Source: Salegentibacter sp. Hel_I_6 (GTDB lineage Bacteria; Bacteroidota; Bacteroidia; Flavobacteriales; Flavobacteriaceae). From it: 32,000 nucleotides of DNA. The notes under the pieces were generated by a model. That model searched no databases, had not been told where the DNA came from, and was given only the letters and a program-made list of their open reading frames with translations. The DNA is taken from assembly GCF_000745315.1 (NCBI RefSeq), contig NZ_JQNQ01000001.1, positions 3,135,127-3,167,126 of the forward strand. Direction: 5' to 3'. The position numbers and the translations under genes are program-made. This document shows, piece after piece, positions 1 to 32,000 of this stretch (within the stretch, counting starts at the first letter, position 1; the number at the start of each line of letters is the position of its first letter).

Positions 1-225
1 TATTTTTGTATTGTACTTTTCGCTAAAACGTTTAGCATAATAAAGCGGTGTTGGACGCCCTACATAATCCCGCAACAGATCTTTAAATTCTTTCTGAAAA
101 GATTCCTCTTTCATAATATCTAGGTACTGCGAACGCAATTCCTCAACATTTGGATAGAGCATTTCGGGAATAAAAGCCCCGCCAAAATCACCGTAATATC
201 CTTTTTCGTTAGCCTGATAGCTCAT
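1..225 (-). CDS. trpB: tryptophan synthase beta chain, N-terminal 75 codons (gene runs off the left edge)
   Basis: Absent from the ORF track because it is truncated. My minus-strand translation from ATG at 225-223 is [75 protein letters not shown], open to position 1. FGGxFxPE and GRPTPLY are TrpB N-terminal hallmarks. It follows trpF in operon order. Confidence 0.9.
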
Positions 226-246
226 TTTTATTTGTTTTATTTGAGT

Positions 247-263
247 GCTTCGAATGCACTAAT
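247..263 (+). repeat. solo half-site of the GCCACGAAT-type repeat (gcttcgaatgcactaat)
   Basis: 15/17 identical to 353-369. The 14-mer cgaatgcactaatt is exactly repeated at 251-264 and 357-370. Confidence 0.7.
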
Positions 264-308
264 TTTTTATTAATAGTCTTCCGCCCAAATGTTTTTTAAT
301 CATACCTA

Positions 309-327
309 CAAGGTTTTGGAAACCTTG
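309..327. repeat. short hairpin caaggttt-tgg-aaaccttg
   Basis: Perfect 8-bp stem with a 3-nt loop, read directly from the trpB-trpF spacer. Confidence 0.6.
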
Positions 328-352
328 CAGGACTTCGGGTATAGTAGTTTTC

Positions 353-369
353 GCCACGAATGCACTAAT
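353..369 (+). repeat. solo half-site of the GCCACGAAT-type repeat (gccacgaatgcactaat)
   Basis: Same 17-mer family as 15516-15532 and the arms at 20027-20043 and 20419-20435. Confidence 0.7.
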
Positions 370-373
370 TTCT

Positions 374-461
374 ACATTGTTATTGCGAGGGCAGCGACCG
401 TAACAATCTTTTGCGATATTCAAACAAATGATTGCTTCTCCCTATCGGGATCGCAATGACG
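374..461. repeat. two GTCAT-type hairpin elements (374-408 degenerate, plus-oriented; 430-461 minus-oriented)
   Basis: The minus strand of 430-461 reads cgtcattgcgatcccgatagggagaagcaatc: outer stem attgc/gcaat with an inner tccc-gat-aggga hairpin. 374-408 carries cattgttattgcgagg...taacaatc. Confidence 0.7.
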
Positions 462-470
462 TAGTTATTT

Positions 471-1118
471 TTAAAACCGCTTTTTAAATTCTTTTAGTTT
501 TTCAATATTTTTAAAACCGGCTTCCTCTTCAAATTTACTATTTACATCTATGGCGTACAGCAAATTTTCTTTTCCCTTTTCCTTAAAAAATGCTTGTAAT
601 TCGTAAATAGCATCAACTTCTTCTGGTCCAATTCCTCCACTTAGAAAAAAAGGCTTTTTTGAAGGATAATCTTTTAAAACTTCCCAATTAAAAGTAATTC
701 CGTTTCCGCCTTTATTTTTCCCTTTAGTATCAAAAAGGAAAAAATCCACCACAGCTTCATATTCTTTTAAATTTCCAAAATCGAAATCTTCTTTAATAGA
801 AAACACTTTTATAATTTCTACCTCGGTTTCGATCAATAGGGTTTTTAATTCAGCGCAAAAAGCCGCACTTTCTGCTCCGTGTAACTGTATAGCATTTAGA
901 TCGTGCTCTTTAATTCTCTCAAGGATAATATTGATATCTTCATCAACAAAAACACCTGTTTTTTTAATTGCTGAAGAAATTTCCGGCATTTTAGCCTCGA
1001 AATACCTGGGAGTTTTTTCATAAAAAATAAATCCCATATAATCAGGCTGAAGTTTCGCAACTTCGCTGATATTTTCGGGATGCTTCATCCCACAGATTTT
1101 GAGTTTTAAGTTTTTCAT
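471..1118 (-). CDS. trpF: N-(5'-phosphoribosyl)anthranilate isomerase
   Basis: 215-aa ORF with the KICGM start region, FDTKGKNKGGNGITF and LSGGI motifs typical of TrpF. Located between trpC and trpB. Confidence 0.9.
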   Translation of the reverse strand: MKNLKLKICGMKHPENISEVAKLQPDYMGFIFYEKTPRYFEAKMPEISSAIKKTGVFVDEDINIILERIKEHDLNAIQLHGAESAAFCAELKTLLIETEVEIIKVFSIKEDFDFGNLKEYEAVVDFFLFDTKGKNKGGNGITFNWEVLKDYPSKKPFFLSGGIGPEEVDAIYELQAFFKEKGKENLLYAIDVNSKFEEEAGFKNIEKLKEFKKRF

Positions 1119-1131
1119 ATTTCCAACAATA

Positions 1132-1167
1132 GATTACTTCTCCTGATTCGATCAGAATCGCAATGAC
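1132..1167 (-). repeat. GTCAT-type hairpin element in the trpC-trpF spacer
   Basis: Minus strand reads gtcattgcgattctgatcgaatcaggagaagtaatc, with an inner ttctgat-cga-atcagga hairpin. Confidence 0.7.
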
Positions 1168-1176
1168 ATTTTTTAT

Positions 1177-1965
1177 TTATAACTTATTCAGTGTTTTTAC
1201 AAACTCAGCCGCAGCTTTGCCCGGATTATCAGTTTTCATAAAATTCTCACCAATTAAAAAGCCTTTGTACCCAAATTGCTGTAAATCTTTAATAGCGTCA
1301 ACCGAACTAATTCCGCTTTCAGAAACTTTTACAAAATCCTTGGGGATCTTTTCTGAAAGCTTTTTGCTAATGTCTGTCGAGACTTCAAAAGTCTTTAAAT
1401 TCCTATTATTTACACCCAACATATCTAAACTGGGCATAATAGATTTTTGCAATTCATCTTCATTATGAACTTCCAGTAATACTTCTAAACCTATACTTTT
1501 AGCAAATTCTGAAAGTCTTTTAATTTCTTCCCGTTCCAGCACCGCAGCGATAAGTAAGATCACATCTGCCCCGTGAGCTCTTGCTTCCAAAAGTTGATAT
1601 TCATCAATAATAAATTCCTTTCGCAATAAAGGCATTTTAACCGTCGCACGGGCATAAAGTAAGTCGTCTAAAGATCCGCCGAAATATTTGCCATCGGTAA
1701 GTACAGACATTCCTGAAATTCCTGCATCTTCATAACCTTTGGCAACGTCTTCAACATTTAAATCCTGATTAATAACCGATTTTGAGGGGGAACGCCTTTT
1801 ATGTTCAGCAATAATTCCGGTTTTACTGGTTCTCAATTTTTCTGCCAGGGAAACCGTTTGCCGTTCAAAAAGCGCCGATTTTTCCAATTGTGAAACGGGA
1901 ACTACCAGCTTTTTTAAAACCAGTTCTTTATGTTTATCGGCTATTATTTTGTCTAAAATGTTCAT
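1177..1965 (-). CDS. trpC: indole-3-glycerol phosphate synthase
   Basis: ORF 1177-1989 with IAEHKRRSPSKS, LRKEFIIDEYQ and GVNNRNLKTF motifs. The track start at 1989 is GTG. The ATG at 1965 (MNILDKIIADK...) matches the usual TrpC N-terminus, so I prefer it. Confidence 0.9.
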   Translation of the reverse strand: MNILDKIIADKHKELVLKKLVVPVSQLEKSALFERQTVSLAEKLRTSKTGIIAEHKRRSPSKSVINQDLNVEDVAKGYEDAGISGMSVLTDGKYFGGSLDDLLYARATVKMPLLRKEFIIDEYQLLEARAHGADVILLIAAVLEREEIKRLSEFAKSIGLEVLLEVHNEDELQKSIMPSLDMLGVNNRNLKTFEVSTDISKKLSEKIPKDFVKVSESGISSVDAIKDLQQFGYKGFLIGENFMKTDNPGKAAAEFVKTLNKL

Positions 1966-2002
1966 TTTTTGTTGTCTGTTCTCGGTCACGATTTTTAATT
2001 CT

Positions 2003-2147
2003 CGTCATTGCGAAGGCGAAGCCTGTGGCAATCTGTTTTTATATTAGCAATTCTATTCAAAAGATTGCTTCAGTCGTCCCTCCTTCGCAATGACGGTCTT
2101 TTTTAAATTTGTCATTGCGAGGAAGGTGTTAACCTGACGTGGCAATC
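2003..2147. repeat. three GTCATTGCGA...GCAATC hairpin elements (2003-2033 plus, 2063-2095 minus, 2111-2147 plus)
   Basis: cgtcattgcgaaggcgaagcctgtggcaatc; reverse complement of gattgcttcagtcgtccctccttcgcaatgacg; gtcattgcgaggaaggtgttaacctgacgtggcaatc. All share the outer stem attgc/gcaat but have different inner hairpins. Confidence 0.8.
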
Positions 2148-2151
2148 TTTT

Positions 2152-3144
2152 TCACTTACTCAATTCCTGTAACTTCTCCAGTGCCTTTAAAGCTTTCCCT
2201 GAATTTATAGATTCCCGGGCAGTTTCAAAACCTTCTTTGACACTAATTTGTTTCGCCGTGGCAATCGCCATTCCTGCGTTGGCGCAAACCACGTTGTTTT
2301 GTGCTTTAGTGCCTTTTCCTTTTAATATATTCACGAAAATTTCTGCAGAACTTTCTATAGAACCGCCACCGGCAATTTCTTTCTGTTTTAGGGTTTCCAC
2401 TCCAAAATCTTCCGGACTTAGCATGCCTTCAGAATTATTAGAAATGGTTTTCGTATTTCCGGTAAGGGAAATTTCATCATAACCATCCAAAGCATGCAAA
2501 ATGGTAAAATTCTTATCGGTGTTTTGATATAAGTAACCATACATTCTGGCCAGTTCCAGGTTAAAAACTCCTACAAGCTGATTTTGCGGAAAAGCAGGAT
2601 TTACCATTGGCCCAAGCATATTGAAAAAAGTCTTTACCGCAAGCGACTTCCGAATTGGCGCGACGTTTTTCATTGCCGGGTGGAATAGGGGAGCGTGCAG
2701 CACGCAAATTCCTGCTTCAGCGATACATTTTTCAAGAAATCCGGCATCATTACTAAATTTAATTCCCAGGCTTTCCATAACATTAGAACTACCACTTACC
2801 GAAGAAACTCCGTAGTTTCCGTGTTTCGCCACATTTACTCCCGCTCCTGCCGTTACAAAAGAGGAAGTGGTAGAAATATTAAATGTATTCTTGCCATCTC
2901 CACCGGTTCCGCAGAGATCTATAGGGTTATAAGCACTTAAATCTATGGCTACACAAAGTTCTAAAAGCGCATCCCGAAATCCCTCCAGCTCTTCTATAGT
3001 AATGCTTCGCATCATATAAACCGTGAGAAATGCGGCGATCTGGCTTTCGTTATATTCTCCATTGGAAATACTGAAAAGCGCCTGCTTCGCTTCATCTTTG
3101 GAGATGGTTTCGTGATTAATAAGCCTGTTTAGTAGTTCTTTCAT
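2152..3144 (-). CDS. trpD: anthranilate phosphoribosyltransferase
   Basis: ORF 2152-3159 with CGTGGDGKNTFNIST and KHGN motifs. The ATG at 3159 is the ATGAC complement of a GTCAT repeat end. I prefer the ATG at 3144 (MKELLNRLINHETISKDEAKQ...). Confidence 0.9.
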   Translation of the reverse strand: MKELLNRLINHETISKDEAKQALFSISNGEYNESQIAAFLTVYMMRSITIEELEGFRDALLELCVAIDLSAYNPIDLCGTGGDGKNTFNISTTSSFVTAGAGVNVAKHGNYGVSSVSGSSNVMESLGIKFSNDAGFLEKCIAEAGICVLHAPLFHPAMKNVAPIRKSLAVKTFFNMLGPMVNPAFPQNQLVGVFNLELARMYGYLYQNTDKNFTILHALDGYDEISLTGNTKTISNNSEGMLSPEDFGVETLKQKEIAGGGSIESSAEIFVNILKGKGTKAQNNVVCANAGMAIATAKQISVKEGFETARESINSGKALKALEKLQELSK

Positions 3145-3154
3145 ATCTAATTTT

Positions 3155-3178
3155 GTCATTCCCGTGAAGACGGGAATC
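3155..3178 (+). repeat. GTCAT-type hairpin element gtcattcccgtgaagacgggaatc
   Basis: Perfect 8-bp stem attcccgt/acgggaat with loop gaag, read directly. Confidence 0.8.
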
Positions 3179-3209
3179 TGTTTAATTGGAATTTTTCTTA
3201 CTTCTCAAA

Positions 3210-3233
3210 GATTTCCGCCTACGCGGAAATGAC
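3210..3233 (-). repeat. GTCAT-type hairpin element (minus strand gtcatttccgcgtaggcggaaatc)
   Basis: Perfect 8-bp stem atttccgc/gcggaaat. 23/24 identical to 5779-5802. Abuts the trpG stop codon. Confidence 0.8.
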
Positions 3234-3799
3234 TATGATTCTACCCAATTCTGAATCATTTTTTTCCCATCTGGAGTCAATACCGATTCTGGGTGAAACT
3301 GCACTCCACGCACATCAAACTGGCGGTGACGAAGAGACATGATTTGCCCTTTTTCATCGTAGGAAGTAGCTTCCAGAGAATCGGGAAGTTCTTTTAAAAC
3401 TACCCAGGAATGGTAGCGGCCTACCTTCATTGTTTTTGGGAGATCTTTAAAAAGTGGTTCATCGTCTACACAAAGATCCATCGTGGTGGCGATGCCGTGA
3501 TAAACCGATTCCAGATTGCCCAAGGTCCCGCCGAAAACTTCACCTATGGCTTGTTGCCCGAGACACACGCCCAGGATGCTTTTTGAAGAAGCATATTTTT
3601 CTATGATAGGTTTTAATAATCCGGCTTCACTGGGAATTCCGGGGCCTGGAGAAAGCAGAATCTTATCATATTTCTCCACGTCTTCCAGCTCTAACTGGTC
3701 GTTTCTTATAACCGTGACCTCACAATCTAATTCTTCTAAATAATGTACAAGGTTGTACACAAAAGAATCGTAATTATCTATAACTAATATTTTTTTCAT
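3233..3799 (-). CDS. trpG: anthranilate synthase component II (glutamine amidotransferase)
   Basis: 188 aa with the class-I GATase motifs ILGVCLGQQ (nucleophile Cys) and GVQFHPES. Lies between trpE and trpD. Confidence 0.9.
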   Translation of the reverse strand: MKKILVIDNYDSFVYNLVHYLEELDCEVTVIRNDQLELEDVEKYDKILLSPGPGIPSEAGLLKPIIEKYASSKSILGVCLGQQAIGEVFGGTLGNLESVYHGIATTMDLCVDDEPLFKDLPKTMKVGRYHSWVVLKELPDSLEATSYDEKGQIMSLRHRQFDVRGVQFHPESVLTPDGKKMIQNWVES

Positions 3800-3840
3800 T
3801 CTACCTGGTGTAAAATTCTGTTTTTAATACTAAAAGTTGC

Positions 3841-3938
3841 GTCAATCTGTCCCGAAGCTTCGGGATCGTTTCAGATTCTAATATTTTAGATCTCCGAATA
3901 AATTTCGGAGCAAGCTCTGAAATAAATTCAGGATGACG
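3841..3938. repeat. three hairpin elements in the trpE-trpG spacer (3841-3868, 3891-3910, 3917-3938)
   Basis: gtcaatctgtcccgaagcttcgggatcg (tcccgaagcttcggga palindrome); tctccgaataaatttcggag; ctgaaataaattcaggatgacg. The last is a 22-mer identical to 16820-16841 and to the reverse complement of 15387-15408. Confidence 0.8.
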
Positions 3939-3953
3939 TATTGTTTTTATTCC

Positions 3954-5348
3954 TTATATATCTTCAGCGATATCCAATGCCTTGGTTAGCGCCCCTAGTT
4001 TATTGTAAACTTCCTGTAATTCGTTTTCTTCTACAGATTCTGAAACAACACCTGCGCCGGCTTGATAATGTAATTGATGATCTTTACTTACAAAAGATCT
4101 AATGATAATGGCGTGGTTAAAATTTCCGTGGAAATCCATAAACCCTATTGCCCCGCCGTAGGCATCACGATTTACATTTTCGTATTTTTCTATCAGCTTC
4201 ATCGCACTATGCTTAGGCGCGCCGCTTAAAGTTCCCGCCGGAAAAGTATCTGCTACCACCTGCATTGTAGGTGTTTTTGGATCTTTGGTGCCGGTAACTT
4301 TGCTTACTAAATGGATCACGTGGGAGAAAAACTGGATTTCTCTATATTTTTCCACTTTTACATTATTACCGTGTCGGCTTAAGTCGTTACGAGCCAGATC
4401 AACCAACATTACATGTTCGGCATTTTCCTTTTCATCGGCGGCAAGTTTTTTGGCTAGTTCAGCGTCTTCCTCATCATTTCCGGTACGTTTAAAAGTTCCG
4501 GCTATTGGATGGATTTCTGCCTGCCCGTCCTGAACCACCAGTTGGGCTTCAGGCGAACTTCCAAATATTTTAAAGTTTCCGTAGTCAAAATAGAAAAGGT
4601 AGGGCGAAGGATTTACGCTGCGTAAAGCGCGGTAAACATTGAATTCATCTCCCTTGAATTTCTGAGAAAATCTGCGCGAAAGCACAATTTGAAAAACGTC
4701 ACCACGATAGCAGTGCTTTTTCCCTAGGCTTACATTTTCCCTGAATTCTTCGTCGGTGAGGTTAGAAATTGGTTCCTGCTGACGTTCAAAATTATAGGTC
4801 GCGAAATTTTTGACTTTTATCAGTTGCTCGATTTCAGCGATCTTTGAATCGGTATCATAGCTATGATCAAAAATATAAGCTTCATTATTAAAATGATTTA
4901 TGGCGATAATATTTTGATAAACCGCGTAATAAATATCCGGAAGTTTAAGATCACCATTTCGTTTTTTAATCTCTAAATCTTCAAAATACCGAACTCCGTC
5001 ATAAGCGATATAGCCAAAGAGTCCGTTATTGATAAATTTAAAATCAGAATCTTCAGTTTGGAATTGTTTTGAAAATTCCTGGATTTGCTGGGGCACGTTA
5101 ACTCCAGGAGTGATCTCTGTTGTTTTTTTACTTCCGTCAGGAAAAACTTCGGTAATCACTTCGTTTTGAATCTTAATAGAAGCGATAGGATTACAGCATA
5201 TATACGAGAAACTATTGTCGTTGGCGTGATAGTCACTACTTTCCAGCAAGAGACTGTTAGGATATTTGTCCCGAACTTTTAAATAAACACTCACCGGTGT
5301 AATGGTATCTGCTAGGAGTTTTTTATGGGTGGTTTTTAGTTGGTACAT
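3954..5348 (-). CDS. trpE: anthranilate synthase component I
   Basis: 464 aa with LLESS near the N-terminus and C-terminal chorismate-binding motifs (GTLSGAPK, YGGAIGF, AGAGVV). First biosynthetic gene of the operon. Confidence 0.92.
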   Translation of the reverse strand: MYQLKTTHKKLLADTITPVSVYLKVRDKYPNSLLLESSDYHANDNSFSYICCNPIASIKIQNEVITEVFPDGSKKTTEITPGVNVPQQIQEFSKQFQTEDSDFKFINNGLFGYIAYDGVRYFEDLEIKKRNGDLKLPDIYYAVYQNIIAINHFNNEAYIFDHSYDTDSKIAEIEQLIKVKNFATYNFERQQEPISNLTDEEFRENVSLGKKHCYRGDVFQIVLSRRFSQKFKGDEFNVYRALRSVNPSPYLFYFDYGNFKIFGSSPEAQLVVQDGQAEIHPIAGTFKRTGNDEEDAELAKKLAADEKENAEHVMLVDLARNDLSRHGNNVKVEKYREIQFFSHVIHLVSKVTGTKDPKTPTMQVVADTFPAGTLSGAPKHSAMKLIEKYENVNRDAYGGAIGFMDFHGNFNHAIIIRSFVSKDHQLHYQAGAGVVSESVEENELQEVYNKLGALTKALDIAEDI

Positions 5349-5361
5349 GAATTATTCTTTT

Positions 5362-5401
5362 GTCTTTCCCGCGAAAGCGGGAGTCTATTTAGTATGTTTC
5401 T
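5362..5401. repeat. left copy of the direct repeat flanking the GIY-YIG gene (includes hairpin gtctttcccgcgaaagcgggagtc)
   Basis: gtctttcccgcgaaagcgggagtctatttagtatgtttct aligns with 5717-5760. Shared blocks are gggagtct, ttt, tat and tttct. Confidence 0.6.
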
Positions 5402-5408
5402 GTTTGAG

Positions 5409-5705
5409 TTATTTAAATCTTACAGTCAAATCTTCCCAATCGGGGTTGAAATCGTTTATCAGATTTATTTTCCAGAGTCGATTCCATTTTTTAAGTTGTT
5501 TTTCCCTTTTAATCGCCAACGACGGATATTCGAATTTTTCATAATATACTAGTTTATTAAGTCGGTATCTACTGCTAAAACTTTTTAGGTTTCGATTTCT
5601 ATGTTGATATAATCTTTGTTTCAGGTTTCTTGTAATCCCAATATATAGTGTTCCATATTTACGATTTGTAATGATGTAAACGTAATATTGGTAGTCTGTA
5701 TTCAT
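5409..5705 (-). CDS. small GIY-YIG (URI-domain) nuclease family protein
   Basis: 98 aa. YVYIITNRKYGTLYIGITRNLKQRLYQH gives the GIY...YIG pair followed by a conserved Arg. Size and layout match stand-alone COG2827-type proteins. Confidence 0.85.
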   Translation of the reverse strand: MNTDYQYYVYIITNRKYGTLYIGITRNLKQRLYQHRNRNLKSFSSRYRLNKLVYYEKFEYPSLAIKREKQLKKWNRLWKINLINDFNPDWEDLTVRFK

Positions 5706-5716
5706 AATTTATTTCA

Positions 5717-5760
5717 GTCACTCTCTTAAAAATGGGAGTCTTTTTTAATATCGTATTTCT
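5717..5760. repeat. right copy of the direct repeat flanking the GIY-YIG gene
   Basis: gtcactctcttaaaaatgggagtcttttttaatatcgtatttct. See 5362-5401. Confidence 0.6.
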
Positions 5761-5778
5761 CAATTCTGTGTTTTTTGA

Positions 5779-5802
5779 GATTTCCGCCTTCGCGGAAATG
5801 AC
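5779..5802 (-). repeat. GTCAT-type hairpin element (minus strand gtcatttccgcgaaggcggaaatc)
   Basis: Perfect 8-bp stem. Differs from 3210-3233 by one nucleotide in the loop. Confidence 0.8.
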
Positions 5803-5814
5803 AGAAAACTTCAT

Positions 5815-5845
5815 AAAAAAAGGCTTGTCGTGAGACAAGCCTTTT
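5815..5845 (-). terminator. intrinsic terminator of the trp attenuator
   Basis: Minus strand reads AAAAGGCUUGUC-UCAC-GACAAGCC followed by seven U. The stem 5818-5829/5834-5845 is a perfect 12 bp (8-bp GC-rich core). It lies 29 nt after the leader stop codon. Confidence 0.8.
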
Positions 5846-5874
5846 GTATGAGATTATACTATAGCGATGTTACT

Positions 5875-5931
5875 TCACGACGTTTGACGTAAATTTTTCC
5901 ACCACCAGGTATTTGCTGTAATTGTTTTCAT
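5875..5931 (-). CDS. trpL: trp operon leader peptide, 18 aa, MKTITANTWWWKNLRQTS
   Basis: My reading of the minus strand: ATG 5931-5929, three consecutive TGG codons at 5907-5899, TGA at 5877-5875. Too short for the ORF track. An in-frame upstream ATG at 5964-5962 would give 29 aa (MKANNWHLLYFMKT...) with a fourth Trp. Confidence 0.75.
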   Translation of the reverse strand: MKTITANTWWWKNLRQTS

Positions 5932-5969
5932 AAAATATAATAAATGCCAATTATTGGCTTTCATTGCTT

Positions 5970-6000
5970 CAAAGATAGAAAGCTCTTTTAAATAAACAAG
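5970..6000 (-). promoter_or_regulatory. candidate promoter of the trp leader transcript
   Basis: Minus strand carries TAtcTTTG (5977-5970), matching the Bacteroidetes -7 consensus TAnnTTTG. A partial -33 element cTTG (6000-5997) lies 19 nt upstream. Confidence 0.4.
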
Positions 6001-6010
6001 TCGATTTTAT

Positions 6011-6049
6011 AAAAAGAAAAGCCGGAAAAGTAAATTTAACTTTTCCGGC
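6011..6049 (-). terminator. intrinsic terminator downstream of the yceI pair
   Basis: Stem gccggaaaag (6021-6030) pairs with cttttccggc (6040-6049). On the minus strand it is followed by UUUUCUUUUU. Confidence 0.75.
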
Positions 6050-6070
6050 TGGAATTGTGCAATCTAATTA

Positions 6071-6571
6071 TTAGAATTTCAACTCAATATTTAAATCGAA
6101 ATTATCGTAAATCGTTTGATCTCCAAGTCCGCTGAAAAAGCTACCGGAATTGTATTTCACGTTATATTTAGAACGATCTATTGTTAATTTGGTAGTAGCA
6201 GTATTATTGTTGTAATCTAAATCGAAAGTTACCGGATGAGTGTTTTCTTTAATTGTTAGATCTCCAACCACACCATAAGTGCCATCATCTTTTTTGGCTA
6301 CGCTGGTAATTACCAGTTTGGAAGTTGGATGGTTATCTACTCCAAAGAAATCATCTGAATTTAAGTGACCTTCCAATCCTGCTTTATCGTCTCCTTTAAG
6401 ATCTGTTACAGTAATTGTGGTCATATCCATTACAAATTCGCCACCTACTATTTCATCGTTTTCAAACTTGAATTTCCCATCTTTTAGATCGATGGTTCCT
6501 GAGTGTGATCCTAAAACTTTCTTTCCTTTCCAGGCGATATTACTGGCCTGGGTATTTATTTGTTTTTCCAT
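6071..6571 (-). CDS. YceI-like polyisoprenoid-binding protein, no signal peptide
   Basis: 166 aa, collinear with and highly similar to ORF 6620-7198 (DDFFGV, KLVITSVAKK, GVVGDLTIKE, LTIDRSKYNV, ELKF) but lacking its N-terminal hydrophobic leader. Confidence 0.85.
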   Translation of the reverse strand: MEKQINTQASNIAWKGKKVLGSHSGTIDLKDGKFKFENDEIVGGEFVMDMTTITVTDLKGDDKAGLEGHLNSDDFFGVDNHPTSKLVITSVAKKDDGTYGVVGDLTIKENTHPVTFDLDYNNNTATTKLTIDRSKYNVKYNSGSFFSGLGDQTIYDNFDLNIELKF

Positions 6572-6619
6572 AATAATTCAATTTTTCTTTTTCAATAGCA
6601 ATTTTCTTCCCGGTACAGT

Positions 6620-7198
6620 TTAGAATTTTAATTCTACGTCCAGTTCAAAATTATCGTAGATAGTTTTGTCTCCAAGGTTATCAAAGAAACTTCCAGAACC
6701 ATAACGTACATTGTACTTAGAGCGGTCTATAGTAAGTTCTGTAGAAGCTGAATTTTTACTCCAATCTAAATCAAAAGTTACTGAATGAGTGTCTTCTTTT
6801 ATAGTAAGATCTCCAACTACACCGAAAGTATTATCACTTTTCTTGGCTACGCTGGTTATTACCAGTTTAGAATTAGGATATTTTTGAACTCCAAAGAAAT
6901 CATCTGACTTTAAATGTCCTTCAAGCTTACCTTTGTCCTCTCCTTCTAAGTCGGTAACTGTGATAGAAGTCATATCTATTACGAACTCTCCTCCTTTTGG
7001 TTCATTATCTTCAACGATAAAATGTCCTTCTTTAAAATCGATCGTTCCATAATGAGATCCGGTTACTTTTTCACCTTCCCATTGTACTGAACTTTCTTTT
7101 ACATCAATTTTCTTTTCCTGTGCGTTTACGTTGGTAAAAGATAAAAGAGATACAATAACTGTAGATGCAAGGGCACCTCTAAATAGATTCTTTTTCAT
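6620..7198 (-). CDS. YceI-like polyisoprenoid-binding protein with signal peptide
   Basis: 192 aa. The N-terminus MKKNLFRGALASTVIVSLLSFTNVNAQ looks like a signal peptide. The rest is a YceI-type lipocalin-like domain. Confidence 0.85.
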   Translation of the reverse strand: MKKNLFRGALASTVIVSLLSFTNVNAQEKKIDVKESSVQWEGEKVTGSHYGTIDFKEGHFIVEDNEPKGGEFVIDMTSITVTDLEGEDKGKLEGHLKSDDFFGVQKYPNSKLVITSVAKKSDNTFGVVGDLTIKEDTHSVTFDLDWSKNSASTELTIDRSKYNVRYGSGSFFDNLGDKTIYDNFELDVELKF

Positions 7199-7232
7199 AA
7201 CAATTTTTGGTTTTAATTAATTTAGTTTTGAT

Positions 7233-7865
7233 TTATATTAAATGGAATAATTCCTCTTCTTGTTTTCTTACTTTTTTGGCGTGCTGTAATTGATCTTCGT
7301 CACTTCTATACCCAGCCGTGGCAATAACAGCGGTAGTTAAATTTGTTCCTGAAATCCCCAATATCTCATCAAACTTTTCAGCATCAAAACCTTCCATAGG
7401 GCAGGTATCCACCTTTAAATGAGCTGCAGCTGAAAGTAGATTTCCTAATGCGATATAGGTTTGCTTTTGTGCCCAGATCTTTTGTTGATCTTCAGACTTT
7501 CCTAAAATATTAGAAGTCAGCATATCTTTTAAACCACTCAGATCCTGAACCTGAATTTCTCGAATTTTACTGATATTCTCTAGATAAGCATCTATATAAG
7601 CTTCATTTAATTTCTTAAGTCCAACAAAAACAAATACGTGGGAAGCATCGGTAAGTTGCGACTGATCCCAGGCAGCAGCTTTAAGTTTTTCTTTGGTTTC
7701 TTTATCTGAAATTACAAATACCTCATAAGGTTGAAGCCCATAAGATGAAGCGGAAAGTTGGATACTTTTTTGCAATTTCTCTACGTCCTCTTTACTTAGA
7801 GATTTTGTAGTATCAAATTTTTTGGTCGCATAGCGCCAGTTTAAATTCTCTATATAATTCTCCAT
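7233..7865 (-). CDS. nitroreductase-family NAD(P)H oxidoreductase
   Basis: 210 aa. NWRYATKKFD and SSYGLQPYE are typical N-terminal motifs of the nitroreductase fold. The start lies 2 nt after the marR stop. Confidence 0.8.
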   Translation of the reverse strand: MENYIENLNWRYATKKFDTTKSLSKEDVEKLQKSIQLSASSYGLQPYEVFVISDKETKEKLKAAAWDQSQLTDASHVFVFVGLKKLNEAYIDAYLENISKIREIQVQDLSGLKDMLTSNILGKSEDQQKIWAQKQTYIALGNLLSAAAHLKVDTCPMEGFDAEKFDEILGISGTNLTTAVIATAGYRSDEDQLQHAKKVRKQEEELFHLI

Positions 7866-7867
7866 AC

Positions 7868-8317
7868 CTAGTTTCTTATTTTATTTAAACAATTAGTAAC
7901 AATTTCAATTTCTTCTTCGCTGATGTCCTGAATTAGCTCTTTTTCTACTGCATCTACTTGTGGATCGATTTCTTCTAGTAGATCCAGACCTTTATCAGTA
8001 ATACTTATTTCAACTTTACGCCGGTTGGCCTCACAAATAATTCTTTCAGTTAATCCCTTGGTTATAAGTTTATCTACCAGCCTGGTGGTGTTGCTCATCT
8101 TGCTCACCATACGTTCCTGGATAGTACTAAGATTTGCCGGTTTCCCTTTTTGTCCTCTTAAAATTCTAAGCACATTAAACTGTTGAATTGAAATATCGAA
8201 TGGTTTTAAAGCAGCTGCCACCTGTTCATCAATAAGATTTGCAGTAACCAAAATGCTAAGACTTAGCTTTCTGGCCGGCGGTAAATTATTTGTTTTTAAT
8301 TGATCTTCGATTTTCAT
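7868..8317 (-). CDS. MarR-family transcriptional regulator
   Basis: Winged-helix region LSIQQFNVLRILRGQ...LSTIQERMVSKMSNTTRLVDKLITKGL. The track start (8344) lies inside a 16-bp palindrome, so I prefer the ATG at 8317 (MKIEDQLK...). The start remains uncertain. Confidence 0.85.
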   Translation of the reverse strand: MKIEDQLKTNNLPPARKLSLSILVTANLIDEQVAAALKPFDISIQQFNVLRILRGQKGKPANLSTIQERMVSKMSNTTRLVDKLITKGLTERIICEANRRKVEISITDKGLDLLEEIDPQVDAVEKELIQDISEEEIEIVTNCLNKIRN

Positions 8318-8330
8318 TTGTCTAAACAAC

Positions 8331-8349
8331 ATTTGTATATACAAATATA
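8331..8349 (-). promoter_or_regulatory. candidate marR operator overlapping a -7 promoter box
   Basis: Perfect 16-bp palindrome ATTTGTATATACAAAT at 8331-8346. The minus strand reads TAtaTTTG at 8349-8342, matching TAnnTTTG. Confidence 0.45.
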
Positions 8350-8514
8350 AGCCGGATTTACAATTTAGATCAAAATGAAATGTTAAATTTTTCCAGTAGG
8401 AATCGAAGGCAATTGGAAGCTCTGTTTTTTAAAACTTTCAATATCTTTACACTGAAAAATATATTAGGAATCACAGATCACCTTCATTAAGGGGATTATT
8501 TAAAAATAAAATTT

Positions 8515-8829
8515 ATGAAAGAACTTAATCAGGATGAATGGCAATCACAGCTGGAAAAAGATGAAAATGCAGTGATTTTAGACGTAAGAACCGAAGAAGA
8601 AGTAGAGGAAGGGTATATTCCTAAAGCTAAAAACCTTGATATTTATAAAGGTCAGGAATTTGTAAATGAAGTAGAAAAGCTGGATAAGGATAAAAATTAT
8701 TATATCTATTGCCGCTCCGGAAAGCGCAGTGCACAGGCCTGTACTATTTTAGACCAGATGGGATTTGCCAACACCTATAACCTTGAAGGAGGTTTTATGG
8801 AGTGGGATGGTGAGAAAACTGAGGATTAA
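8515..8829 (+). CDS. rhodanese-like domain protein
   Basis: 104 aa single rhodanese domain with active-site loop CRSGKRS. Confidence 0.85.
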   Translation: MKELNQDEWQSQLEKDENAVILDVRTEEEVEEGYIPKAKNLDIYKGQEFVNEVEKLDKDKNYYIYCRSGKRSAQACTILDQMGFANTYNLEGGFMEWDGEKTED

Positions 8830-8833
8830 ATAA

Positions 8834-8868
8834 AAAGAAAGCAGTAAATAATTTTTACTGCTTTCTTT
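8834..8868. terminator. bidirectional intrinsic terminator between convergent genes
   Basis: aaagaaagcagtaaa-taatt-tttactgctttcttt is a long perfect stem with A/T runs on both sides. It lies between the stop at 8829 (+) and the stop at 8873 (-). Confidence 0.75.
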
Positions 8869-8872
8869 TTAT

Positions 8873-10090
8873 TTAATTGGATCTATCTATTAATAACCAA
8901 CGCGTTCCTATACTAATTATAGTGAGAATTTCTTTGGCGGCGATATTAGTGATGGTCGTATTATTTTGAAGGTCAAATAAGGTATCACCATTTTGAAAAT
9001 TTAGGGAAGTGCTGCCGCTTCCCTGCCAGCCAATTAAAATTAATTCCCTGCCTCTAAAAGAAGCAGCGGGAGGGATTGTAATCGAGGAAGGGCTATTAGT
9101 TATTCTTAAATAATAAACTTCAGGACCAATGGTATAATTGCCAGAACTGCCTGTACTAACATAATTTCTGGTGTGATTGTGTTTCCAATCAACTTTTCCT
9201 GAATTATCTGAAACTAAAATTTGGTTCTCTTCTCCCCGGGAATCAGGTAAAGTATATTCTACTGCCGGGGTTTTTCCTATTCCTACAGGGCCGGCAAAAT
9301 ATCCGGCAAAAACTCTGGAGCTGGAGTTTCCTTCAGCTTTAGCATAAATTGCATAGATATTCCCTCTACCGGTGGGAGTTCCAATTTCAGTTAGAATACC
9401 ATAATTATTACTATTAGCTCCTTCAGTTCTACCCACCTTATTATAAATTCCAAATATATCTTTGCTACCAGTGGTTTTATTGGTAACATTATGAATCCCG
9501 TAGCGTTCGCCTTCACCCTCACTGGAAACATTTAATTTTAATCCATATTTGATCGCATTTGTTTTGCTGCGATTCCTTATTTCAATGCCATAGGTATTTC
9601 TTGTTTCTGCGGAATTATTATTATCTATTTCCAGACCTTTTTTGATATCCTGAGCATCATCAGAAGTTATTGCAATTTGTAATTTACTCTGAATTTCTTC
9701 AGTACCAATTCCGATATTTCCTTTTCTGAATAAATTATCATCGATATTCCCCGGGCTCTGAGTAGTATTCGGCTTATAAAAATTAACTGCTTTAGCATCG
9801 GAAACTATAGACTTCCATTCACTTTCCTGCTGATGCCAATAGTAAAAGCCGGTAGGCGAATTATTAAAGGTTTGACTGAGAAAAACAAGCATTCCATGTT
9901 GTTCTACTCCTGGGTTTTGGGAAGGAAATTTTTTAATCCTTGGTATTAAAATTCCGTCTATTTTAGAAGGATTATCGGTATCGGTGGCGATTACATCTAA
10001 TTGCGCACCGGGCTCTGTGGTGCCAATACCAACTTGAGAAAATACTGGAATTGCAAAAAACAAAAAATAAGAAAATATAAATCTTTTCAT
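8873..10090 (-). CDS. secreted hypothetical protein with three GIG(T/K) motifs
   Basis: 405 aa. Signal-like N-terminus MKRFIFSYFLFFAIPVFSQ. Motifs VGIGTTEPGAQLDV, IGIGTEEIQSKLQI and VGIGKTPAVEYTL. No enzyme motif recognised. Confidence 0.7.
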   Translation of the reverse strand: MKRFIFSYFLFFAIPVFSQVGIGTTEPGAQLDVIATDTDNPSKIDGILIPRIKKFPSQNPGVEQHGMLVFLSQTFNNSPTGFYYWHQQESEWKSIVSDAKAVNFYKPNTTQSPGNIDDNLFRKGNIGIGTEEIQSKLQIAITSDDAQDIKKGLEIDNNNSAETRNTYGIEIRNRSKTNAIKYGLKLNVSSEGEGERYGIHNVTNKTTGSKDIFGIYNKVGRTEGANSNNYGILTEIGTPTGRGNIYAIYAKAEGNSSSRVFAGYFAGPVGIGKTPAVEYTLPDSRGEENQILVSDNSGKVDWKHNHTRNYVSTGSSGNYTIGPEVYYLRITNSPSSITIPPAASFRGRELILIGWQGSGSTSLNFQNGDTLFDLQNNTTITNIAAKEILTIISIGTRWLLIDRSN

Positions 10091-10207
10091 CTTACTAAAA
10101 ATACCGGTTAATGAAGGAGGTGTTTTTTAGTTAGGCGTGCTTTGGATTTTTAAATATACTTTTTGAAATAACTTATTCCGAAATTTTACAATATTTAAGG
10201 GAAATCC

Positions 10208-12217
10208 CTAGGCTTGTGCTTCTTTTACTTTATTTTGAAGCATTTTTATTTCATCGCGATGTTTTGCTGCAGCCATAAAGTCGAGATCTTTTGCAGCCTT
10301 TTCCATGGCCTTTCTTTTCTCGCGGATTCGCTTTTCCAAATCGGGTTTGCTCATATAAGCCACTTCAGCTTCCGCAGCTTTGGTAGTTAGTGGTTTTTCG
10401 GCATCATACACATCTAGTTTTTCCTTGATCAAAGTGCTGTTCTCAAGTTTCTTCACCAGTGGGGTAGGACGAAGGTTATTTTCCTTATTATAATCTATCT
10501 GCTTATTTCTTCGGTATTCGGTTTGATCAATAGTTTTTTGCATACTATCGGTAATCTTATCAGCATACAAAATTGCCTTTCCTTCTACGTGACGGGCTGC
10601 CCGACCAATAGTTTGAGTAAGTGACCGATTACTTCTTAGAAAACCTTCCTTATCGGCATCTATTACTGCGACTAAAGAAACCTCGGGAAGATCTAAACCT
10701 TCTCTCAACAAGTTTACTCCAATTAAAACATCAAACAATCCACGGCGTAAATCCTGCATAATTTCTACTCGTTCCAGGGTGTCTACATCCGAATGGATAT
10801 AGCGACATCTAATATCAATTCTCGTAAGGTACTTCGCCAGTTCTTCAGCCATTCTTTTAGTAAGCGTAGTGACTAGCGTTCTTTGATCTTTTTCGATTCG
10901 TGTATGAATTTCTTCAATAAGATCATCTATTTGATTTAAACTTGGTCGCACCTCAATAACCGGATCCAGAAGTCCGGTAGGCCTAATCACCTGCTCTACA
11001 TAAACTCCTTCAGATTTTTGTAATTCGTAATCTGCAGGAGTGGCACTTACATAAATCACCTGGTTTTGTAGCGCTTCAAATTCTTCAAATTTTAATGGGC
11101 GGTTATCCATCGCAGCTGGAAGTCTAAATCCATATTCTACCAAAGTTTCCTTTCTGGATCTATCTCCCCCATACATCGCATGAACTTGTGGAATAGTCAC
11201 GTGGCTTTCGTCCACAACCATTAAAAAATCATCGGGAAAATAATCTAAAAGACAGAAAGGTCGGGTGCCGGGTTGTCTTCCATCCAGGTAACGAGAATAA
11301 TTCTCAATTCCTGAACAATAACCAAGTTCGCGAATCATTTCCAGGTCGAAATTGGTTCTTTCATCCAGTCGTTTTGCTTCCAGATGTTTCCCGATATCTC
11401 TAAAGTAATCTACCTGTTTTTCGAGATCGTCCTGGATATGATGAATTGCATTTTGCATTACATCGGGTGAGGTTACGAACATATTGGCAGGATAAATATT
11501 CAGCTTCTCATATTTTTCAATAATGTCATTTGTCCCGGGATTAAAAGCTTCAATTTCTTCAATTTCATCGCCAAAAAAATGTACCCTAAAAGCATTATCG
11601 GCATAACTCGGGAATACATCTACCGTATCTCCTTTTATTCTGAAATTTCCGTGAGTGAACTCTGCTTCAGTTCGGGAATACAAACTTTGCACCAGTTGAT
11701 GTAGAAATTTTGTTCGCGAAATTTGCATATCGCGTTCAATAGAAACTACATTTTTACGGAATTCCACCGGGTTACCAATACCATACAAACAGGAAACGGA
11801 GGCAACTACTATTACATCTCTTCTTCCGCTTAAGAGTGAGGAAGTAGTGCTGAGTCGTAATTTTTCAATTTCTTCGTTAATCGAAAGATCCTTTTCAATA
11901 TAAGTTCCCGAAGTAGGAATAAAAGCTTCCGGCTGATAATAATCGTAATAACTTACAAAATATTCCACAGCATTATTGGGAAAGAATTGCTTGAATTCTG
12001 AATAAAGCTGGGCAGCGAGTGTTTTATTATGAGCCAAAACCAGGGTAGGTTTTTGGACTTCCTGAATAACATTGGCTACGGAAAAAGTTTTACCAGATCC
12101 TGTTACTCCAAGCAGGGTTTGATATTGGTCGTTATTGTTAATTCCACTAACCAACTGATCTATCGCCTTCGGCTGGTCTCCTGTGGGTTTGTAGTCTGAT
12201 TCTATCTTAAACTTCAT
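10208..12217 (-). CDS. uvrB: excinuclease ABC subunit B
   Basis: 669 aa. Walker A GVTGSGKT, DESH box, helicase C motifs and a C-terminal UVR-type helix (FMAAAKHRDEIKMLQ). Confidence 0.97.
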   Translation of the reverse strand: MKFKIESDYKPTGDQPKAIDQLVSGINNNDQYQTLLGVTGSGKTFSVANVIQEVQKPTLVLAHNKTLAAQLYSEFKQFFPNNAVEYFVSYYDYYQPEAFIPTSGTYIEKDLSINEEIEKLRLSTTSSLLSGRRDVIVVASVSCLYGIGNPVEFRKNVVSIERDMQISRTKFLHQLVQSLYSRTEAEFTHGNFRIKGDTVDVFPSYADNAFRVHFFGDEIEEIEAFNPGTNDIIEKYEKLNIYPANMFVTSPDVMQNAIHHIQDDLEKQVDYFRDIGKHLEAKRLDERTNFDLEMIRELGYCSGIENYSRYLDGRQPGTRPFCLLDYFPDDFLMVVDESHVTIPQVHAMYGGDRSRKETLVEYGFRLPAAMDNRPLKFEEFEALQNQVIYVSATPADYELQKSEGVYVEQVIRPTGLLDPVIEVRPSLNQIDDLIEEIHTRIEKDQRTLVTTLTKRMAEELAKYLTRIDIRCRYIHSDVDTLERVEIMQDLRRGLFDVLIGVNLLREGLDLPEVSLVAVIDADKEGFLRSNRSLTQTIGRAARHVEGKAILYADKITDSMQKTIDQTEYRRNKQIDYNKENNLRPTPLVKKLENSTLIKEKLDVYDAEKPLTTKAAEAEVAYMSKPDLEKRIREKRKAMEKAAKDLDFMAAAKHRDEIKMLQNKVKEAQA

Positions 12218-12443
12218 TCGTGCTGCTCGATAATCGAGATTTAAATGCTTCGAGGCCTGGCTCGAAATTCAAAAATTTTTCCATTTATTGCCTTCTGGGC
12301 TTGCCGCAAGGTATTTTACTGGCTTATTCACACGAAACTAATCAATAATCCTGCCTATTCAAACTGATAAACTTTTCCTTAACGTTTTTAGACCGGAAGC
12401 TTTAGCATGAAAAATCAATTTGCTAAAATGTCAGTTTTCTAAA

Positions 12444-13280
12444 TTATAGATCACGTTTTTTAAGCAGGCTGTAAGAAAGAAAAACGAAAATGGCAGTCCA
12501 CACTATAACAATTAATAATTGATCCCAATGTATGCCATAATCTTTATCAATTTCAGAACCTATTTGGGTGGCTGCGGTTTGCACTGCAGAGAGACGTGAA
12601 AAAGGTTCTTTAATAAGATTGCTCATAGATTCCAGTGGAAAAAATCTGGCAATTTGATCGGCGATTTCAGAATCCCTGAAAATCTTCCATTTTAAAACCC
12701 CGTAAATAATACTTTCTAAAATCCACCAGATAAACAAAAAACCAAGTGCAAAGGCTGAACGTTTTATAAGAATTCCAAGAAACATACAAAAGGCGAAGAA
12801 TCCTGTAAGTTTCACGAAGTAGGCAATCATATATTCCATATCTGAAAAGATGATAGAAACTTCAGTAAAGTCTGAAAAAGAAAGCCCCAGGATCATAGAA
12901 ACTATAAATAGAAAAAGGGTTGAAAAGAGCGAAAATACTGTTACCGTCAAAAATTTTGAAGCGATAAATTCCTTTTTACTCAAACCATCAATCAAATTTT
13001 GCTTTAGAGTACGGTTACTGTATTCGTTAGACATCATCGAGACGATTACAATAGCGAGGAATAGTTTTAATAACGCCGCGATATAAGAATTAAAATGCCA
13101 GATATAAGGAAAATTAAAAATTCCCTGGTCTGCTACCCTAAAGTTAATTGCGCCTAAATTGAACTCTATAGAAGCAATTAAAGCAATAAAAGTTATTAAA
13201 ATAAAATAAGTGAAAACCAGTATTTTTGCCGAGTGGCTATAGCGTAATTTATGATATTCTATTTCTAAAAGTCGTAGCAT
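12444..13280 (-). CDS. ABC-2 type transporter permease
   Basis: 278 aa with about six hydrophobic spans. Its start overlaps the stop of the upstream ATPase gene (TAATG). Confidence 0.75.
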   Translation of the reverse strand: MLRLLEIEYHKLRYSHSAKILVFTYFILITFIALIASIEFNLGAINFRVADQGIFNFPYIWHFNSYIAALLKLFLAIVIVSMMSNEYSNRTLKQNLIDGLSKKEFIASKFLTVTVFSLFSTLFLFIVSMILGLSFSDFTEVSIIFSDMEYMIAYFVKLTGFFAFCMFLGILIKRSAFALGFLFIWWILESIIYGVLKWKIFRDSEIADQIARFFPLESMSNLIKEPFSRLSAVQTAATQIGSEIDKDYGIHWDQLLIVIVWTAIFVFLSYSLLKKRDL

Positions 13281-14185
13281 TATGCGGTAGGAGTTTGATT
13301 GGTTAATGTAAGGAACTGTTCTTCCAGGCTTTCTTTACGTTTTACCAGGTAAGAAAGTGAAAGTCCTTTTTCAAACAAATATTCATTGATAGTTTCAGCA
13401 TCCATAGGTTCTTTGAGAATTGCTGTCACAATATTTTCCTTTTCAGAAACATTTTCTATTCCTGGATGTGCGATAAGTAATTCCTGCAATAATTGCATGT
13501 TCTTTGCCTGGAGTTCAAAGAAACCGTGGCTGGCATTAATAGCATCTACCGGGCCGCTGTAAAGTTTTTTTCCATTTCTTATAATAACCACATGCGAACA
13601 AACTTTCTCAACTTCATCCAGTAAATGCGAAGCGAGTAAAATGGTAGTTCCACCGGCGGCGATTTTCCTTATAATCTCTCTTATTTGATGAATCCCCTGA
13701 GGATCAAGTCCGTTAGTTGGCTCATCTAAAATAAGAATTTCCGGATCGTTAAGTAGGGCAGAAGCTATGGCAAGTCGTTGCTTCATCCCAAGAGAAAAAG
13801 TTCTAAACTTACTGTCTTTTCTATCCAGTAAATTAACGATTTCAAGTTTTTCTTCAATTTTATTTTTGGGAACATCTTTAATCTTACAAACCAAAGCCAG
13901 GTTTTGTGCTGCGGTCATATAAGGGTAAAAATTAGGATGCTCAATTATGGCCCCTACTTTTTTTAAAGCTTCGTGCGTTTCAGTTTTCCCGCCAAACCAG
14001 GCAAATTCACCAGCGGTTTTATTAACTACGTTCAAAACCATTCCCAGGGTGGTAGATTTTCCGCTACCATTAGGACCTAAAATCCCATATACATTGCCTT
14101 TTTTTATGGTGAAAGATAAATTATCTACCGCGGTTATTGCGCCATATTTTTTTGTAAGGTCTTTAAGACTTAGAATTGTTTCCAA
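13280..14185 (-). CDS. ABC transporter ATP-binding protein
   Basis: Walker A GPNGSGKST, signature FSLGMKQRL, Walker B ILILDEP. Confidence 0.92.
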   Translation of the reverse strand: METILSLKDLTKKYGAITAVDNLSFTIKKGNVYGILGPNGSGKSTTLGMVLNVVNKTAGEFAWFGGKTETHEALKKVGAIIEHPNFYPYMTAAQNLALVCKIKDVPKNKIEEKLEIVNLLDRKDSKFRTFSLGMKQRLAIASALLNDPEILILDEPTNGLDPQGIHQIREIIRKIAAGGTTILLASHLLDEVEKVCSHVVIIRNGKKLYSGPVDAINASHGFFELQAKNMQLLQELLIAHPGIENVSEKENIVTAILKEPMDAETINEYLFEKGLSLSYLVKRKESLEEQFLTLTNQTPTA

Positions 14186-14279
14186 AATTGAAGAAAAGTT
14201 TAAAGTAAGACGACGAAGTTAGGTAATTGTTACAGATTTCGCTCTAGAAAGCTTATTTTTGGTAAAAAGCATACCTAAT

Positions 14280-15350
14280 ATGGAAGAAAAGCTGATGTCT
14301 AAGAAGAAACCTTCATTTGCTGTAAATGAAAGGTTAAATCGATATCTGGCCAAACATAACCGAAACACCAAAATTCCTGTTTTTTACGATGATTTATTGC
14401 GTTTTTCCGGTTCAGTGGTGGTCTACGATCAGCACGAAGAAGATACATTTTGGGTACGCTGCTATTATCCAGATTTTGAACGTGAAGAAATAGATAACAG
14501 CTTAAAACAGGTGTATACCATCATGCATTCTGATGGAAGTGATGATTCACTGGAATTTCTTACCGTAGATGCTATAGACTATTGTACGTTCGGAAATTCA
14601 AAACCTTTCCGCATAAAAGTGCGAAATATTCTGAATGATAGTTTTACTTATTTCTATGTAAAAAAAGCCGATGCTTCCCGAATCTACGGACTCGAATTTG
14701 AACATTTGCTTTCCCCACACCGAATTAACTTCCTGGTTTATAAAGACACTTTAATTGAAGAACATATTGCCGGTATTCCCGGAGATGTCTTTATTGAAGA
14801 TCATTTACCACTTTGTGATAATAGGGCGCAAACCCAAATAGCAAAGCAGTTTGTGAAATTTAATGAGCGTTGTACAGTAAGACTGCTTGGCGATATGCGA
14901 TCTTATAACTATGTGGTGATTCCCACCCACGATTTTGATCATGTAGAGTATCAAATTAGAGCTATTGATTTTGATCAACAATGCTTTGAAGGAAATCTAA
15001 AAGTTTACAGGCCCCAGTTTTTTAAGGAGAATTTAAAAATGGTACAACTGGTTCAGGAGAAATTACAGGAATCTTCTATAGAACAATATAGAAAAGAAGA
15101 GCGTTCGCTGCTTGCCAAAAGAATTATTAATACCAGGCCCCGCTATAAAGAATTATTGCGATGTATGATCAATGATCATGTCTCCACACAGGAGAATGTG
15201 AAAATCTTAAGAAAGGATCTTTATCGGTATACTAATGACATGAAATTTAAGCGCGCCAGCACTATGGGCCAAATTTTAAGGACTGCGTTAGATTTTGTAC
15301 GTCGTAATTATGAAGATGTTAATATGAAACGTTTGCTGGAAAGTTCATAA
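14280..15350 (+). CDS. conserved hypothetical protein, possibly protein-kinase-like fold
   Basis: The ORF track starts at TTG 14259. The first ATG is 14280 (MEEKLMSKKK...). LGDMRSYNYVV (D-x4-N) and IRAIDFDQ resemble the kinase catalytic loop and metal-binding motif, and YFYVKKA could supply the beta-3 Lys. This is pattern recognition only. Confidence 0.65.
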   Translation: MEEKLMSKKKPSFAVNERLNRYLAKHNRNTKIPVFYDDLLRFSGSVVVYDQHEEDTFWVRCYYPDFEREEIDNSLKQVYTIMHSDGSDDSLEFLTVDAIDYCTFGNSKPFRIKVRNILNDSFTYFYVKKADASRIYGLEFEHLLSPHRINFLVYKDTLIEEHIAGIPGDVFIEDHLPLCDNRAQTQIAKQFVKFNERCTVRLLGDMRSYNYVVIPTHDFDHVEYQIRAIDFDQQCFEGNLKVYRPQFFKENLKMVQLVQEKLQESSIEQYRKEERSLLAKRIINTRPRYKELLRCMINDHVSTQENVKILRKDLYRYTNDMKFKRASTMGQILRTALDFVRRNYEDVNMKRLLESS

Positions 15351-15386
15351 AAGAAAAATAGGTTATGTGAAAACTTTTCTTAAAAT

Positions 15387-15465
15387 CGTCATCCTGAATT
15401 TATTTCAGGATCTAAAATGTCGATAATCAGAACAGGTTAGAAACTGAAACAAGTTCAGCTTGACG
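15387..15465. repeat. two hairpin elements (15387-15412 plus-oriented GTCAT type; 15444-15465 minus-oriented)
   Basis: cgtcatcctgaatttatttcaggatc is the exact reverse complement of 16816-16841. ctgaaacaagttcagcttgacg has a ctgaa/ttcag stem. Confidence 0.8.
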
Positions 15466-15515
15466 AAACTATACTTTTAATACAACTTTTTTAATGTAAA
15501 AACAGTTGAAAAAAA

Positions 15516-15552
15516 GCCACGAATTCACTAATATTATTTGTGTATTCTTGGC
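15516..15552. repeat. empty 37-nt palindrome of the GCCACGAAT repeat family
   Basis: gccacgaattcactaat-att-atttgtgtattcttggc. The reverse complement of the right arm (gccaagaatacacaaat) is 16/17 identical to the left arm of the GxxExxY cassette at 20027-20043. Confidence 0.75.
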
Positions 15553-15573
15553 TATTATCTTTTGAAGATATTA

Positions 15574-16632
15574 TTAACTCTTTTCCTCTTTATTAAAGTA
15601 AACAAGGTAATAGTACATTTGTTTCTCTTCGTCCCAGCCTTTTTCTACAAACTTATCGGCTGATTCTGCGTTTACAAAATCCATTTTAATCTGAATATGC
15701 GTATCAAGATTAATTACGCTCTTGATCTTTTTTCGCGCATCGGTTACCGCTTTGTTGGCAATGGGGAAATTAGTAAGATCTTCTATTTTATACTTAGGTG
15801 CTTTTTCGGTTTTATAATGCTGAAATTCGGGTAATAGTTCTGGATTATCAATTACTGAATTCAGAAAATTACTTTCTTCAAAATCGTCGTTTTTTGCGAA
15901 GTAATCCATACTTCGATTCATGAACATTACCTCTTCTTTTTTGTCTTCCGCAGGTAAAACCACGTCTTTAGCGAAGTTTTTACAGAAGTTAAGGTAACTT
16001 TTGGTGTTGTAATTCTCATCACGCATCACATCTACACCCAAAAAGTTCTCCAACCAGTATTTAGTATCGTACTTATTAGAATCTACCGAAAGGATTTTAT
16101 AACCTTCTTCCCGATTTTTATTAAAAATAAGCGCGCCTTTATCTAATTTATTGAGGTTGATTCCCTGCTGAACGATCATTTCTAGAATGCTGCCGTTTTC
16201 TTCAAACTGAAGGAAATCGTGTTTTAATTCAGATTTAAAAATTCCGATTCCTGAAACCTTTTCGTTATCTATTTGAAGGTTTTCGAAATAAACCACATAT
16301 ACCTCTCCGCTTTTAATATGCGGATGCGCAGATTGTTCAAACAACAAAGTGGTGATCTTTTTTGAAGCCTCATGAATGTTTGCAGGATCATCAAAAACCG
16401 CGTTTGCCAGATTGTATAATTCGTTGAATTCAAGATCGGTTTCGTGAGAAAAATTGAAGTAATTTTCTTCCTTTTCCCTAAATGGTTTTAGAAAATATTC
16501 CTTGATCAAAGGTGTGATCTCGTCATTTAACTGGTATGGTGCCGCAGAAAGAAAAATGTTCTCATTTCTACTTTTGTTCCCAACCCTATGAATAGAAAGG
16601 GACTCAATTTGCGCATTAAAAAGGTTGATCAT
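15574..16632 (-). CDS. nucleoid-associated protein, NdpA/YejK-like
   Basis: 352 aa. The N-terminal IESLSIHRVGNK motif and overall size resemble the 37-kDa nucleoid-associated protein family. Assigned from memory of the family. Confidence 0.6.
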   Translation of the reverse strand: MINLFNAQIESLSIHRVGNKSRNENIFLSAAPYQLNDEITPLIKEYFLKPFREKEENYFNFSHETDLEFNELYNLANAVFDDPANIHEASKKITTLLFEQSAHPHIKSGEVYVVYFENLQIDNEKVSGIGIFKSELKHDFLQFEENGSILEMIVQQGINLNKLDKGALIFNKNREEGYKILSVDSNKYDTKYWLENFLGVDVMRDENYNTKSYLNFCKNFAKDVVLPAEDKKEEVMFMNRSMDYFAKNDDFEESNFLNSVIDNPELLPEFQHYKTEKAPKYKIEDLTNFPIANKAVTDARKKIKSVINLDTHIQIKMDFVNAESADKFVEKGWDEEKQMYYYLVYFNKEEKS

Positions 16633-16646
16633 ATATGTTATATTTT

Positions 16647-16870
16647 GTCATTTCCGTCTCGATAAAAAATCGGGATAAACTGCGGCGGAAATCTATTTTT
16701 TAGTTTTTTAATTGTCATTGCGAGGCACGAAGCAATCTGTCAGATTGTGGTAATTTAAGTTGAAGATTACTTCACTCCGTTCGTAATGACGATCCTTATT
16801 GATATGAACGACTTAGATCCTGAAATAAATTCAGGATGACGATAAACCAGTTTCCCGAAACAAATTCGGG
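16647..16870. repeat. cluster of six hairpin elements filling a 253-bp spacer
   Basis: 16647-16693 gtcatttccg[tctcgataaaaaatcgggataaact]gcggcggaaatc (nested); 16714-16737 gtcattgcgaggcacgaagcaatc; 16765-16791 minus-oriented gattacttcactccgttcgtaatgacg; 16816-16841 gatcctgaaataaattcaggatgacg; 16852-16870 tcccgaaacaaattcggga. A further aattgc-ttc-gcaatt hairpin follows at 16873-16887. Confidence 0.8.
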
Positions 16871-16885
16871 ATAATTGCTTCGCAA

Positions 16886-17395
16886 TTAATTCCAATTTTC
16901 ATCAAAAGAAAGATCGTCGTAATCGTTGGTGTTGAATCCCTGGTCAAACATATCTCCGCCACCTGCGTCTTCATCGTCCTCACCTACAAAATCCTTGTCT
17001 GGAGCATTATCTGGAAGTTGACCGTGAACAAACATAAGGTTTGGGTAGTCCCTTCCTGCTTCAATTTCACCCACCTGAGCTAACTCAATTAAGAAAGTCC
17101 ACATCTTCAGGAAGTCGTAAATATAGATTATATTTCTATTCTCTTCATCTAAAATAGATTCGAGACTGGTCTCGTTCATTAGGCGCACTTCACCACCCAT
17201 ATCAAACTGAGAAAACTCTTCACCCTGTTCCCATTTTTCGTCACTTAAATAGAAAGAAGCCATCTCAGTACCATCAAAGCCGAAGGACTGTAAAATGGTG
17301 TTATGCAGATCTTCCAGCGTGTTTTCCTGCAGTATTTCTATATCTCTAAATACATCTTCCTCAGCATCAAGAATTACTCTAAATCGGTAAACCAT
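16886..17395 (-). CDS. pRiA4b ORF-3-like (PRiA4_ORF3 family) protein with acidic tail
   Basis: 169 aa. N-terminal VYRFRVILDAEEDVFRDIEILQENTLEDLHNTILQSFGF matches my memory of the family pattern (YRFRV..L....WR.I.V....TL..LH..IQ). Confidence 0.6.
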   Translation of the reverse strand: MVYRFRVILDAEEDVFRDIEILQENTLEDLHNTILQSFGFDGTEMASFYLSDEKWEQGEEFSQFDMGGEVRLMNETSLESILDEENRNIIYIYDFLKMWTFLIELAQVGEIEAGRDYPNLMFVHGQLPDNAPDKDFVGEDDEDAGGGDMFDQGFNTNDYDDLSFDENWN

Positions 17396-17419
17396 AGTAT
17401 CAAATTTTAAAGGGCAAAG

Positions 17420-18445
17420 TTACAAAGTTTTGAACTTTCTGCCCGCGGCAAAGCTTTCCAATAATAAATAAAATTGAAATCCGAACAATACGGCGGCTAT
17501 AACTAAATGAAGAGGTTGGGAGGTAAACGGAAATTCAAAATTATACATTGCTATTCCTGTGGCAATCTCCAGAAAAATTAGCAGCATGACCCAGTTTATC
17601 TTCCCGAATTTAAGCTGAAGTTTTCGGTTTTTCCACCAGAGTACAAGGTTTACAAGTAGGACCAGGATAGAAAAGCTACGATGTATATAAAAATTTAAAT
17701 CAGGATTGGCGAGCCAAAGTTCTTTCGCATCATAACCTAGCATTTTTACCTGTTCATCTACTAATTGTCGTACTTGCGTTCCTAAAACAACTTGAATGAG
17801 TGTTAAGGCAACTGCCAGGATCATTAAATTTTTAAAGCTGTTATTATGAATTTTATCCTTTACTTTTTCTTCGGCAAGGAAAAGTAAATAAAGTAGCAGG
17901 GCCACAATTACCAGCGCCATTACCATATGGATGGTAATTCTAACCGGCGATAAGACCGAATAAACTACGGTTGCGCCAAGCCAGGCCTGGAATCCCATAA
18001 GAAAAACCGATAGCCACGAGAGCAAAGTAATTCGTTTTCTTTTTTTCCATTTTTTAAAGGAAAGCACGGCCATTATGAGCACAGCAAAGCCAGCTAAAGC
18101 TCCGGCAAGCCTGTTTATATATTCAACCCACGTATGCAGTGGATTAAAAATGGCGTAATCGTGTTTCTCATAATTTCTCCAGTCTGCTTCGGAATAGTTT
18201 TCTGCAGAAGTAAAATCGGTTTCGGCAACTTTTAGGGTTTCATCAACGATAATTACCTGGCCTTTTTCATACTCGCGGTTAGCCTGAAACTCCAGTTCAG
18301 AAACTTCTGTTGGAGGAATGTAATAACCGAAACATTTTGGCCAATCCGGGCAACCCATTCCGGAGCCCGTCATTCTTACCACGGCACCGGCAACAATAAC
18401 CAGGTAAACCAGGATCAGGGAAATTTTAACCGATTTTCTATACAT
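17420..18445 (-). CDS. ctaA: heme A synthase (COX15/CtaA family)
   Basis: Multi-span membrane protein with VRMTGSGMGCPDWPKCFG. The track start (GTG 18487) lies inside the heptamer array. I prefer the ATG at 18445 (MYRKSVKISL...). Confidence 0.85.
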   Translation of the reverse strand: MYRKSVKISLILVYLVIVAGAVVRMTGSGMGCPDWPKCFGYYIPPTEVSELEFQANREYEKGQVIIVDETLKVAETDFTSAENYSEADWRNYEKHDYAIFNPLHTWVEYINRLAGALAGFAVLIMAVLSFKKWKKRKRITLLSWLSVFLMGFQAWLGATVVYSVLSPVRITIHMVMALVIVALLLYLLFLAEEKVKDKIHNNSFKNLMILAVALTLIQVVLGTQVRQLVDEQVKMLGYDAKELWLANPDLNFYIHRSFSILVLLVNLVLWWKNRKLQLKFGKINWVMLLIFLEIATGIAMYNFEFPFTSQPLHLVIAAVLFGFQFYLLLESFAAGRKFKTL

Positions 18446-18478
18446 ATTTTTAAGTTGAAAGTTAAAAACATAAACTTC

Positions 18479-18541
18479 ACTACTCACTACTCACTACTCA
18501 CTACTCACTACTCACTACTCACTACTCACTACTCACTATTC
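18479..18541. repeat. heptanucleotide tandem repeat, 9 copies of ACTACTC (last copy ACTATTC)
   Basis: Read directly: eight perfect ACTACTC units plus one variant. On the minus strand these are GAGTAGT units. The array lies between the cca-like stop (18529-18531) and the ctaA start. Confidence 0.95.
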
Positions 18542-19953
18542 ACTGATAATCCCAATTCTCTTCCTTTCTTAAGCATTAAATTCCTCGCAGCTTCATGTTC
18601 GTTTGGAATTTCCCCTTCAAGAATTGCTTCTTTAATGGTGTCTTTAATAATACCGATTTCACGGGAAGGTCTTATATTAAAAGTTTCCATAATTTCTTCA
18701 CCGGTAACCGGAGGTTGGAAATTACGAACGTGGTCACGTTCTTCCACCTCTTTCATTTTGGTGCGGACCACTTTAAAATTATTATGGTATTTCTTAAATC
18801 GATTCGGATTTTTCGTGGTGATATCAGCTTCGCAAAGCGTCATTAAATCTTCAATATCTTCCCCAGCGTCAAAAATAAGTCGGCGTACGGCAGAATCGGT
18901 TACGTCGTTGTCCACAATAGCAATTGGCCGCGAACTCATTAAAACCAATTTCTGCACATATTTCATCTTGTCATTTAATGGGAGACGAAGCCGTTTAAAT
19001 AGTTTAAAAACCATTTTTGCGCCAACAAACTCGTGCCCGTGAAAAGTCCACCCAATTTTCTTGTGAAACTTTTTAGTAGGAGCCTTACCAATATCATGCA
19101 ATAAAGCAGCCCAGCGCAGCCAAAGATCACCAGTATTTTCCGCGATATTATCTACCACTTCTAAAGTATGCCAAAAATTATCTTTGTGCTTTTGGCCTTC
19201 AATTTCGTCAATACCTTCCAGAGCAGTAAGCTCCGGTAAGATGATAGGAAGTAATCCGGTTTTATGTAGTAGCGAAAAGCCTTTTGAAGGTTTTTTGGCC
19301 AGCATTATTTTATGCAGCTCGTCGGTAATTCTTTCTTTAGAAATAATCTTGATGCGTTTCTTATTTCTTGTAATCGCATCTAAAGACTCTTTTTCAATCT
19401 TAAAATTTAGCTGTGTCGCAAAGCGAATAGCACGAAGCATTCGCAATGGATCATCAGAATAAGTAATATTGGGATCCAGTGGGGTTTTGATGATTTTAGA
19501 ATTTAGATCCTCAATTCCGTCAAAAGGATCTAAAAGATTTCCGAAGTTATCTTCATTCAAACCAAGCGCCAGTGCATTTATGGTGAAATCGCGCCGATTT
19601 TGGTCGTCTTCCAAACTGCCGTCTTCCACAATAGGTTTGCGACTATCTTTTTGATAACTTTCTTTACGTGCGCCCACAAACTCGATTTCCATATCAAAAG
19701 CACGCAGCATTGCCGTACCATAGTTTTTGAAAACCTGGACTTTGGGTTTGTGCGGAAGTATTTCTGCAACTTTTTTCGCAAGTTCAATGCCGCTTCCTAC
19801 CGCAACAATGTCAATATCTTTGGGTTCTCCTCGCTGTAAGATATGATCGCGAACAAAGCCTCCAATAACATAGCTTTCAAGTTTTATTTCCTCCGAGGCC
19901 TGGGTAATGACCCTGAATATATTGTGCGATAAAGCGCCTTTATAATTCTTCAC
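18529..19953 (-). CDS. CCA-adding enzyme / poly(A) polymerase-family tRNA nucleotidyltransferase with HD domain
   Basis: 474 aa. GGFVRD, DIDIV and RRDFTINAL motifs in the nucleotidyltransferase head. HDIGK in the C-terminal HD domain. Confidence 0.85.
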   Translation of the reverse strand: MKNYKGALSHNIFRVITQASEEIKLESYVIGGFVRDHILQRGEPKDIDIVAVGSGIELAKKVAEILPHKPKVQVFKNYGTAMLRAFDMEIEFVGARKESYQKDSRKPIVEDGSLEDDQNRRDFTINALALGLNEDNFGNLLDPFDGIEDLNSKIIKTPLDPNITYSDDPLRMLRAIRFATQLNFKIEKESLDAITRNKKRIKIISKERITDELHKIMLAKKPSKGFSLLHKTGLLPIILPELTALEGIDEIEGQKHKDNFWHTLEVVDNIAENTGDLWLRWAALLHDIGKAPTKKFHKKIGWTFHGHEFVGAKMVFKLFKRLRLPLNDKMKYVQKLVLMSSRPIAIVDNDVTDSAVRRLIFDAGEDIEDLMTLCEADITTKNPNRFKKYHNNFKVVRTKMKEVEERDHVRNFQPPVTGEEIMETFNIRPSREIGIIKDTIKEAILEGEIPNEHEAARNLMLKKGRELGLSVNSE

Positions 19954-20026
19954 TATTGTAATTTCTTTTGAAACTTCCAGGTATCATTATATGCTCTAAT
20001 GATGTTAGAAGTTTTTATCTTTTCTA

Positions 20027-20043
20027 GCCACGAATACACAAAT
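20027..20043. repeat. left arm of the 17-nt inverted repeat bracketing the GxxExxY gene (gccacgaatacacaaat)
   Basis: 16/17 complementary to 20419-20435. Ends 2 nt before the stop codon at 20046-20048. Confidence 0.85.
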
Positions 20044-20045
20044 TT

Positions 20046-20417
20046 TTATAGCACAATTCTTTTATGGTCTAGTAAATCCTTGTGGAAGTTTGCTAATGCT
20101 AACCTGTTTTCTGAAACCTTTAAATAATTAATACACTGCGCTATATGCTTATCGTGAATATTATCAACAGATTTTATTTCTAAAATTATTTTATCAAAAA
20201 GAATGAAATCAGCATAAAACTTGTGACTAAGAATAGTTCCTTTATAAGAAACTGAGTATTCTTTTTCTCTTTCAAAAGGAATATTCAGCGAACTAAACTC
20301 CAGTTCTAATGCATCTTTATAAACTATTTCAGAAAATCCACTGCCTAAATAATTATATACATTGAATAATGCTCCAACAATGGCATAACTTTCGTCTTTA
20401 TATATAATATCGGCCAT
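20046..20417 (-). CDS. GxxExxY protein (PD-(D/E)XK nuclease-like small protein)
   Basis: 123 aa. GFSEIVY matches the GxxExxY signature, and ADFILFDKIILEIK resembles the D...E.K nuclease-core motif of this family. Confidence 0.85.
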   Translation of the reverse strand: MADIIYKDESYAIVGALFNVYNYLGSGFSEIVYKDALELEFSSLNIPFEREKEYSVSYKGTILSHKFYADFILFDKIILEIKSVDNIHDKHIAQCINYLKVSENRLALANFHKDLLDHKRIVL

Positions 20418-20418
20418 A

Positions 20419-20435
20419 ATTCGTGTATTCGTGGC
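20419..20435. repeat. right arm of the inverted repeat (attcgtgtattcgtggc)
   Basis: Reverse complement is gccacgaatacacgaat. Begins 2 nt upstream of the ATG at 20417-20415. Confidence 0.85.
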
Positions 20436-20443
20436 AGAATAAT

Positions 20444-21022
20444 CTATTTCCTAATCACTTTTACCTTCCCATCGTTACTTAATTTAATGATGGCGGAGGG
20501 TTTAGCCGATTTTTTATTTTTTTGCAAATTTACTACATAGTCCACACCCTCTAAAATTTCGGGGCTAATTTCGTCGAAAGATCCGGGTGTTTTTTCACCG
20601 CTAATGTTGGCCGAGGTAGAAACGATAGGTTTTCGAAATCTTTTTGCCAAATCATTGCTGAATTTATCTTTGGAAACTCTAATTGCCAAAGAATTATCGG
20701 CGGCGATCAGGTTTTCGGCTACGCGAATAGGATCGTCGTAAATAATTGTAGTAGGTTTTTTCGCAAATTTGAGAATATCGTAAGCTACTTCAGGAACATC
20801 TTCTACAAATTGATTCAGCATTTTATAGTCTGAAACCAGGCAAATAAGCGCCTGACTTTCCTTACGTTTTTTAAGCGCATACACTTTTTCTACGGCTCCA
20901 GCATTTGTGGCATCACAGCCAATTCCCCAAACCGTATCGGTAGGGTAGAGTATAAGTCCGCCACGTTTTAGGGTTGCAAGGGCGTTTTGCATTTCGGTTT
21001 TAATATCTTCCATAAAGGACAT
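20444..21022 (-). CDS. tsaC: L-threonylcarbamoyladenylate synthase (YrdC/TsaC family)
   Basis: 192 aa. LILYPTDTVWGIGCDA and SANISG motifs of the YrdC/Sua5 domain. Overlaps the upstream glycosyltransferase gene by 23 nt. Confidence 0.85.
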   Translation of the reverse strand: MSFMEDIKTEMQNALATLKRGGLILYPTDTVWGIGCDATNAGAVEKVYALKKRKESQALICLVSDYKMLNQFVEDVPEVAYDILKFAKKPTTIIYDDPIRVAENLIAADNSLAIRVSKDKFSNDLAKRFRKPIVSTSANISGEKTPGSFDEISPEILEGVDYVVNLQKNKKSAKPSAIIKLSNDGKVKVIRK

Positions 21023-22115
21023 TTTTGTATTCTTGAAGTGTTTGTTGGGCCATTCGTTTTGTGGTAAAATTTTCTAAAACTTTTTGATACCCGTTTTCGG
21101 CAAAACGAGAAATTAGTTCCCGATTTTTATTTAAAAAAAGCAGATGTTCAGCTAATTTTTCAGCATTAAAAGCATCGGCTAGCAGCCCGTTTTCCATATG
21201 GGTCACAATTTCGGGAATTCCCCCCACATTTGTAGCGATTACCGGAGTTTTATGATAGAAAGCTTCATAAATTACATTGGGAACCCCTTCAGATTTTGAA
21301 CTTAGCAGCAAAAAATCTAACTGCGGAATTAATAAGGATGCATTTTCTATAAATCCTAAAAAGCTAATATAAGTTTCTAAATTGTTTGATTGAATCTTAT
21401 CAATTAATTGCGAGGTTTCAGATGAAAAGTGGCCTATTTGTACAAAATGAAATTTCAGCTTTTGTTTTTTTTGAATAATTTTTTCAGCAGTATTTATAAA
21501 GGTATTTAAATCTTTAGCGGGAATATGATTGCCAATATTTCCTACAAGGATCATTTCTTTATCGATGCCGAGTTGCTCACGAAGATTAATTTCTGCAGTA
21601 GTATTTTTTTGCTTTTCAATACTAATTCCGTGGTAAATCGTTTTTAGGCGGTTGTGATCTGTGATCGATTTACCTGCAATTTCCCGTGTTTTTTTAGAAA
21701 CACATAAAATGCGTTTTATTTTGGGATAATTGTATTTATAAAGTGTTTGCTTCCTGTTTTTAATAGGGAACGAGGTTTTTTTGCTAAAAACCATTTTCGG
21801 TAAATTCAAAAACTTATCTGCCAAAACTACTAGCGAAAGGGCTTTGGGATCGTGAATATGAATAAGATCTATTTTATGATTTTTGCAAATCTCTCTAATT
21901 TTTAAGCTATAACGAAGGTCGAAATTAAAGCTAAGCGGAGCAGTTTTGAAATTGAGGTTAGTATTCTTCAGCCTTTTATGAAACAAACCACCTTTAACAC
22001 ACAAAATGATATTTTCTACTTCAGGAAAATCACTTTTGAATTCTTCACAAAGCAATTCGATTTGGTTTTCACCGCCTCCCCAACTTTTTACTGCCGATAT
22101 GTGAAGGATTTTCAT
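21000..22115 (-). CDS. glycosyltransferase family 4
   Basis: 371 aa. N-terminal ISAVKSWGGGENQ and C-terminal SEGVPNVIYEAFYHKTPVIATNVGGIPE (E-x7-E type GT4 motif). Confidence 0.85.
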   Translation of the reverse strand: MKILHISAVKSWGGGENQIELLCEEFKSDFPEVENIILCVKGGLFHKRLKNTNLNFKTAPLSFNFDLRYSLKIREICKNHKIDLIHIHDPKALSLVVLADKFLNLPKMVFSKKTSFPIKNRKQTLYKYNYPKIKRILCVSKKTREIAGKSITDHNRLKTIYHGISIEKQKNTTAEINLREQLGIDKEMILVGNIGNHIPAKDLNTFINTAEKIIQKKQKLKFHFVQIGHFSSETSQLIDKIQSNNLETYISFLGFIENASLLIPQLDFLLLSSKSEGVPNVIYEAFYHKTPVIATNVGGIPEIVTHMENGLLADAFNAEKLAEHLLFLNKNRELISRFAENGYQKVLENFTTKRMAQQTLQEYKNVLYGRY

Positions 22116-22148
22116 TCGCTCTGTTCTCTTTATTCCTATAGCTATAGC

Positions 22149-22156
22149 TATATTTG
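22149..22156 (+). promoter_or_regulatory. candidate -7 promoter box for the 22200 gene
   Basis: TAtaTTTG matches TAnnTTTG, 44 nt upstream of the ATG at 22200. Confidence 0.35.
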
Positions 22157-22199
22157 CAAAAGTATAGTAGCCTAAATTTTAGGTTAGGGTTTCATATTT

Positions 22200-22952
22200 A
22201 TGAGTGCAAAAATAGTAATTTACACAGCGATCTTTGGTAATTATGAAGGACTTATCCCGCAGCCTAAATTTACGGGCGTGGATTATATTTGTTTTACAGA
22301 CCAGCCTATAAAATCTACCTCCTGGAAAGTAGTTGAGGTTCCTGCTCAATTTGAAAATCCAGTGCTTAACGCCCGCCATTATAAAATTTTGTCCCATCGT
22401 TTTTTGAAACAATATGAAATTAGCGTGTATATAGATGGTAACTTTTTAATACTTCAAAATCCTGAAAAACTTATTGAGAATAAGCTGAAGGAAGATAAGG
22501 TTCTGGCCTTTTTTGATCATAATAAAGCAGACGATGCCAGGGATTGTATCTACCAGGAATATGAAGCTTTACTTCAGTTAGAAAAAGAAAAAGGTTATTT
22601 TAAAGACGATCCGCAAGCTATGAAACGCCTTATAGATTTTCTTCGGCAAGAAAAATACCCTGAAAATTTTGGTTTAATTAGCTCAGGAGTATTAATAAGA
22701 AAACATCAGGATATTAAATTGCAGAAGTTGATGGAGGACTGGTGGTACTATGTGGAAAATTACACAAATAGAGATCAATTGAGTTTCAATTATGTGCTCT
22801 GGAAAAATAATTTTAAAAAATATACCTTTCTTGATGGTGACATAAGAAGAGGTAATGGATGGTTTTACTTTTTAGGCCATCACAAAAAGAATTATAAATT
22901 CAAGCTGTTAAAATTTAAATTGAAGCGCTTTTTTAGAACAATAAAATTATAA
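22200..22952 (+). CDS. DUF616-like putative glycosyltransferase
   Basis: 250 aa. IVIYTAIFGNYEGL...DYICFTDQP resembles the N-terminal pattern of DUF616 proteins found in polysaccharide loci. Confidence 0.6.
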   Translation: MSAKIVIYTAIFGNYEGLIPQPKFTGVDYICFTDQPIKSTSWKVVEVPAQFENPVLNARHYKILSHRFLKQYEISVYIDGNFLILQNPEKLIENKLKEDKVLAFFDHNKADDARDCIYQEYEALLQLEKEKGYFKDDPQAMKRLIDFLRQEKYPENFGLISSGVLIRKHQDIKLQKLMEDWWYYVENYTNRDQLSFNYVLWKNNFKKYTFLDGDIRRGNGWFYFLGHHKKNYKFKLLKFKLKRFFRTIKL

Positions 22953-22954
22953 TT

Positions 22955-23713
22955 ATGAAAATCTATATTTCTCCTCATTATAAAATTTCTAAAGAGAATA
23001 TAGAGAACCTTTTGTCTAATTTTAAAGAAAATGGCCAGCTTCTTTTTGAAGGTAGCAGGAACGAAATTAAAGTGGTTGAATGCGAGGATAGGGATTTGAA
23101 TATAAAAGCTTTTAAACCTCCTAATTTTGTTAATCGCTATATGTATGTGACCCTACGAAAATCTAAAGCTCAGCGCTCTTTTGAATATGCTCATAAACTT
23201 TTAGAAACAGGAGTGGGTACTCCAAGGCCCGTAGCTTATGCCGAAACAATAAAAAATGGAGCTTTGGATAAGAGCTTTTATATTAGCGAGCATTTAGAAT
23301 ATGAACTTACCTTTAGGGATCTTGATTTAGCTAAAGAAGGTCACGAAGCTATTTTGAGGGATTTTACCAGATTCACATATTATCTTCACGAAAATAAAAT
23401 AGAATTTTTAGATCATTCTCCGGGTAATACCCTTATTAAAACACCTAAAGGAAAGGCTGAATTTTATCTGGTAGATCTTAATAGAATGAACTTCAGGACT
23501 CTTAGCTTTGAAGACAGAATGAATAATTTTTCTCGTTTAAGTCAGGATGTGGAGATTTTTAAGGTTATGGCTAATGAATATGCCCTGAAAATTGATAAAT
23601 CCGAAGAAGAAGTGCTTGAAAAAATGCTGTATTACAATAATCGCTTTTTTGAACAGCGAAGCAGGAAAAGACGTTTTAAGAATAAATTGAAAAAAATAGC
23701 TGGATTCAGTTAA
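22955..23713 (+). CDS. lipopolysaccharide kinase (Kdo/WaaP/InaA) family protein
   Basis: 252 aa. IKAFKPPNFVNRYMY...RSFEYAHKLLETGVGTPRPVAY and HSPGNTLI...LVDLNR look like a kinase catalytic loop and metal-binding motif of the LPS-kinase family. Confidence 0.7.
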   Translation: MKIYISPHYKISKENIENLLSNFKENGQLLFEGSRNEIKVVECEDRDLNIKAFKPPNFVNRYMYVTLRKSKAQRSFEYAHKLLETGVGTPRPVAYAETIKNGALDKSFYISEHLEYELTFRDLDLAKEGHEAILRDFTRFTYYLHENKIEFLDHSPGNTLIKTPKGKAEFYLVDLNRMNFRTLSFEDRMNNFSRLSQDVEIFKVMANEYALKIDKSEEEVLEKMLYYNNRFFEQRSRKRRFKNKLKKIAGFS

Positions 23714-24777
23714 ACAGAATTTTCTTCTTTAAAATTTTGATATAAATTTACCAGTGTTGAAGCAGTTTTTACTTCATTAAAATTATCGCTTACAAGCTTT
23801 CCAATATTTTCTCCTATTTTTTCTCTTAAATCCAGATCTTCTTTAAGCTTTAGAATTGCTTCTGAAATTGATTCTGCATCTCCAGAACAAAGATAAATGT
23901 CTTCCCGGTGTGTGAAAATTTCCCTTATGGCATCAGAGTCTAAAGTAAGCACAGGTTTTGAACAGCTAGCATAATTAAAGATCTTGTTTGGAATGACTAC
24001 TTTAGATTTAAAAGTATCACCAAATATACCCAAACATAGATCAAAGGAGTTAATATGAGCGTCTAATGCTGTATAAGGTAGCTTTCCTTCAAATTTCACA
24101 TTTGTTAATTTATGGTCGTTTGCGAAATCTACCGCTTTTTTAAACTCAAAACCTTCACCAATGAGGGTGAATTCAATATTAGTTTTTTGCTTTAAAAGTT
24201 TAGCCGCTTCAAGAATCTTCAAAACTCCCTGTAATGGGATGAAATGCCCCAGAAATCCAACCCGAAAAGTATCACTTTTTACAGAATGGGATGCAGAGTT
24301 AGAAAAATCTAAAGTATTTGCTCCAACATAAAGAATTCCGGTTTTGTTTTTTTTTAGCCTATATTTTTCTAAAAAATAATCCCTGTGACTTCGGGTATCG
24401 AAAATTATAAAATCGGCTTTGCTGATGGATCTTTGATCTCTATATTTAGAACGCAAAGCTTCATAACTAATCTTACCATATAGATTATAGTCTTTTACAT
24501 TAGTCATGTATTTGGAAATAAGCGGATCAAAAACTACATCGCAGGCAGAGTTCTTTTTTACAAAACTTACCGCTTTATGGCCAAAACTTGGAACATAAGT
24601 AAAATAAGCTTTCTCGCTTAATCTTTTAATTTCATCAGCGTTTGCAGGGGTAAATTCAGAAAAATTGAATACTTCAACATCAAACCCTAATTTTTTAAGT
24701 CCGTTAAGGAGAATAAGCGTCCTGTTATACTGAGGATCGATATCTACTCCTGTAACTAGAATTGTTTGCCCGGTCAT
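23710..24777 (-). CDS. glycosyltransferase (GT-B fold, GT1/GT4-like)
   Basis: 355 aa. C-terminal VIPNKIFNYASCSKPVLTLDS resembles the GT-B donor-binding motif. Its stop codon overlaps the convergent gene's stop (TTAA at 23710-23713). Confidence 0.7.
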   Translation of the reverse strand: MTGQTILVTGVDIDPQYNRTLILLNGLKKLGFDVEVFNFSEFTPANADEIKRLSEKAYFTYVPSFGHKAVSFVKKNSACDVVFDPLISKYMTNVKDYNLYGKISYEALRSKYRDQRSISKADFIIFDTRSHRDYFLEKYRLKKNKTGILYVGANTLDFSNSASHSVKSDTFRVGFLGHFIPLQGVLKILEAAKLLKQKTNIEFTLIGEGFEFKKAVDFANDHKLTNVKFEGKLPYTALDAHINSFDLCLGIFGDTFKSKVVIPNKIFNYASCSKPVLTLDSDAIREIFTHREDIYLCSGDAESISEAILKLKEDLDLREKIGENIGKLVSDNFNEVKTASTLVNLYQNFKEENSV

Positions 24778-25850
24778 TCTACACTTTTATATACTTCCAG
24801 AGTTTTTAAGCTACCCTTTTCAATATTGAAATTTTGGACAAATTTATAGGCTTTATTTACTATTTCTTGTTTCTTTTCGGGATTTTTTAATATCAAAAGC
24901 ACTTTTTCTTTCAAGTCCTTACTATTGCCGCAATCACATAAATATCCTGTTTCTCCGTTGATAATGAGTTCTTCAGCTCCACCACTTCTGGTGGCTACTA
25001 CAGGTTTTTTAGCTACAAAAAAGTCTAGAATTGTGGTGCCAAGCCCCTCTGAGGTTGAGGTGAAGAGTAATAAGTCTACCTCGTTAATTGCAGCCTGTAT
25101 ATCTTTTATAAAACCTGTAAAGCTAAGGTTTTTGGTGATGCCTAATTTCTCGCTATAGGCCTTTAGTTCATTTTTTAACTCCCCCTCGCCAATGATTACA
25201 AAATGAACATTAAGTTCTTTTGTTTCCAAAATCTCTTTAGCCGTGTCCAGAAAGGTATAGTGATCTTTTTCTTTAGTAAGCGCGGCAATATAGCCCACGA
25301 TAAACTCTGATTTAATTCTAAAAGGTTCTCTTAAGACTGATGTAGTAAGTGTTTTACTATTTATTTCTATCAAACTTGGCACAACCACTATTTTATTGAA
25401 TGCTATGCTCTTTTTTACACTTTCTTCTACAGCCCGGGAGATACAAATTATTTTTTCAAGATGTTTTTCAGAATATTTTACGGCGGTAGTAATTTTCTTT
25501 TTAATAGGAAAAATTACACGCCGGTGTACAATAAGTTTTTGGTTGCTATTCCATATAGTTTTAGCTAGAATTCCTAAGGTATGTGCCTTAGATTCGTGGC
25601 AGTGAATAATATTATAACCTTTTTTGCTTAATCTGGTTATGGTCCTGGCCTGTGCTAGCAGAAAAAAAGGAGATCGTGGAATTGCAAGAAAATTCCAGTC
25701 CTGTTCTTGCGCATAATTTGCTAATGCACTGTTTTTTGAACAAATTAAAAGTTGGTCAATCCCCTGATTCTGTAAGCCTTTAAATAATAAGGCTACCTGC
25801 CTTTCACCGCCTCTCCAGGTCTTTGCCAGGTTTATATGAATTATCTTCAT
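24774..25850 (-). CDS. glycosyltransferase family 4
   Basis: 358 aa. NLAKTWRGGERQ N-terminus and SEGLGTTILDFFVAKKPVVATRSGGAEE motif. 4-nt overlaps with both neighbouring genes. Confidence 0.85.
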   Translation of the reverse strand: MKIIHINLAKTWRGGERQVALLFKGLQNQGIDQLLICSKNSALANYAQEQDWNFLAIPRSPFFLLAQARTITRLSKKGYNIIHCHESKAHTLGILAKTIWNSNQKLIVHRRVIFPIKKKITTAVKYSEKHLEKIICISRAVEESVKKSIAFNKIVVVPSLIEINSKTLTTSVLREPFRIKSEFIVGYIAALTKEKDHYTFLDTAKEILETKELNVHFVIIGEGELKNELKAYSEKLGITKNLSFTGFIKDIQAAINEVDLLLFTSTSEGLGTTILDFFVAKKPVVATRSGGAEELIINGETGYLCDCGNSKDLKEKVLLILKNPEKKQEIVNKAYKFVQNFNIEKGSLKTLEVYKSVE

Positions 25851-26962
25851 TTTACCAACTTTCCATAAAGAGCAATCATATTTGAAGCAATATTTTCGTC
25901 TGAAAACTTCTGAACGTAGGCGAAGGATTTTTCTGCAATTTTTTTCCGTTGATCTTCATCTTTAAGCAAGCTGCTTATGTTATCTGAAATTTCTGAAATA
26001 TTATTTGGGTCAACATACACGCTATCTGGTCCTCCGGCCTCTGGAAAACAGCCGTAATTAGTAGTTATTACCGGTGTTTTGGAATAAAGTGCTTCTATTA
26101 TTGGAATTCCGAAACCTTCAAAAAGTGAAGGATATATAAAAATTTTAGCTCCCTGGTAAAGGGCCGCGAGTTCGTAAGTTGAAAGTCCGTTTAGAAAAGT
26201 TACTTTCTTTTCCATTCCTTCTTTCTCAATATATTCTTTTATTTTTTCAGCATAAGAAGTTAGAGAACCAACTATAATAAGATGAGTATCTATATCTTTT
26301 ATGGCTTTTACAGCGGCAAAAATGTTCTTTCTGCTTTCTATGGTTCCTACATTTAATAGATAATCTTGCGGAAGCTTATATTTCTCAATTACTTTATCAA
26401 TCGCTTCGGCAGGATATAAGGTTTTGTATTCTTTCTGACAGCCCTGATAAATAACTTCAATTTTTTCAGGCGCTATTTTAAGGAAGTCTACGATATCGTC
26501 TTTGGTTTGTTGACTCACTGCTATAACCGCATCAGCTGTTTTAGCTGCATGGGTAAATTTTCTTTTATAGATTTTCTTATCAAAAAAGGAATAAAATTCA
26601 GGATAGCGTAAAAAAATTAAATCGTGTATGGTCACTACACTTTTGATATTAGTTTTATTAAGGCCCAAAGGAATTTCACCTGAAAGTCCATGAAAGATTT
26701 CAATATTATCTTTTTTAAGGTCTTTAACTATATTTCGTCTTCTCCAAAGATTATTAAGAAATCTATCCTTTGGTGTTATAGGCAATTTTTCTTCTACCGG
26801 TGAGGTTGGTTTATAAAGCTGTTTTTTTCCTGGTTTGGGATTGTATAGGTAATATTTATTTTTTGGATAAAAAGAGCTTAAAATACTAACTAAATCCCGG
26901 CTATAATTCCCCAGGCCGGTTGTATTGTGAAAAACTCTTTTTGCTTCGTAACCTATATTCAT
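25847..26962 (-). CDS. glycosyltransferase family 4/1
   Basis: 371 aa with the FEGFGIPIIEALYSKTPVITTNYGCFPE motif. Confidence 0.85.
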   Translation of the reverse strand: MNIGYEAKRVFHNTTGLGNYSRDLVSILSSFYPKNKYYLYNPKPGKKQLYKPTSPVEEKLPITPKDRFLNNLWRRRNIVKDLKKDNIEIFHGLSGEIPLGLNKTNIKSVVTIHDLIFLRYPEFYSFFDKKIYKRKFTHAAKTADAVIAVSQQTKDDIVDFLKIAPEKIEVIYQGCQKEYKTLYPAEAIDKVIEKYKLPQDYLLNVGTIESRKNIFAAVKAIKDIDTHLIIVGSLTSYAEKIKEYIEKEGMEKKVTFLNGLSTYELAALYQGAKIFIYPSLFEGFGIPIIEALYSKTPVITTNYGCFPEAGGPDSVYVDPNNISEISDNISSLLKDEDQRKKIAEKSFAYVQKFSDENIASNMIALYGKLVK

Positions 26963-27287
26963 AATTTGAAGTAGCTTTATTTAAAATCTTTACCTTCAAC
27001 TAGAAGTTGAAGCTTGCAATTTGCAAAATTTAATATAAACCCTTTTATGAAACCTTCATAGATATCGGGAAAATTTGAGAATGGTTTTTGATATTAATTT
27101 TACATAAAATACTTTTACCTCGGTAATTGAGATTTAATGCTGCGAGGCTTGTCTCTATATGTAAATTATATCTTCTTAAGTTAAAATCCTCTAGCTCATT
27201 TGAAAATTTTAATTTTCGCGAATTCAACTAACCACATTATATCTTTATTGTAAAATTAATAGTTAAAATTAAGTATTTTTGAGTCAA

Positions 27288-28115
27288 ATGCAACTAATGA
27301 ATTCCATTAATACATCGGTGATTCTAAGTACTTATAATTCAGAGTCAAGACTCAGGAAGGTGCTTTGGAGTTATTCAGTACAAACTTATAAAAATTTTGA
27401 AATTGTTATAGCCGATGATGGTTCAGGGCAGAGTACTGAGAATTTGGTGAACGAGTTTAAGAAAGAATTTAAAATGCCTTTAACTCATGTATGGCAGGAA
27501 GACCACGGATTTCAGAAATCCAAAATTTTGAATAAGGCGATTGTATCTACAAATAGTGAATATATAATTTTTAGCGATGGCGATTGCATCGCCAGATCAG
27601 ATTTTGTTGAGCAACATATAAAAAACCGAAGAAGAAATCATTTTTTAAGCGGGGGGTATAATAAACTTAATGCAAAACTATCGAGTTTAATAGAGAAGGA
27701 AGAAATTATAAATCAAAAATGTTTTGATATCAAGTGGCTTAAAAAACAAGGTTTACCAAGTTCTTTTAAAAATAATAAGATTACTTCAAAAGGTTGGAAA
27801 GCTAGATTCTTGAATAGGATTACCCCTACAATCCCTACCTGGAACGGCCATAATTCCTCAGGCTGGAAAGATGATATTTTAAAGGTGAATGGCTTTGATG
27901 AAAGAATGCAATACGGCGGACAGGATCGGGAAATGGGGGAGCGGTTAATTAATCTGGGAGTTAAAGCAATTCAAATTAGATATACTGCAATTTGTCTACA
28001 TCTGGATCATACCCGAACCTACAAAAATGAAGATTCTCTAAAAAAAAATAGAGAAATAAGGAATAAAACAAAGTCGGAAAATAAAATAAAAACTTCTTAC
28101 GGCATCAAACTTTAG
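27288..28115 (+). CDS. glycosyltransferase family 2
   Basis: VILSTYNS...EIVIADDGS...FSDGDC are GT2 (GT-A) motifs. The track start is TTG 27279. The first ATG is 27288, so the start is uncertain. Confidence 0.8.
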   Translation: MQLMNSINTSVILSTYNSESRLRKVLWSYSVQTYKNFEIVIADDGSGQSTENLVNEFKKEFKMPLTHVWQEDHGFQKSKILNKAIVSTNSEYIIFSDGDCIARSDFVEQHIKNRRRNHFLSGGYNKLNAKLSSLIEKEEIINQKCFDIKWLKKQGLPSSFKNNKITSKGWKARFLNRITPTIPTWNGHNSSGWKDDILKVNGFDERMQYGGQDREMGERLINLGVKAIQIRYTAICLHLDHTRTYKNEDSLKKNREIRNKTKSENKIKTSYGIKL

Positions 28116-29164
28116 AGGACATTTTCCTGTATAAAATTATCTATTTCAGGGATAATATATTTAGGTTCCAATTTTTGATATAATGATTTTCTTTCAGAAA
28201 AAATTTCCCTTCTGCTTTTGTCTTTATAAATTTCTGGATATAGATCCTTTACATGAATTGATCTATTTTGTTTTTCGTTCTCAAAGGTGCCCCAAAATTC
28301 CTTCGGTACAAATGGTGAAAATATAGAGAAACTAGGTTTTTTTAGAGCTTTTGCTATATGAATTGCGCCTCCTTCATTACCGATTATGGCATCACATTGA
28401 CTCATGATTTTTATAAAATCTCTAAGATTTTTAGCAACAATATCAAAATTAATATTTTTAGAGGCATTTAATTCCTTTCTTAATTGTGAAATGTACTTCT
28501 CCTGAGAAGGAGAATAATTTAAAAGGAAATTCATTTCATAATTCTCTGATAGATAATTTAATATGTGAGCCATATAATTTAATGGAAGCGACTTTTCCAT
28601 CGAACTTCCAGGAACCGCTAACATTATTGTTTTTCTTTCAGTATTCAAACTGCTTAGGGTCTTTTTTGCGGTGTCAATTTCTTCTTTTGAAAGATAAATT
28701 TTAGGATATGGGTCTATTGAAGCTTCTTTGACTATTGTTTTAATAAAACTAATTCTATCATCCACAGCTTTTCCATAGGGAGAAACTCTTCTTTCAAGAA
28801 GTTTTATTTTTGTTGTATAGGCAAATGGAATTGTAGTTTTATCGTAACCAATTCTAATTTTTGCATTACTAAACAAAGAAAATAACTGGCTTTCTAATTT
28901 TGAATAATGGTCTACCACCAAACTAAAATGCTGCTTTTTGATGAAAAGCAGCATTTTTAATAGATTAATGGGTTTCCGAACTTCTTCCTGTTTAACTTTT
29001 ATAATCTTATCAATGCTGGGATTGTTTTCCAAAACAGCTGAAGCAGAATCATAACAGAGAAAAGCAATATAAGCATTGGGAAAAGTAGTTCTCAAATTAT
29101 TCGCAATTATGGAAGCGAGAAGCACATCCCCAACCATTTTTTGCTGAATTATAAGTATTTTCAT
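28112..29164 (-). CDS. glycosyltransferase family 9 (heptosyltransferase-like)
   Basis: 350 aa. MKILIIQQKMVGDVLLAS N-terminus and C-terminal IIGNEGGAIHIAKALKKP are typical of GT9. Confidence 0.8.
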   Translation of the reverse strand: MKILIIQQKMVGDVLLASIIANNLRTTFPNAYIAFLCYDSASAVLENNPSIDKIIKVKQEEVRKPINLLKMLLFIKKQHFSLVVDHYSKLESQLFSLFSNAKIRIGYDKTTIPFAYTTKIKLLERRVSPYGKAVDDRISFIKTIVKEASIDPYPKIYLSKEEIDTAKKTLSSLNTERKTIMLAVPGSSMEKSLPLNYMAHILNYLSENYEMNFLLNYSPSQEKYISQLRKELNASKNINFDIVAKNLRDFIKIMSQCDAIIGNEGGAIHIAKALKKPSFSIFSPFVPKEFWGTFENEKQNRSIHVKDLYPEIYKDKSRREIFSERKSLYQKLEPKYIIPEIDNFIQENVL

Positions 29165-29255
29165 AGACCCCTATCGCCCTCTCCAAAGTAGAGGATTTAA
29201 TTTTTATCACTTTCTTTAATACTTCCTGATCTTTTTAGAATAAAAAGTTTTAATT

Positions 29256-29268
29256 CCCCCTTCGGGGG
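29256..29268 (-). terminator. hairpin ccccc-ttc-ggggg downstream of dapD (weak terminator candidate)
   Basis: GC-only 5-bp stem 10 nt after the dapD stop. The U-run on the minus strand begins only about 12 nt later, so it is not canonical. Confidence 0.3.
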
Positions 29269-29277
29269 TTAGGGGGC

Positions 29278-30093
29278 TTACACGGCTACATTGTATTCGC
29301 GTAATGCATCATTTAAAGAAGTCTTTTTGTTGGTAGACTCTTTACGTTTTCCAATAATTAATGCACAGGGTACATTGTATTCTCCGGCAGGGAATTTCTT
29401 GGTGTAACTTCCAGGGATCACTACCGATCTTGCTGGTACAATTCCTTTCATTTCTTTTGGTTCGTCGCCGGTAACATCTATAATTTTAGTTGAAGCGGTA
29501 AGCACTACATTAGCGCCCAAAACAGCTTCTTTTTCAACTTTAACGCCTTCCACCACGATACTTCTTGATCCCAGAAATGCGTTATCTTCTATAATTACTG
29601 GAGAAGCTTGCAAAGGTTCTAATACCCCGCCAATTCCTACTCCGCCACTAAGGTGAACGTTTTTGCCAATTTGTGCACAGCTTCCTACTGTGGCCCAGGT
29701 ATCTACCATAGTGCCTTCATCTACATAGGCGCCAATATTCACATAGCTTGGCATCATAATTACGCCGCTGGAAATATAAGCCCCGTGCCTTGCGACTGCA
29801 TTGGGAACTACACGAATTCCTTTTTCTTTATAACCTTTTTTCAACGGAATTTTATCGTGATATTCAAAAATTCCCGCTTCTAAAGTTTCCATTTGTTGGA
29901 TAGGGAAATAAAGCACTACGCCTTTTTTCACCCATTCGTTTACCTGCCATCCATTCTCGGTAGGTTCGGCAGTTCTTAATTTTCCCGAATCCAAAAGTGA
30001 GATAACTTCACGTATAGCTTTTATGGTTTCTGTATCTTTTAGTAATTCCCGGTTTTCCCAGGCTTCATTGATCTTAGCTTCTAAATGATCCAT
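29278..30093 (-). CDS. dapD: 2,3,4,5-tetrahydropyridine-2,6-dicarboxylate N-succinyltransferase
   Basis: 271 aa. Left-handed beta-helix hexapeptide repeats (GAYVDEGTMVDTWATVGSCAQIGKNVHLSGGVGIGG) after a DapD-type N-terminal domain. Confidence 0.9.
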   Translation of the reverse strand: MDHLEAKINEAWENRELLKDTETIKAIREVISLLDSGKLRTAEPTENGWQVNEWVKKGVVLYFPIQQMETLEAGIFEYHDKIPLKKGYKEKGIRVVPNAVARHGAYISSGVIMMPSYVNIGAYVDEGTMVDTWATVGSCAQIGKNVHLSGGVGIGGVLEPLQASPVIIEDNAFLGSRSIVVEGVKVEKEAVLGANVVLTASTKIIDVTGDEPKEMKGIVPARSVVIPGSYTKKFPAGEYNVPCALIIGKRKESTNKKTSLNDALREYNVAV

Positions 30094-30134
30094 TTTTTTT
30101 GATTTTTAGCAAATATAATAGCTTAAGGCTAATT

Positions 30135-30167
30135 TTTGGTGGTAAAGCAATATAAACCTTACCTTTG
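30135..30167 (+). promoter_or_regulatory. candidate ruvX promoter
   Basis: TTTG (30135-30138), then 21 nt, then TAccTTTG (30160-30167). This fits the Bacteroidetes -33/-7 consensus and lies 15 nt upstream of the ATG at 30182. Confidence 0.5.
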
Positions 30168-30181
30168 CGCAAATTTTGAAG

Positions 30182-30589
30182 ATGGCACGAATTATGGCAC
30201 TTGATTTTGGGACAAAACGCACCGGTATTGCCGTTAGCGATGAGCTCAAAATGATTGCTTCAGGATTAACTACCGTTAAAACACCAGAGCTTCTGGATTT
30301 TCTTGAAAAATATTTTAAAGAGGAAAATGTTGAATTGGTGCTGGTAGGAGAACCTAAACAAAAAGACGATGCGGCTTCACCCGTTGAAGTCTATATCCTG
30401 CAGTTTTTAAAAATTTTTATTAAAAAGTTTCCTGAAATGCCGCTTAAAAGAATTGATGAAAGGTTCACTTCAAAAATGGCTTTTCAGTCTATGATAGACA
30501 GCGGACTTAAAAAAAAGAAACGCAGAGATAAAGCACTTATAGATGAAATTAGCGCGACTATTATTCTGCAATCTTATTTATACGAGTAG
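30182..30589 (+). CDS. ruvX: Holliday junction resolvase-like protein RuvX (YqgF)
   Basis: ALDFGTKRTGIAVSD N-terminal motif. The track start is TTG 30176; I prefer the ATG at 30182 (MARIMALDFG...). Confidence 0.9.
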   Translation: MARIMALDFGTKRTGIAVSDELKMIASGLTTVKTPELLDFLEKYFKEENVELVLVGEPKQKDDAASPVEVYILQFLKIFIKKFPEMPLKRIDERFTSKMAFQSMIDSGLKKKKRRDKALIDEISATIILQSYLYE

Positions 30590-30643
30590 CCATAAAATGT
30601 ATAATATATATTGAATAATGTATAATTTCAGTTGTTTGAAATC

Positions 30644-31006
30644 ATGAAAACTGACTTAATTAAACGTTCCAATGTTTTTGCGCATAAATGTGTGAAACTA
30701 GCAATAAATCTTCCAAAAAATAAATTAGGAGGCCATATTGAGGGTCAGTTAATTAGATGTAGTACTTCTGTTGCAGCGAATTACAGGGCCGCATGTTTAG
30801 GGCAATCAAAAAAAGCTTTTATTTCAAAATTGGGAATAGTAATTGAAGAAGCTGATGAATGTATTTTCTGGATAGAATTCGCGAAGGATGAAGATCTGCT
30901 AAATGAGAAAGATTCAAAAGAATTGATAATTGAAGCCAAAGAGTTGACATCGATCTTTATCGCGTCTAGAATCACCGCGGTAAGAAACCAAAATTCCGGA
31001 AAATAA
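30644..31006 (+). CDS. four-helix-bundle protein (formerly 23S rRNA intervening-sequence protein family)
   Basis: QLIRCSTSVAANYRAA...SKKAFISKLGIVIEEADECIFWIEF matches the family pattern (QL.RS..SI.AN..E......DF..K......E..E...W). The track start is TTG 30632; the ATG at 30644 is preferred. Confidence 0.8.
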   Translation: MKTDLIKRSNVFAHKCVKLAINLPKNKLGGHIEGQLIRCSTSVAANYRAACLGQSKKAFISKLGIVIEEADECIFWIEFAKDEDLLNEKDSKELIIEAKELTSIFIASRITAVRNQNSGK

Positions 31007-31047
31007 TATTATAAATTATTCATTATAAAATATAAATTCTAAGAAGA

Positions 31048-31638
31048 ATGATTTTACCAATTGTAGCCTACGGGGATCCGGTTTTACGAAAAAAATGTAA
31101 AGAAATTCCGCAAGATTATCCAAAACTGGATGAATTGATAGAAAACATGTGGGAAACCATGTATAATGCATTTGGAGTTGGTTTAGCCGCGCCACAAATT
31201 GGTCGCCCAATTCGGTTGTTTCTTGTAGATTCAAGCCCTTTTGCTGAAGACGAGGAGTTAGAACTTCAGGAACGTGAAGAACTTAAGAAGTTAAAAAAGG
31301 TTTTTATCAATCCCAAGATTATTGAAGAGGAAGGCGACGAATGGGCTTTTAATGAAGGCTGTTTAAGTATACCTGATGTTAGGGAAGATGTATTTAGAAA
31401 ACCACAGATTCTTATTGAATACCAGGATGAAAATTTTAAAGCACATCGCGAGACTTTTACCGGTTTAGCCGCCAGGGTAATTCAGCACGAATATGACCAT
31501 ATTGAAGGAATTTTATTTACTGATAAACTATCCAGCCTTAAAAAGCGTTTGCTAAAAGGAAAACTTGGTGGGATTTCAAAAGGAAAGGTGAAGATCGAAT
31601 ATAAAATGCGTTTTCCTGAAATGAAAAAAGGGCGCTAA
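31048..31638 (+). CDS. def: peptide deformylase
   Basis: The three deformylase motifs GVGLAAPQIG, EGCLSIP and QHEYDHIEG. Confidence 0.95.
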   Translation: MILPIVAYGDPVLRKKCKEIPQDYPKLDELIENMWETMYNAFGVGLAAPQIGRPIRLFLVDSSPFAEDEELELQEREELKKLKKVFINPKIIEEEGDEWAFNEGCLSIPDVREDVFRKPQILIEYQDENFKAHRETFTGLAARVIQHEYDHIEGILFTDKLSSLKKRLLKGKLGGISKGKVKIEYKMRFPEMKKGR

Positions 31639-31656
31639 TCACTTTGATAATTAGTT

Positions 31657-31777
31657 CTGGCAGCTGATATTTGCCAGCCGAAAATTGAAACTCTCGGTAA
31701 AAAGTTCAGGAGAATTAAATAAAATAAACATATATAATTTCGAGGTAAGCCTCGGTAAATTAAACCCTCACTGAGGG
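31657..31777. repeat. three short hairpins after def (31657-31677, 31741-31754, 31765-31777)
   Basis: ctggca-gctgatatt-tgccag; cgagg-taag-cctcg; ccctc-act-gaggg. Read directly. Confidence 0.6.
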
Positions 31778-31791
31778 ATTAAAACACTATT

Positions 31792-32000
31792 ATGGGATTA
31801 GATAAAATATTAGCGATTTCCGGAAAACCAGGATTATACGAACTAACCGCGCAAAGTCGAGGCGGCTTTATTGTTAAATCAATTCCCGATGGGAAAAAAA
31901 TGGCTGTGAATATTCGCCATAACGTGAGCCTGTTAAGCGAAATAGCTATTTATACCTATACCGAAGAAGTTCCGCTGGCGGAAATCTTTGAAAAGATTAA
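31792..32000 (+). CDS. conserved hypothetical protein, N-terminal part (runs off the right edge)
   Basis: My translation from ATG 31792: MGLDKILAISGKPGLYELTAQSRGGFIVKSIPDGKKMAVNIRHNVSLLSEIAIYTYTEEVPLAEIFEKI, open to the window end. It resembles a small protein commonly found next to def in Flavobacteriia, possibly DUF5606, from memory only. Confidence 0.6.
   Translation, partial: MGLDKILAISGKPGLYELTAQSRGGFIVKSIPDGKKMAVNIRHNVSLLSEIAIYTYTEEVPLAEIFEKI

Follow-up and report, generated by a model that had tools for sequence, protein, structure and literature searches.

A nuclease gene follows the trp attenuator

The window, by which we mean the whole 32,000-nucleotide stretch of Salegentibacter sp. 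Hel_I_6 DNA analysed here, carries a trp operon on its minus strand. Read in the direction of transcription, the operon comprises a -7 box, a leader, a terminator, a GIY-YIG ORF, trpE, trpG, trpD, trpC, trpF and the start of trpB. The -7 promoter box (TATCTTTG; 5970-5977, minus strand) is of the Bacteroidetes type. It lies upstream of the leader, and no other TAnnTTTG occurs on this strand from 5349 to 5977. The leader is a Bacteroid-trp leader RNA (RF01692; 5834-5951, minus strand) that scores 68.3 bits in Rfam against a gathering score of 49, and its leader peptide ORF (MKTITANTWWWKNLRQTS; 5875-5931, minus strand) has three Trp codons (WWW) at 5899-5907.

The attenuator terminator occupies 5815-5845 (minus strand) and is built from the stem GGCTTGTC/GACAAGCC, a TCAC loop and then seven T. 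Our terminator scan did not report it, presumably because an A-T extension of the stem takes up the T-run, and it was checked by folding instead. The GC stem (5822-5841) and the 7-T run (5815-5821) gave an RNA dG of -19.8 kcal/mol and a z score of -6.6. With its WWW leader peptide and its terminator upstream of trp genes, the window element is a canonical Bacteroid-trp leader. In the window and in some relatives, however, the nuclease gene comes between the attenuator and trpE (anthranilate synthase component I; 3954-5348, minus strand), the first biosynthetic gene downstream of the cassette.

The nuclease gene, ssn, lies at 5409-5705 (minus strand) and encodes a 98-aa single-domain GIY-YIG nuclease of the Ssn type (PF01541, E = 3.8e-17, residues 6-81). 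A domain search found no second domain besides GIY-YIG, and ssn is the only such gene in the 32-kb window. The preliminary description of this DNA had placed a 98-aa GIY-YIG ORF between the attenuator terminator and trpE, in the same orientation, and its coordinates proved correct by ORF and domain search.

The Ssn family, with its NTS/SRM hairpins, was described in 2025 (Chenal et al., Nat Commun; PMC11893778). Its member Nm SsnA is a 94-aa single-domain GIY-YIG protein (CDD cd10448) in which Y6, Y17 and E64 are essential, mutation killing the nuclease (PMC11893778). SsnA binds its hairpin solely as ssDNA, in just one of the two strands, and its cut falls a few nt 5' of the hairpin; it does not act on dsDNA, and RNA is neither bound nor cut (PMC11893778). 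In the window protein the predicted catalytic residues are Y10, Y21 and E68. They are kept in all eight Salegentibacter orthologues, and their spacing (11 and 58 residues) is identical to that of Y6/Y17/E64 of Nm SsnA, with residues as given in PMC11893778.

Homologues in Alphaproteobacteria, Patescibacteria, Omnitrophota and other groups are 52-60% identical to the window protein. Among them is an SRM-flanked homologue from Rhizorhabdus (locus L025; 56% identity, E = 4e-31), a genus named as SRM-rich in PMC11893778. By transitive homology and by motif, rather than by alignment to Nm SsnA (CAX49033.1) or to cd10448, the window ORF is assigned to the Ssn family. A sequence search of the PDB returned a weak match to 1ywl_A (EF2693, UPF0213; E = 0.0026, 21 bits); UPF0213/YhbQ-like proteins belong to the superfamily of the window protein but probably to a different subfamily.

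Inverted hairpins bracket ssn

Intact SRM hairpins occur at four places in the window, all of the form GTC-A/T-8 bp stem-GAAG-stem-C. Folded as ssDNA, the four have dG values of -7.4 to -9.1 kcal/mol and z scores of -3.5 to -5.2. We searched for them with a covariance model (CM) made from 23 local SRM copies, which come from the window and eight Salegentibacter loci. The model was built because the published degenerate pattern alone misses local copies of the sense type.

Two of the four hairpins flank the nuclease gene. The upstream SRM (TGTCATTTCCGCGAAGGCGGAAATCTCA; 5776-5803, minus strand; CM 44.1 bits, E = 4e-8) is in the sense orientation relative to ssn and begins 11 nt past the T-run of the terminator. 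Its ssDNA fold has a dG of -9.1 and a z score of -4.7. The downstream SRM (TGTCTTTCCCGCGAAAGCGGGAGTCTAT; 5361-5388, plus strand; CM 37.7 bits) is antisense relative to ssn, matches the published degenerate pattern and has its outer end 12 nt from the trpE ATG. Together they form an inverted pair of 29 nt with 79% complementarity, and an SRM lies within 500 bp on both sides of ssn (5' by the CM, 3' by the published pattern). The other two make up a gene-less doublet in the trpG|trpD spacer, with a sense SRM as its upstream half (3207-3234, minus strand; 41.3 bits) and an antisense SRM as its downstream half (3154-3181, plus strand; 44.9 bits), the latter again matching the published pattern. 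That pattern has two matches in the window (5361-5388 and 3154-3181) against 0.04 in shuffles.

The consensus of the 23 local copies is TGTCATTCCCGCGAAGGCGGGAATCT, to be compared with CGTCATTCCCGCGMAVGCGGGAATCYRG for the Neisseria NTS. In the stem, 95% of the cells are paired and five of the eight pairs show compensatory changes; local stem variants with compensated changes include TTTCCGC in sense and CTCCCGC in antisense copies. The upstream SRM differs from the NTS consensus by one compensated base pair, and it misses the published degenerate pattern at one position, where a C-G pair has become T-A; one compensated pair likewise keeps the other sense-type copies from matching. Judged by sequence, the local consensus is essentially that of the Neisseria NTS, the founding SRM. 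Rfam has no family for these hairpins; on the four intact SRMs it gave nothing but FtrB matches of 24-27 bits, well short of the gathering score of 66.

A further antisense copy lies at 5716-5743 (plus strand; CM 21.1 bits, E = 0.008). It agrees with the downstream copy at 18/28 positions and has lost its hairpin fold (z -1.0). This decayed SRM explains the upstream member of the direct repeats that the preliminary description had seen around the ORF. The direct repeat is homologous and not a chance likeness, because both of its copies are intact in Salegentibacter tibetensis (L004; 46-47 bits), where the extra SRM stands at the same place with 46 bits. The two copies are unequal, however, since the upstream one is decayed here. 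Only the window, L001 and L004 carry the extra copy; L002, L003 and L005 lack it. The direct repeat is thus real but optional, whereas the inverted pair is constant. The preliminary layout had correctly included repeats on both sides and had missed the intact copy of opposite orientation at 5776-5803, which is the stronger feature. Hence, ssn is bracketed primarily by inverted hairpins.

We also considered the upstream SRM as a part of the attenuator. This idea was dropped, since in relatives whose site is naked the same terminator stands immediately before trpE.

Hairpins of the wider type GTCA-hairpin-TC, in several stem families, are found in the window without ssn as well: they occupy every trp spacer and form an array at 16640-16880. 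Some of them are followed by T-rich tails on the antisense strand.

ssn is probably transcribed with the trp genes

A terminator scan found no terminator-like sites on the minus strand from 5815 to 5348, and no TAnnTTTG box lies on that strand at 5349-5969. Both results agree with the preliminary description, which had seen neither a terminator between the ORF and trpE nor a TAnnTTTG box before trpE. Because the window holds TAnnTTTG at chance level (54 observed against 44.5 expected), a 600-nt stretch without the box says little. We used this box because a sigma-70 promoter scan is uninformative for Bacteroidota; that scan found nine promoters against 8.7 expected, again chance level. Of 74 homologous loci, 52 have ssn in the orientation of both its neighbours.

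ssn runs in the same direction as the operon, and neither a promoter nor a terminator of its own can be recognised; it is therefore most likely part of the trp mRNA. The absence of these motifs suggests that the gene is probably co-transcribed with trp under attenuation. If transcripts reach ssn by read-through of the Trp-codon attenuator, its expression would rise under tryptophan limitation.

The hairpin-gene-hairpin layout recurs in many phyla

We searched 80 homologous ssn loci from many phyla with the CM, which had been built from Salegentibacter copies only. Matches cluster just upstream of ssn in the sense orientation and just downstream in antisense. A second, independent and rule-based scan of the 80 loci supplied the counts of architecture. 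It found a sense SRM no more than 200 nt upstream in 49/80 loci, an antisense SRM no more than 200 nt downstream in 48/80, and both in 40/80. SRM density was 4.3 per kb in the flanks versus 0.29 per kb in the background, a 15-fold enrichment, and the orientation bias was 55:14 upstream and 53:17 downstream. SRMs were previously reported on both sides in 42% of homologues across phyla (PMC11893778).

Two loci, L109 and L118, carry a distinct hairpin family, CGTCA-(C/G)CTGAAC...GTTCAG(C/G)-TCTC. Gene-less copies of this family are present in the window in the trpE|trpG spacer, at 15388-15412 and at 16816-16840. In neighbour-joining (NJ) trees of about 95 aligned residues, drawn without support values, L109 and L118 branch off deeply as a lineage apart. 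The type of hairpin thus varies together with the nuclease lineage, as PMC11893778 had anticipated. Most trp-linked Ssn proteins fall into one clade that is sub-structured by spacer, and L113 sits with non-trp Flavobacteriales proteins. Other clades have stable ssn home sites of their own, such as TPR|rsmA in Flavobacterium.

ssn appears to be gained, moved and lost among close relatives

The best reference-genome matches to the window ssn are all trp-linked. In the leader|trpE spacer, ssn is found in five Salegentibacter species (91-94% identity), Flagellimonas and Algibacter. S. flavus, S. sediminis and a MAG (L006-L008) have it in the trpG|trpD spacer, where the window has its gene-less SRM doublet. 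Leeuwenhoekiella and three MAGs carry it in trpB|trpA, and one metagenomic operon has it in a fourth spacer, trpD|trpC. Hence these cassettes have apparently colonised the trp operon repeatedly, with at least three Ssn lineages represented in the four spacers.

We then turned to metagenomes and took 80 trp operons in which TrpE shares 71-98% identity with the window's. ssn or a remnant of it was present in 10/80, always within the operon and co-oriented, and absent from 70/80; the trpD|trpC case is one of the ten. The leader|trpE site exists in four states among relatives: naked, with SRMs only, with an intact gene, and with a pseudogene. It is naked, the terminator abutting trpE, in S. sediminis L008 and in L084-L087. 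SRMs alone are present in L006, L007 and L082, the last of which has a TrpE 97% identical to the window's and hairpins but no ssn. In L083 and L088 a pseudogene lies between intact SRMs. The ssn of S. flavus (L007), which is in trpG|trpD, has a premature TAA at codon 20. Gene-less SRM arrays occur in L006, L007 and the trpG|trpD spacer of the window.

The preliminary description had proposed a cassette inserted at resident GTC-hairpin elements and had suggested looking for an empty site in relatives. Such sites exist, both naked (L008, L084-L087) and with hairpins but without the gene (L082), and they support that proposal. The same description had named an ancient gene fixed at this position as the finding that would speak against it; the gene is instead variably present among relatives.

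Among orthologues of the window group, ssn has a dN/dS of 0.06-0.24, so intact copies encode a selected protein. Silent sites show a second feature. Third-position divergence is 0.08-0.25 in ssn compared with 0.15-0.40 in the adjacent trpE, that is, 2-5x lower, whereas trpG resembles trpE. Of 15 genome pairs, 14 show a significant difference; the lowest p, 1.7e-10, belongs to the window and S. maritimus, where ssn stands at 0.08 and trpE at 0.39. Between the window and L002, nucleotide identity is 91-98% for ssn and mostly 78-91% for neighbouring genes. The simplest reading of these comparisons is that exchange of the cassette between species postdates the divergence of the genes around it. 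Alternatively, nucleotide-level constraint inside ssn could lower its silent-site divergence.

A selfish Ssn cassette is the favoured explanation

We consider it probable that the locus holds an Ssn nuclease with its cognate SRMs, a selfish and horizontally exchanged cassette that is most likely transcribed in the trp mRNA. By analogy with Nm SsnA, the protein would bind the SRM hairpin in single-stranded DNA and nick a few nt 5' of the conserved GTC. With one SRM in sense upstream and the other in antisense downstream, one cut is predicted in each strand. Both would lie in the linkers that form the outer margins of the unit: the 11 nt after the terminator T-run and the 12 nt before the trpE ATG. 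ssn would be expressed in the trp mRNA once the Trp-codon attenuator is read through, and more strongly when tryptophan is limiting. Among close relatives the cassette appears to have been acquired, shifted from one trp spacer to another, turned into a pseudogene and lost, as would be expected of a selfish element rather than of a fixed trp gene. From the comparison of genomes, we infer that the SRM-ssn-SRM unit is horizontally exchanged or mobile. Possible roles in the cell would be to restrict or modulate recombination of SRM-bearing ssDNA, or to spread SRMs.

Might the unit be a true mobile element? On this bolder account, which we regard as unlikely in its full form, SRM-ssn-SRM would use ssDNA nicks at its outer edges to move or home to SRM-bearing spacers; it would be trp-specialised in Flavobacteriaceae and switched on by starvation through the attenuator. 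Such an account draws support from the presence in four trp spacers of three or more Ssn lineages that differ in stem family, and from an ssn younger than its neighbours. The layout NTS-ssnA-NTS has itself been likened to an insertion sequence, with mobility not shown (PMC11893778). If the account were true, amino-acid starvation would trigger hairpin-directed ssDNA cleavage, cassette exchange and the spread of SRMs.

Perhaps ssn is instead a domesticated accessory gene of the trp operon, such as a nuclease acting on the spacer hairpins to process or stabilise the polycistronic trp mRNA? The gene recurs in trp operons of several Flavobacteriaceae genera, is always co-oriented there and is under purifying selection, and its sense-oriented hairpins would be transcribed and form stable RNA folds. 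However, such a role is hard to reconcile with the 70/80 related metagenomic trp operons that lack the gene, with its absence from L082 despite a TrpE 97% identical to the window's, or with the pseudogenes in L007, L083 and L088. Homologues elsewhere occupy unrelated loci such as TPR|rsmA in Flavobacterium, and Nm SsnA neither binds nor cuts RNA (PMC11893778). We therefore judge a trp accessory function improbable.

A third candidate is a free-standing GIY-YIG homing endonuclease of the I-TevI/Seg type, which would cut a dsDNA target in the trp operon and be copied into it by repair. The life cycle is similar: one site is empty, filled, pseudogenised or reduced to a relic in close relatives, and the silent sites of ssn are less diverged than those of its neighbours. 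The group I intron endonuclease model TIGR01453 does match the 98-aa protein, but weakly, at 19.5 bits against a cutoff of 56.05. Enzymes of this type have about 200-250 aa with a C-terminal DNA-binding domain; the window protein has 98 aa with a catalytic domain of 78 residues only and no DNA-binding domain, and it is associated with neither intron nor intein. Moreover, ssn occupies four trp spacers as well as non-trp sites in other clades, and what these several insertion sites have in common is the hairpin that defines them, not a shared dsDNA target. A homing endonuclease is thus very improbable.

We rate just as low the idea of an IS-like element that duplicated its target site and so left the flanking direct repeats. 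Same-orientation hairpin copies do flank ssn in the window, L001 and L004, and the preliminary description had proposed an insertion into, or a duplication of, a resident hairpin element, which taken literally would come to this model. A target-site duplication is not supported. The upstream direct copy is missing from L002, L003 and L005, and the repeats are copies of a 28-nt structured hairpin motif, the recognition element of the nuclease family (PMC11893778), which is also present in the gene-less arrays of L006, L007 and the window trpG|trpD spacer. When filled sites (window, L002, L004) were compared with the empty site of L008, no duplicated host sequence was found.

Finally, that the hairpins are generic REP-like or terminator elements lying beside an unrelated ORF by coincidence is scarcely credible: hairpins of several stem families do occur without ssn in every trp spacer and in the array at 16640-16880, some with T-rich tails on the antisense strand, but the enrichment and strong orientation rule beside ssn hold across 80 loci of many phyla, the stem family differs by Ssn lineage (CCTGAAC-type in L109 and L118), and the nuclease-motif association has been demonstrated biochemically for four homologues (PMC11893778).

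Relation to known systems

The selfish Ssn cassette favoured here closely resembles the Neisseria Ssn/NTS system. Both have a single-domain GIY-YIG protein of about 95 aa, motifs on both sides of the gene and gene-less copies in nearby spacers, and the window hairpin is almost identical to the NTS GTCATTCCCGCG-loop-CGCGGGAATC, with its conserved 5' GTC and the C after the stem. They differ in host, which here belongs to the marine Flavobacteriaceae, and in setting, since the window cassette sits in a biosynthetic operon behind a leader-peptide attenuator. In addition, the window motif variants carry compensated stem changes.

REP/REPIN-RAYT systems offer a second parallel. They too have short extragenic palindromes with a conserved 5' tag, inverted doublets, a cognate nuclease gene between inverted copies and an ssDNA hairpin as presumed substrate. 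The likeness is confined to repeat and gene architecture, for the window enzyme is a GIY-YIG protein and not an HUH tyrosine transposase (IS200/IS605-like Y1). We know of no strand-transfer chemistry for Ssn.

Because the element belongs to a family published in 2025 (PMC11893778), the core finding is not new. Our search for a link between GIY-YIG genes and trp operons in Flavobacteria returned nothing relevant in the searchable literature. Three aspects appear to be unreported there: residence behind a Trp attenuator, repeated colonisation of Flavobacteriaceae trp spacers by several Ssn lineages, and a natural series of empty, filled and decayed sites.

The description of the family left open the role of Ssn outside Neisseria and the question of whether the motif-gene-motif unit is mobile (PMC11893778). 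The site series, the silent-site signal of exchange and the co-variation of lineage and hairpin make both questions testable in culturable marine Flavobacteriaceae, and a simple physiological switch for nuclease expression is predicted by the location of ssn downstream of a Trp-codon attenuator. For annotation, many genes labelled 'GIY-YIG nuclease family protein' and unexplained intergenic hairpins in Bacteroidota operons can now be interpreted as Ssn/SRM pairs.

Decayed ssn copies and the loci of other Ssn clades

In Salegentibacter flavus DSM 17794 (comparison locus L007, 6001-6297), the orthologue of the GIY-YIG nuclease gene ssn sits in the trpG|trpD spacer. Its codon 20 reads TAA instead of TTA, a premature stop, while the remainder of the gene is intact. 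We conclude that this copy is a recent pseudogene. Two metagenomic Salegentibacter-like operons, with TrpE 90-91% identical, retain the C-terminal half of ssn alone, with frameshifts and stops (L083, 3560-3745; L088, 4555-4745). Both remnants are still bracketed by one sense and one antisense Ssn-related motif (SRM), the orientation being relative to the gene.

Flavobacterium-type loci (L020, L028, L046, L055 and L068) carry a distinct Ssn clade at a conserved site, with a large TPR protein on one side, an rsmA/ksgA-like methyltransferase on the other and, frequently, SRM arrays. It seems that every Ssn clade has a home locus of its own.

Other hairpin families in the window

A deeply divergent Ssn lineage, found in metagenome loci L109 and L118, is flanked by hairpins of the CGTCATCCTGAA-TTTA-TTCAGGATC stem type. 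The same stem type forms a third hairpin family in the window, at 3800-3953 (the trpE|trpG spacer), 15388-15412 (+) and 16816-16840 (-). Given what it flanks elsewhere, these copies may be orphan motifs of another Ssn.

The second family, of GTCA-hairpin-TC form with ATTGCGA...AGCAAT stems, occurs at 1119-1176, 1990-2151, about 380-470 and 16713-16740; its loop frequently holds nested inserts. Such hairpins fill the trpD|trpC, trpC|trpF and trpF|trpB spacers, with further copies outside the operon. The window contains no cognate nuclease gene for this family.

Between genes at 16640-16880, about five GTCA-hairpin elements form an array that includes all three stem families; one TTTCCG-type copy in it (16647-16692) has a second hairpin nested within its loop.

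All four intact SRMs gave sub-threshold matches of 24-27 bits (gathering threshold, 66) to the Rfam family FtrB (Francisella sRNA B, RF02748), at 3140-3196, 3181-3259, 5340-5422 and 5751-5831. The RF02748 model may contain an SRM-like hairpin.

The trp leader and its upstream neighbours

For the trp leader peptide, an in-frame ATG lies 11 codons upstream (5962-5964), and a peptide starting there would be 29 aa long (MKANNWHLLYFMKTITANTWWW...). In L001, ATA stands in place of this ATG; hence, the 18-aa form is the more likely one. Directly upstream of the trp promoter are two tandem YceI-like paralogues (6071-7198, -); L005, a relative, has only one of them.

Other small genes and a tandem repeat

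GxxExxY proteins are a small nuclease-like family of sporadic distribution, often multi-copy in Bacteroidota. One such gene (123 aa; 20046-20417, -; TIGR04256, E 1.5e-34) is located downstream of a co-oriented ORF (20444-21022). A Holliday-junction-resolvase-like gene and def flank another small, sporadic gene that is inserted between them (30632-31006, +); its 124-aa product is a four-helix-bundle protein of family TIGR02436 ('23S rRNA intervening sequence protein'). At 18477-18544, the heptanucleotide TCACTAC is repeated in tandem 9.7 times and almost perfectly (98% matches). The repeat spans two gene ends, the annotated start of one gene (17420-18487) and the end of another (18529-19953), and slipped-strand variation is possible there.

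Follow-up and report, generated by a model that had tools for sequence, protein, structure and literature searches.

The stretch of DNA analysed here (the window; 32,000 nucleotides of the Salegentibacter sp. Hel_I_6 genome) carries three small genes, each of which lies in a spacer of a housekeeping operon and is co-oriented with the operon that it interrupts. A gene for a single-domain GIY-YIG nuclease of apparent Ssn type (98 aa; positions 5409 to 5705, minus strand) is found between the Bacteroid-trp leader and trpE; a GxxExxY gene, whose 123-aa product has a PD-(D/E)XK fold (20046 to 20417, minus strand), lies between tsaC and cca; and a gene for a 120-aa four-helix-bundle (4HB) protein of the 23S rRNA intervening sequence (IVS) protein/Avd family (30644 to 31006, plus strand) lies between ruvX and def. 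Profile searches agreed with the original prediction on the position and family of all three ORFs and on the nuclease folds of two of them, GIY-YIG and PD-(D/E)XK; the third, 4HB, is not a nuclease. Between the repeats, Pfam and NCBIfam gave only GIY-YIG, PDDEXK_3/GxxExxY, and four-helix-bundle domains and no Y1 (IS200/IS605-like) transposase, and Rfam detected no rRNA in the window. The framing of each gene by repeats, also part of that prediction, proved to be real and above chance, as judged from the ranks of flanking inverted repeats and from hairpins with GTCWY heads. Under random placement in this genome, all three families would fall inside one 32-kb tile with a p value of ~0.002 to 0.003, in a test that was picked after the window had been seen.

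The GIY-YIG protein matches PF01541 over residues 6 to 81 (E 3.8e-17), with no other domain found by profile searches, and its nearest PDB match, UPF0213 protein EF2693, gave only E 0.0026. Alignment with 12 homologs identified 22 invariant columns, including Y10, Y21, G23, R31, E68, and N87. The leader RNA (attenuator) lies upstream at 5834 to 5951 on the minus strand (RF01692 of Rfam, scoring 68.3 bits where the gathering threshold is 49). Downstream of the gene, 23 nt past its stop codon, the hairpin GTCTTTCCCGCGAAAGCGGGAGTCT (5362 to 5386, plus strand) is inverted relative to the gene, folds at -12.2 kcal/mol in RNAfold, and fits the published SRM search pattern. A degenerate second copy of this inverted hairpin, GTCACTCTCTTAAAAATGGGAGTCT, is located 11 nt upstream of the start (5716 to 5740, plus strand); in two congeners, G019 and G012, the pair flanks the gene as almost perfect direct repeats of AGACTCCCGCCTTCGCGGGAGTGAC. 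Also upstream is a sense-oriented hairpin, GTCATTTCCGCGAAGGCGGAAATC (5778 to 5803, minus strand), whose stem flanks homologous GIY-YIG genes of other genera as well; the pattern ATTTCCGCnnnnGCGGAAAT was found in 21 of 121 genera, and its reversed control in none. Both upstream hairpins have a GTCWY head and a stem, yet they are at least one position off the SRM pattern, the hairpin at 5778 to 5803 being off by one. A cargo-less frame of two hairpins 30 nt apart, GTCATTTCCGCGTAGGCGGAAATC in sense and GTCATTCCCGTGAAGACGGGAATC in inverted orientation, occupies the trpG-trpD junction (3154 to 3233), and in three congeners (G018, G001, and G003) the same frame is filled by a GIY-YIG gene 77 to 84% identical to that of the window.

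This arrangement agrees with the Ssn/SRM system of Chenal et al. (Nat Commun 2025, PMC11893778). In that system, the Ssn nuclease binds a hairpin in single-stranded DNA and cuts beside it, and the authors liken the hairpin-gene-hairpin build to an insertion sequence; SsnA of Neisseria meningitidis, which is associated with the NTS/SRM repeats, is a single-domain protein of ~95 aa, like that of the window. The likeness extends to the repeats: the window gene lies between oriented hairpins whose head is (C)GTCAT and whose tail is ATC, and cargo-less hairpins are dispersed and cluster near the gene. Two local copies fit the SRM pattern, and one, W3155-3177 (GTCATTCCCGTGAAGACGGGAATC), departs at two stem positions from the matching core of the NTS consensus of Neisseria, CGTCATTCCCGCGMAVGCGGGAATCYRG. 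There are also differences. The published pattern misses most of the local hairpins, which are variants in the stem, and by this measure the genome is not rich in SRMs, with only 5 matches in 4.2 Mb (including W5361 and W3154) against 2 to 10 in simulated genomes. Furthermore, in Flavobacteriaceae the cassette has long resided in the trp operon, downstream of the attenuator, a situation not mentioned in the available portion of PMC11893778. GIY-YIG homologs occur in many phyla at about 47 to 65% identity (80 cross-phylum homologs); a canonical SRM lies within 400 nt of the gene in 23 of the 80, and on both sides in 14 (e.g., Rickettsiaceae locus L285). Homologs with canonical NTS-like hairpins include those of Rickettsiaceae, Omnitrophota, and cyanobacteria (49 to 65% identical) and, with these hairpins as a proxy, the window protein would be a candidate member of the Ssn clade (cd10448).

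Across the Flavobacteriaceae the GIY-YIG cassette is found at four trp-operon junctions, in hairpin frames that are either filled or empty. Outside the genus, the trp operon accounts for 11 of the best 29 matches, three at trpL-trpE and eight at trpB-trpA, and these genes are framed mostly by ATTTCCGC..GCGGAAAT hairpins. Among congeneric genomes, 9 of 22 carry the gene at trpL-trpE and 3 at trpG-trpD. Empty frames retain both hairpins in G014, G013, G002, and G009 and, at trpG-trpD, in G000; a single hairpin is left in G006, G004, and G021.

The original prediction counted about 25 palindromes in the window. The order of magnitude holds under liberal criteria alone, since no more than 6 hairpins pass strict ones; the tiles of this genome have a median of 3, and the window ranks in the top 8%. 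Hairpins of any kind are not unusually dense (49; median, 39.5). About 17 GTCAT-type hairpins, those at 3155, 3211, and 15441 included, lie in intergenic DNA of the window, 12 of them in the trp operon and 5 to 6 between 15.3 and 16.9 kb, together with 3 to 4 GCCACGAAT-type copies; among the mapped hairpins, no GTCAT type adjoins the GxxExxY or the 4HB cassette. Further SRM-like, GTCAT-headed hairpins lie at trp-operon junctions from 429 to 3937, with heads at 460 (-), 1167 (-), 2004 (+), 2094 (-), 2111 (+), and 3937 (-). The GTCAT/GTCAA-headed hairpins from 15388 to 16840 (15388 to 15411, +; 15441 to 15464, -; 16647, +; 16714, +; and 16817 to 16840, -) form a CGTCAxxCTGAA...TCTAA family whose characteristic 12-mers occur ~45 to 90 times in the genome. 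Where two genes converge, a cargo-less GCCACGAAT hairpin (15516 to 15552, assigned to neither strand) is kept in ~12 congeners, and its stem bears a compensatory change in G005. At this hairpin, the only cargo-less GCCACGAAT copy so examined, none of 21 genomes has a GxxExxY gene and no congener carries a gene, which speaks against the original prediction; the hairpin is probably a bidirectional terminator. The two repeat families can also form composites, with a GTCWY head following within 45 nt of the GCCACGAAT motif in 8 of 27 copies, where 2.1 would be expected (p 9e-4).

The GxxExxY protein matches TIGR04256 (1.5e-34) and PF13366 (1.7e-31), and no second stand-alone copy of its gene occurs in the genome. 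On the plus strand, its 3' arm reads GCCACGAATACACAAATT (20027 to 20044) and its 5' arm, which abuts the ATG, AATTCGTGTATTCGTGGC (20418 to 20435); the arms are complementary at 17 of 18 positions and use the dispersed GCCACGAAT motif as their building unit. Taken with the Ssn/SRM relation of the GIY-YIG gene to the GTCAT hairpins, this upholds the expected links between nucleases and palindromes, pair by pair. MFE and centroid folds alike contain the long-range stem (z = -4.3). At the tsaC-cca junction, cassettes alternate with SRM-like hairpins in 11 congeners; the arms hold SRM-like hairpins in place of the ORF in G014, and the copy in G010 contains a stop.

The 4HB protein matches TIGR02436 (3.9e-20) and PF05635 (1.1e-15), as well as PDB entry 2rld (E 1.4e-8), and the genome contains eight copies of the gene. 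An AT-rich 5' arm with GAATAAT/GTATAAT-like units (30593 to 30626) is complementary at 27 of 34 positions to the 3' arm (31008 to 31041); the stability of the overall fold is not unusual (z = -1.0). Pseudogenes were identified in G005 and G016, and relics in G013 and G019 have lost the ORF and kept the arms. Cargo-less versions, as predicted, exist and include these arms-only deletions and the empty two-hairpin frames at trpG-trpD and trpL-trpE. In other genera, 4HB genes cluster with one another (4 of 29 loci; p 1e-5), and in four genera they lie on either side of a thiolase gene.

Each of these two ORFs thus forms the loop of a long-range inverted repeat of tandem 7- to 9-nt units. When 3,433 ORFs of the genome were ranked by the score of their flanking inverted repeats, 4HB came first and GxxExxY third, and six of the seven scored 4HB copies lay at or above the 92nd percentile. 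In other genera, 14 of 28 GxxExxY loci (p 1e-11) and 11 of 29 4HB loci (p 7e-8) exceeded the 95th percentile of mismatched-flank controls; for both families, the arm sequence varies from locus to locus while complementarity is kept. A wobble test of the arms argued against sense-RNA pairing (22 G.U against 46 A.C). By their build, both cassettes resemble the ORF-bearing intervening sequences of 23S rRNA, here placed outside rRNA. In Coxiella burnetii, the S23p ORF of the helix-45 IVS is preceded by tandem heptamers before its ATG, RNase III cuts at the first repeat, and the ORF is reported to be decaying and probably untranslated (PMC4990558). Like the IVS of Coxiella and Leptospira (PMC4990558), the window carries a protein of family PF05635, an ORF in a stem loop whose 5' side consists of tandem heptamer-like units abutting the ATG, and an element of ~0.45 kb with sporadic distribution and ORF decay by deletion and substitution. 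Unlike them, the window cassettes lie between protein-coding genes (ruvX-def and tsaC-cca) and not in a 23S helix; the GxxExxY cassette holds a PD-(D/E)XK nuclease fold (PF13366) in the same frame in place of S23p; and the intact ORFs are under purifying selection, in contrast to the Coxiella ORF.

Two further systems share some of these features. REP/REPIN sequences with their RAYT (IS200/IS605-like) genes likewise combine a single- or low-copy gene flanked by palindromes that are dispersed genome-wide without cargo, with single-stranded hairpins as the presumed substrate, but none of the three proteins has a Y1 transposase domain, and the repeat structure is unlike. Free-standing homing endonucleases (Seg of phage T4, I-TevI-like) share the GIY-YIG catalytic domain, intergenic insertion co-oriented with host genes, and patchy presence; the window GIY-YIG protein differs in having no DNA-binding domain in its total of 98 aa, and its filled sites carry duplicated or inverted hairpins, not a split recognition site.

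Could these be ordinary accessory genes, vertically inherited for host functions and never mobile, the repeats serving as terminators or mRNA-stabilising hairpins? Purifying selection acts on all three (dN/dS of ~0.12 for GIY-YIG, ~0.05 to 0.1 for GxxExxY, and ~0.06 for 4HB; 0.06 to 0.12 for intact cassette ORFs), some positions are long kept (GIY-YIG in the trp operons of many genera, 4HB beside the thiolase gene), and the hairpin at 15516 is terminator-like. The dS of GxxExxY tracks that of tsaC, so that this gene, as far as sequence comparison can tell, follows its flank by vertical descent. Against such a view, the dS of GIY-YIG is below that of trpE in every one of 21 genome pairs (medians, 0.27 and 1.06; up to 14-fold), which suggests horizontal spread; for 4HB, dS was 0.10 against 0.74 to 0.93 for its flanks in the G000-G006 pair, and its evolutionary history appears mixed. 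Related GIY-YIG genes occupy three to four different trp junctions within the same hairpin frames, and cross-phylum identities of 47 to 58% are poorly explained by vertical descent. In addition, all three families have a patchy distribution, with 36, 92, and 78 of 121 genera represented among the matches listed and many stop-bearing fragments, and the arms enclose the ORF instead of trailing it. We therefore consider purely vertical, immobile genes very unlikely.

The original prediction went further and proposed that all of this belongs to one integrated system, mobile or defence-like: the nucleases would recognise the palindromes and would mobilise the three gene types along with the hairpins. 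Its pairwise links and the correlation of copy numbers stood, and the three families in one window, the two nuclease folds, and the occasional composites of the two repeat families all speak for it; the single system was not supported, since each family has its own repeat type and is gained and lost independently. Mapping of presence and absence, as had been proposed, showed all three genes to be polymorphic among 21 congeners, with none fixed and every combination found. The GxxExxY and 4HB cassettes stand without flanking GTCAT hairpins, the dS histories of the three genes differ, and neither gene order nor adjacency is conserved, with 1 of 89 loci showing cross-family adjacency within 1.5 kb, a value close to chance. 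The defence reading likewise drew no support from the protein models of PADLOC-DB 2.0, in which no defence family rose above noise: GxxExxY and 4HB gave no match, and GIY-YIG gave a marginal match to UzuA (E 0.0022 over 30 residues). One integrated system is thus very improbable.

Another reading is a looser association of separate cassette families whose abundance would be tied to a shared factor and which would co-accumulate in genomes and hot spots. Candidate factors would be the processing of single-stranded-DNA hairpins, natural transformation, or the opening of operon spacers by breaks that Ssn makes. Across 121 genera, copy numbers correlated (rho of 0.49 for GxxExxY-4HB, 0.43 for 4HB-GIY-YIG, and 0.22 for GxxExxY-GIY-YIG), and the correlations outlast control for genome size (0.47, 0.35, and 0.18); calculated without phylogenetic correction, they could reflect lineage-wide tolerance of accessory DNA. 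GxxExxY is nearly always accompanied by 4HB (33 of 34 genera; Fisher p 3e-4), but 59 genera have 4HB and no GxxExxY, and 26 have 4HB and no GIY-YIG. At least 8 cross-family pairs lie within 6 kb of each other among the matches listed, by a rough estimate ~3 times the expected number, while adjacency within 1.5 kb stays at the chance level given above. The alternation of cassettes and SRM-like hairpins at the same junctions (tsaC-cca, G014), the composite repeats, the self-clustering of 4HB, and the sharing of one tile (p ~0.003) also favour a common factor. Co-variation of copy number, with GCCACGAAT often abutting GTCAT hairpins, leaves some room for a looser shared dependence, which we regard as unlikely but worth keeping in view.

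We conclude, with a probability of roughly 0.68, that the three small-gene cassettes of the window are independent and of two kinds, Ssn-type and IVS-type, which share a habitat and not a mechanism; as one joint system they are not supported by the sequence comparisons, and what they have in common would be the spacers of housekeeping operons. The GIY-YIG gene would be an Ssn-type nuclease gene within its own SRM-type hairpins (a GTC-A/T-Y head, stem, loop, and stem), and the hairpin-gene-hairpin unit may act as an element that moves, or is exchanged, among the hairpin frames of trp operons, although comparison of near-identical genomes showed no clean insertion or excision. The cargo-less hairpins and empty frames would be targets or remains of this element, and the local Ssn protein would cleave in the published manner. 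For the GxxExxY and 4HB cassettes, the arms most likely pair with each other, either in the transcript of the operon or as single-stranded DNA; such pairing would let the insert be tolerated among co-transcribed genes, perhaps through processing by RNase III, as in rRNA. Their products would be held by purifying selection for some function, and the cassettes would persist mostly by vertical descent with repeated decay, 4HB occasionally being exchanged across species.

The three small ORFs named in the original prediction are real, and profile matches place them in the families assigned there: a 98-aa GIY-YIG gene on the reverse strand at 5409-5705 (PF01541, E = 3.8e-17), a 123-aa GxxExxY/PDDEXK_3 gene, also on the reverse strand, at 20046-20417 (TIGR04256, E = 1.5e-34), and a 120-aa gene on the forward strand at 30644-31006 for a four-helix-bundle (4HB) protein of the 23S rRNA intervening-sequence (IVS) family (TIGR02436, E = 3.9e-20). 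The predicted neighbors are likewise correct. The GIY-YIG gene is flanked by the trp leader (Rfam Bacteroid-trp match at 5834-5951) and trpE, the GxxExxY gene by tsaC and cca, and the 4HB gene by ruvX and def. The source genome, G000, is a single contig (C1) of 4.21 Mb with a G+C content of ∼35%, on which the window occupies 3135127-3167126; it holds one stand-alone GxxExxY gene, eight 4HB genes, and four small GIY-YIG genes. Purifying selection acts on the intact copies (dN/dS, ∼0.06 to 0.12). Elsewhere in the window, two tandem YceI-family genes lie on the reverse strand at 6071-7198 and share ∼74% DNA identity over 300 nt. On the forward strand, the stretch 13947-15350 holds a 363-aa ORF (14259-15350) and, ahead of it in a different frame, a 91-aa ORF; in several congeners the match has one in-frame TGA, and the arrangement resembles a release-factor-2-type gene with its programmed frameshift.

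Framing by repeats is real for all three genes, yet the type of repeat is different for each. We scored the complementarity of the 70 nt before the start to the 70 nt after the stop for all 3,433 ORFs; the 4HB gene ranked first and the GxxExxY gene third, and 6 of 7 scored 4HB copies lay at or above the 92nd percentile. The GxxExxY arms, at 20027-20044 and 20418-20435, are complementary at 17/18 positions, the 5′ arm abutting the ATG and the 3′ arm beginning 1 nt past the stop codon. For the 4HB gene, the arms (30593-30626 and 31008-31041) are AT rich and complementary at 27/34 positions. The GIY-YIG gene has no single long enclosing stem and is accompanied instead by short hairpins that fold on themselves and have a GTC-A/T-Y head (5362-5386, 5716-5740, and 5778-5803); of the three copies scored, the window's among them, two are flanked by long direct repeats made up of hairpin elements and fall within the highest 0.6% of ORFs by direct-repeat score. 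The generic hairpin density of the window is ordinary for the genome. Two further repeat-framed regions were observed outside the window. A run of small genes of 130 to 180 aa, several of which encode a signal peptide or membrane segment, occupies G000:C1:3271725-3287353, each gene between direct repeats of 50 to 90 nt whose scores are the genome maximum; this may be a cassette array. A 120-aa ORF on the reverse strand at G000:C1:1789702-1790064, by its sequence a putative DUF559/Vsr-type endonuclease gene, lies between direct repeats (score, 38.5) and may represent a fourth small repeat-framed nuclease family.

The GIY-YIG gene resembles those of the Ssn nucleases. Chenal et al. (2025; PMC11893778) describe Ssn as single-domain GIY-YIG proteins of ∼94 aa that cleave single-stranded DNA adjoining hairpin repeats; these repeats, NTS (CGTCATTCCCGCGMAVGCGGGAATCYRG) and the general class SRM, bracket the ssn genes in a defined orientation. 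The authors liken the hairpin-gene-hairpin order to an insertion sequence and offer mobility of the unit only as a hypothesis (PMC11893778). The published SRM pattern has just 5 matches in the genome, among them one directly after the GIY-YIG gene (5361) and one at 3154; positions 3155-3177 differ from the corresponding NTS core at two stem positions. Scanning a single genome for each species yielded 562 confirmed relatives, the best 80 of which are 47 to 65% identical and come from many phyla; of these best 80, 23 carry a canonical SRM no more than 400 nt from the gene and 14 carry one on each side of it, with ∼0.001 expected per locus. Given the SRM matches and the SRM-flanked relatives, we classify the gene with the Ssn-type cassettes, its cd10448 membership and its cleavage activity being presumed. 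The pattern itself failed as a genome-wide counter (5 matches versus 2 to 10 in simulated genomes); since the local hairpins are stem variants, it is unusable for copy counts here.

Residence of this cassette in trp operons is specific to Flavobacteriaceae. Drawn from 29 further genera of the family, the best GIY-YIG matches include 3 at trp leader-trpE and 8 at trpB-trpA, most of them with the same ATTTCCGC-loop-GCGGAAAT stem, inverted, at their flanks. Among the best 80 relatives, no locus from outside Flavobacteriaceae lies in a trp operon. The stem pattern, with 16 bases specified, occurs in 21/121 genera and its reversed control in none. Within the genus, 9 of 22 genomes have the gene at trpL-trpE, and 3 have it at trpG-trpD. 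Four congeners (G014, G013, G002, and G009) have an empty trpL-trpE frame with both hairpins and a spacer of 50 to 60 nt, three (G006, G004, and G021) retain the downstream hairpin alone, and G000 itself has an empty two-hairpin frame at trpG-trpD. What sets a filled frame apart from an empty one is the ORF together with an additional copy of the 25-nt inverted hairpin. In each of the 21 genome pairs that allow the comparison, the GIY-YIG gene has a lower dS than the adjoining trpE (median, 0.27 versus 1.06), by up to 14-fold; gene size does not explain this, because the comparably small GxxExxY gene tracks its neighbor. The low dS suggests that the cassette passed between species once they had diverged. 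No insertion event was seen between near-identical genomes. Immediately outside the left end of the window, the trpB-trpA spacer of G000 (C1:3133534-3134169; ∼636 nt) is filled by a tandem duplication with four GCCACGAATACACTAATAT motifs, two of which are directly followed by GTCATTGCGAGG hairpins; the same junction houses the GIY-YIG gene in eight other genera.

The other two genes sit in cassettes of a different kind, the IVS type. With upstream flanks paired to the downstream flanks of other loci as the control, 14/28 GxxExxY loci (P = 1e-11) and 11/29 4HB loci (P = 7e-8) in other genera exceeded the control 95th percentile. The arms consist of 2 or 3 tandem units of 7 to 9 nt, and their sequence varies by locus while complementarity is kept. 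The 23S rRNA IVS of Coxiella encodes a protein of the same family as 4HB from a decaying ORF, whose ATG is immediately preceded by tandem heptamers; the first of these repeats is where RNase III cuts (PMC4990558). The 4HB cassette shares with it both the protein family and tandem short units at the ATG. No paper was found in which GxxExxY or 4HB cassettes are described at sites other than rRNA. A long-range stem is predicted to close the whole GxxExxY ORF in both the MFE and the centroid fold (z = −4.3); for the 4HB cassette an outer stem is predicted, with ordinary overall stability (z = −1.0). The arms may act in RNA or in DNA. Pairing in sense RNA is not favored by the wobble test, which ran opposite to its prediction: at 39 4HB and GxxExxY loci, sense-strand arm mismatches comprised 46 A·C versus 22 G·U (P = 0.005). 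A heptamer array at the 3′ end of cca (18463-18551; about nine coding-strand copies of GAGTAGT) was considered as a possible 4HB-cassette relic and set aside; congeners have the same array or GNAGTNN (GCAGTNN-unit) variants and none has a gene there.

The two junctions have distinct histories. The tsaC-cca gap is 7 to 22 nt outside the genus, and the spacer is 113 to 694 nt within it. The GxxExxY cassette is present there in G000, G017, G005, and G008; G010 has a stop-bearing copy with one arm damaged, G014 keeps both arms with other repeats in place of the ORF, and 11 other congeners have a pair of GTCA-headed hairpins. The dS of GxxExxY tracks that of tsaC (0.28/0.31, 0.58/0.68, and 1.39/1.05), so we consider the cassette old and vertically inherited, with losses. 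At this junction in G008 (locus L014), the cassette is followed by a second copy of ∼100 nt from the tsaC 3′ end and of the beginning of the 5′ arm, a long duplication of the junction. At ruvX-def, 9/19 congeners have the 4HB cassette, two of them as pseudogenes (frameshifts in G005, a TGA stop in G016), and two genomes have ORF-deleted relics: in G013 the arms enclose just the initial 14 nt of the ORF, and in G019 its last ∼25 nt remain. Some exchange between species is indicated, because 4HB dS lies far below that of the flanks in some pairs (G000-G006, 0.10 versus 0.74 to 0.93) and the G014 allele is more divergent. Comparison of filled and empty boundaries in the close pair G006/G004 gave no precise insertion scar, since the spacers differ throughout. 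Some 4HB positions are evidently old, as a thiolase (acetyl-CoA acetyltransferase) gene lies between two same-strand 4HB genes in four other genera (L131, L134, L146, and L147).

The original prediction joined the three families and the palindromes in one mobile or defense-like system. Against this, the repeats are unlike, and no GTCAT hairpin adjoins the GxxExxY or 4HB cassette. All presence/absence combinations of the families occur among congeners: all three in G000, G017, and G005; 4HB plus GIY-YIG in G011; and 4HB, GxxExxY, or GIY-YIG alone in G021, G008, and G019, respectively. A member of another family lies within 1.5 kb at just 1/89 family loci, and PADLOC gave no match above noise for a defense role. 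We rate an integrated system as highly improbable. At 15516, the idea that the cargo-less GCCACGAAT hairpin is an ORF-deleted cassette was rejected for this locus, because the hairpin looks like a terminator and has no filled allele in 21 genomes. We favor independent cassettes, with a probability of roughly 0.7.

A looser association, in which the families share a dependence, is unlikely, and the evidence for it ignores kinship throughout. Copy numbers of the three families are correlated across 121 genera, also after control for genome size; GxxExxY occurs together with 4HB in 33/34 genera; all three families fall in one tile (P ∼0.003); and a GTCWY head follows the GCCACGAAT motif in 8/27 copies versus 2.1 expected. 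A specific form, a "hairpin-cassette guild," is more doubtful still. Here Ssn acting on SRM hairpins, or natural transformation, would process single-stranded DNA hairpins and so make or keep permissive breakpoints in operon spacers, at which IVS-type 4HB and GxxExxY cassettes would settle and pass between species. If true, it would account for the correlated copy numbers, the near absence of GxxExxY without 4HB, the alternate occupation of the same junctions, and the composite GCCACGAAT and GTCAT repeats.

With independent cassettes as the preferred reading, an attractive but unsupported single system gives way to two concrete, testable element types. The covariation of the three families across genera, in a statistic that ignores phylogeny, is a new lead. 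Comparative support for the view that the Ssn hairpin-gene-hairpin unit acts as an exchangeable cassette comes from the occurrence of both filled and empty frames at several trp junctions and from a median dS 4-fold below that of the adjacent gene, and the GxxExxY and 4HB genes provide a well-controlled example of rRNA-IVS-like cassettes within ordinary operons.

Follow-up and report, generated by a model that had tools for sequence, protein, structure and literature searches.

A Bacteroid-trp (RF01692) leader with the anatomy of a ribosome-mediated attenuator upstream of the trp operon of Salegentibacter sp. Hel_I_6

The trp operon and its inserted cassette

The window analyzed here, a stretch of 32,000 nucleotides from Salegentibacter sp. 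Hel_I_6, contains a tryptophan biosynthesis operon whose genes, like the other features of this DNA described below, lie on the minus strand. Pfam matches identify trpE (5348–3954), trpG (3799–3233), trpD (3159–2152), trpC (1989–1177), and trpF (1118–471); trpB starts downstream of trpF and runs off the window, its N-terminus being recognizable in the translation of 1–480. TrpE is 99% identical to the TrpE of Salegentibacter salarius DSM 23401. The operon is preceded by a short leader with a putative promoter, a mini-ORF, and an intrinsic terminator. The next gene upstream (6571–6071) belongs to the YceI family by Pfam and ends with its own terminator at 6050–6020; the leader is therefore taken to be an independent transcription unit. 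Farther upstream on the same strand are a YceI-like tandem paralogue (7198–6620; the Pfam check covered the 6571–6071 copy), a 210-aa ORF (7865–7233), and a MarR-family regulator (8344–7868). Together, the genes from 8344 to 6071 look like an ordinary stress-type cluster that is unrelated to the attenuator.

An earlier, sequence-only reading of this DNA had placed the attenuator in front of the Trp biosynthesis genes, on the same strand as trpE and pointing toward it. Strand and direction are as described, but the two are not immediate neighbors: a 98-aa GIY-YIG ORF (5705–5409; Pfam PF01541, E = 3.8e-17) intervenes before the trpE start codon at 5348. This ORF is part of an inserted cassette (5809–5364) that also includes one hairpin upstream (5809–5770) and another downstream (5383–5366) of the gene, and 467 nt separate the terminator from the trpE start codon. 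Measured from leader ATG to trpE ATG, the distance is 583 nt in the window and 527–588 nt in loci L001–L004, against 128–145 nt in most relatives. At this position, between attenuator and trpE, L007 and L009 have no insert, and L008 and L005 retain the hairpins only; in two Flagellimonas species, the site is filled by GIY-YIG homologues with 63–67% identity. In L007 and L008, a GIY-YIG gene is found downstream of trpE inside the operon, apparently between trpG and trpD, and in L045 and L046 it lies further downstream. The gene and its hairpins suggest a small mobile cassette, one that may settle in operon spacers. Counted together, the cassette or its homologues occur in L001–L004, L062, L073, L007, L008, L045, and L046, and their orientation is always that of the operon. 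Neither a strict −7 box nor a predicted terminator was found in the cassette on the operon strand, and co-transcription of the GIY-YIG ORF under attenuator control is the simplest reading.

G+C-rich hairpins are also present in each trp spacer (3229–3208, 3177–3158, 3865–3850, and 331–305), and the one at 3229–3208 is approximately a copy of the hairpin to the left of the GIY-YIG gene (TTTCCGCGNAGGCGGAAATCT). No Rfam family matched these; the hairpins that flank the cassette likewise matched none, Flavo-1 included. The spacer hairpins are possibly repeat elements, or signals for RNA processing or stability.

The presence of the cassette raises the question of whether the leader still governs the genes behind it. 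An intact attenuator could be bypassed if the cassette brought its own promoter, in which case trp expression would be independent of the leader. With the cassette, the spacing between terminator and trpE grows by about 440 nt, and homologues at other trp intergenic sites (L007, L008, L045, and L046) make it appear mobile; it contains a near-consensus box (TACGTTTA) at 5684, and a non-consensus promoter inside the insert could likewise skip the attenuator. However, the near-match at 5684 falls within the GIY-YIG ORF, and a strict TAnnTTTG is absent from the minus strand between 5969 and 5340. The cassette, moreover, is inserted in the orientation of the operon and without a predicted terminator, and the leader, promoter, and terminator hardly differ from their counterparts in insert-free relatives, which suggests continued selection. 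A bypass of this kind is unlikely in our judgment, and we favor the reading in which the operon remains under the control of its leader.

Promoter, reading frame, and terminator of the leader

The leader belongs to a catalogued RNA family. It matches RF01692, Bacteroid-trp ("Bacteroidete tryptophan peptide leader RNA"), scoring 68.3 bits where the gathering threshold is 49; the match spans positions 1–131 of the 131 in the model and 5951–5834 of the window, and it is the single Rfam hit at that threshold in the whole window. Of 20 relatives sampled, 16 also pass the gathering score. The traits of the family are readily recognized: the short ORF, of 18 or 29 codons, contains three UGG codons where at least two are expected, and, as befits a family positioned ahead of trpE or trpB, trpE (5348–3954) lies downstream on the same strand in a Bacteroidetes host, with the GIY-YIG ORF intervening. 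The enterobacterial Trp_leader family gave no match, either in the whole window at the gathering score or in 5700–6100 at E ≤ 1, and no riboswitch or T-box family matched the leader region in the Rfam scans. Bacteroid-trp was predicted in silico, and attenuation was proposed for it, in the account of Weinberg et al. (2010; PMC2864571). A study of F. psychrophilum mapped the leader upstream of trpE-pabA-trpDCFBA and described condition-specific read-through over the hisG, pheA, and trpE operons together, with a peak of expression in minimal media. A genetic or biochemical test of the family was not found in our literature searches. The family has been catalogued (as RF01692) since 2010, and the element is, by virtue of this membership, an ordinary one, with nothing new to claim for its identity.

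The putative promoter is of the Bacteroidetes −33/−7 type. A −7 box of the form TAtcTTTG (TATCTTTG; consensus TAnnTTTG) is located at 5977–5970, where the sequence-only reading had put it, and it is the sole strict TAnnTTTG on the minus strand within 6070–5340. A TTG at 5997..5999, 19 nt upstream of the box, is a putative −33-like element of a Bacteroidetes sigma-A promoter, and a TTG or TTTG stands at the same spacing from the −7 box in nearly all loci printed. All 78 loci having enough sequence show a strict TAnnTTTG box upstream of the leader, and in 50 of these the first in-frame ATG follows exactly 5 nt past the box. The TAnnTTTG box has been placed at −12 to −5 (PMC9723704); an ATG 5 nt beyond it would therefore leave about 1 nt as the predicted 5′ UTR, so that most relatives may have a nearly leaderless leader mRNA. 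The F. psychrophilum leader is not near-leaderless: as read from its sequence, the mapped RNA has a TTTG at its 5′ end, and the AUG follows after about 16 nt. Bacteroidetes are not known to use Shine–Dalgarno-led initiation, a point against the mechanism proposed below, which assumes that a near-leaderless leader ORF is tightly coupled to the polymerase.

The leader ORF (5964–5875) has two in-frame starts. On the minus-strand reading of 5500–6300, the shorter version is an 18-codon mini-ORF that runs from ATG 5931–5929 to TGA 5877–5875 (ATG AAA ACA ATT ACA GCA AAT ACC TGG TGG TGG AAA AAT TTA CGT CAA ACG TCG TGA) and encodes MKTITANTWWWKNLRQTS. Its three tandem Trp codons (UGG UGG UGG, TGGTGGTGG), the proposed sensing site, occupy 5907–5899; mini-ORF and codons alike had been given these exact coordinates in the sequence-only reading. 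TGGTGGTGG occurs once on both strands of the 32-kb window, with 0.03 occurrences expected. The other start (ATG 5964–5962), which had also been pointed out, is indeed present 33 nt upstream of ATG 5931 and would yield a 29-aa peptide (MKANNWHLLYFMKTITANTWWWKNLRQTS). It stands 5 nt past the −7 box, at the site where most relatives start their leader. A locus alignment shows that the two ATGs are separated by a 33-nt in-frame insertion common to the window and L001–L003. In S. salarius (L001), the first ATG is replaced by ATA, so the second ATG must serve there. The insertion (5961–5920) also brings a small hairpin (GCCAATAATTGGC, 5958–5946), an isolated fourth Trp codon, and the second start at 5931.

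To assess conservation, 80 trpE loci were sampled from species of Flavobacteriaceae. A WW(W) mini-ORF precedes trpE in 79 of them, reading WWW except for one with WW; in the 80th, the contig end leaves only 136 nt upstream of trpE. Across the alignment of 78 sequences, the Trp-codon columns 25–30 are invariant and columns 31–33 nearly so. Every locus examined has an in-frame ATG and a frame that is open as far as the UGG codons, and the codons between vary freely. Both elements whose conservation the sequence-only reading had proposed to trace in such an alignment are therefore present throughout this sample: the mini-ORF in 79 of 80 loci, and the terminator in 78 of 78 aligned.

The terminator (5845–5815) begins 29 nt after the stop codon. 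Its 5′ arm (AAAAGGCTTGTC, 5845–5834), loop TCAC (5833–5830), and 3′ arm (GACAAGCCTTTT, 5829–5818), followed by TTTAT, form a stem of 12 perfect base pairs whose position, loop, and spacing had all been read correctly from the sequence. A repeat finder returns the arms as a 12-nt inverted repeat with 100% complementarity, and RNAfold assigns the hairpin −17.1 kcal/mol. The count of seven trailing U that had been attached to this stem does not stand beside it, since four of the U7 (5821–5815) lie inside the stem; the terminator is best described either as an 8-bp G+C core followed by U7 or as a 12-bp stem followed by U3. Pairing is kept in 98.1% of cells over the 78 aligned leaders, with compensatory changes (both sides altered) in 4 of 11 pairs; the loop is conserved, and extra loop bases are added on its 5′ side only. 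A consensus terminator scan did not list this hairpin at 5845–5815, the strongest terminator of the region, probably because A–U pairs draw the U run into the stem. Not being listed by the scan does not count against a terminator, and folding and pair counts were used instead. The terminator sequence, including the loop UCAC, is almost frozen over many genera (alignment columns 101–128), which is unusual for intrinsic terminators; the likely reason is that the arms and loop must also fit the antiterminator.

Default hairpin, switch strand, and antiterminator

The 161-nt leader RNA folds to −44.7 kcal/mol (z = −5.6), and none of 200 shuffles was as stable. In the MFE fold, region 1 (5912–5888), which comprises AUAC, UGGUGGUG (5907–5900), and UUUACG (5893–5888), is the 5′ strand of a default, or anti-antiterminator, hairpin. 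Its partner is the switch strand, region 2 (5881–5856), which contributes CGUGAA (5879–5874), CAUCGCUA (5869–5862), and GUAU (5859–5856). UGGUGGUG pairs with CAUCGCUA and UUUACG with CGUGAA, and the UGG run is thus paired. Over the 78 sequences, 84% of the cells of this hairpin are paired; pair 40–60 covaries, being C–G in 45 sequences and U–A in 16.

A paired UGG run would also suit a leader whose mini-ORF is untranslated, with the RNA acting as a TRAP-like or riboswitch-like target of a protein or ligand and the UGG repeats serving a structural role. It is consistent with such a view that the original authors, in their supplementary text, gave the structure of the motif merely as a loosely conserved hairpin (Weinberg et al., 2010; PMC2864571). 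However, every locus examined retains an ATG in frame with the UGG codons and no stop between them, although the intervening codons are free to vary, and the −7 box and this ATG are a fixed 5 nt apart in 50 of 78 loci. No riboswitch or T-box match was obtained for the region. We consider an untranslated leader barely credible, and read the mini-ORF as a translated one in which the Trp codons do the sensing.

A second question is whether that sensing would be exerted through the RNA or through the peptide. With 2 exceptions among the loci scanned, the motif UCGUGA is found 26–28 nt (mostly 27) past the first UGG, and it is read, depending on the locus, as TS-stop, as VVK, or beyond an earlier stop. 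Its retention across differing frames and stops argues for a constraint on RNA rather than on the peptide. It is conceivable that the nascent peptide ...WWWxNLRQTS is itself the sensor and arrests the ribosome as TnaC does: the residues after WWW are strongly conserved, reading N-L-R-Q-T/N-S in most of the 79 peptides, and E. coli TrpL ends in RTS, similar to the C-terminal RQTS here. However, CUUACG and UCGUGA are kept in spite of another frame or stop (TS-stop, NVVK-stop, or RR-stop before the motif), and their nucleotides form the helix with the covarying pair. The peptide tails of distant family members, furthermore, are unrelated while the RNA pairing persists. Arrest by the peptide is thus very improbable, and the alternative pairings of the leader RNA are more plausibly what its codons control.

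These pairings center on the same motif. GUCGUGA (5881–5875) is complementary to UCACGAC (5833–5827), and the sequence-only reading had noted this complementarity as a weak candidate. That estimate has to be reversed, as the pairing is the conserved core of the antiterminator, invariant in Flavobacteriaceae and kept with other sequences in distant relatives. The antiterminator partner of region 2 is region 3 (5841–5827), which consists of GGCUUGUC from the 5′ arm of the terminator, the loop UCAC, and GAC of the 3′ arm. In the 78 leaders, the core (G)UCGUGA:UCACGA(C) is 93% paired yet invariant, and shows no covariation within Flavobacteriaceae. A stalled-ribosome fold, in which the first 19 nt from UGG1 were masked and the transcript was cut after UCACGAC, has as its MFE structure a composite antiterminator at −12.7 kcal/mol (z = −2.3; 6 of 200 shuffles were as stable). 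GUCGUGA 5881–5875:UCACGAC 5833–5827 is joined in this structure by G5873:C5834 and by the inner pairs ACA 5870–5868:UGU 5837–5835 and GCU 5865–5863:GGC 5841–5839. The inner partners of the terminator arm vary among the 78 loci, nearly all of which share the architecture. Folding of the minus-strand RNA, which the sequence-only reading had put forward as a check, does yield a mutually exclusive terminator and antiterminator, the latter on the masked and cut transcript.

Equilibrium folds of the full leader with ribosome footprints masked retained the terminator every time and did not separate the two states. Because the terminator wins at equilibrium under any footprint, antitermination would have to be kinetic. 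Another 2:3 pairing, GUGAGCU:GGCUUGU, had been picked out by eye; it needs four G–U pairs, is absent from the window, and was dropped.

Pair counts within Flavobacteriaceae are uninformative for the antiterminator core, both of its strands being invariant, and the flanked seed alignment of the 2010 Weinberg paper was therefore used as a source of divergent leaders from other orders. In these distant members, a segment 24–37 nt past the first UGG again finds its partner in the terminator loop and the adjoining 3′-arm bases, through sequences other than those of Flavobacteriaceae. Leader segment GUCGUAAG faces terminator segment CUUACGAC in the B. vulgatus type and CUUGCGGC, with two G–U pairs, in the Parabacteroides type; the corresponding leader and terminator segments are GUCGAU and AUCGAC in a marine metagenome, GCCGU and ACGGC in NZ_AAPD01000009, CGUGAAC and GUUCACG in Cytophaga hutchinsonii, GUGAGAU and AUCUCAC in NZ_AAOG01000004, and GGAAGU and AUUUCC in NZ_AAXU01000004. 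Independent folding of cut transcripts recovered the loop helix in 9 of 10 lineages, and comparable loop pairing arose in 0.7–15% of shuffles per sequence when the intervening sequence was shuffled. The B. thetaiotaomicron-type seed sequence showed no loop pairing; its switch strand pairs with the 5′ arm of the terminator instead. The peptide tails of these distant members are unrelated, and the RNA pairing is kept. It is this persistence with different sequences at a distance that marks GUCGUGA:UCACGAC as the conserved core of the antiterminator.

Proposed mechanism and relation to known attenuators

With high probability, this member of Bacteroid-trp (RF01692) attenuates transcription of the trp operon in a ribosome-mediated manner. 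The trpL-like attenuation proposed in the sequence-only reading is supported in silico: ORF, default hairpin, terminator, and antiterminator are all present and conserved. The anatomy, the family membership, the conservation of every part, and the covariation within helices are matters of direct observation, and from them we infer a response to tryptophan that would run through a kinetic competition between folds. Transcription would start just downstream of the −7 box (5977–5970), and a ribosome would translate the leader ORF close behind the polymerase. With plentiful charged tRNA-Trp, the ribosome would clear the three UGG codons, reach the UGA at 5877–5875, and cover the switch strand (GUCGUGA and the next bases); the placement of the stop codon fits this model, since a terminating ribosome sits on the switch strand. 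If no ribosome were present, the switch strand would be held by the UGG codons and UUUACG in the default hairpin. Under either condition, the terminator (5845–5815) would form and transcription would stop before the GIY-YIG ORF and trpE. Scarcity of charged tRNA-Trp, by the same logic, would lead to a stall on UGG2 or UGG3 with a footprint reaching roughly to UUUACG, and 5881–5863 would be freed. The freed strand could then pair with 5841–5827 of the emerging terminator, which comprises 5′-arm sequence, the loop, and GAC of the 3′ arm. Once 5841–5827 were captured, the terminator would be blocked, and the polymerase would read into the GIY-YIG gene and trpEGDCFB.

Comparison with other Bacteroid-trp leaders shows a largely shared design: tandem UGG codons in a short ORF, a hairpin that holds them, a conserved AAAGGCUUGUC terminator arm, and a position upstream of trpE. 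The member from F. psychrophilum encodes MNTFLNNTWWWNNLRQTS from an almost identical RNA. The copy in the window and its closest Salegentibacter relatives differ in carrying the 33-nt in-frame insertion with a second start, and the GIY-YIG cassette between terminator and trpE. The RF01692 model itself ends at the 5′ arm of the terminator, and the antiterminator pairing with the loop and 3′ arm lies outside it.

The likeness to E. coli trpL is one of logic. Both leaders have four regions, with Trp codons in region 1 and alternative 2:3 and 3:4 hairpins; in both, the stop codon is placed such that a terminating ribosome covers region 2, and the terminator is more stable than the antiterminator. 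Antitermination in E. coli is also kinetic, the terminator being favored at equilibrium. Unlike trpL, the leader described here has three Trp codons rather than two, its antiterminator extends beyond the 5′ arm of the terminator across the loop and into the beginning of the 3′ arm, and it is associated with a Bacteroidetes −33/−7 promoter, no Shine–Dalgarno sequence, and, in most relatives, an AUG about 1 nt from the predicted start. The element would work like E. coli trpL without homology to it, RF01692 being the sole match in the Rfam scans.

Leader-peptide attenuation is likewise found outside Proteobacteria in Actinobacteria, where some leader ORFs are leaderless or nearly so; the polycysteine short ORFs of mycobacteria, for example, are leaderless short-ORF attenuators. 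The sequences and the phylum are unrelated to those considered here, and the comparison of near-leaderless states takes that of the present leaders from promoter–AUG spacing alone. Attenuators of trp genes are on record in Corynebacterium glutamicum and Streptomyces venezuelae (cited in PMC4833913).

As to annotation, the Salegentibacter trp operon can be described as carrying a standard Bacteroidetes Trp leader. What novelty remains lies in the details, which merit a note and are presented with no claim of discovery: a loop-engaging antiterminator, a near-leaderless start, and a GIY-YIG insert, none of which is described for the family in the papers found. That all three hold together (an antiterminator that captures the terminator loop together with the first 3′-arm bases, a leader that is near-leaderless in most Flavobacteriaceae, and a mobile GIY-YIG gene inside a regulated Salegentibacter transcript) is a tentative proposition, to which we assign slightly less than an even chance.

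The UGG codons, UCGUGA, and the loop, together with compensating changes, offer concrete targets for mutation in a family that has apparently only been predicted and seen in transcriptomes. If correct, the loop-pairing antiterminator would account for the conservation of a terminator loop across a bacterial family. The cassette, for its part, presents a case in which a small GIY-YIG element appears to move among the intergenic spacers of one operon; and in Salegentibacter, if the proposed reading is true, tryptophan starvation would turn on a selfish nuclease gene.

Follow-up and report, generated by a model that had tools for sequence, protein, structure and literature searches.

Genes of the GxxExxY (PDDEXK_3) nuclease family are accompanied across the Bacteroidota by copies of a short repeat built of ATTCGTG heptads, and this gene-repeat pairing points, by analogy, to an undescribed counterpart of REP/RAYT systems. 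On balance, we favor the reading in which a REP-like family of heptad repeats has its cognate nuclease or binding protein in GxxExxY, with an inferred action of the protein on the repeat. A more specific version holds that GxxExxY/PDDEXK_3 proteins are dedicated non-HUH nucleases that have co-evolved with the ATTCGTG REP-like repeats of Bacteroidota and propagate or process them, and that the split hairpin described below is ancestral; we place its prospects a little short of even. The sequence-only reading that drew attention to the gene knew of no published description of its architecture, and full-text literature searches returned none. No report tying GxxExxY, PF13366, or PDDEXK_3 to repeats was found in the full texts searched, from which database comments and subscription journals may differ, and neither the heptad motif nor a PD-(D/E)XK partner was found in the literature on REP, RAYT, and REPIN elements in Bacteroidetes or Flavobacterium.

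Repeat arms and enclosed gene in Salegentibacter sp. Hel_I_6

The window is the whole 32-kb stretch of the Salegentibacter sp. Hel_I_6 genome that was analyzed, and all coordinates count from its first nucleotide. The gene, its arms, and its neighbors are arranged as follows.

18477..18544, minus strand: (TAGTGAG) x 9.7 heptad microsatellite, where the cca stop meets the ctaA start
18529..19953, minus strand: CCA-adding/poly(A)-polymerase-like gene, downstream neighbor of the GxxExxY gene
20027..20044, minus strand: downstream arm, a motif copy of 28.1 bits
20046..20417, minus strand: GxxExxY/PDDEXK_3 gene with profile matches, 123 aa, stop codon at 20046-20048
20418..20435, minus strand: upstream arm in gene orientation, one two-heptad motif copy of 31.0 of 31.8 bits
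20444..21022, minus strand: tsaC (TIGR00057, 142.9 bits, cut-off 123.2)

A repeat search of the window identified the inverted-repeat arms at 20027-20044 and 20418-20435 as 18 nt long and 17/18 (94%) complementary, with 373 nt between them. The sequence-only reading had described a 17-nt inverted repeat, 16/17 complementary, around a GxxExxY ORF of 123 aa wedged between tsaC and a cca-like gene. The search returned this repeat at the same position and with the same complementarity, the ORF is a TIGR04256 match, and the neighbors were corroborated by their coordinates and, for tsaC, by a profile match. The gaps of 2 nt that it gave on both sides held as near-exact enclosure but not to the nucleotide: 17-nt arms leave 1-2 nt, and 18-nt arms directly abut the ATG (0 nt) and stand 1 nt away from the stop codon. 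On the coding (minus) strand, the upstream arm reads GCCACGAATACACGAAT(T), starts 8 nt past the tsaC stop codon, and ends 0-1 nt ahead of the ATG, and the downstream arm reads (A)ATTTGTGTATTCGTGGC, starts 1-2 nt past the stop codon, and lies 73 nt ahead of the cca-like start. The (TAGTGAG) microsatellite occupies the slot in which other genera have a motif copy after cca; its kinship to the motif is uncertain.

Each arm is a copy of a 17-nt motif, ATTCGTG-N-ATTCGTG-GC, consisting of two tandem heptads followed by GC. Allowing up to 3 mismatches, the 17-mer matches the window 5 times, whereas shuffled sequence gives an expectation of 0.00. With a weight matrix derived from related loci, six copies in the window score 10 bits or more, compared with 0-1 in shuffled sequence; the arm repeat is therefore not a product of chance. 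The following copies, absent from the sequence-only reading, lie elsewhere in the window.

15516..15552, no strand assigned: gene-less motif hairpin of two inverted copies (15516-15532 and 15536-15552) with a 3-nt loop, convergent genes on either side
353..369, minus strand: solo motif copy in the trpF-trpB spacer, 28.8 bits
247..263, minus strand: degenerate motif copy in the trpF-trpB spacer, 11.8 bits, in direct orientation and 106 nt from the copy at 353-369

The hairpin at 15516-15552 resembles a terminator of the gene at 15574..16632 on the minus strand, since TTTTTTT follows it on that strand, and it was missed by a simple terminator scanner because of mismatches in its stem. A hairpin followed by a T-run, as in an intrinsic terminator, was found both here (minus strand) and in the Salegentibacter maritimus orthologue, whereas the split pair around the GxxExxY gene has an A-rich tract and no T-run after its 3' arm. 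At the orthologous site, S. maritimus was the only one of the relatives compared to have a motif hairpin, and S. echinorum, another Salegentibacter, and Salinimicrobium carry unrelated terminator hairpins there. Motif copies thus turn over, as seen at the one site compared, where the hairpin is present in two Salegentibacter species only and the site is otherwise conserved. Rfam has no family that matches the unit or the hairpins, the only hits being a Flavo-1 RNA beside one hairpin and, in another part of the window, Bacteroid-trp, and a sigma-70 and terminator scan was uninformative, as expected for Bacteroidota.

Linkage of the gene and the heptad motif across lineages

We scanned one genome per species for orthologs and obtained 80 Flavobacteriaceae loci with 66-88% amino-acid identity, to which the window adds the 81st. 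Inverted motif copies were identified on both sides of the gene within 250 nt in 67/81 loci, and at least 1 copy was present in 77/81. In 18 of the 81 loci, neither arm is more than 10 nt away from its start or stop codon; in many loci, arms and codons are separated by 20-150 nt, or the split pair is replaced by direct copies or by complete hairpins. In each of the two arms, 14 of the 17 motif positions hardly vary among genera that share no other alignable intergenic DNA. Upstream tsaC together with downstream cca was found in 61/80 loci and downstream cca in 73/80; outside the tsaC-cca slot, the motif still adjoins the gene in L046, L047, and L052, with inverted pairs in the last two. The median identity to the respective window protein is 71.8% for GxxExxY; in the same set of genomes, tsaC has 60.5% and cca 74.1%. 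A scan of the window and flanking sequence, about 790 kb in all, revealed no second GxxExxY copy. The synteny, the single copy in the sequence scanned, and the housekeeping-level identity indicate that the Flavobacteriaceae unit is old, vertically inherited, and under purifying selection, and that it has not been recently mobile.

The motif concentrates at the gene: more than 1 kb away from it, only 9 copies were found in 574 kb of flanks, six of them just after cca, and the gene itself is usually adjoined by 2 or more. Several loci carry arrays beside the gene. Flavobacterium nitrogenifigens (L078) has a 131-nt x 5.9 array, in Algibacter pacificus (L009) the motif borders five units around the gene, each about 115-130 nt long, and further motif arrays were found in L203, L083, and L207. 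An integron attC or CRISPR-like reading of these arrays was dropped, as neither an integrase nor cas genes occur in the vicinity and the palindromic units lack unique spacers. One Flavobacterium-like contig (L105), a chance find, has a cca junction that lacks the gene and keeps a solo arm with no intact hairpin.

Position 8 of the motif was considered as a genome-specific marker and rejected, because dispersed copies often differ from gene-flanking ones in the same locus. Three Flavobacterium species with a variant motif have in common a protein that is extended at the C terminus and altered at S10; the species probably form one clade and so represent one event at most.

The linkage extends to distant members of the family and to unrelated gene neighborhoods. 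Subfamily 2, with 80-85% identity across Bacteroidales, Chitinophagales, Cytophagales, and Chlorobi (including Taibaiella and Chryseolinea), also contains one of the three metagenome genes (L174), and in 7/7 unrelated, hand-picked neighborhoods the two-heptad motif adjoins its gene as hairpins or arrays. These contexts include positions after rpsF-rpsR-rplI, by a kinase, between two RNA methyltransferases, and in a helicase/methylase cluster. Subfamily 3 proteins share about 40% identity with the window protein. In 6/6 hand-picked contexts, from Echinicola, Parabacteroides, a Calditrichota bin, and three others, their genes are flanked by a repeat that is related to the two-heptad motif but different from it, in which AATTCGTG recurs three times at a period of 9-10 nt and the end is GTGGA(C/T); the subfamily 2 and 3 contexts together amount to 13 hand-picked look-ups. 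In one subfamily 3 locus (L207), the right arm starts 2-3 nt past the stop codon, similar to the window. The two repeat variants do not mix: near subfamilies 1 and 2 and on motif-selected contigs, 437 two-heptad and 0 three-heptad copies were counted, and near subfamily 3, 24 three-heptad and 0 two-heptad copies. This linkage, independent of context and co-varying with the protein subfamily, is the strongest evidence for a functional tie between protein and repeat.

When the GxxExxY genes of relatives were checked for the same inverted repeat, the motif or its variant was found in Flavobacteriaceae and in the distant subfamilies; other GxxExxY genes were not repeat-less, nor did the gene at the tsaC-cca junction stand without repeats in all relatives. 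The suggestion in the sequence-only reading of a discrete cassette with terminal inverted repeats holds in part. The unit is recurrent, in 67/81 loci and also in other neighborhoods and subfamilies, but its arms belong to a dispersed family and it has no recent mobility.

To obtain a view of the motif away from the gene, we scanned metagenome contigs for exact matches and obtained at least 120 motif-bearing stretches spanning 755 kb. The 120 stretches listed contain at least 243 copies with no more than 2 mismatches and at least 65 convergent motif pairs, mostly with loops of 1-60 nt; loops of up to 60 nt were found in 52 of the 65 pairs listed, and 22 of these 52 are perfectly complementary (17/17). 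Among the copies in the stretches listed, 181/187 lie outside long ORFs, and the genes flanking the motif are convergent in 46 cases (enriched), tandem in 64, and divergent in 18 (depleted). The usual form of the motif is an extragenic palindrome folding into a tight hairpin, of which the gene-flanking pair is a special case, and the arms are members of a dispersed, extragenic, mostly hairpin-forming repeat family and not cassette-specific ends. Only 3 of the 120 motif stretches listed, which are contig stretches and not whole genomes, have a GxxExxY gene on the same stretch, from which a rough and indirect estimate of about 40 motif loci per gene copy follows. The taxonomic range seen for the motif covers Flavobacteriaceae, Bacteroidales, Chitinophagales, Cytophagales, Chlorobi, and Calditrichota contigs.

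Nuclease, transcript, and rival readings

The 123-aa protein, 100% identical to the annotated protein of Salegentibacter sp. Hel_I_6, matches TIGR04256 (GxxExxY; E 1.5e-34, 118.8 bits, cut-off 35) and PF13366 (PDDEXK_3; E 1.7e-31, 109.5 bits, cut-off 22) in profile searches, and no other Pfam family, Y1_Tnp included, was matched in it. The PD-(D/E)XK residues are intact, with G27-x-x-E30-x-x-Y33, D70, E80, and K82 invariant in 43 aligned sequences, the first of these reading G27-F-S-E30-I-V-Y33 in the window protein, and the same catalytic residues were seen by eye in subfamilies 2 and 3. The AlphaFold2 model has a moderate pLDDT of 71.6 and the helix and strand order expected for a restriction-endonuclease-like alpha-beta-beta-beta-alpha-beta fold. 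The top Foldseek hits in the PDB are weak (E >=8e-3, with no match at E < 1e-3) and are PD-(D/E)XK nucleases, namely Cas4 SSO0001, I-Bth0305I, Bax1, and the R2 endonuclease domain; a sequence search of solved structures gave no meaningful match to the protein, and no relatives were found in viral contigs. The family comprises 8,219 clusters at 50% identity (E <=1e-3), and the function of PF13366/TIGR04256 is given as "Unknown" (PMC3424549). With its synteny, its single copy in about 790 kb, and its invariant catalytic residues, the gene behaves as a domesticated enzyme.

Under the favored reading, GxxExxY would recognize the heptad arms sequence-specifically, as a DNA or an RNA hairpin, and would cleave or process the hairpins so recognized, and this activity would drive the spread and maintenance of the repeat. 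The flanking copies would be the ends of an ancestral unit that is now fixed in the Flavobacteriaceae tsaC-cca slot. Copy-and-paste in the HUH style is not simply transferable to such an enzyme, since PD-(D/E)XK nucleases cut and normally do not rejoin strands. Against the reading stand the modest estimated copy number, at about 40 motif loci per gene copy below that of classical REPs, and the near-invariance of the motif across the phylum, which could mean a host function, for example as a terminator or RNA-stability element, served by another factor.

The sequence-only reading also proposed that 5'-3' pairing in the transcript hides the start region. Folded as RNA, the 433-nt unit has minimum free energy (MFE) and centroid structures (z = -3.87) in which the arms pair around the whole ORF and the stem takes in the AUG. 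Upstream of both arms there is a candidate promoter.

20525..20532, minus strand: TAAATTTG, a Bacteroidetes -7-type box and candidate promoter, inside the tsaC 3' end and about 108 nt upstream of the ATG

A transcript containing both arms is plausible given this predicted TAAATTTG box, and Flavobacterium loci with no tsaC still contain the same string, 'tatgttgtaaatttgca'. Across loci, 90.6% of cells are paired compared with 88.8% after shuffling, a slight excess, and a compensatory change from G-C to A-U in the terminal pair was found in three loci. Covariation as proof of a selected RNA stem was rejected: of the three variable motif positions, which are unpaired in about 45% of loci, positions 4 and 12 have no excess complementarity (p = 0.18 and 0.22), and the excess at position 8 (p = 0.0004) is also seen in unrelated hairpins and tracks lineage. 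Pairing alone does not explain the conservation, since 14/17 positions are fixed and the variable ones are so often unpaired. Occlusion of the start codon is therefore thermodynamically plausible as a predicted fold, but it is the motif sequence and not the pairing that is conserved. It is likely a secondary consequence and not the primary reason for the architecture; arm pairing in the transcript would bury the start codon and so probably keep expression of the nuclease low.

The main rival keeps recognition between nuclease and repeat and reverses which part is mobile. The GxxExxY gene would be a homing cassette whose product cuts the loops of heptad hairpins, with the ORF copied into the break, so that each copy would come to lie between the arms of a hairpin already present, and the hairpins would be its target and not its product. 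The ORF does fill the loop position, with gaps between arm and codon of a few nucleotides that are within ordinary loop lengths, the gene is found in many unrelated neighborhoods in other orders and is absent from the cca junction of one Flavobacterium-like contig, target specificity would be expected to give each subfamily its own repeat variant, and a homing endonuclease, I-Bth0305I, is among the weak Foldseek matches, as is the R2 endonuclease domain. An active invader is however a poor fit to Flavobacteriaceae synteny, the lack of a second copy, and housekeeping-level conservation, and the gene occurs at only 3 of the 120 motif loci listed. Arms of 17 nt are very short homology for repair-mediated copying, and arrays right beside genes look more like proliferation of the repeat than like a target. 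The gene-less contig itself retains a solo arm and no intact hairpin, and this junction fits neither the RAYT-like nor the homing model cleanly. We regard homing as unlikely, though deserving of weight.

An origin of the arms purely as an RNA cis element of a tsaC-GxxExxY-cca transcript, by AUG occlusion or as a double-stranded site that excises or silences the message, appears quite improbable to us. The dispersed hairpins would then be ordinary terminators or RNA-stability elements and the protein unrelated to the repeat. The predicted folds and the promoter box agree with such an element, as do the slight pairing excess and the three compensatory terminal pairs, and gene-less hairpins favor the 3' ends of genes, at least 2 being followed by a T-run and one lying directly after a Flavo-1 sRNA. 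A stem kept for pairing alone should nevertheless drift with compensation, whereas 14/17 positions are fixed phylum-wide and the rest are unpaired about 45% of the time; in many loci the arms and codons are 20-150 nt apart, or direct copies or complete hairpins take the place of a single split pair, and the matched repeat variant in unrelated neighborhoods and beside a distant subfamily goes unexplained. Coincidence, as a chance inverted repeat or a gene caught between two generic terminators, draws on the AT-rich composition of the region and nothing else. It is refuted to the point of being negligible by the zero chance matches expected, by recurrence in 67/81 loci and 13 further independent contexts, and by a split pair with no T-run after its 3' arm.

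If the link between GxxExxY and the repeat is functional, thousands of uncharacterized small nucleases gain a testable substrate in the heptad hairpin, and the matched pairs of subfamily and repeat variant offer natural tests of recognition specificity. The REP/RAYT relation has so far been tied to HUH transposases, and the favored reading, if true, would add an independent origin with an enzyme of restriction-endonuclease fold and would explain a highly conserved intergenic motif of Bacteroidota, Chlorobi, and Calditrichota contigs. The motif is also useful as an annotation flag for terminator-like hairpins and GxxExxY loci.

Relation to known systems

In the fold-back inhibition of IS10, IS50, and IS200, a read-through transcript can have its start codon hidden when the start region pairs with sequence near the element end. 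The GxxExxY start codon would likewise be hidden by the predicted long-range stem, with the differences that the pairing partner lies past the stop codon, about 375 nt away, and that both partners are copies of a dispersed repeat. A likeness to MITEs in terminal inverted repeats is given by the units of about 115-130 nt in Algibacter pacificus (L009), where the 17-nt motif forms these repeats; seen in this way, the gene-carrying unit resembles a possible "autonomous" counterpart of these units. Unlike MITEs, however, the unit has no transposase of a known family, and most heptad copies form plain hairpins whose loops measure 1-60 nt.

A coding element between palindrome arms, with a nuclease encoded inside, is shared with the REP-targeting insertion sequences IS1397 and ISPpu9/ISPpu10 (PMC8450116) and with homing endonuclease genes. 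The GxxExxY insert differs from the former in being a bare ORF with no IS ends and no transposase (PMC8450116), and from both in the fixation of the Flavobacteriaceae gene at one syntenic site and in the lack of any second copy in the sequence scanned.

The closest parallel is with REP/REPIN-RAYT systems, whose hallmarks are a dispersed palindrome, an inherited enzyme gene bracketed by it, clusters adjacent to that gene, and matched subfamilies of enzyme and repeat (PMC2817692, PMC3479197, PMC5581495). GxxExxY is not a RAYT, since it lacks an HUH/Y1 domain (no Y1_Tnp match), and the analogy is functional only: the protein is a PD-(D/E)XK nuclease of about 124 aa (PF13366) and not an HUH/Y1 transposase. 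The repeats differ as well. The heptad arm consists of tandem 7-nt units where the REP is a palindrome tagged with GTAG/CGTC, the heptad motif is conserved phylum-wide where REPs are usually species- or genus-specific, and its copy number seems lower than the classical >100 per genome of REPs, at about 40 loci per gene copy in a contig-based estimate. The likenesses concern the organization of the system. As with REPs and REPINs, the heptad motif is a short, dispersed extragenic palindrome (PMC2817692, PMC3479197, PMC5581495), and as in REPINs its usual form is two inverted copies with a short spacer. Like a RAYT gene, the GxxExxY gene is vertically inherited and flanked by inverted copies, with no second copy in the roughly 790 kb scanned, and clusters of the repeat adjoin it. 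Protein and repeat are also matched in the way of RAYTs, the two-heptad form ending in GTGGC occurring with subfamilies 1 and 2 and the three-heptad form ending in GTGGA with subfamily 3, with no cross-occurrence.

Sequences around the cca gene

A string with a promoter-type box recurs in the window and in two other loci:
Window 20525-20532 (minus strand), L078 about 4850-4870 and L105 about 8470-8490: 'tatgt(a/t)gtaaatttgca' with a TAnnTTTG promoter-type box, in the window within the tsaC 3' end.

Flavobacterium loci lacking tsaC still have the string upstream of GxxExxY/cca, and this sequence conservation suggests an internal promoter. L105, a Flavobacterium-like metagenome contig, has a yaaA-like/cca junction without any GxxExxY gene (8380-8560), with one solo right arm, the motif copy otherwise found on the stop-codon side of GxxExxY, left directly before cca.

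The slot behind cca is occupied in the window by a simple repeat:
Window 18477-18544 (minus strand): 7-nt microsatellite, (TAGTGAG) x 9.7, spanning both the stop codon of cca and the start of ctaA.

This slot is the position of a motif copy in several other genera, and a long (G)ATTCGTG microsatellite was identified in L072, at a site different from that of the cca/ctaA microsatellite; simple-repeat expansion of the heptad is thus possible.

Variant and interrupted arms

The arms of three Flavobacterium species (L059, L076, and L077; around 4930-5420) carry the variant motif AATCNGYGAATCYGYGGY. All three GxxExxY proteins are extended by 2-3 residues at the C-terminus, and S10, otherwise invariant, is changed in two of the three. 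The three loci probably form one clade, and the variant motif together with the protein changes therefore counts as a single event. Downstream of the subfamily-3 gene (a GxxExxY approximately 40% identical to the window protein) in L214 and L215, the three-heptad right arm is split at 1873-2060 by short GC-rich inserts between heptads, for example ttcgtgtaaattaccttcggtgtgagctgcgccgttcgtg, which look like nested small insertions.

Motif copies, RNA elements and other palindromes

Two structured RNAs were annotated:
L124 2889-3029: Flavo-1 sRNA (RF01705, 62.6 bits).
Window 5834-5951 (minus strand): Bacteroid-trp leader RNA (RF01692, 68.3 bits).

A perfect motif hairpin lies 14 nt past the Flavo-1 sRNA and may constitute its 3' end. 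The Bacteroid-trp leader shares the window with trpF and trpB, whose spacer (window 230-470, inside the trp operon) is packed with repeats: the motif is present twice, in direct orientation, alongside two further palindromes, cctgcaaggtttccaaaaccttgtagg and attgcga...tcgcaat. In L005, ggttttagaaccttgtagg, similar to the first of these palindromes, adjoins a motif copy.

A possible second small-protein family inside a split palindrome

A Calditrichota contig that also carries a subfamily-3 GxxExxY harbors a further gene:
L207 440-1200: PF05635 (23S_rRNA_IVP, four-helix-bundle) gene.

It is bracketed by a purine-rich tract on one side and a pyrimidine-rich tract on the other; the two tracts resemble an inverted repeat of a kind other than that flanking GxxExxY. 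This arrangement hints that PF05635, another enigmatic small-protein family, may also be placed inside a split palindrome.
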